A stretch of DNA of 20,000 nucleotides from an uncultured virus (IMG/VR IMGVR_UViG_3300029288_000154) (IMGVR_UViG_3300029288_000154); one strand, 5' to 3'. Shown: positions 1 to 20,000, numbered from the stretch's first letter. Notes: a model not told the origin generated them from the sequence alone. Translations and numbers: made by a program.

Positions 1-4
1 AATT

Positions 5-301
5 ATGTTTTCCGGTGAGGGAGAACTTAAATTATTTGGCCCGAATAATATGTGGAACAAAATTTATACATCTGATGATTTTTGCGAATGGTTGAAAGAT
101 ATAATTGAATTGAAAACGTCTACATTTGTTCTCCAAGAAAGAAGCAAACAAATCTATGTTGACCAAATGGATGAATCCCCGTTGAGAAAACATTTATTCA
201 AGAAATTGATAGAACAGGCAGAAAAAGAATTGGAAAGAGATAAGAAATTTATCGAACAATTGAACCGGTTAATAAAAGATATTAAGGAGTTTTCAATATG
301 A
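5..301 (+). CDS. hypothetical protein (may be 5'-truncated by the window edge)
   Basis: 98-aa ORF with a charged, coiled-coil-like C-terminus; its TGA overlaps the ATG of the next ORF (ATGA at 298-301). Confidence 0.7.
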   Translation: MFSGEGELKLFGPNNMWNKIYTSDDFCEWLKDIIELKTSTFVLQERSKQIYVDQMDESPLRKHLFKKLIEQAEKELERDKKFIEQLNRLIKDIKEFSI

Positions 302-435
302 AGATTTCGTTATATTTGACAGGGCGGTCGTTGTTTTATTGTATAAACGATAACCATAAGTCCTGGCAATTTTTCTCATTGGGTAACGGATATTCTCATG
401 ATTATACCGTTAGAAACAAATTTGGAATTTGTTAA
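298..435 (+). CDS. MKI-family microprotein (45 aa)
   Basis: Manual translation MKISLYLTGRSLFYCINDNHKSWQFFSLGNGYSHDYTVRNKFGIC*; ATGA overlap upstream, TAATG overlap downstream; not in ORF track. Confidence 0.7.
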   Translation: MKISLYLTGRSLFYCINDNHKSWQFFSLGNGYSHDYTVRNKFGIC

Positions 436-617
436 TGAAAATAAAGCTTAAAATTACACAGGATTGTTTGTTTTATAGTTATGACATAATTAACAATAAA
501 CCAAAAAGAAAACAACAAACGTTTTCGGCTGAATTGAAACATTTGTCGTTTACTGGCTGTATTAGAAGAAACAAATATAGATTCGTTTCGTCAGTTAACA
601 ACGTTTGGGACTGGTAG
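435..617 (+). CDS. MKI-family microprotein (60 aa)
   Basis: MKIKLKITQ...IRRNKYRF; ATG at 435 overlaps the upstream TAA. Confidence 0.7.
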   Translation: MKIKLKITQDCLFYSYDIINNKPKRKQQTFSAELKHLSFTGCIRRNKYRFVSSVNNVWDW

Positions 618-619
618 CT

Positions 620-832
620 GTGAAAATAAAATTATTGTTACACCACGATGATTATTACAAATACAATTTATATTGTCTTCAAACTTGTGTGCGTGGAAAA
701 TTTGTAAATATGAGTCAATTACATATTTTACAACCTATGTTTGGATATCATGAGAAAATAAGAAAACAATTTGGAATTTGCTACTATGCGCGAAACCCTA
801 AATGTCAATCATACAGAAAGAAGCACCAATGA
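620..832 (+). CDS. MKI-family microprotein (70 aa)
   Basis: GTG start, (M)KIKLLLHH...IRKQFGIC; shares FGIC with 298..435; stop overlaps the Nudix ATG. Confidence 0.65.
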   Translation: MKIKLLLHHDDYYKYNLYCLQTCVRGKFVNMSQLHILQPMFGYHEKIRKQFGICYYARNPKCQSYRKKHQ

Positions 833-1263
833 AAGCTCTTGAATATACCGGACCACGTTGCGACCAAGCAGTCGATATCGCCATTTTCAATTCAACCATG
901 ACTGAAATTCTTCTTGGTCGTAAAGAACACCAACCTCATTTTCGTTTCATTGGTGGGTTCTCTTCAGTTGATTCAGATTCCCTTGAAGAAGATGCCATAA
1001 GAGAAGTTGAAGAAGAAACTGGATTGGTTGTTGAAAATCCAGCATATGTCGGAAGTCGCAAAGTTGACGACCCAAGATACCACGGAACAATTCACGCAAT
1101 CAAAACGTGCTTGTTCTTTACTATTGGTTATGAAGGAACAGCAAAAGCTAACGATGATATTTTTGAAGTCAAATGGTTTCCGGTTGACGTATTCCTAAGA
1201 ATGGAAATGATGCCGGAACATATGAAGCTTCGGGATATGATTGTTCGTTCGGGGGTTGTGTGA
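829..1263 (+). CDS. Nudix hydrolase (ADP-ribose pyrophosphatase-like)
   Basis: Nudix box GGFSSVDSDSLEEDAIREVEEETGL plus DDPRY and ANDDIFEVKW segments; start chosen at the ATGA overlap (829). Confidence 0.9.
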   Translation: MKALEYTGPRCDQAVDIAIFNSTMTEILLGRKEHQPHFRFIGGFSSVDSDSLEEDAIREVEEETGLVVENPAYVGSRKVDDPRYHGTIHAIKTCLFFTIGYEGTAKANDDIFEVKWFPVDVFLRMEMMPEHMKLRDMIVRSGVV

Positions 1264-1487
1264 AGATAATATTAAACATTTCAAAACGACCTGTTAACTA
1301 TAGAGAAAATCAAGCAGCGTTGTTTTTCTTAACCTCCGATGATATGAACGTTCCAACGAGGTTGTTATTCGAACATTTTAAGATTGAAAATATTTACGAA
1401 ATTATAGACCATTCGGAGAAATTTCTAAAGAGAATGAAATGTTATGATGAGTTTAACGAATATTATTTTGGAAAGAAACCAGAATGA
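1260..1487 (+). CDS. MKI-family microprotein (75 aa)
   Basis: GTGA overlap start; MKIILNIS...KRMKCY. Confidence 0.65.
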   Translation: MKIILNISKRPVNYRENQAALFFLTSDDMNVPTRLLFEHFKIENIYEIIDHSEKFLKRMKCYDEFNEYYFGKKPE

Positions 1488-1663
1488 AAAACTTTTGGAG
1501 AATTTGGGCAAAGTCTATTGGGCAAAAAGATGGAAAGACGGATAAAGATTCAGACAACATCGCCATCGTCAGAACTCTGTTTGTTTTGTCAACTCTTTTT
1601 GGAATTTTCTTTTCAACAATAACCAACATATTCATCATAGCTGGAGTAATCAAGCATTGGTAA
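1484..1663 (+). CDS. small membrane protein (59 aa)
   Basis: Manual translation MKNFWRIWAKSIGQKDGKTDKDSDNIAIVRTLFVLSTLFGIFFSTITNIFIIAGVIKHW*; long hydrophobic C-terminal half; ATGA overlap. Confidence 0.8.
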   Translation: MKNFWRIWAKSIGQKDGKTDKDSDNIAIVRTLFVLSTLFGIFFSTITNIFIIAGVIKHW

Positions 1664-1860
1664 CACTTCATCTAATATGGTCAGAGTACACAGTTAACGC
1701 GTTTCGGTTTGTATCTCCAACTGATGTTATGATTCTAACCGCAGATTTCAAAGAATTTGATTTGCCAAGAATCTCAAAAAGAAAATTGGTGGTCGTGTAT
1801 AAAACTTTCGCCAAACCTAATTATTATCTTTCTGAGGCTCCTGTAATAAAGAAATGGTGA
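1657..1860 (+). CDS. microprotein, possibly a divergent MKI-family member
   Basis: TTG start; its ...LPRIS...VYKTFAK segment resembles the AYETFKRR/SYVTFKRR subfamily. Confidence 0.5.
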   Translation: MVTLHLIWSEYTVNAFRFVSPTDVMILTADFKEFDLPRISKRKLVVVYKTFAKPNYYLSEAPVIKKW

Positions 1861-1894
1861 ATAAAAACAAAAATAACAATATAAAAGAAAGGAC

Positions 1895-1923
1895 TTGACT
1901 TTGAGTTAATTTAACCGTATATT
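1895..1923 (+). promoter_or_regulatory. sigma70-type promoter
   Basis: TTGACT-N17-TATATT with an A-rich upstream tract, followed by SD AGGAGG and the ATG at 1946. Confidence 0.8.
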
Positions 1924-1945
1924 ACTAGCTGGAGAAGGAGGTTCT

Positions 1946-2209
1946 ATGCGAATTGACTTACCAGTTCCCAAACCATTTTTCGTGATTACTGCCAAAGACG
2001 AACACAATAGAATTCTGTGTCTTCAAGATATTCACAGTATCTATACACCTGCTTGGTCTTCATTAATTACCGAATATACTAAAAAATTTGATGACAAAGC
2101 TTCGGCAGAGGAAATCAAAAAAATTCAAAATTCATCTTTTCCAGAACAAAACAAAAATCTTTCTTGCTTCAAAGTCAGGAAAGTCAAGGTAGCTTACATT
2201 TTCGAATAA
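1946..2209 (+). CDS. hypothetical protein
   Basis: 87-aa ORF with a strong SD (AAGGAGG). Confidence 0.8.
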   Translation: MRIDLPVPKPFFVITAKDEHNRILCLQDIHSIYTPAWSSLITEYTKKFDDKASAEEIKKIQNSSFPEQNKNLSCFKVRKVKVAYIFE

Positions 2210-2225
2210 ACATAAACGAGGTTGA

Positions 2226-2846
2226 ATGTATTCAGAGGAACAAGTCCTCAATACATTCCGCCAAGAAGATTATCAAAATCATTTAATCAACCAAATCAAA
2301 AAACATCATTCAATTTACAAAACTCCGATTGACGGAATTTATTTTGAGGAACTAATAAACAACGGATTGGAATATTTCGGGATAGAAACCGATTGGAACC
2401 CACTTGACAAAAGCCACAAACAAGGCGTTGACATTTGTGGGTATAGTCTAAAAACCTGTAGATTGAAAAACAAAAAGTTTTCAATTACAAGTTTCAGAAC
2501 CACAAGTCAAAAAACACTTGACGATAAATTGAAATACATAAACGAAATCGGTGATGGTATTACTGGTTATGTTGTCTGCATGAAAGAGTTTGACAAGAAA
2601 ACAACCGATTTGAAATACATGATTTATCAGTTTGACCACGGAATAGATTTTTTAGATGTTACTAATTATTCATGGAAACAAACCGATTCTGGATATACTG
2701 GAACTTTTGAAAATTACATTGCCAAAATAACTTACAGCATGAGTCACCAATTGATTTTTTCTAATTTGGAACTGGAGAAAATCCAGAAAAATGAAAAATG
2801 TCATCTGTTGTGCGGATTTCAAACTAACATAGGAGAAATGAAATGA
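2226..2846 (+). CDS. putative PD-(D/E)XK-type nuclease (restriction-endonuclease-like)
   Basis: 206 aa, SD GAGG; the pattern FEE...GVD-ICGY-S-L-K resembles the E...D...(D/E/S)xK core; function inferred only. Confidence 0.45.
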   Translation: MYSEEQVLNTFRQEDYQNHLINQIKKHHSIYKTPIDGIYFEELINNGLEYFGIETDWNPLDKSHKQGVDICGYSLKTCRLKNKKFSITSFRTTSQKTLDDKLKYINEIGDGITGYVVCMKEFDKKTTDLKYMIYQFDHGIDFLDVTNYSWKQTDSGYTGTFENYIAKITYSMSHQLIFSNLELEKIQKNEKCHLLCGFQTNIGEMK

Positions 2847-3697
2847 ACACAGATACGCTTGAAAAAATCGTTGACACTTCTTTCTTTGTTGAAAATAAAA
2901 TCAACGAAGGAAACAAAAACGCGAAAGCCAATCTTAAGAAATGTCTGCCTTTAGAAGTTCCTGTTCTACAAGAATTGGCGCAAGATACAAAGACAGATTT
3001 TATGGAAGGTTATGATAATAGATTTCCAAGAATCAATATGAGTGTTGTTAATGATTCATATAAACAAATCAACGGCGTTAACGTTCCTGCATTTGCTGTA
3101 TATGATGTTTTCTCTCAAAATAACACATACGAAAAAGAATTTGTTATTAGTTCCACGACAGAATACAAATACGAACATGCTCTTTCAAAACTAATGGTTC
3201 CTCACAATCCGACGATGATGAAGTTATATAATCATGTTTGGAGAAACTATGACTACGGGGGAGAAGCGCCGTTTTTGGTTTTGGGTATTAGTGGAACTAT
3301 CGTTGGTTTACTCTGTACGTTTCTCCCGACACCATTTTTAATAAAATCCATATTCTTGCCAGTTGTTGTCATATCAATGTTGTCGGTGATTTATGGCATT
3401 GTCATTGCCAAATTCTCTACAAATTCTGTAGGAATCTCCCGGAAGTTCTCCCATACGTTTTCGGGGATGATTCCGGACGATGTTCGTAAAACCGTCGTCT
3501 CTGAACGACCAAAATTCAATAAGATTCTTCTTGTTGAGGAATCGTATAATTGGAAAATTGATGATTCTATTGAACTACAAAAGAAGCCAAATTCCGACCC
3601 ACTAATTGTTGGTGAGATAAAAGGCAAACATTTTCTTATCACCTCGTTCGTCGTCACACCACTTGAAAAGCTACTCGCTCAAGAATTCTCCGCATAA
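2843..3697 (+). CDS. membrane protein with two TM helices
   Basis: 284 aa; two adjacent hydrophobic segments (FLVLGISGTIVGLLCTFL, IFLPVVVISMLSVIYGIVIA); SD AGGAG. Confidence 0.8.
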   Translation: MNTDTLEKIVDTSFFVENKINEGNKNAKANLKKCLPLEVPVLQELAQDTKTDFMEGYDNRFPRINMSVVNDSYKQINGVNVPAFAVYDVFSQNNTYEKEFVISSTTEYKYEHALSKLMVPHNPTMMKLYNHVWRNYDYGGEAPFLVLGISGTIVGLLCTFLPTPFLIKSIFLPVVVISMLSVIYGIVIAKFSTNSVGISRKFSHTFSGMIPDDVRKTVVSERPKFNKILLVEESYNWKIDDSIELQKKPNSDPLIVGEIKGKHFLITSFVVTPLEKLLAQEFSA

Positions 3698-3703
3698 TTT
3701 AAC

Positions 3704-3733
3704 AAAGAGCCGTTTTAACAGGCGGCTCTTTTT
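3704..3733 (+). terminator. rho-independent terminator
   Basis: AAAGAGCCGTT-loop-GGCGGCTCTTTTT hairpin plus T-run directly after the stop at 3697. Confidence 0.8.
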
Positions 3734-3745
3734 ATTCGAGGAACA

Positions 3746-4455
3746 ATGATTTATAAATTCGGAAAAAAGAAAGAAGCTATAAACAACCAAGATTTTGAAG
3801 CGTTTAAAAAATTTCTAACCGATGAGTTTGGAAAAATATGTAATTGTAAATTTTCTATTTCTCTTCTTAATCTTCTTTGGAAGAGTGTTTCTTTTAATAT
3901 GTATGGAATGACGAATTTTGAAAACGCGTTCCGATATTGTTATACCGAAAAGAATGTTCATAATAAAAATTACCATATTGAATTTCCAAAGTTCGTTGAG
4001 AAATACAACGAGCACAAAAAAAAAATTACGATGATTGGGTTCGCCGATTCAATGTCATATCTGCTAACTATGAATTTTTAAAAATATATTTAACAAACTT
4101 CTGTAAAAAATTTCCGGAATTAAAAACAACAGATATTTGTGAACTTAAATATAGTCAATTAGAATTTACAAAATTTGGTTTGAATTTTCAAATAGACTTG
4201 TATAATTTAGATTGTGATTCTGTTTCAAATGTTATTATTCAATGTGGATATTTTGAGTTCAAACTTATAGATTTCGTAAACCACACCCACAAGATTGTTA
4301 AAACTATAAAGTCAAGATTAAAAGAAATAGAAAATTTACAATTATCAAGAGACAACGAACAGAGGAAAATAGAATCCGAATATGACGAAAAGACAAAAAA
4401 GTTAAACGACGACTTCGGCAAACAAATAAACTCACTAAAACAAATAGAGGTATAA
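3746..4455 (+). CDS. hypothetical protein split by a frameshift at an A10 run (about 236 aa if joined)
   Basis: The frame of ORF 4180..4455 is open from 4000 and overlaps ORF 3746..4081; A10 at 4016-4025 lies in the overlap; a -1 shift reads ...EHKK(K)NYDDWVRRF... Confidence 0.65.
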
Positions 4456-4457
4456 CC

Positions 4458-4790
4458 ATGTATCACGCAAATATTGTGACTTCTACGGCCAAAACTTTGA
4501 AAGATTTTAGCGCATACAAAGTTGAAGAATCAAATGAAAAAGGAATCAAAGTAAAAATTGTTAAACTTTGTAAATGTCAAGATTGTGGAAAAGAATGTGT
4601 TGAAGATAACGAAATGATTATCAACCAAGATTTTCCTAACACGTTTCAGCAGAACATTTTCAATTTTAATTCGGAAGTTCATGGAATGTTGAAGCAAATG
4701 GGCCTGGTTAAGCTGGCAAAACTTCCTGAAACAATTCAAAGAAAAAATGAAAAGAAGATTTGTTCAATTTGTATGCTGGAGGTAGAATGA
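4458..4790 (+). CDS. putative Zn-binding hypothetical protein
   Basis: CKCQDCGKEC and C-terminal CSIC motifs; SD GAGG. Confidence 0.75.
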   Translation: MYHANIVTSTAKTLKDFSAYKVEESNEKGIKVKIVKLCKCQDCGKECVEDNEMIINQDFPNTFQQNIFNFNSEVHGMLKQMGLVKLAKLPETIQRKNEKKICSICMLEVE

Positions 4791-5608
4791 TTGTTTTAGA
4801 GAAAGCTGTTGTAGGAACTAGAAGTTTCTTTACAGATGAAAATGTTCAAAAATGTAAAGAAATTGAAAAGGAATTAGTTGATAATGGTTTTACAATAGAC
4901 AGACCTAGATATGGTAATAATTTTATTATTGAAAGTTATGGAGCCTCAATTCGGGTTAAAAAATATGGATTGCTGTTAACTCTAAACATCCAACAACCAT
5001 CATGTAATAACAAAAATGACAAAATTGTTTTTGAATCTAACGAAAATCAAATCTTCTTTGACATCAATAAAGTCGTTGATTATTTCGAATCCTACAAGAT
5101 TAAAGAAGAAAAAAGAAAGATTCGTGAAAATTGTGCAGCTTTCAACGAACCGATGTTGATTTCTTACATTGAAGGGACTTTACATTTTGCTGGAATAGAA
5201 TATGAAAAAGAAACTCAATATCACTGCACATATTTCAAAACTCCAAATTTCAAACTAACTTATGTAAAACTACCTCCCGGAAAATTGGCGAAATTAAACA
5301 TCAAAAACATTGACTTGCGTTTGGAATATACAAGAAATTCAAAAAATTATTCTTGTGAAATAAAATTCACAAAGTTTGTTGAATCTCCTGAAACATATAT
5401 GGAAGAGATTGCTACTTATATTGACGAATTGAACGCTGCGAACGAAAAGCTATGTAAGATACGAACTGATTATGCGAACCAAATAAAACAAATCGAAGCT
5501 GAGTTGGGTAAAACCGCTCAAAAAGGTTTTGATTTGAATAAAAAGAAATATGAATCGCAAATGAAAGAAATGTTTAAGAAGAAAAATGTTGAAAATTCCA
5601 ATTGCTGA
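4787..5608 (+). CDS. hypothetical protein with a C-terminal coiled coil
   Basis: Start reassigned to ATG 4787 (SD GGAGG, ATGA overlap); 273 aa. Confidence 0.8.
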   Translation: MIVLEKAVVGTRSFFTDENVQKCKEIEKELVDNGFTIDRPRYGNNFIIESYGASIRVKKYGLLLTLNIQQPSCNNKNDKIVFESNENQIFFDINKVVDYFESYKIKEEKRKIRENCAAFNEPMLISYIEGTLHFAGIEYEKETQYHCTYFKTPNFKLTYVKLPPGKLAKLNIKNIDLRLEYTRNSKNYSCEIKFTKFVESPETYMEEIATYIDELNAANEKLCKIRTDYANQIKQIEAELGKTAQKGFDLNKKKYESQMKEMFKKKNVENSNC

Positions 5609-5619
5609 TTTTCTAAAAG

Positions 5620-5874
5620 ATGATTGTTAATATTTTCAAAAGATTATTAGGGAAAAAGAACCACAAACTTGTATTTAAGTGGAGTAAACGCCCATACATA
5701 ATAAAAGCCGGACATTTTATATGGAATACTGTGGGATATGACGGACACACTCCAAAACCAATAGCTGTTAAATTAAATGTCGCAAGAGAAACGGTAATTT
5801 TTGAAACAGAAAATAAGTTACATAGACGCGGACTTACCATAATGAATCATCCACGTATGAGAAAATGGCAATGA
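5620..5874 (+). CDS. microprotein family member (N-terminal extension subtype)
   Basis: MIVNIFKRLLG...HPRMRKWQ. Confidence 0.65.
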   Translation: MIVNIFKRLLGKKNHKLVFKWSKRPYIIKAGHFIWNTVGYDGHTPKPIAVKLNVARETVIFETENKLHRRGLTIMNHPRMRKWQ

Positions 5875-6134
5875 TTAAAAAGTTTATTCGTAAAATTTTC
5901 CGTAGAGAGAAAATACTGAAAATAACTACAAAAATTGAAACAAAGATGGCTTTACGAACAGCATTCACAAATCCGGCTATTTGTTACTATCATGTTAATT
6001 TTGTATTTAGAAAACGACACAATAATAAATTTTATATTAAGCTAATTACCTTTTATCATTTCTATCTAAGAACCAAATCGTTTTCTAATAATTATGCTGA
6101 TTTCAAACGGCTTCACAAATGGGATTCTAGGTGA
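5871..6134 (+). CDS. microprotein family member (N-terminal extension subtype)
   Basis: ATGA overlap; MIKKFIRKIF..LKITTKI...FKRLHKW; paralog of 6689..6925. Confidence 0.7.
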   Translation: MIKKFIRKIFRREKILKITTKIETKMALRTAFTNPAICYYHVNFVFRKRHNNKFYIKLITFYHFYLRTKSFSNNYADFKRLHKWDSR

Positions 6135-6250
6135 AAATTTCCATATCTTTTGTCGATGGTTATATTCAAAAAACACCCGCTTATTCTTCTCTCGTTTCAT
6201 CTTTCTTCAACAAATTTAATTCAAGGATGCTGAAATGGAAATCGCGTTAA
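6131..6250 (+). CDS. MKI-family microprotein (39 aa)
   Basis: GTGA overlap; MKISISFVDGYIQKTPAYSSLVSSFFNKFNSRMLKWKSR*. Confidence 0.6.
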   Translation: MKISISFVDGYIQKTPAYSSLVSSFFNKFNSRMLKWKSR

Positions 6251-6534
6251 ATGATTGTATTGGTATTCTGTTCATCAAAACAAAACATCTAAAAGAAACC
6301 TATCGTGTTGTTTATCTAACTTCTCTTGATGAACTTTATTACGATGACATTCTTGAAAAAATGACAACGGACGCTAATGTGGTTTTAGAAAATGCTCGAA
6401 TTTTATTTTCAGATTCGCCGGTTCTTCTTTCGAGAGAACTTGCGTATTCTGTTGCAGACGAAATTCAAATTGAAAAGAAATCCAAACAAGGAATTAAATT
6501 GATTTCTATTCCAACAACGGATGATGAATTTTGA
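6235..6534 (+). CDS. hypothetical phage protein
   Basis: 99-aa acidic ORF with SD AAGGA; not a member of the MKI family. Confidence 0.75.
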   Translation: MEIALNDCIGILFIKTKHLKETYRVVYLTSLDELYYDDILEKMTTDANVVLENARILFSDSPVLLSRELAYSVADEIQIEKKSKQGIKLISIPTTDDEF

Positions 6535-6692
6535 GAATCAAATTAAAACTGAGAATGGGCTATTCTTTTGATAACACCTGTCATTTCTTTTTATTTGCCG
6601 AGACCGATTCTGAAAAAAATTTGGAATACAAAATGTCAAGATGGTTTAGATTTCAAACAACAAAAACAAAACGATTGAGAAAATATAAATGA
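6531..6692 (+). CDS. MKI-family microprotein (53 aa)
   Basis: TTGA overlap; MRIKLKLRMG...KTKRLRKYK*; ATGA overlap downstream. Confidence 0.65.
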   Translation: MRIKLKLRMGYSFDNTCHFFLFAETDSEKNLEYKMSRWFRFQTTKTKRLRKYK

Positions 6693-6925
6693 TTAATAAT
6701 TTTTTTAAAAAATTATTTTGTAGCGAAAGAGCAACAACAAAAATTATAACTCTGATTGAACTAAATAAATTAAACACAGACTCAATTGACGTTTACTTTA
6801 TTTTTAAGAATTTACAAAAAAGAACATTTAAAATAATAGCTTATGGATATTGTAACCAAATTCAGTTTTTCACAAGCGGATATGATAAATTTCCAAGACT
6901 TCATAAATGGACGAAAAACAAATGA
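6689..6925 (+). CDS. microprotein family member (N-terminal extension subtype)
   Basis: MINNFFKKLF...TKIITLI...FPRLHKW. Confidence 0.7.
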   Translation: MINNFFKKLFCSERATTKIITLIELNKLNTDSIDVYFIFKNLQKRTFKIIAYGYCNQIQFFTSGYDKFPRLHKWTKNK

Positions 6926-7074
6926 AAATTAACATGATGTTTTACTACGAATGTTTAAGAAATGATAATCAATGTTATCCGGGGTTCTTGATTTCCAATT
7001 CTTTTATTTATAGCGTAACAAAAAACACATGCTTGTTAAAAAGAATGGAGAAATGGAAATGCGAATTGGATTGA
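6922..7074 (+). CDS. MKI-family microprotein (50 aa)
   Basis: ATGA overlap; MKINMMFYYE...LLKRMEKWKCELD*. Confidence 0.65.
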   Translation: MKINMMFYYECLRNDNQCYPGFLISNSFIYSVTKNTCLLKRMEKWKCELD

Positions 7075-7211
7075 TTTGGCATGTGAGTAGAGTGAGAGAT
7101 GAATATTCTAGATTTGGTTTTTACATTCCATTTGAAGGCTGTCGCGTATCTTTTGATTTTTGCGGCGGAAACAAAACAAGAAAAGATAGATATCAAATTA
7201 AGATAACATGA
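7059..7211 (+). CDS. MKI-family-like microprotein (50 aa)
   Basis: MRIGLIWHVS...KTRKDRYQIKIT; stop overlaps the next ATG. Confidence 0.55.
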   Translation: MRIGLIWHVSRVRDEYSRFGFYIPFEGCRVSFDFCGGNKTRKDRYQIKIT

Positions 7212-7378
7212 TACTTAAAACAGCATTTATTCAATATCAAAACGTAACCAAGGTCAAATTTACATGTGATGTATTTTATATTTTCGTTGCTTCTGAAAAT
7301 AAATATTACATTCTAGATTTCTGTCCACCACCAAAAAGATTAGAAAAATATAACAAATTTGAGATTTTTAACAAATGA
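7208..7378 (+). CDS. MKI-family microprotein (56 aa)
   Basis: ATGA overlaps at both ends; MILKTAFIQ...PKRLEKYNKFEIFNK*. Confidence 0.65.
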   Translation: MILKTAFIQYQNVTKVKFTCDVFYIFVASENKYYILDFCPPPKRLEKYNKFEIFNK

Positions 7379-7554
7379 AAATAAAACTAAAAATATTTCC
7401 AGATTATTACGGATATAACTTTGATATGGTCCATACAAAGTTCTGTATTGATTTTGAAGACGACCCGCGTGGAGTTTTCTGGTTCAAAAAATTAACGACC
7501 AGATTTGTGAAGATGTATAAACAAGAAATTAAACTAAACAACTATTATAACTAA
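7375..7554 (+). CDS. MKI-family microprotein (59 aa)
   Basis: MKIKLKIFPD...TTRFVKMYK...; manual translation. Confidence 0.7.
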   Translation: MKIKLKIFPDYYGYNFDMVHTKFCIDFEDDPRGVFWFKKLTTRFVKMYKQEIKLNNYYN

Positions 7555-7563
7555 GGAGAAACA

Positions 7564-9000
7564 ATGAGCAACTTTGAAAAACTAATGAAAATGTATAACG
7601 TGATTGCGAAACTCGGAACAACGTCAGCTATTCTTTCATACGACCAGCAGGTAAATATGCCCGAAGCCGGAGCAGAATATCGTGGAGATGTTCTTGAGAT
7701 GATTTCTATTTCAATTGCCAAACAGTTGAAATCTACGAAATTCAATAAGCTTCTTCAATCGTGTCTTTCAGATTCTTCTCTTTCGCCAGACCAAATGCTG
7801 ATTGTTAAAGATATTGACAACTCCACAAAGTTTTCCAATAGAATTCCTGTTTCTCTTCATGGCAAACTGTCAAAAGCTCAATCTAAATGTTCTGCGGAAT
7901 GGGAAAAGGTTAAGCTTAAGAAGACAAATGATAAAAAGTATCTAAAACTCCTTGACAACTATGTAAAGCTCGCCAAACAATCTATTTCTTATGCCAACCA
8001 AGGTGAATTCACAACTCCCTACGATTATCTTCTTTATGGTTATTCCAAAGGATTCACATGCGAAAAGATCGAGTCTGTTTTCAATCAACTGAAGCCTTTT
8101 GTAGATTCTTCTCTTCAAAAGCTAAACAACGCAACCGAATCAAAAGAATTCTCAAAGCCGGACCACGAAGTTCTTGAATTTTGCGAATCGGTGATGACAG
8201 AAATTACTGGAACACCTGAAAAAGTTCGTCTAGCAAAATCTACACATCCGTTCTGCTCAACATTGGGAAGAAATGATATTAGAATTACAACCCGAATCAA
8301 ACCAGGAAACATTCTCGACGCAATTGGTTCAACAGTTCATGAATCCGGACATGCTACTTATGAAGCTGGATTAGATTCGGAAAATTATGGAAATTGCCTC
8401 GGCTCTGCTGCTTCCATTGCCGCTCACGAAGGAATCTCTCTATTTTACGAAAAACACGTTGGTGAATCAGAACAAATGGCGACGAAGATTTCCGAAGAAC
8501 TTGGTTTCGAATTTGATGATGTTCTTTCTTGGATGCGCGAAATCAATTCTGAAAATCTAATCAGAACAGAATCAGATGAAATCACCTACCAGAGGCACAT
8601 CATCAATCGGTTCACTATCGAAAAAGAATTGTTTAATAGTGATTTGAAAGTGAAAGACATTCCGGCTCGTTGGAACGAACTTTACGGAAAAGATTTGTCT
8701 CCAGAAGTTGGGTATGCTGTTGATGTTCATTGGAGTAACGGAAGCTTTGGATACTTTCCTTCTTACACACTCGGACATCTAATCGCTGCTCAACTTAGAA
8801 ATAAAATGGAACAAGAAATCTCTCTGTTCAACGGAAACGAAATCAACTATGAAGGAATTCGTAATTGGCTTTCTGAAAACTATTTCAAACACAGTGGAAG
8901 ATACGGAACAGATGAACTTGTAAAAATTGCTACCGGTGAAGAACTAAATGCTGAACATTGGATTCGTTTCATCACTAACAAATTTAACATCGGAGAATAA
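7564..9000 (+). CDS. M32 family metallocarboxypeptidase (carboxypeptidase Taq-like)
   Basis: 478 aa with M32 motifs HPF, DIRITTR, HESGH (HEXXH), HEGISLFYE, IRTESDE and DVHW...FGYFPSYTLG; SD AAGGAG. Confidence 0.95.
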   Translation: MSNFEKLMKMYNVIAKLGTTSAILSYDQQVNMPEAGAEYRGDVLEMISISIAKQLKSTKFNKLLQSCLSDSSLSPDQMLIVKDIDNSTKFSNRIPVSLHGKLSKAQSKCSAEWEKVKLKKTNDKKYLKLLDNYVKLAKQSISYANQGEFTTPYDYLLYGYSKGFTCEKIESVFNQLKPFVDSSLQKLNNATESKEFSKPDHEVLEFCESVMTEITGTPEKVRLAKSTHPFCSTLGRNDIRITTRIKPGNILDAIGSTVHESGHATYEAGLDSENYGNCLGSAASIAAHEGISLFYEKHVGESEQMATKISEELGFEFDDVLSWMREINSENLIRTESDEITYQRHIINRFTIEKELFNSDLKVKDIPARWNELYGKDLSPEVGYAVDVHWSNGSFGYFPSYTLGHLIAAQLRNKMEQEISLFNGNEINYEGIRNWLSENYFKHSGRYGTDELVKIATGEELNAEHWIRFITNKFNIGE

Positions 9001-9002
9001 TA

Positions 9003-9296
9003 ATGAAAACTAAATGGACTTCCCCAAAAGACAAAATCCTTCAAATTGAAAAATCTTTGGAAATAAAGAGGCTTAAAACTAAAATAAATTCAAAAATAAA
9101 AACTAATCGTCAATATGTTCATTTTGTTAATGTCGGTAGGGATGTTTATGAGATTTCATTTCAGGGATTAGACATTTATATAAGTCATAACAACAAACCC
9201 GAACTAATAAACGATATATGCCTTAAAACATTAGAGCTTATTGTTTTAGAAATAGAGGAAGACAGGTGTGAAGCGGACCCATCGTATCAATGGTAA
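9003..9296 (+). CDS. hypothetical protein
   Basis: 97-aa ORF 2 nt after the M32 stop. Confidence 0.65.
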   Translation: MKTKWTSPKDKILQIEKSLEIKRLKTKINSKIKTNRQYVHFVNVGRDVYEISFQGLDIYISHNNKPELINDICLKTLELIVLEIEEDRCEADPSYQW

Positions 9297-9329
9297 TACT
9301 AGAAAATAACATTTTTGTAGAATAATAAA

Positions 9330-9557
9330 ATGAAAATTAAAACATCGTTTGTTTTTGAAACAATATATTTTCTTGGCGGCCCGCGCGATTTGGTAACTAT
9401 CAACTTTGAAAAAACTTCAATACAGCAAAATGGTATTGGTGAATGGTTATTATGTTTCAACAACTCAAATCTAAAAATAAATCGTATTTTGTTAGATACG
9501 TCAGAACTACAAAGAAAACATTTCAAAATTGTTAGGATGATATTAAATGAAGATTAA
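9330..9557 (+). CDS. MKI-family microprotein (75 aa)
   Basis: MKIKTSFVFE...QRKHFKIVR. Confidence 0.7.
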   Translation: MKIKTSFVFETIYFLGGPRDLVTINFEKTSIQQNGIGEWLLCFNNSNLKINRILLDTSELQRKHFKIVRMILNED

Positions 9558-9732
9558 GTTGAAATTTACACAGCACGCTTTTTGTTTTGGTAGCGCAGGA
9601 CCTATGAAATACGAACTTCAGGTTACCTTATTTGAGTTGGAACATAGAGACAAATTTATAATTCCCATGACATCCCGTGATTCCTTACAAAAAGCTTATG
9701 AAACTTTCAAAAGAAGAATGAAATTAAAATGA
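9547..9732 (+). CDS. MKI-family microprotein (61 aa)
   Basis: MKIKLKFTQ...LQVTLFELE...AYETFKRRMKLK. Confidence 0.75.
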   Translation: MKIKLKFTQHAFCFGSAGPMKYELQVTLFELEHRDKFIIPMTSRDSLQKAYETFKRRMKLK

Positions 9733-10010
9733 AAATAATTTTAATGGTTGAACATTTTGATAATAAATCTCCAAGAGTTTCAATTCACCATGATAAAATT
9801 GAATGGAAGAAATATTCCGAAGCATTTGGGTGTACATCCGATGGATTGAATTATGCATCAACAAGTAAAAAATCCGTGACATCCCATCTTCTATATTACA
9901 TCAACAACTCTCACACATTTTTCAAAATCAACAACATAAATATATCAAGATTTTTAAAATTTCTTGATAAAACGAAATTCAAAATATTTGAAAATAACAA
10001 CTATAATTGA
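9729..10010 (+). CDS. MKI-family microprotein (93 aa)
   Basis: ATGA overlap; MKIILMVEH...SRFLKF. Confidence 0.7.
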   Translation: MKIILMVEHFDNKSPRVSIHHDKIEWKKYSEAFGCTSDGLNYASTSKKSVTSHLLYYINNSHTFFKINNINISRFLKFLDKTKFKIFENNNYN

Positions 10011-10182
10011 CAATAGTTTTGATATACTATGTATTACTTTTGGGTTGTCAACTCAAATTTCTGAAAACTTACAAGTTACGGAAAGTGAGTTAAATAAACA
10101 TAACAAGTTTCTAATCCCCGAGTTCAATTGTAAAGTTTATAAATCCTATGTTACTTTCAAAAGAAGAATGAAACTCCTGTGA
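9988..10182 (+). CDS. MKI-family microprotein (64 aa)
   Basis: TTG start (M)KITTIID...LQVTESELN...SYVTFKRRMKLL; clear paralog of 9547..9732. Confidence 0.7.
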   Translation: MKITTIIDNSFDILCITFGLSTQISENLQVTESELNKHNKFLIPEFNCKVYKSYVTFKRRMKLL

Positions 10183-10340
10183 AAATACAATTGAAAGTTT
10201 ATAAAATACCTGGAAACGATACTTGGGCGATTTTAATAGATGGCTTAGGGTTAAATAATCAAAAGCATAAAATAGGATTAGCTTCAACAAAAGAAATAGG
10301 TTACGAATCAACCAGAATGAACAAATGGATGTTGATATGA
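10179..10340 (+). CDS. MKI-family microprotein (53 aa)
   Basis: GTGA overlap; MKIQLKVYKI...ESTRMNKWMLI*. Confidence 0.7.
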   Translation: MKIQLKVYKIPGNDTWAILIDGLGLNNQKHKIGLASTKEIGYESTRMNKWMLI

Positions 10341-10522
10341 ATAAATTTGTTCTGAAATTTTCAAAACTAACGTATTGGAAATGTGAGATGTGGGTTAATC
10401 AAGAAGAAGGAGATGCAGAAACCAGAATATTTGGGTTCTTCGCACCGGCTTTTGTAAATGATAAACATTACCTTGGCGACCAAAATTTTTATAAAAACCC
10501 GCGCTTACAGAAATGTTTGTAA
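10337..10522 (+). CDS. microprotein family member (61 aa)
   Basis: ATGA overlap start; MNKFVLKF...NPRLQKCL. Confidence 0.65.
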   Translation: MNKFVLKFSKLTYWKCEMWVNQEEGDAETRIFGFFAPAFVNDKHYLGDQNFYKNPRLQKCL

Positions 10523-10767
10523 TGAAAATAAAAACAAGAATTGGTTTTGGTTATCATGATTATCCTTTTGTAATTATAGGAAAACATCATTTCTCTGATA
10601 ATCTCCGGAATAATACTTGGGTGGTTAAATACAGAGGTAAGTATTCAACAACAATCGTAGTAAAAGAAATTAGTAGAGACGTTCTAAGAAAACTAAATCA
10701 ATTACACAAAACAATTGAAATAATAAACACAATTTCAAATAATTATATCATACAAGGTAAAATGTGA
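10522..10767 (+). CDS. MKI-family microprotein (81 aa)
   Basis: TAATG overlap; MKIKTRIGFG...; resembles 16823..16966 (MKIKTDIGGFG). Confidence 0.7.
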   Translation: MKIKTRIGFGYHDYPFVIIGKHHFSDNLRNNTWVVKYRGKYSTTIVVKEISRDVLRKLNQLHKTIEIINTISNNYIIQGKM

Positions 10768-10982
10768 AAATTAAACTAAGATTAGAACCGAGATTATATT
10801 ATAGTGGTTGGGTTACTCTAACAACCGATTCTTTGAAAATGAGCTATAGCGAGACAGAAATGAACTCTCCGAAATGTAAAACCGAAAGCGGTGATAAATT
10901 ACTAAATTCAAACAAGAGATTTCAAAAGTGGTTCTTCACTACACTAGGACAAAATGGGGAATGTTTGAAAGATTCAGCTTGA
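10764..10982 (+). CDS. MKI-family microprotein (72 aa)
   Basis: GTGA overlap; MKIKLRLE...NKRFQKW; stop lies inside the promoter -35 box. Confidence 0.7.
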   Translation: MKIKLRLEPRLYYSGWVTLTTDSLKMSYSETEMNSPKCKTESGDKLLNSNKRFQKWFFTTLGQNGECLKDSA

Positions 10983-11011
10983 CTTGGAAAAAATAACCGC
11001 GTATATTAAAA
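10967..11011 (+). repeat. 45-bp direct repeat copy 1, containing a sigma70-type promoter
   Basis: GAAAGATTCAGC-TTGACT(10979-84)-N17-TATATT(11002-07)-AAAA; 43/45 identical to 11318-11362. Confidence 0.9.
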
Positions 11012-11054
11012 ATATATGATGACGAAATAAATAAATTTTTCAAAGGACAAAACC

Positions 11055-11333
11055 ATGTTAGACGCATTTAATTTGTGGTTTTATAATGACCAAAACGGTT
11101 CACCATGTTGTGTAAATAAAGATGAATTAACCGAAGATTTTATTAAAAAACTATACAACAAACTTCAACAAAAAAGAAATTGGAAAAAGAGCAACAATAT
11201 TGATGAGATGGTTAGTGAAATATCTACGTGGAATAAAGAGTCAACCGAAGCTATATATGAAGGAAGATATAGTTTCATCAATCCTAATTTTACAGACGAC
11301 ATTAAAAACAAAAATACGAAAGATTCGGCTTGA
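11055..11333 (+). CDS. hypothetical protein between the promoter repeats
   Basis: 92 aa, SD AAGGA; ends KDSA* inside repeat copy 2. Confidence 0.75.
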   Translation: MLDAFNLWFYNDQNGSPCCVNKDELTEDFIKKLYNKLQQKRNWKKSNNIDEMVSEISTWNKESTEAIYEGRYSFINPNFTDDIKNKNTKDSA

Positions 11334-11362
11334 CTTGGAAAAAATAACAGCGTATATTAAAA
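11318..11362 (+). repeat. 45-bp direct repeat copy 2, promoter upstream of the tRNA cluster
   Basis: GAAAGATTCGGC-TTGACT(11330-35)-N17-TATATT(11353-58)-AAAA. Confidence 0.9.
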
Positions 11363-11420
11363 GCATGAGGAAATGACATCCGGTGGTTCAAAGGACCGCT
11401 TGTTAATTCTGAATGACAAT

Positions 11421-11494
11421 GCAGCAAAAGCTCAATTGGATGAGCAGCCCGTTTCTACCGGGAAGGTTTGGGGGTTCAAAGCCCTCTTGCTGCG
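11421..11494 (+). tRNA. tRNA-Arg(UCU)
   Basis: Acceptor GCAGCAA/TTGCTGC, D stem GCTC/GAGC, anticodon stem CCCG/CGGG with loop TT-TCT-AC, T arm GGGGG-TTCAAAG-CCCTC; no CCA. Confidence 0.85.
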
Positions 11495-11546
11495 TTTCTA
11501 TTGCGACTTCTTTGACATTATGGGGAGGTGACGATTTGAGATAATT

Positions 11547-11890
11547 CGAATATTGGAGAAACTGGTAAACTCGGCGGACTCGTATGGGTCGCGTATACGG
11601 AAACGTATATGTAGTAAGATGTAATCCGAACTTGTTTCGGGTGTGTATAGCGAAAAAACAAATGGCTATACGCTAACGGCGAACACTTAACAGGTAATGC
11701 TGATGTCAACGCCGTGCCAAGTTCAATAAATATATTGAAACGGTTTAGAGACTATAATCATCCGCCTAAACGTAAAAGTATGGCGAAGGCATAGTCCAGA
11801 CCACAAACAGAGAAATCTGGTAGTGAAAACTATAGTGGTACGTAAAATCCGCTGCCGCAAGGCTTTTCGGTTCAAGTCCGAAATATTCGA
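11547..11890 (+). tRNA. tRNA-Leu(UAA), intron-containing (exons 11547-11580 and 11843-11890)
   Basis: Spliced arm GCGGA-CT^TAA-AA-TCCGC, acceptor CGAATAT/ATATTCG, long variable arm GCC-GCAA-GGC, T arm TTCGG-TTCAAGT-CCGAA, discriminator A. Confidence 0.9.
11581..11842 (+). ncRNA. group I self-splicing intron (262 nt, ORF-less)
   Basis: P1 GACT|C-GTAT-GGGTC with U.G at the 5' splice site; P4 ACGGCG(11676-81)/CGCCGT(11710-15); P6a TTCAATA/TATTGAA; P7 GAGACTA(11748-54)/TAGTC(11792-96); P8 CGCC/GGCG; GAAA-capped P9 hairpins; terminal G at 11842. Confidence 0.9.
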
Positions 11891-11906
11891 CTGGTAAAAG
11901 GAAAAT

Positions 11907-12506
11907 ATGAGAAAAAAGAGAGAATATAAAACAAAAGAACAAGGATTTGATAAGAATAAACATAGTCACGATGAATATTTTATTGACCTTGTTAATCGTG
12001 GAGTTCTTACAGTTACAAAAGATGGAATAGTAACGAACAATCTAACAAAAAATCAATTAGGAAAATGTAAAAATCCTAATAACTATGTAGTAATTGGTTA
12101 TTTTGAAAATGGAACGACCCGGCACATTCAAGTTCATAGACTTGTATGGATTTTGTTTGTCGGGCCTACAGGGACAAATGTCATCAACCACATAAATGGA
12201 ATAAAAACTGACAATCGTTTGGAAAATTTGGAATTGGTAACCGAATCTGAGAATAACCGACACGCTTTTAGTATAGGTCTTAAAGAAATTTCCGAAAAAC
12301 AAAGAGCGATTTCGCGGAAATTTATGATTGAAAATAATCCAAATCCAAATAAAACAAATCTTACAGAGGATGATGTTCGCGAAATTCGTAGATTGTCAAC
12401 GCCTTATAAAAGAGGAAGTGACAAAAAATTAGCGTTGATATACAATACCAGTAGAGAATTGATTTCTCAGATACGACGTAACTTAATATATAAATGGATT
12501 GAATAA
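11907..12506 (+). CDS. free-standing HNH homing endonuclease with a C-terminal HTH-like DNA-binding domain
   Basis: VHRLVW...INHINGIKTDNRLENLELVTESENNRH motif; C-terminal LTEDDVREIR...LALIYNTSRELISQIR. Confidence 0.9.
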   Translation: MRKKREYKTKEQGFDKNKHSHDEYFIDLVNRGVLTVTKDGIVTNNLTKNQLGKCKNPNNYVVIGYFENGTTRHIQVHRLVWILFVGPTGTNVINHINGIKTDNRLENLELVTESENNRHAFSIGLKEISEKQRAISRKFMIENNPNPNKTNLTEDDVREIRRLSTPYKRGSDKKLALIYNTSRELISQIRRNLIYKWIE

Positions 12507-12519
12507 GATATACCAAAAA

Positions 12520-12607
12520 GGAAGTTTGGCCGAGTCTGGTTTATGGCAGTGGTCTTGAAAACCACCAAAGTTAATAGCTTTCGAAAGTTCAAATCTTTCA
12601 ACTTCCG
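12520..12607 (+). tRNA. tRNA-Ser(UGA)
   Basis: Acceptor GGAAGTT/AACTTCC, anticodon arm GTGGT-CT-TGA-AA-ACCAC, long variable arm, T arm GAAAG-TTCAAAT-CTTTC, discriminator G. Confidence 0.92.
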
Positions 12608-12669
12608 TCAATATAAATAGCACCGACAGAAATAATTAAATATCAAAAACAACATTTTCATTCCACCCG

Positions 12670-12864
12670 ATGAAATCTTATTGACCGAAAAACAAATTTT
12701 TCCTTTTTCCTCGTCGTGTTTTTCAGAAGTCAACTGGAAAATATATTTACAAACTTGGAACTGTTTTATATGTAACGACTGTTAAGAAGTATTTCATTTC
12801 GATTATTCATCCCGAGACTACTACCGAGGACATTTTCCATAACCCGCAATATGTAATTGAATGA
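12670..12864 (+). pseudogene. possible decayed small ORF with an in-frame TGA at codon 5
   Basis: MKSY*PKNKFFLFPRRVFQKSTGKYIYK...; KFFLFPRRVF resembles KFFILPTRVF in ORF 13005..13214. Confidence 0.35.
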
Positions 12865-12888
12865 TTTTGAAACATAAATAAACTTTGA

Positions 12889-12970
12889 GGCTTGTATGTT
12901 CCAATGGTGGGACAGATGACTGTAAATCATCCGCTTAACCGCACGTCAGATTCGATCTCTGAACAAGCCA
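12889..12970 (+). tRNA. tRNA-Tyr(GUA)
   Basis: Acceptor GGCTTGT/ACAAGCC, anticodon arm GATGA-CT-GTA-AA-TCATC, long variable region, T arm TCAGA-TTCGATC-TCTGA. Confidence 0.85.
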
Positions 12971-13004
12971 TTTTCTATCTTTCAAAAACCCAAAGGTTAT
13001 AATC

Positions 13005-13214
13005 ATGCTAAATCACTCAGAACTCCAAAAAGATGCTATGCTTGCCATGGAACGTGCCAGAACGCAATCCAGCAATTCAAGCCATTCTCCCACCAATTCC
13101 AAATTTTTCATTTTGCCAACTCGTGTTTTCTCTAATTCTTCTCGTAGATTTGTTTGGAAATGGTTGTTTGTTTCCAACATCATCCAAACAAATTCTCGTT
13201 ACGAAATTCCTTAA
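13005..13214 (+). CDS. hypothetical small protein
   Basis: 69-aa ORF with an AAAGG SD-like element; a competing overlapping frame exists at 13033..13221. Confidence 0.4.
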   Translation: MLNHSELQKDAMLAMERARTQSSNSSHSPTNSKFFILPTRVFSNSSRRFVWKWLFVSNIIQTNSRYEIP

Positions 13215-13232
13215 AGTTTGAAAAGATTTCCC

Positions 13233-13261
13233 TTGCCTTTGATTTAATCTGGCGGTATATT
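13233..13261 (+). promoter_or_regulatory. sigma70-type promoter
   Basis: AAAAGATTTCCC-TTGCCT-N17-TATATT-AAAGG; near-identical ends to the promoter at 18152. Confidence 0.8.
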
Positions 13262-13283
13262 AAAGGTAACCCAAAGGAATCAA

Positions 13284-13883
13284 ATGTTCTCTCAATTCTT
13301 CAAAAAACAGAAGGCGATTAAGCTTCTCAACGAAAACAAGCAAAAGAATATTAAAGATGCTATTTTCAATGACGATGTTCGGAAAGCATTCTTTGATTTT
13401 GTCAAGTTGAACAAAAACGAAAATGTTCTTTTGATTGGTGGGTTGTCTGTTGGTGTTTTTTCTCAGGCAAGGAACACGCAGAATATTGACATTTTGGTTT
13501 TGTCGGAGAAAGATATTGATTCCGTTTTTGAAAATGTGAAATCTAAATTCAAGCGAACCAGAACCCATGCTTTTGAACATAAAGCTACGGGTGTTGAAAT
13601 TGAGGTTTTGACTCCTTCTTTCATTAAATATCCTGATTCAATTTTCAAAAAAGCTATTGATGCTGCGATTGTTCAGGATGTTGATGGGCGAGAAATCAAA
13701 ATTGTTTCTCCTAAATTTTTGATTGCTTTGAAACTTAAGAGAGCATCTTTGGCAATTAACAAAAGTCACATGGATAAGTATGACATTTCTAATTTGACTG
13801 ACATTTACGGAAAGTTTGATTTTTCTGATTTGGATTTGACTGATGATGAAATTGAAACTTACAAGGAACTGACTAGGAACTGA
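13284..13883 (+). CDS. Pol-beta-superfamily nucleotidyltransferase-like protein (AbiEii/DUF6036-like)
   Basis: LIGGLSV...RNTQNIDILV (GG...RxTxDxD-like with the first D as N), VEIEVL, and C-terminal LIALKL...DKYDI..L; SD AAGGA. Confidence 0.7.
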   Translation: MFSQFFKKQKAIKLLNENKQKNIKDAIFNDDVRKAFFDFVKLNKNENVLLIGGLSVGVFSQARNTQNIDILVLSEKDIDSVFENVKSKFKRTRTHAFEHKATGVEIEVLTPSFIKYPDSIFKKAIDAAIVQDVDGREIKIVSPKFLIALKLKRASLAINKSHMDKYDISNLTDIYGKFDFSDLDLTDDEIETYKELTRN

Positions 13884-13887
13884 CTAA

Positions 13888-14106
13888 ATGAAACCTCACA
13901 ACAAGTTTATTTTGTCGCTAATAATTTTCGCTATTTCTTTCATACCTGTTGTGATTTTGTTTTTCGGTTTTGTTAATCAATACACTCACAACTTTTTTAT
14001 TAACATTGGTTCTTTGATTTTTTCTTTAGTTGTTTTCCAATCAGTTGTTGAATTTTTGATTTTTCCTCGTTGTAAACCATCCACATTCAATCACGAAGAA
14101 TCTTAA
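13888..14106 (+). CDS. small two-TM membrane protein
   Basis: 72 aa with two hydrophobic stretches. Confidence 0.7.
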   Translation: MKPHNKFILSLIIFAISFIPVVILFFGFVNQYTHNFFINIGSLIFSLVVFQSVVEFLIFPRCKPSTFNHEES

Positions 14107-14108
14107 CT

Positions 14109-14720
14109 TTGCTCAAACTTCTTTTTCCAATTCCATCTGAGCCATTTGCTGTTGCTTTTTCTGGTGGAATTGATTCTGTAGTTGTTGTAGATTTTCTTCA
14201 GAGATTTCCGAGGAACAAGTTTTTTCTTCTTCATTTTAATCACCAAACAGAACATGGAAGAGAAGCTCAAGCATTTTCGGTCAATTTCGCAAAAGAAAGA
14301 AACTTAGGAATTGAACTAGGAACCATTCAAACAGAAAAGATGAAGAAAGAGAGTCGGGAAGAATATTGGAGAAGAGAACGTTATGATTTTTTTTCTAATT
14401 ACAAATGTCCTATTATCACGGCCCACCATTTGAATGATTGTCTAGAATATTGGATTTTTACATCTCTTAGAGGAAATGGGAAATTGATTCCTGCTAAAAG
14501 AGATAATTTTCTTCGTCCATTTTTGTTGACTTCTAAGAATGATATTAAAAATTGGGCTGAGAAAAACAAATTGACTTGGTGTGAAGACGAAAGCAACTCG
14601 GAAAACATTCATTCAAGAAACATCATCAGAAATGAAATGATGGAGATTTGTTTGAAAGTGAATCCTGGGTTGGAGAAAATGATTAGAAAGAAGATTTTGG
14701 GAGAGATGAAAAATGTATGA
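14109..14720 (+). CDS. tilS: tRNA(Ile)-lysidine synthetase, catalytic domain only
   Basis: PP-loop AVAFSGGIDS, HFNH, RRERY.FF, TAHHLND..E, RPFL, EDESN and SRN.IR motifs; TTG start; 203 aa. Confidence 0.88.
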   Translation: MLKLLFPIPSEPFAVAFSGGIDSVVVVDFLQRFPRNKFFLLHFNHQTEHGREAQAFSVNFAKERNLGIELGTIQTEKMKKESREEYWRRERYDFFSNYKCPIITAHHLNDCLEYWIFTSLRGNGKLIPAKRDNFLRPFLLTSKNDIKNWAEKNKLTWCEDESNSENIHSRNIIRNEMMEICLKVNPGLEKMIRKKILGEMKNV

Positions 14721-15099
14721 AATAAAAGTTTACTATCACACAGGAGATACGTTCAAATCATATGACACCGACACAACTCTTGGTGGAGAATGGAATCTTG
14801 AAACCGCTAAAGAAAATCTAAAGCGTATCAAGAAGCATTACGAATATTACTCAAATCTTAGAAATTATGTTTCGATTGGCAAAAGCGAAACACAATTGCT
14901 TGAAGATTTGAAAAATGAAGAGTTCTATGTTTCGGATAAATATCATGGACCGTCTTGGAATTGGACAATCAATCTTTTAGAAAACGATGGAAGCAAACGA
15001 GAATATAACGTTGCTTGGTGTGGATATTTCGAAAGATTGTTAGGAGCAGAAATCATTTCTAAAGTTCCTGAAGAAGACCAAATGAGGTTTGTTGTTTGA
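14713..15099 (+). CDS. hypothetical phage protein
   Basis: 128 aa, SD GGAGA, overlaps the tilS end. Confidence 0.8.
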   Translation: MYEIKVYYHTGDTFKSYDTDTTLGGEWNLETAKENLKRIKKHYEYYSNLRNYVSIGKSETQLLEDLKNEEFYVSDKYHGPSWNWTINLLENDGSKREYNVAWCGYFERLLGAEIISKVPEEDQMRFVV

Positions 15100-15304
15100 A
15101 AATAGAAACATACATTTACGACGTAGACACTTCGGAGATTTGCGCTGATGGTATTTACTTTGTTACGGAAACTTCCATGATGTAGTTTGTTTAGAATTTG
15201 ATGAGTTGGAAGGAAACATAATCAGAATTCCTAAAATGAATGTAGATAGAAGCAATTCCTACAAAACTTTAGCAAGAAGATTGAAAAAAGAATTGGTTTA
15301 TTGA
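15096..15304 (+). pseudogene. frameshifted MKI-family microprotein
   Basis: The TTGA-overlap start MKIETYIY... stops at TAG 15183-85; the -1 frame, open from 15149, encodes ...LEFDELEGNIIRIP...SYKTLARRLKK, matching 9547 and 9988. Confidence 0.6.
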
Positions 15305-15328
15305 AAGTAACGAGTTAAAGGGGACAAT

Positions 15329-15556
15329 ATGTGTAAGAAATGTATAATTTGTGGAGAACAGGTAAATTATTTTGAGAATGTTGGCGTCCTTGATGGCGCA
15401 GGAACTGTTGAATTGTATTTTGAATACGGTTCAGAAAATGATATGGATTCTTACAAAAGTTACATTCACGATACTTGTTTTTCGAAAATTAAAGAAAGAG
15501 TAATTTTAACAGAATCCCATGAAGATTTCTTAAAAAGAACGCGGGATGAAAAGTGA
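15329..15556 (+). CDS. small putative Zn-binding protein
   Basis: CIIC...HDTC; SD AAGGGG. Confidence 0.7.
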   Translation: MCKKCIICGEQVNYFENVGVLDGAGTVELYFEYGSENDMDSYKSYIHDTCFSKIKERVILTESHEDFLKRTRDEK

Positions 15557-15643
15557 ACAGAAATTAGCAATCATCGTAGCTAATGTTCGTCAAACAAAAC
15601 GATGAAAAATGAACAATTTCTGAAATGGAGTTGTTTCGAATAC

Positions 15644-15728
15644 GCAGCGGTATGCAAATTGGTCTAAGCAGCCTGACTCATAATCAGGTGCCAGAAATGG
15701 TTTGAGAGATCGTACCTCTCCCGCTGTA
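15644..15728 (+). tRNA. tRNA with CAU anticodon (Ile2 probable, Met possible)
   Basis: Acceptor GCAGCGG/CCGCTGT, anticodon arm CCTGA-CT-CAT-AA-TCAGG, long variable arm CCA-GAAA-TGG, T arm GAGAG-ATCGTAC-CTCTC; tilS about 0.9 kb upstream. Confidence 0.85.
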
Positions 15729-15775
15729 TAAAACAAACCTTAATTATTTTACCAGACAATTTTAAGAAGGATAAC

Positions 15776-16004
15776 ATGAATTTCAAACATCTCTGATATC
15801 TTTTTTGCCTCCCCGTCGAGCTATTGTATAAATTCTCAACTAAAATGGGTATATGCTGTTTATCAAGCATGTATTATGTTTATAATGTTGCTTGGAACTT
15901 TGTTGTTTGGATTTTACATATTCTGTAGTTTGTTTCTTTTGTATAATGTTGTGGTTGTTGTATTCCTACACAACGACGAAGTTTTTAGAAGATGTATAAA
16001 GTAA
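15776..16004 (+). pseudogene. membrane-protein ORF whose SD-linked ATG is out of frame
   Basis: SD AAGGA plus ATG at 15776; the long hydrophobic reading frame 15780..16004 (ISNISDIFF...LLGTLLFGFYIFCSLFLL...RCIK*) is +1 relative to it. Confidence 0.45.
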
Positions 16005-16015
16005 GGAAATAATAA

Positions 16016-16366
16016 ATGAAAACTTACAGCGTTTGGGGAGAAAGTATAAAAGAACCAAATACTCTTTTTGAAGGAACAACCTCCCCAAAATTTGTAAATG
16101 GTGACCTACAGCCAGATTGTCCTGTTTTCATTTGTTCGTTTCAAGCTAATTGTTTGGAAACTGCTAACGATAAATATAAGAAGATTATTGAATTTCACTA
16201 CTCAAATACATTTTATATTTATTGTAGCCAGTGTCCTCATTTAATCGAACATTTTGTATATGCTGAAAATAATAAATGTTGTTTGTTCAATAAAATAATG
16301 CCGCGTGATGAAATGGGAGATACAGAACGATTGGATGAATGTAAAGAAGTTTTTGTTGATTATTGA
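16016..16366 (+). CDS. Cys-rich hypothetical protein
   Basis: 116 aa, SD AAGGA; CSQCPH, CCLF and terminal C. Confidence 0.75.
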   Translation: MKTYSVWGESIKEPNTLFEGTTSPKFVNGDLQPDCPVFICSFQANCLETANDKYKKIIEFHYSNTFYIYCSQCPHLIEHFVYAENNKCCLFNKIMPRDEMGDTERLDECKEVFVDY

Positions 16367-16390
16367 TTACCCAAAAAAGGAAAAATAAAA

Positions 16391-16735
16391 ATGAAGAAAC
16401 TAATTTTTGCTCTGCTTGCTGTTGTTGGAATTTCTCAGGCAACTGTTCTTGAAAAGGGATACGCTCAAGGTTATTCTACAGTTTATGGAAGTAGTTCAGA
16501 CACATATACCGAATATTTCGTTGGCGGATTTGCTGCTGGCGCTTATCTGAGTGGAAATGGAAATACAGATTTGGATTTGTATATCTATGACGCCAATGGA
16601 AATCTAATTTGTCGTTCGGAAGCTATGTTTGATGATGAATATTGTATTTGGACTCCTTCTTGGACTGGAATGTTTAAGGTGGTTGTGAAGAATCGTGGAA
16701 GTATTTCTAATCGTTACTTCCTAAAGCTTCAGTGA
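16391..16735 (+). CDS. secreted protein with a PPC (pre-peptidase C-terminal)-like beta domain
   Basis: Signal peptide MKKLIFALLAVVGISQA; GNTDLDLYIYDANGNLI...DEYC...TG.FKVVVKN pattern. Confidence 0.75.
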   Translation: MKKLIFALLAVVGISQATVLEKGYAQGYSTVYGSSSDTYTEYFVGGFAAGAYLSGNGNTDLDLYIYDANGNLICRSEAMFDDEYCIWTPSWTGMFKVVVKNRGSISNRYFLKLQ

Positions 16736-16747
16736 GATAAAGGCTTC

Positions 16748-16818
16748 GCTCGCATAGGTAAATGGTATACCAAGGAATTTGTAATTCTTAATTTTCTGTT
16801 CGATTCAGAATGTGAGCA
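16748..16818 (+). tRNA. tRNA-Thr(UGU)
   Basis: Acceptor GCTCGCA/TGTGAGC, D stem GGTA/TACC, anticodon arm AGGAA-TT-TGT-AA-TTCTT, T arm TTCTG-TTCGATT-CAGAA. Confidence 0.9.
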
Positions 16819-16822
16819 TCTC

Positions 16823-16966
16823 ATGAAAATTAAAACAGACATTGGAGGTTTTGGAATTTATTCCAAAACCTTTTATTATTCTTATTCAAACAGATGGTGT
16901 GTTTATTTTGACACCCCGTTTGAAATTCGCACAACCTTAGTCGCAACAAGATTTAACAAGTTATGA
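16823..16966 (+). CDS. MKI-family microprotein (47 aa)
   Basis: MKIKTDIGGFGIYSK...VATRFNKL*; starts 4 nt after tRNA-Thr; ATGA overlap downstream. Confidence 0.7.
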   Translation: MKIKTDIGGFGIYSKTFYYSYSNRWCVYFDTPFEIRTTLVATRFNKL

Positions 16967-17145
16967 AAATTTCAACTTACATAAAATTTATTTCTAAAAC
17001 AAATCCGCTCGAAATCCGATACGAAAAATATGAACCTACTATTGTTGACCATTTTGTTGATAATTTCAGTACAACCTTCTTATCACCAAACACAAACTTC
17101 TATAGGTTTTCTAAAATTTTTCCAAACTGCGTAATTGAAGATTAA
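16963..17145 (+). CDS. MKI-family microprotein (60 aa)
   Basis: MKISTYIK...RYEKY...YRFSKIF. Confidence 0.7.
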   Translation: MKISTYIKFISKTNPLEIRYEKYEPTIVDHFVDNFSTTFLSPNTNFYRFSKIFPNCVIED

Positions 17146-17281
17146 ATTAACTCTCCATACATATCCTAATTTGGGTCAATTTTATTTTGTTCGTTATGAA
17201 AAATACCAACAACCTTTTGGGTTCTTTGGTTTTAATGGATACAGAAGGTTTTCTTATTGTAACCGAGTAAAACTAAGGTAA
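17135..17281 (+). CDS. MKI-family microprotein (48 aa)
   Basis: TTG start (M)KIKLTLHT...RYEKY...YRRFSY; paralog of the previous ORF. Confidence 0.65.
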   Translation: MKIKLTLHTYPNLGQFYFVRYEKYQQPFGFFGFNGYRRFSYCNRVKLR

Positions 17282-17287
17282 TATATT

Positions 17288-17462
17288 TTGAAAATCCAAA
17301 CAAGATTTAACATGATGAAAAAGGGGGAATTCTGGTTTTCTGTTTTAGGAACGCTTACAGTTGATATTTACTCAGATATAAAAAAAACTATTCTTAGACA
17401 ATCCTGAATCAAACAAGCTCAGATTAGCTAAAACATTTAGTGGTTATAAGAGATTCGTATGA
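17288..17462 (+). pseudogene. MKI-family microprotein frameshifted in an A8 run
   Basis: (M)KIQTRFNM...SDIKK; removing one A from A8 (17380-17387) continues LFLDNPESNKLRLAKTF...RFV* and ends in an ATGA overlap with 17459. Confidence 0.6.
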
Positions 17463-17722
17463 AAATCAAATGGATAATTACAGAGTATAATATTTTTATC
17501 ACCGAAAATTTTGAGTTTGATTTTCCGTCAAGAGAATACCGAATAGACGGGGTTCTTAATCAAACAACTCCATTCAACTCATCCAAATTATGTAAGAGAT
17601 TGGCAAGATATTTTCGTTTCGAGCATGAATATGATTTTCACGAAACTTATTGGGATGCTGAAGAGTATTGTCAAGAAGTTGAATTCGATAACGAAAACAA
17701 GTTTGATAAATATGAAAATTGA
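17459..17722 (+). CDS. MKI-family microprotein (87 aa) with an acidic tail
   Basis: MKIKWIITE...LCKRLARYF. Confidence 0.7.
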   Translation: MKIKWIITEYNIFITENFEFDFPSREYRIDGVLNQTTPFNSSKLCKRLARYFRFEHEYDFHETYWDAEEYCQEVEFDNENKFDKYEN

Positions 17723-17864
17723 AACGAGATTTTATACTTGGCGTTGCTATACTATTTTCTTATCTGGACAAGAAGAATTGTTTTCGTTATGTTTGGAAGA
17801 ACTTGATTACCGTTATCCAATTAAAACATCTGTAAATTTGAAACGATTAAGGAAAATCTTTTGA
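17712..17864 (+). CDS. MKI-family microprotein (50 aa)
   Basis: ATG at 17712; MKIETRFY...LKRLRKIF*. Confidence 0.7.
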   Translation: MKIETRFYTWRCYTIFLSGQEELFSLCLEELDYRYPIKTSVNLKRLRKIF

Positions 17865-18055
17865 AGATTAGGCTTTTGTTAACTGCGACAAAAATACAAA
17901 CAAAACAATTTGAAATTTGGTGGCCGATTGTTGAGAATAATTGTCAACTATACCAGTGGGTTAAATTTGATTGTGATAATTTGTGCCGACGCCTCGGAAA
18001 ATATTATTCCGTAACATATATTTATTTTGAAGATAGATTTGTTTCGGGAATGTGA
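17861..18055 (+). CDS. MKI-family microprotein (64 aa)
   Basis: TTGA overlap; MKIRLLLT...LCRRLGKYY; paralog of 17459. Confidence 0.7.
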   Translation: MKIRLLLTATKIQTKQFEIWWPIVENNCQLYQWVKFDCDNLCRRLGKYYSVTYIYFEDRFVSGM

Positions 18056-18151
18056 TTTTGAGCTAGACAAATTCCATAAAGATGTTGATAATGATGAGTA
18101 GATTATATGGAATGATTTACGGAATAAAAAGCAAGATTAGAAAGATTTCCC

Positions 18152-18180
18152 TTGCCTTGGAAGAAATAATTGTGTATATT
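18152..18180 (+). promoter_or_regulatory. sigma70-type promoter
   Basis: GAAAGATTTCCC-TTGCCT-N17-TATATT-AAAGG. Confidence 0.8.
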
Positions 18181-18229
18181 AAAGGCAAGCGGGTCCAACA
18201 GAACCTACAGGAAAGAAAGAAATAAATAA

Positions 18230-18562
18230 ATGAAACCGACAAACATTGAAATAGCTCTTGGTTCTATTCCTGGAATTCTGATTATTGTTGGAATTTTCTT
18301 TGCTGTTACCAATAAAGAATCGGTTGGAATTAAAAAGTTTGACAATGAGACTTCTGAAAACGGTTCGTTGTCTGTAGTATTCTCAGATTCAAATTTATCA
18401 AAGACTCATTTGTTTAATTCTCCTGTAAAGTTTGAAACATACACTGTTGGATATTCATTTGCTAAGGTTGATGTTAAGCTTCCAGAAAACAATATTCCAA
18501 AAGCGTTTTATGATTCAACTACTAAGAGTTTCTATCATGAAGCTAATGGAATAAGGTTTTGA
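18230..18562 (+). CDS. membrane-anchored hypothetical protein
   Basis: 110 aa with an N-terminal TM segment (IALGSIPGILIIVGIFFAV). Confidence 0.75.
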   Translation: MKPTNIEIALGSIPGILIIVGIFFAVTNKESVGIKKFDNETSENGSLSVVFSDSNLSKTHLFNSPVKFETYTVGYSFAKVDVKLPENNIPKAFYDSTTKSFYHEANGIRF

Positions 18563-18563
18563 T

Positions 18564-19238
18564 ATGAAAATTGTCAAGATGTATTGCGACATTCATAACG
18601 CAGATGCCGATTTGATTTTTTGGATTGGTTCTGGATTTGTCCAAGTCAATAAGGATTTGGAAATTATCCAATCTAACAACCCCAGTTTTTCTGTAGGTGA
18701 TGTTGTCGACAAGAAACAATTTGGAGATTTGATTCTTTCTTCTAACGAAATCAAATTTGAAACCAAGGATGGTGAGATTCCGTGTGCCGAGATTCACCTT
18801 GACGATGGGACTACTTTTTACGACACCGCCAAATATTTTTCTAAGAAATTTTGGATGCTTATGGATGAAACTGTTGTTGAAGAAGAAAAGACTAACAATG
18901 ATAATTCTAAATTGCCAAATATAGCAAGTAAATCTGGCAATCCGTTTAAGGAAATTGTATGTTCTATTTGTGGTAGTAATGACGTAAAAATGTTTGCCGC
19001 AGAACCAGTTGAAGATGATTGTAAAATTGATAACATTTGTATTGGTAAAAGTTACGATAATTTAATGTTTGAAAAGTATATTAATCATGTTGTTTTGGGA
19101 TGTTGTGAAGTGTGTCAAGATGAGGCTCTGTTAAAAGTTACTATGAATGATGGAACTATTTTTGATGAAGATGAAAATGCCGCTTGTCAATATGCTTTGA
19201 AGAATTGGGATAACCTAATTACTCGGCTGGGAATTTGA
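18564..19238 (+). CDS. acidic hypothetical protein with two CxxC motifs
   Basis: 224 aa; CSIC and CEVC suggest a Zn ribbon. Confidence 0.75.
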   Translation: MKIVKMYCDIHNADADLIFWIGSGFVQVNKDLEIIQSNNPSFSVGDVVDKKQFGDLILSSNEIKFETKDGEIPCAEIHLDDGTTFYDTAKYFSKKFWMLMDETVVEEEKTNNDNSKLPNIASKSGNPFKEIVCSICGSNDVKMFAAEPVEDDCKIDNICIGKSYDNLMFEKYINHVVLGCCEVCQDEALLKVTMNDGTIFDEDENAACQYALKNWDNLITRLGI

Positions 19239-19345
19239 TATTGGACCACGAAGAAGATTTTGACTATTTGCTTGACGATGAAATACAACCATTGGGTTTA
19301 GGTTTCGTAAGCAGATTTCAATATAACACAACAAAGGAGAAAAAT

Positions 19346-20000
19346 ATGTTTAAGAATATCAGCCAAAAGATGATGGGACGAATGTTCCGCAAGGTCGATG
19401 AAGCCGTTTGGGATTTGATGACCGGAAAGATTGGAATTCGCACTGATGACGGAATTGTCACTCTTGAAGGAACTGGAGAAGACGCGCAAATTTCCATCAA
19501 CGTTCTGGAAGATTTTGGTCTTCCACTCCCTGCTTTCGCTCAGAACACTCCCGTCGATTCGATTAAAGATGGAGATTTGATTTTCTCCGCATCTAAGGTT
19601 CTTGGTTATGTTGTCAAGAAGACCGAAAAGGGATTCCGAATTCTAAAGCTCGATGGAACGCTAACTTCTTGGAATCCGCCGAAAGTTTCGATGATTGGTT
19701 TTGATGGTGTTAGTGGCGCTCTTGTCCTTCGTTCTCTATTCAACACTTTTCCGGATGGTGATAAAGGATTGTCGGCGCTTCAGGGAAGTCTTATGCCAAT
19801 GCTCATGATGATGGGAGACAATCTCGATCTTGATAATATGCTTCCTATGCTTCTCATGTCTCAGAACGGAATGATGGGTGGAGCAGCAGGAATGGGAAAT
19901 ATGATGCAGACAATGATGCTGATGAACATGATGAAGGGTGGAGAAAATCCAATGAAGAACATGTTTGGTGGAGACAAGTCTGGTTCTTCTCACTTCTCTC
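19346..20000 (+). CDS. hypothetical protein with a Met/Gly-rich C-terminal region (runs off the window)
   Basis: SD AAGGAG, ATG at 19346, open for 218 codons to the window end (MFKNISQKMMGRMFRKVDEAVWDLMTGKIG...MMQTMMLMNMMKGG); missing from the ORF track because it has no stop. Confidence 0.9.
   Translation, partial: MFKNISQKMMGRMFRKVDEAVWDLMTGKIGIRTDDGIVTLEGTGEDAQISINVLEDFGLPLPAFAQNTPVDSIKDGDLIFSASKVLGYVVKKTEKGFRILKLDGTLTSWNPPKVSMIGFDGVSGALVLRSLFNTFPDGDKGLSALQGSLMPMLMMMGDNLDLDNMLPMLLMSQNGMMGGAAGMGNMMQTMMLMNMMKGGENPMKNMFGGDKSGSSHFS

Follow-up and report, generated by a model that had tools for sequence, protein, structure and literature searches.

The 20,000-nucleotide window that we analysed, meaning the whole stretch of viral DNA, carries about 28 small-protein genes arranged back to back in four arrays and one single gene, which together take up ~5.4 kb or about a quarter of the window. 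Judged by their sequences, the genes truly encode proteins and form one lineage-specific multigene family that had not been described before, whose members are alike at their two ends and almost nowhere else. The proteins of the window map to a contig of 305,169 bp, which represents the very large genome of an uncultured phage, and the content is phage-like and on one strand (5 tRNAs and genes of the HNH, Nudix, and TilS types). Our best reading of the whole, to which we give an even chance, is that of a lineage-specific, tandemly amplified family of fast-diverging small basic proteins with a putative host-directed accessory role.

Layout of the arrays

The family count comprises the ORFs that start with M-[K/R]-I plus three to five relatives without this exact start. 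All family genes lie on the + strand, and their products are 39–93 aa long in the window and in L004, a related metagenome phage contig with about 29 family genes that have the same ends. The initial annotation had placed arrays at 298–832, 5620–7554, 9330–10982, and 16823–18055, and all four positions are confirmed, with three, nine, eight, and seven family genes, respectively (Arrays A to D). The genes of Array A (298–435, 435–617, and 620–832) begin with MKISLY, MKIKLK, and, from a GTG codon, MKIKLL, and are joined by 1-nt and other short junctions. Array B (5620–5874, 5865–6134, 6131–6250, 6531–6692, 6689–6925, 6922–7074, 7059–7211, 7208–7378, and 7375–7554) is split by an unrelated acidic 99-aa gene on the + strand (6235–6534); its ORFs tile without gaps and overlap by 4–16 nt, and three of its members (5620, 5865, and 6689) have an extra basic-aromatic N-terminal extension. 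Array C consists of genes 9330–9557, 9547–9732, 9729–10010, 9988–10182, 10179–10340, 10325–10522, 10522–10767, and 10764–10982. Array D, which begins 5 nt past a tRNA-Thr gene (16748–16818), comprises 16823–16966, 16963–17145, 17135–17281, 17288–17407, 17459–17722, 17712–17864, and 17861–18055.

Among the three singles claimed earlier, only the one at 1260–1487 (+ strand, GTG start, MKIILN, with FLKRMKC near the end) was retained; its start overlaps the stop of the Nudix gene by 4 nt, and the family HMM, whose training set includes this gene, matches it. The other two, both on the + strand with TTG starts, are doubtful: the ORF at 1657–1860 (MVTLHL, ending in VIKKW) has no MKI start and no match to the family HMM, and the one at 15096–15185 (MKIETY) is only 29 aa long and is matched in its N-terminus only, with an E-value of 7.6. 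The suggestion that many members are missed by ORF callers fails for three members of the window, which are present in a public protein collection, so that some had been called.

The median pI of the family proteins is 9.5 in the window and 9.8 in L004, compared to 6.5 for other genes, and exceeds 9 in 47 of 57 members; F, Y, and W together make up 16.5% of residues in the window family and 11.4% in the other genes. The composition of the family, rich in F, Y, N, K, and I, is as expected from AT drift alone. No other part of the window is as AT-rich as the array DNA, which has 28–30% GC and whose ORFs tile the + strand gap-free.

Several promoter-like sequences accompany the arrays on the + strand. 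An element at 1895–1923 (TTGACT-17-TATATT) is one of five on that strand. A 45-nt repeat (repeat family D1) with a 10/12 match to a sigma-70-type promoter lies right after Array C (10967–11011); a second copy, 96% identical, precedes tRNA-Arg (11318–11362), a diverged copy precedes gene 13284–13883 (13221–13265), and another copy lies right after Array D (18140–18184). From the consensus promoter scan only, whose 90 matches in total are not above shuffles (78.9 ± 8.9), we infer that the family may be expressed early.

Coding signal and conserved ends

The frequency of the start motif far exceeds that in shuffled sequence, the kind of comparison by which the initial annotation proposed that the family be judged. 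ORFs of 35–100 aa beginning with M-[K/R]-I (ATG, GTG, or TTG starts) number 25 on the + strand of the window and 2 on the - strand, whereas 200 dinucleotide shuffles gave a mean of 1.71 (sd 1.38, maximum 7). Ten of the 25 also have the C-terminal motif, searched for as R[LMF]x[KR][WYFLIC] within the final 25 aa, whereas the shuffles gave 0.03 on average and 1 at most. Only 2 of 25 non-family window genes (1946 and 18564) start with M[KR]I, and in L004 all 21 M[KR]I ORFs are on the + strand. Of the family ORFs, 21 of 28 in the window and 22 of 29 in L004 score best in their annotated frame under a codon model that was trained on non-family genes only and applied to just the family middles, disregarding stops; one third would be expected by chance. 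In the controls the annotated frame was favoured in 23/23 and 19/19 cases, and the signal in the family middles is weaker (a margin of 0.06–0.10 versus 0.18–0.25 nats per codon in other genes). Four L004 members have near-identical variants in other assemblies, with 1–6 amino-acid changes and the full length kept.

The sole parts conserved throughout the family are about eight N-terminal and about six C-terminal residues. The N-terminal consensus, M-K-[IV]-x-[LTF]-x-[ILFV]-T, has the pattern of an amphipathic beta-strand, and the consensus near the C-terminus, K-R-[LMF]-x-K-[WYF], that of an amphipathic basic helix around a nearly invariant Arg. Of the 57 members of the window and L004, 47 have K2, and 51 have I or V as the third residue. 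All of the N-termini quoted before (MKIKLK, MKIKTS, MKIQLK, MKIETR, MKISTY, and MKIRLL) and all of the C-terminal pentamers (RLHKW twice, RMRKW, RMLKW, RMEKW, RMNKW, RFQKW, RLRKY, RLEKY, RLGKY, RLARY, and RFNKL) are present in the window, yet the assertion that most members carry the C-terminal motif was too generous: its strict form occurs in only 31 of the 57, with shifted variants in several others. Residues 2–8 have a beta hydrophobic moment of 0.84, whereas that of other 7-mers is 0.36. The motif has a helical hydrophobic moment of 0.45, compared to 0.26 elsewhere, and in 48% of the motif windows the value is above the 90th percentile. The Arg of the motif is encoded by AGA (18), CGG (4), CGA (4), AGG (2), CGC (2), and CGT (1), codon 3 is variously ATT, ATA, or ATC, and residues 3, 5, and 7 are hydrophobic irrespective of the codon. 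Because six Arg codons are in use and the two ends show strand and helix amphipathicity, respectively, the shared ends are, as far as sequence patterns can tell, under selection at the protein level. The strict C-terminal motif also occurs in 3 of 48 non-family proteins, all from L004; these are 227–243 aa long, have the motif in their last 15 residues, and each adjoin an array.

In contrast to the ends, the middles do not align, as the initial annotation had stated: in an all-against-all local alignment of 57 middles the mean score was 19.61, within the range of 10 shuffles (19.19–19.78). Common descent of all members consequently rests on about 15 terminal residues and a few pairs of paralogs. 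In blastp comparisons over the window and L004, nine pairs had an E-value below 1e-3, every one within a single genome and mostly between neighbours. Only four of these are from the window, among them 5865 and 6689 in Array B (8e-9), 9547 and 9988 in Array C (3e-9), and 17459 and 17861 in Array D (1e-5). In 9547 and 9988 a 47-nt junction, comprising the C-terminus and the next start, is 81% identical (repeat family D3).

Searches agree with the earlier remark that no named family is recognisable, in that Pfam, PHROGs, and PADLOC gave no significant shared match. PHROGs v4 had no significant match for 29 members (best E-value 0.038), and PADLOC no defence-system match for five. Pfam-A gave no shared family for 50 members, with two isolated single-member matches (Alpha-amylase, 5e-5; TSGP1, 0.0075), and no match for four further members. 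Among 1.84 billion proteins there was no match outside this phage lineage. AlphaFold models of two members are of low confidence (pLDDT 62 and 58) and give only a beta-beta-beta-alpha sketch, in which the helix spans the motif (residues 44–60, with a block mean pLDDT of up to 82, and residues 36–49 in the other model). A Foldseek search returned nothing at an E-value below 2. With two low-confidence models and an empty structure search, a common fold is not established.

Gene junctions and possible roles

The 4-nt and 1-nt junctions noted before were found at 13 and 2, respectively, of the 28 family starts in the window (18 ATG, 5 GTG, and 5 TTG); the remaining starts overlap by 10–23 nt or follow a gap. 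In L004, 15 of 29 family starts have the 4-nt overlap. NTGA is also frequent at non-family starts (14/25 in the window, 13/24 in L004) and thus does not account for the family. That most members lack a clear Shine-Dalgarno (SD) site also holds: in the window, 6 of 28 family genes and 19 of 25 others are preceded by an SD-like match of at least 4 nt, and in L004 6 of 29 and 12 of 24, respectively.

Alternatively, the ORFs could be translated filler whose products are irrelevant. In this reading, the conserved start (NTG-AAA-ATH-AAA) and the basic C-terminus would serve only for continued ribosome re-initiation on a long, SD-less polycistronic RNA, perhaps as protection against Rho or RNases or as genome padding, while the middles drift. 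The shuffle-like middles, the rarity of SD sites beside frequent NTGA overlaps, the high AT content of the arrays, the weaker codon signature, and the low confidence of the structure models are all consistent with this. However, an Arg encoded by six codons, in a motif located 0–36 residues ahead of the stop, is not a fixed RNA signal. Moreover, positions 3, 5, and 7 stay hydrophobic whatever the codon and the beta moment is strong, the strict motif is also found at the end of the three L004 proteins of 227–243 aa, where in one case no overlapping gene follows, and the middles of about 75% of members retain codon bias in the annotated frame. We therefore consider translation without a functional product rather unlikely.

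A more speculative idea, which we regard as quite unlikely, is that the conserved unit is the junction and not the gene, i.e., the codons of the C-terminal helix, the stop/start overlap, and the codons of the N-terminal strand. This would explain why shuffled-like middles occur beside protein-level selection on the ends, and why the same C-terminal module is found on three larger neighbouring proteins. If true, the junction would be a plug-in adaptor: whatever sequence lies between two of them would be translated through SD-free re-initiation, would obtain a minimal fold or localisation from the strand and helix handles, and would gain a homologous recombination site. The arrays would be a nursery in which the phage lineage makes and shuffles new small proteins from near-random AT-rich sequence.

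Conserved ends on otherwise unrelated small basic bodies would also fit proteins that are packaged in the virion and injected, with the N-terminus, and perhaps the C-terminus, as the targeting signal. To our knowledge, ~28 genes in 20 kb far exceeds known sets of internal proteins. The arrays neighbour tRNAs, TilS-type, Nudix, HNH, and M32 genes and sigma-70-like elements but no recognisable head module, no protease cleavage motif was identified, and no head protease gene lies within the window. The precedent for such cargo is the counter-defence internal proteins of T4-type phages, which are described as diverse except for a capsid targeting sequence that they share, with the diversity attributed to host defences (PMC3012670). 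Both groups have a short conserved N-terminus on highly diverse small proteins; unlike the T4-type proteins, the family has a far higher copy number, no link to a head module in the window, and a conserved C-terminus, which would be superfluous for the T4 signal. Packaging is thus very unlikely. It is highly improbable that the genes encode RiPP-like or otherwise processed precursors, with the flanks as recognition sequences and the M32 carboxypeptidase trimming the tails past the C-terminal motif: fixed flanks around a hypervariable core, post-motif tails of 0–36 residues, and an M32 gene with arrays on either side, as in the window and in L004, would fit, but no tailoring enzyme family was found in the window (Pfam, PHROGs, and NCBIfam on the larger proteins) and M32 alone adjoins, another sequence, L002, has an M32 homolog but no array, conservation at the N-terminus spans only about 8 residues, and the 25–50 aa "cores" have no Cys or Ser/Thr pattern.

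We prefer the reading that the family proteins are probably host-directed accessory proteins, a putative function. Tandem duplication may drive the growth and turnover of the arrays, with the middles then diverging or being replaced very rapidly. Transcription would occur within long + strand units from the repeated sigma-70-like element, and translation would proceed in succession through termination-reinitiation at NTGA overlaps and not from SD sites of each gene's own. The two ends could serve as a minimal scaffold or as docking handles that display the variable middle. The C-terminal helix may bind the membrane or a common partner; the predicted helix is short, amphipathic, basic, and aromatic and lies at or near the C-terminus, and we take it to resemble the amphipathic membrane-targeting helices of the MinD/FtsA type. 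The arrays would then form a repertoire of small host-directed proteins, for takeover or counter-defence, whose diversity is kept by an arms race.

Related phages and comparable arrays

The M32 (carboxypeptidase Taq-type) peptidase gene between Arrays B and C (7564–9000, + strand; Pfam PF02074, E-value 1.3e-107) has homologs with 62–63% identity in L002 and L004 (63% in L004), and is flanked by family arrays in the window and L004 but not in L002. No family member of the window pairs with one of L004 at an E-value below 1e-3 (blastp). Nevertheless, an HMM trained on the window places 12 L004 members in the top 13 of 346 six-frame segments, above any - strand segment, whereas the HMM trained on L004 barely separates window members from noise (top three E-values 0.011–0.032, first - strand match 0.065). 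The recurrence in L004, without cross-genome pairs and with constrained ends, bears out the initial annotation's picture of a family that has expanded greatly and diversifies rapidly, with its termini fixed and its middles variable.

Tandem arrays of paralogs in jumbo phages are already known: phages G and 121Q are described as having arrays of >30 "very similar genes" (Hua et al. 2017, PMC5646251). The window resembles them, as far as that description goes, in that a very large phage carries dozens of head-to-tail copies on the same strand and in the role of tandem duplication. However, the window members are alike only at their ends, with only the four pairs noted above, the family is split over at least four arrays, and its individual members have no detectable counterpart even in L004 with its 63%-identical M32. 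New relative to that account are members that share only their ends. The segmental amplification of the T4 counter-defence gene tifA in the laboratory (Srikant et al. 2022, PMC9391042) is a plausible model for the origin of such arrays, as recombination there drove the tandem copying of a small accessory gene when host defence exerted selection on a large lytic phage; the tifA copies it reports are recent and identical, whereas those in the window are ancient or very fast-evolving. In the lpl tandem paralog cluster of Staphylococcus aureus, conserved stretches were proposed as recombination sites that reshuffle the variable parts (Tsuru and Kobayashi 2008, PMC2568036). The lpl genes, as presented there, belong to a bacterial host, encode larger lipoproteins, and have a conserved centre with variable ends, whereas the small phage proteins studied here have conserved ends around a variable middle, so that recombination would exchange whole middles.

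A further array is found in Vibrio phage VB_VaC_SRILMA (PP083314.1), a distant relative with a homolog (53% identity) of the protein encoded at 19235–19999 of the window. Its paralogs have in common only a C-terminal motif, with an acidic end, are about 95–134 aa long, and do not have the MKI start; with a best E-value of 0.25 to the window HMM, the array was rejected as part of the same family. It comprises ~14 small tandem, partly overlapping paralogs ending in HPE[EL]FI (locus L121, 10249–14584), all annotated as hypothetical proteins, and sits between a tRNA region and the homolog of the 19235–19999 protein.

Census and coding character of the array family

The initial annotation proposed that the small genes of arrays A (298-832), B (5620-7554), C (9330-10982) and D (16823-18055) belong to one expanded family, and the comparison with shuffled sequence confirms this. 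On the + strand of the window, 25 ORFs of 35-100 aa begin with ATG, GTG or TTG followed by Lys or Arg and then Ile, versus 2 on the - strand; the same class numbers 1.71 +/- 1.38 (maximum 7) in 200 dinucleotide shuffles of the window. The C-terminal motif R[LMF]x[KR][WYFLIC] lies within the last 25 residues of 10 of these 25 ORFs, so that start and C-terminal motif occur together far more often than in the shuffles (0.03, maximum 1). Among the other window genes the M[KR]I start is found in 2 of 25. Every start and end motif quoted in the initial annotation is present; of the single genes that it listed, the one at 1260-1487 is among the members, and those at 1657 and 15096 are doubtful. Five array ORFs without the exact start (5620, 5865, 6689, 7208 and 10325; members are named by their start coordinate) were counted on the strength of a C-terminal motif or a paralog. 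The family totals 28 members in about 5.4 kb, or 27% of the window as the sum of gene coordinates.

Stops are frequent in DNA of about 30% GC, yet ORFs of 39-93 codons cover the arrays from one end to the other. We scored the family ORFs, minus their first and last eight codons, with a codon model that was trained on non-family genes only and ignored stop codons. The annotated frame had the top score in 21 of 28 ORFs in the window and in 22 of 29 in L004, a metagenome contig locus retrieved via the M32 peptidase, with one third expected by chance; leave-one-out controls gave 23/23 and 19/19, and the margin of the family was smaller than that of the controls. Four L004 members have near-identical variants in other assemblies, which differ by 1-6 residues and keep their full length. 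At the level of sequence, the analysis shows the arrays to be a real, lineage-specific, protein-coding multigene family.

Conserved ends, free middles and overlapping junctions

The view that the termini are fixed and the middles variable is supported as well. Middles, taken from residue 9 up to the C-terminal motif (median 36 aa), gave a mean score of 19.61 in all-against-all local alignment, versus 19.19-19.78 in composition-matched shuffles, and the sole outlier above the shuffles was the single best pair. Since the middles score like shuffles, the family-wide signal sits in the ends. Among the 57 N-termini, 47 have K at position 2 and 51 have I or V at position 3; 51 carry L, T, F, M or I at position 5 and 46 carry I, L, F or V at position 7, with T common at position 8. 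The beta-strand hydrophobic moment is 0.84 for residues 2-8, versus 0.36 for other 7-mers of the same proteins. At the C-terminus, the Arg is at least 90% conserved in a family alignment of 30 sequences (A4), the strict motif is present in 31 of 57 members, and over 11 residues around this motif the helical moment is 0.45, versus 0.26 elsewhere. The proteins are basic (median pI 9.5 in the window and 9.8 in L004, with 47 of 57 above 9, versus about 6.5 for other genes) and rich in F, Y and W (16.5% and 16.8%, versus 11.4% and 12.5% in other genes).

The constraint on these ends acts at the protein level. The motif Arg is encoded by AGA (18), CGG (4), CGA (4), AGG (2), CGC (2) and CGT (1), the hydrophobic residue after it (M, F, L, I or W) uses nine codons, and the distance from the end of the motif to the stop ranges from 0 to 36 residues. 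Codon 3 is ATT (21), ATA (14), ATC (9) or a Val codon, and the window members start with ATG (18), GTG (5) or TTG (5). The strict motif also ends 3 of 48 non-family proteins, each time within the last 15 residues. All three are L004 proteins of 227-243 aa adjoining an array (2220-2903, 5364-6056 and 6031-6762, with endings KRMGKW... and ...RFEKYL), and two of them form a tandem paralog pair. Because the motif is confined to the C-termini of these array-adjoining proteins, the putative helix behaves as a portable C-terminal module.

AlphaFold2 models made with the family alignments are of low confidence. In the model of 9547-9732 (mean pLDDT 62; 10-residue block means as high as 82 C-terminally and 74 N-terminally) the sole element is a C-terminal helix, residues 44-60; in that of 6922-7074 (mean pLDDT 58) strands at residues 6-12, 17-23 and 29-31 are followed by a helix at 36-49. 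Structure prediction, which the initial annotation had suggested as a check for a common fold, thus places a C-terminal helix in both models but, at these pLDDT values, falls short of establishing a fold; the models fit a sketch of strand, hairpin and helix. A Foldseek search of a low-confidence model against the PDB gave nothing below E 2; its PAS, SH2, PUR-repeat and COMMD rows are at noise level. ESM Atlas look-ups with the family gave no usable lead. A homodimer prediction scored 0.02 against a mark of 0.42. In its amphipathicity, the property computed here, the predicted helix resembles C-terminal membrane-targeting helices of the MinD/FtsA type.

In the window 13 of 28 family genes, and in L004 15 of 29, start with a 4-nt overlap of the upstream stop (NTGA); other family starts overlap it by 1, 10, 11, 16 or 23 nt. 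NTGA is not specific to the family, as it occurs at 27 of 49 other genes too. An SD-like match of at least 4 nt precedes only 6/28 and 6/29 family genes, versus 19/25 and 12/24 other genes (window and L004, respectively). The scarcity of SD sites, together with the NTGA overlaps, points to a putative coupling of family genes by termination and reinitiation. At 5865, 6235, 6907 and 10325 the K-W codons of the C-terminal motif (AAATGG) contain the ATG at which the next ORF begins, in a different frame; therefore the motif sometimes doubles as a downstream start.

Other readings of the ends were rejected. The conserved start does not serve as a stop in both other frames, and a +2-frame stop within 18 nt is no family mark (14/28 and 10/29 in the family versus 11/25 and 7/24 in others). 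Nor do the arrays form a single long gene decoded through successive frameshifts: the first codons of the members are start codons (ATG in 27 of 29 L004 members; ATG, GTG or TTG in the window). A hidden Shine-Dalgarno role for the C-terminal motif is likewise rejected, given its varying distance from the start and its use of six Arg codons.

A promoter-like element, TTG[A/C]CT, 17 nt, TATATT, recognized by consensus match only, has five + strand copies at 1895, 10979, 11330, 13233 and 18152. They belong to a 45-nt repeat (10967-11011, 11318-11362, 13221-13265 and 18140-18184, and 1895-1923), two copies of which are 96% identical. The repeat is probably the phage's own promoter consensus for the host RNA polymerase; the total of promoter-like sites in the window is not above that in shuffles. 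Two copies lie directly 3' of arrays C and D, so that the arrays would lie within long transcription units or at their ends. A similar set of elements, TTGACA...CTATATT, occurs in L002, another locus retrieved via M32. The first gene of array D (16823) begins, without an SD, 5 nt after the 3' end of tRNA-Thr; if this tRNA (from 16748) is excised from the transcript, the array D mRNA would be nearly leaderless.

Relatives, turnover and novelty

The M32 (carboxypeptidase Taq-type) peptidase, encoded at 7564-9000 between family arrays, retrieved three metagenome contigs with 62-63% identity. In L004 (35% GC), which represents a second phage, M[KR]I ORFs of 35-100 aa number 21 on the + strand, 0 on the - strand and 2.3 +/- 1.6 in shuffles; with MKV and MKA starts added, its family has about 29 members, in arrays on either side of M32. 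L002 keeps M32 among quite different neighbours and has no array. All-against-all blastp of 59 sequences gave nine pairs below E 1e-3, all within one genome and mostly neighbours, and the top cross-genome pairs (E 0.002-0.003) span only about 25 residues. An HMM built from window members only put 12 L004 members among its 13 best-scoring segments (346 six-frame segments in all), and every - strand segment ranked below them; the converse test was weaker, with members as the top three and the first - strand segment at rank 4. The HMM and the comparison of related phages, both called for in the initial annotation, thus recovered L004 members and found no cross-genome ortholog pairs. From the paralog pairs, found only within genomes, and from repeats of the junction between one C-terminus and the next start (D3), we infer that the family expands by tandem duplication and diverges or turns over very fast.

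In IMG/VR, the partial protein at 19235-19999 led to one contig (L001, 291 kb; 50% identity), which has no array in the 20 kb examined and no match to a family profile (A1) in the whole record. Scans with a phrog_10176-like protein, and with M32 both as a single sequence and as an alignment, retrieved no relatives there. A degenerate MKIKLKI-type start, used as a negative control in a scan that was not exhaustive, gave at least 116 loci; each of the 80 whose DNA flanks were examined has at most six M[KR][IV] ORFs of 35-100 aa and at most one that carries the C-terminal motif. On the reverse strand of another IMG/VR contig (L063, 161,475 bp), adjacent small ORFs with MRI/MKI starts and acidic-aromatic tails (3248-4230 and 6985-7236) may be another small paralog set.

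That no named family was recognized at first is borne out. No described protein family matched the members, tblastn of 5865-6134 against 50,697 phage records gave nothing at E up to 0.1, and word-indexed protein searches with one family alignment at near lengths (A2), member 5865, and A4 at longer lengths returned the query itself only; the longer-length search found no fused forms. A family profile run exhaustively against 1.84 billion protein representatives gave 8 matches at E up to 1e-3, all of them either members from the window or L004 or near-identical variants of those in L004, though distant relatives could be missed because the profile is weak (unseen members score at most about 17 bits). 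A full-text literature search found no described family of this kind. Tandem gene arrays of such kind are already known (Hua et al., PMC5646251), and in laboratory T4 a small counter-defence gene is amplified by recombination (PMC9391042).

A different array is found in the isolated Vibrio phage VB_VaC_SRILMA (PP083314.1), a distant relative of the window phage, between the tRNA region and a homolog shared with the window. It (8559-14584) comprises about 14 annotated hypothetical proteins of about 90-134 aa with the ending [HYRC]PE[ELHF][FLM]I (...HPE[EL]FI); these paralogs have only this ending in common, their bodies vary, and some junctions are 4-nt overlaps. Arrays of small paralogs with a terminal tag may therefore recur across this wider phage group. 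Unusual in the window family are the extreme divergence with only the ends conserved, the conservation of both ends, the SD-poor overlapping genes and the reuse of the C-terminal module on larger proteins.

Possible function and genomic setting

Given their place in a tRNA-rich accessory region of a huge phage, the small basic proteins would most simply be a repertoire of host-directed binders, each with a free middle held between an amphipathic strand and, at the opposite terminus, an amphipathic basic-aromatic helix. Possibly they are instead internal proteins that carry a targeting tag and are packaged, like those of T4 (PMC3012670); the genomic context lends this no support. A filler reading, in which the ORFs are translated but only their ends matter, for re-initiation, is made less likely by the varied codons and shifting position of the motif and by the codon signal within the middles. 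A role as precursors of processed peptides tied to M32 is a weak alternative, because L002 keeps M32 without arrays.

Huge phages are rich in unexplained small genes. A single orphan family takes up about 27% of the 20 kb here, and its architecture is simple and testable: a middle that is free, flanked by two short conserved handles. Should these handles be a scaffold or docking device, the family would be a natural library of small host-aimed binders and a clear viral case of birth-and-death evolution; if the junction itself is the functional unit, it would show how a phage can express, and possibly invent, many small proteins without ribosome-binding sites. Either way, the conserved ends are a means to find such genes, which ordinary homology searches miss.

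The window is AT-rich (28-40% GC per kb), with plausible genes essentially all on the + strand, and also encodes an HNH endonuclease, a Nudix hydrolase, the M32 carboxypeptidase and a PP-loop protein. ARAGORN finds five tRNAs, three of which reach the Rfam gathering score, and an Rfam search of the window returned tRNAs only and no other RNA family. Window proteins are recorded on a contig of 305,169 bp, and Vibrio and Rhizobium phages of about 154-208 kb encode hypothetical proteins with 40-53% identity to the partial protein at 19235-19999. Gene content, this contig and the phage relatives mark the window as an accessory region from a huge, uncultured phage. Near-identical DNA was not found among the 50,697 phage records; a sequencing-run look-up gave a single DNA run, from a landfill metagenome (possibly the source), and no RNA run containing the stretch.

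In L004 the arrays are interleaved with genes for a class II aminoacyl-tRNA synthetase (2-919, a fragment at the locus edge), ClpP (4171-4737), an SPFH/Band 7 protein (6832-7611) and a complete IF3 (8197-8592), and the locus further encodes a metallophosphatase and a GHKL ATPase. A phage IF3 near SD-poor, partly non-ATG genes may bear on their initiation. The HNH endonuclease gene of the window (11907-12506; Pfam HNH_3, phrog_59) lies between tRNA-Arg and tRNA-Ser, and the Vibrio phage relative likewise has a homing endonuclease within its tRNA cluster. The PP-loop protein (14109-14720) exceeds the NCBIfam cut-off for the N-terminal domain of the lysidine synthetase TilS (115 vs 93.6 bits), and about 0.9 kb downstream lies an 85-nt tRNA with anticodon CAT (15644-15728), which is below the Rfam gathering score. 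Together they could be a candidate phage lysidine system for AUA Ile codons; AUA is heavily used in the AT-rich phage genome, including as the third codon of the 14 family genes with ATA.
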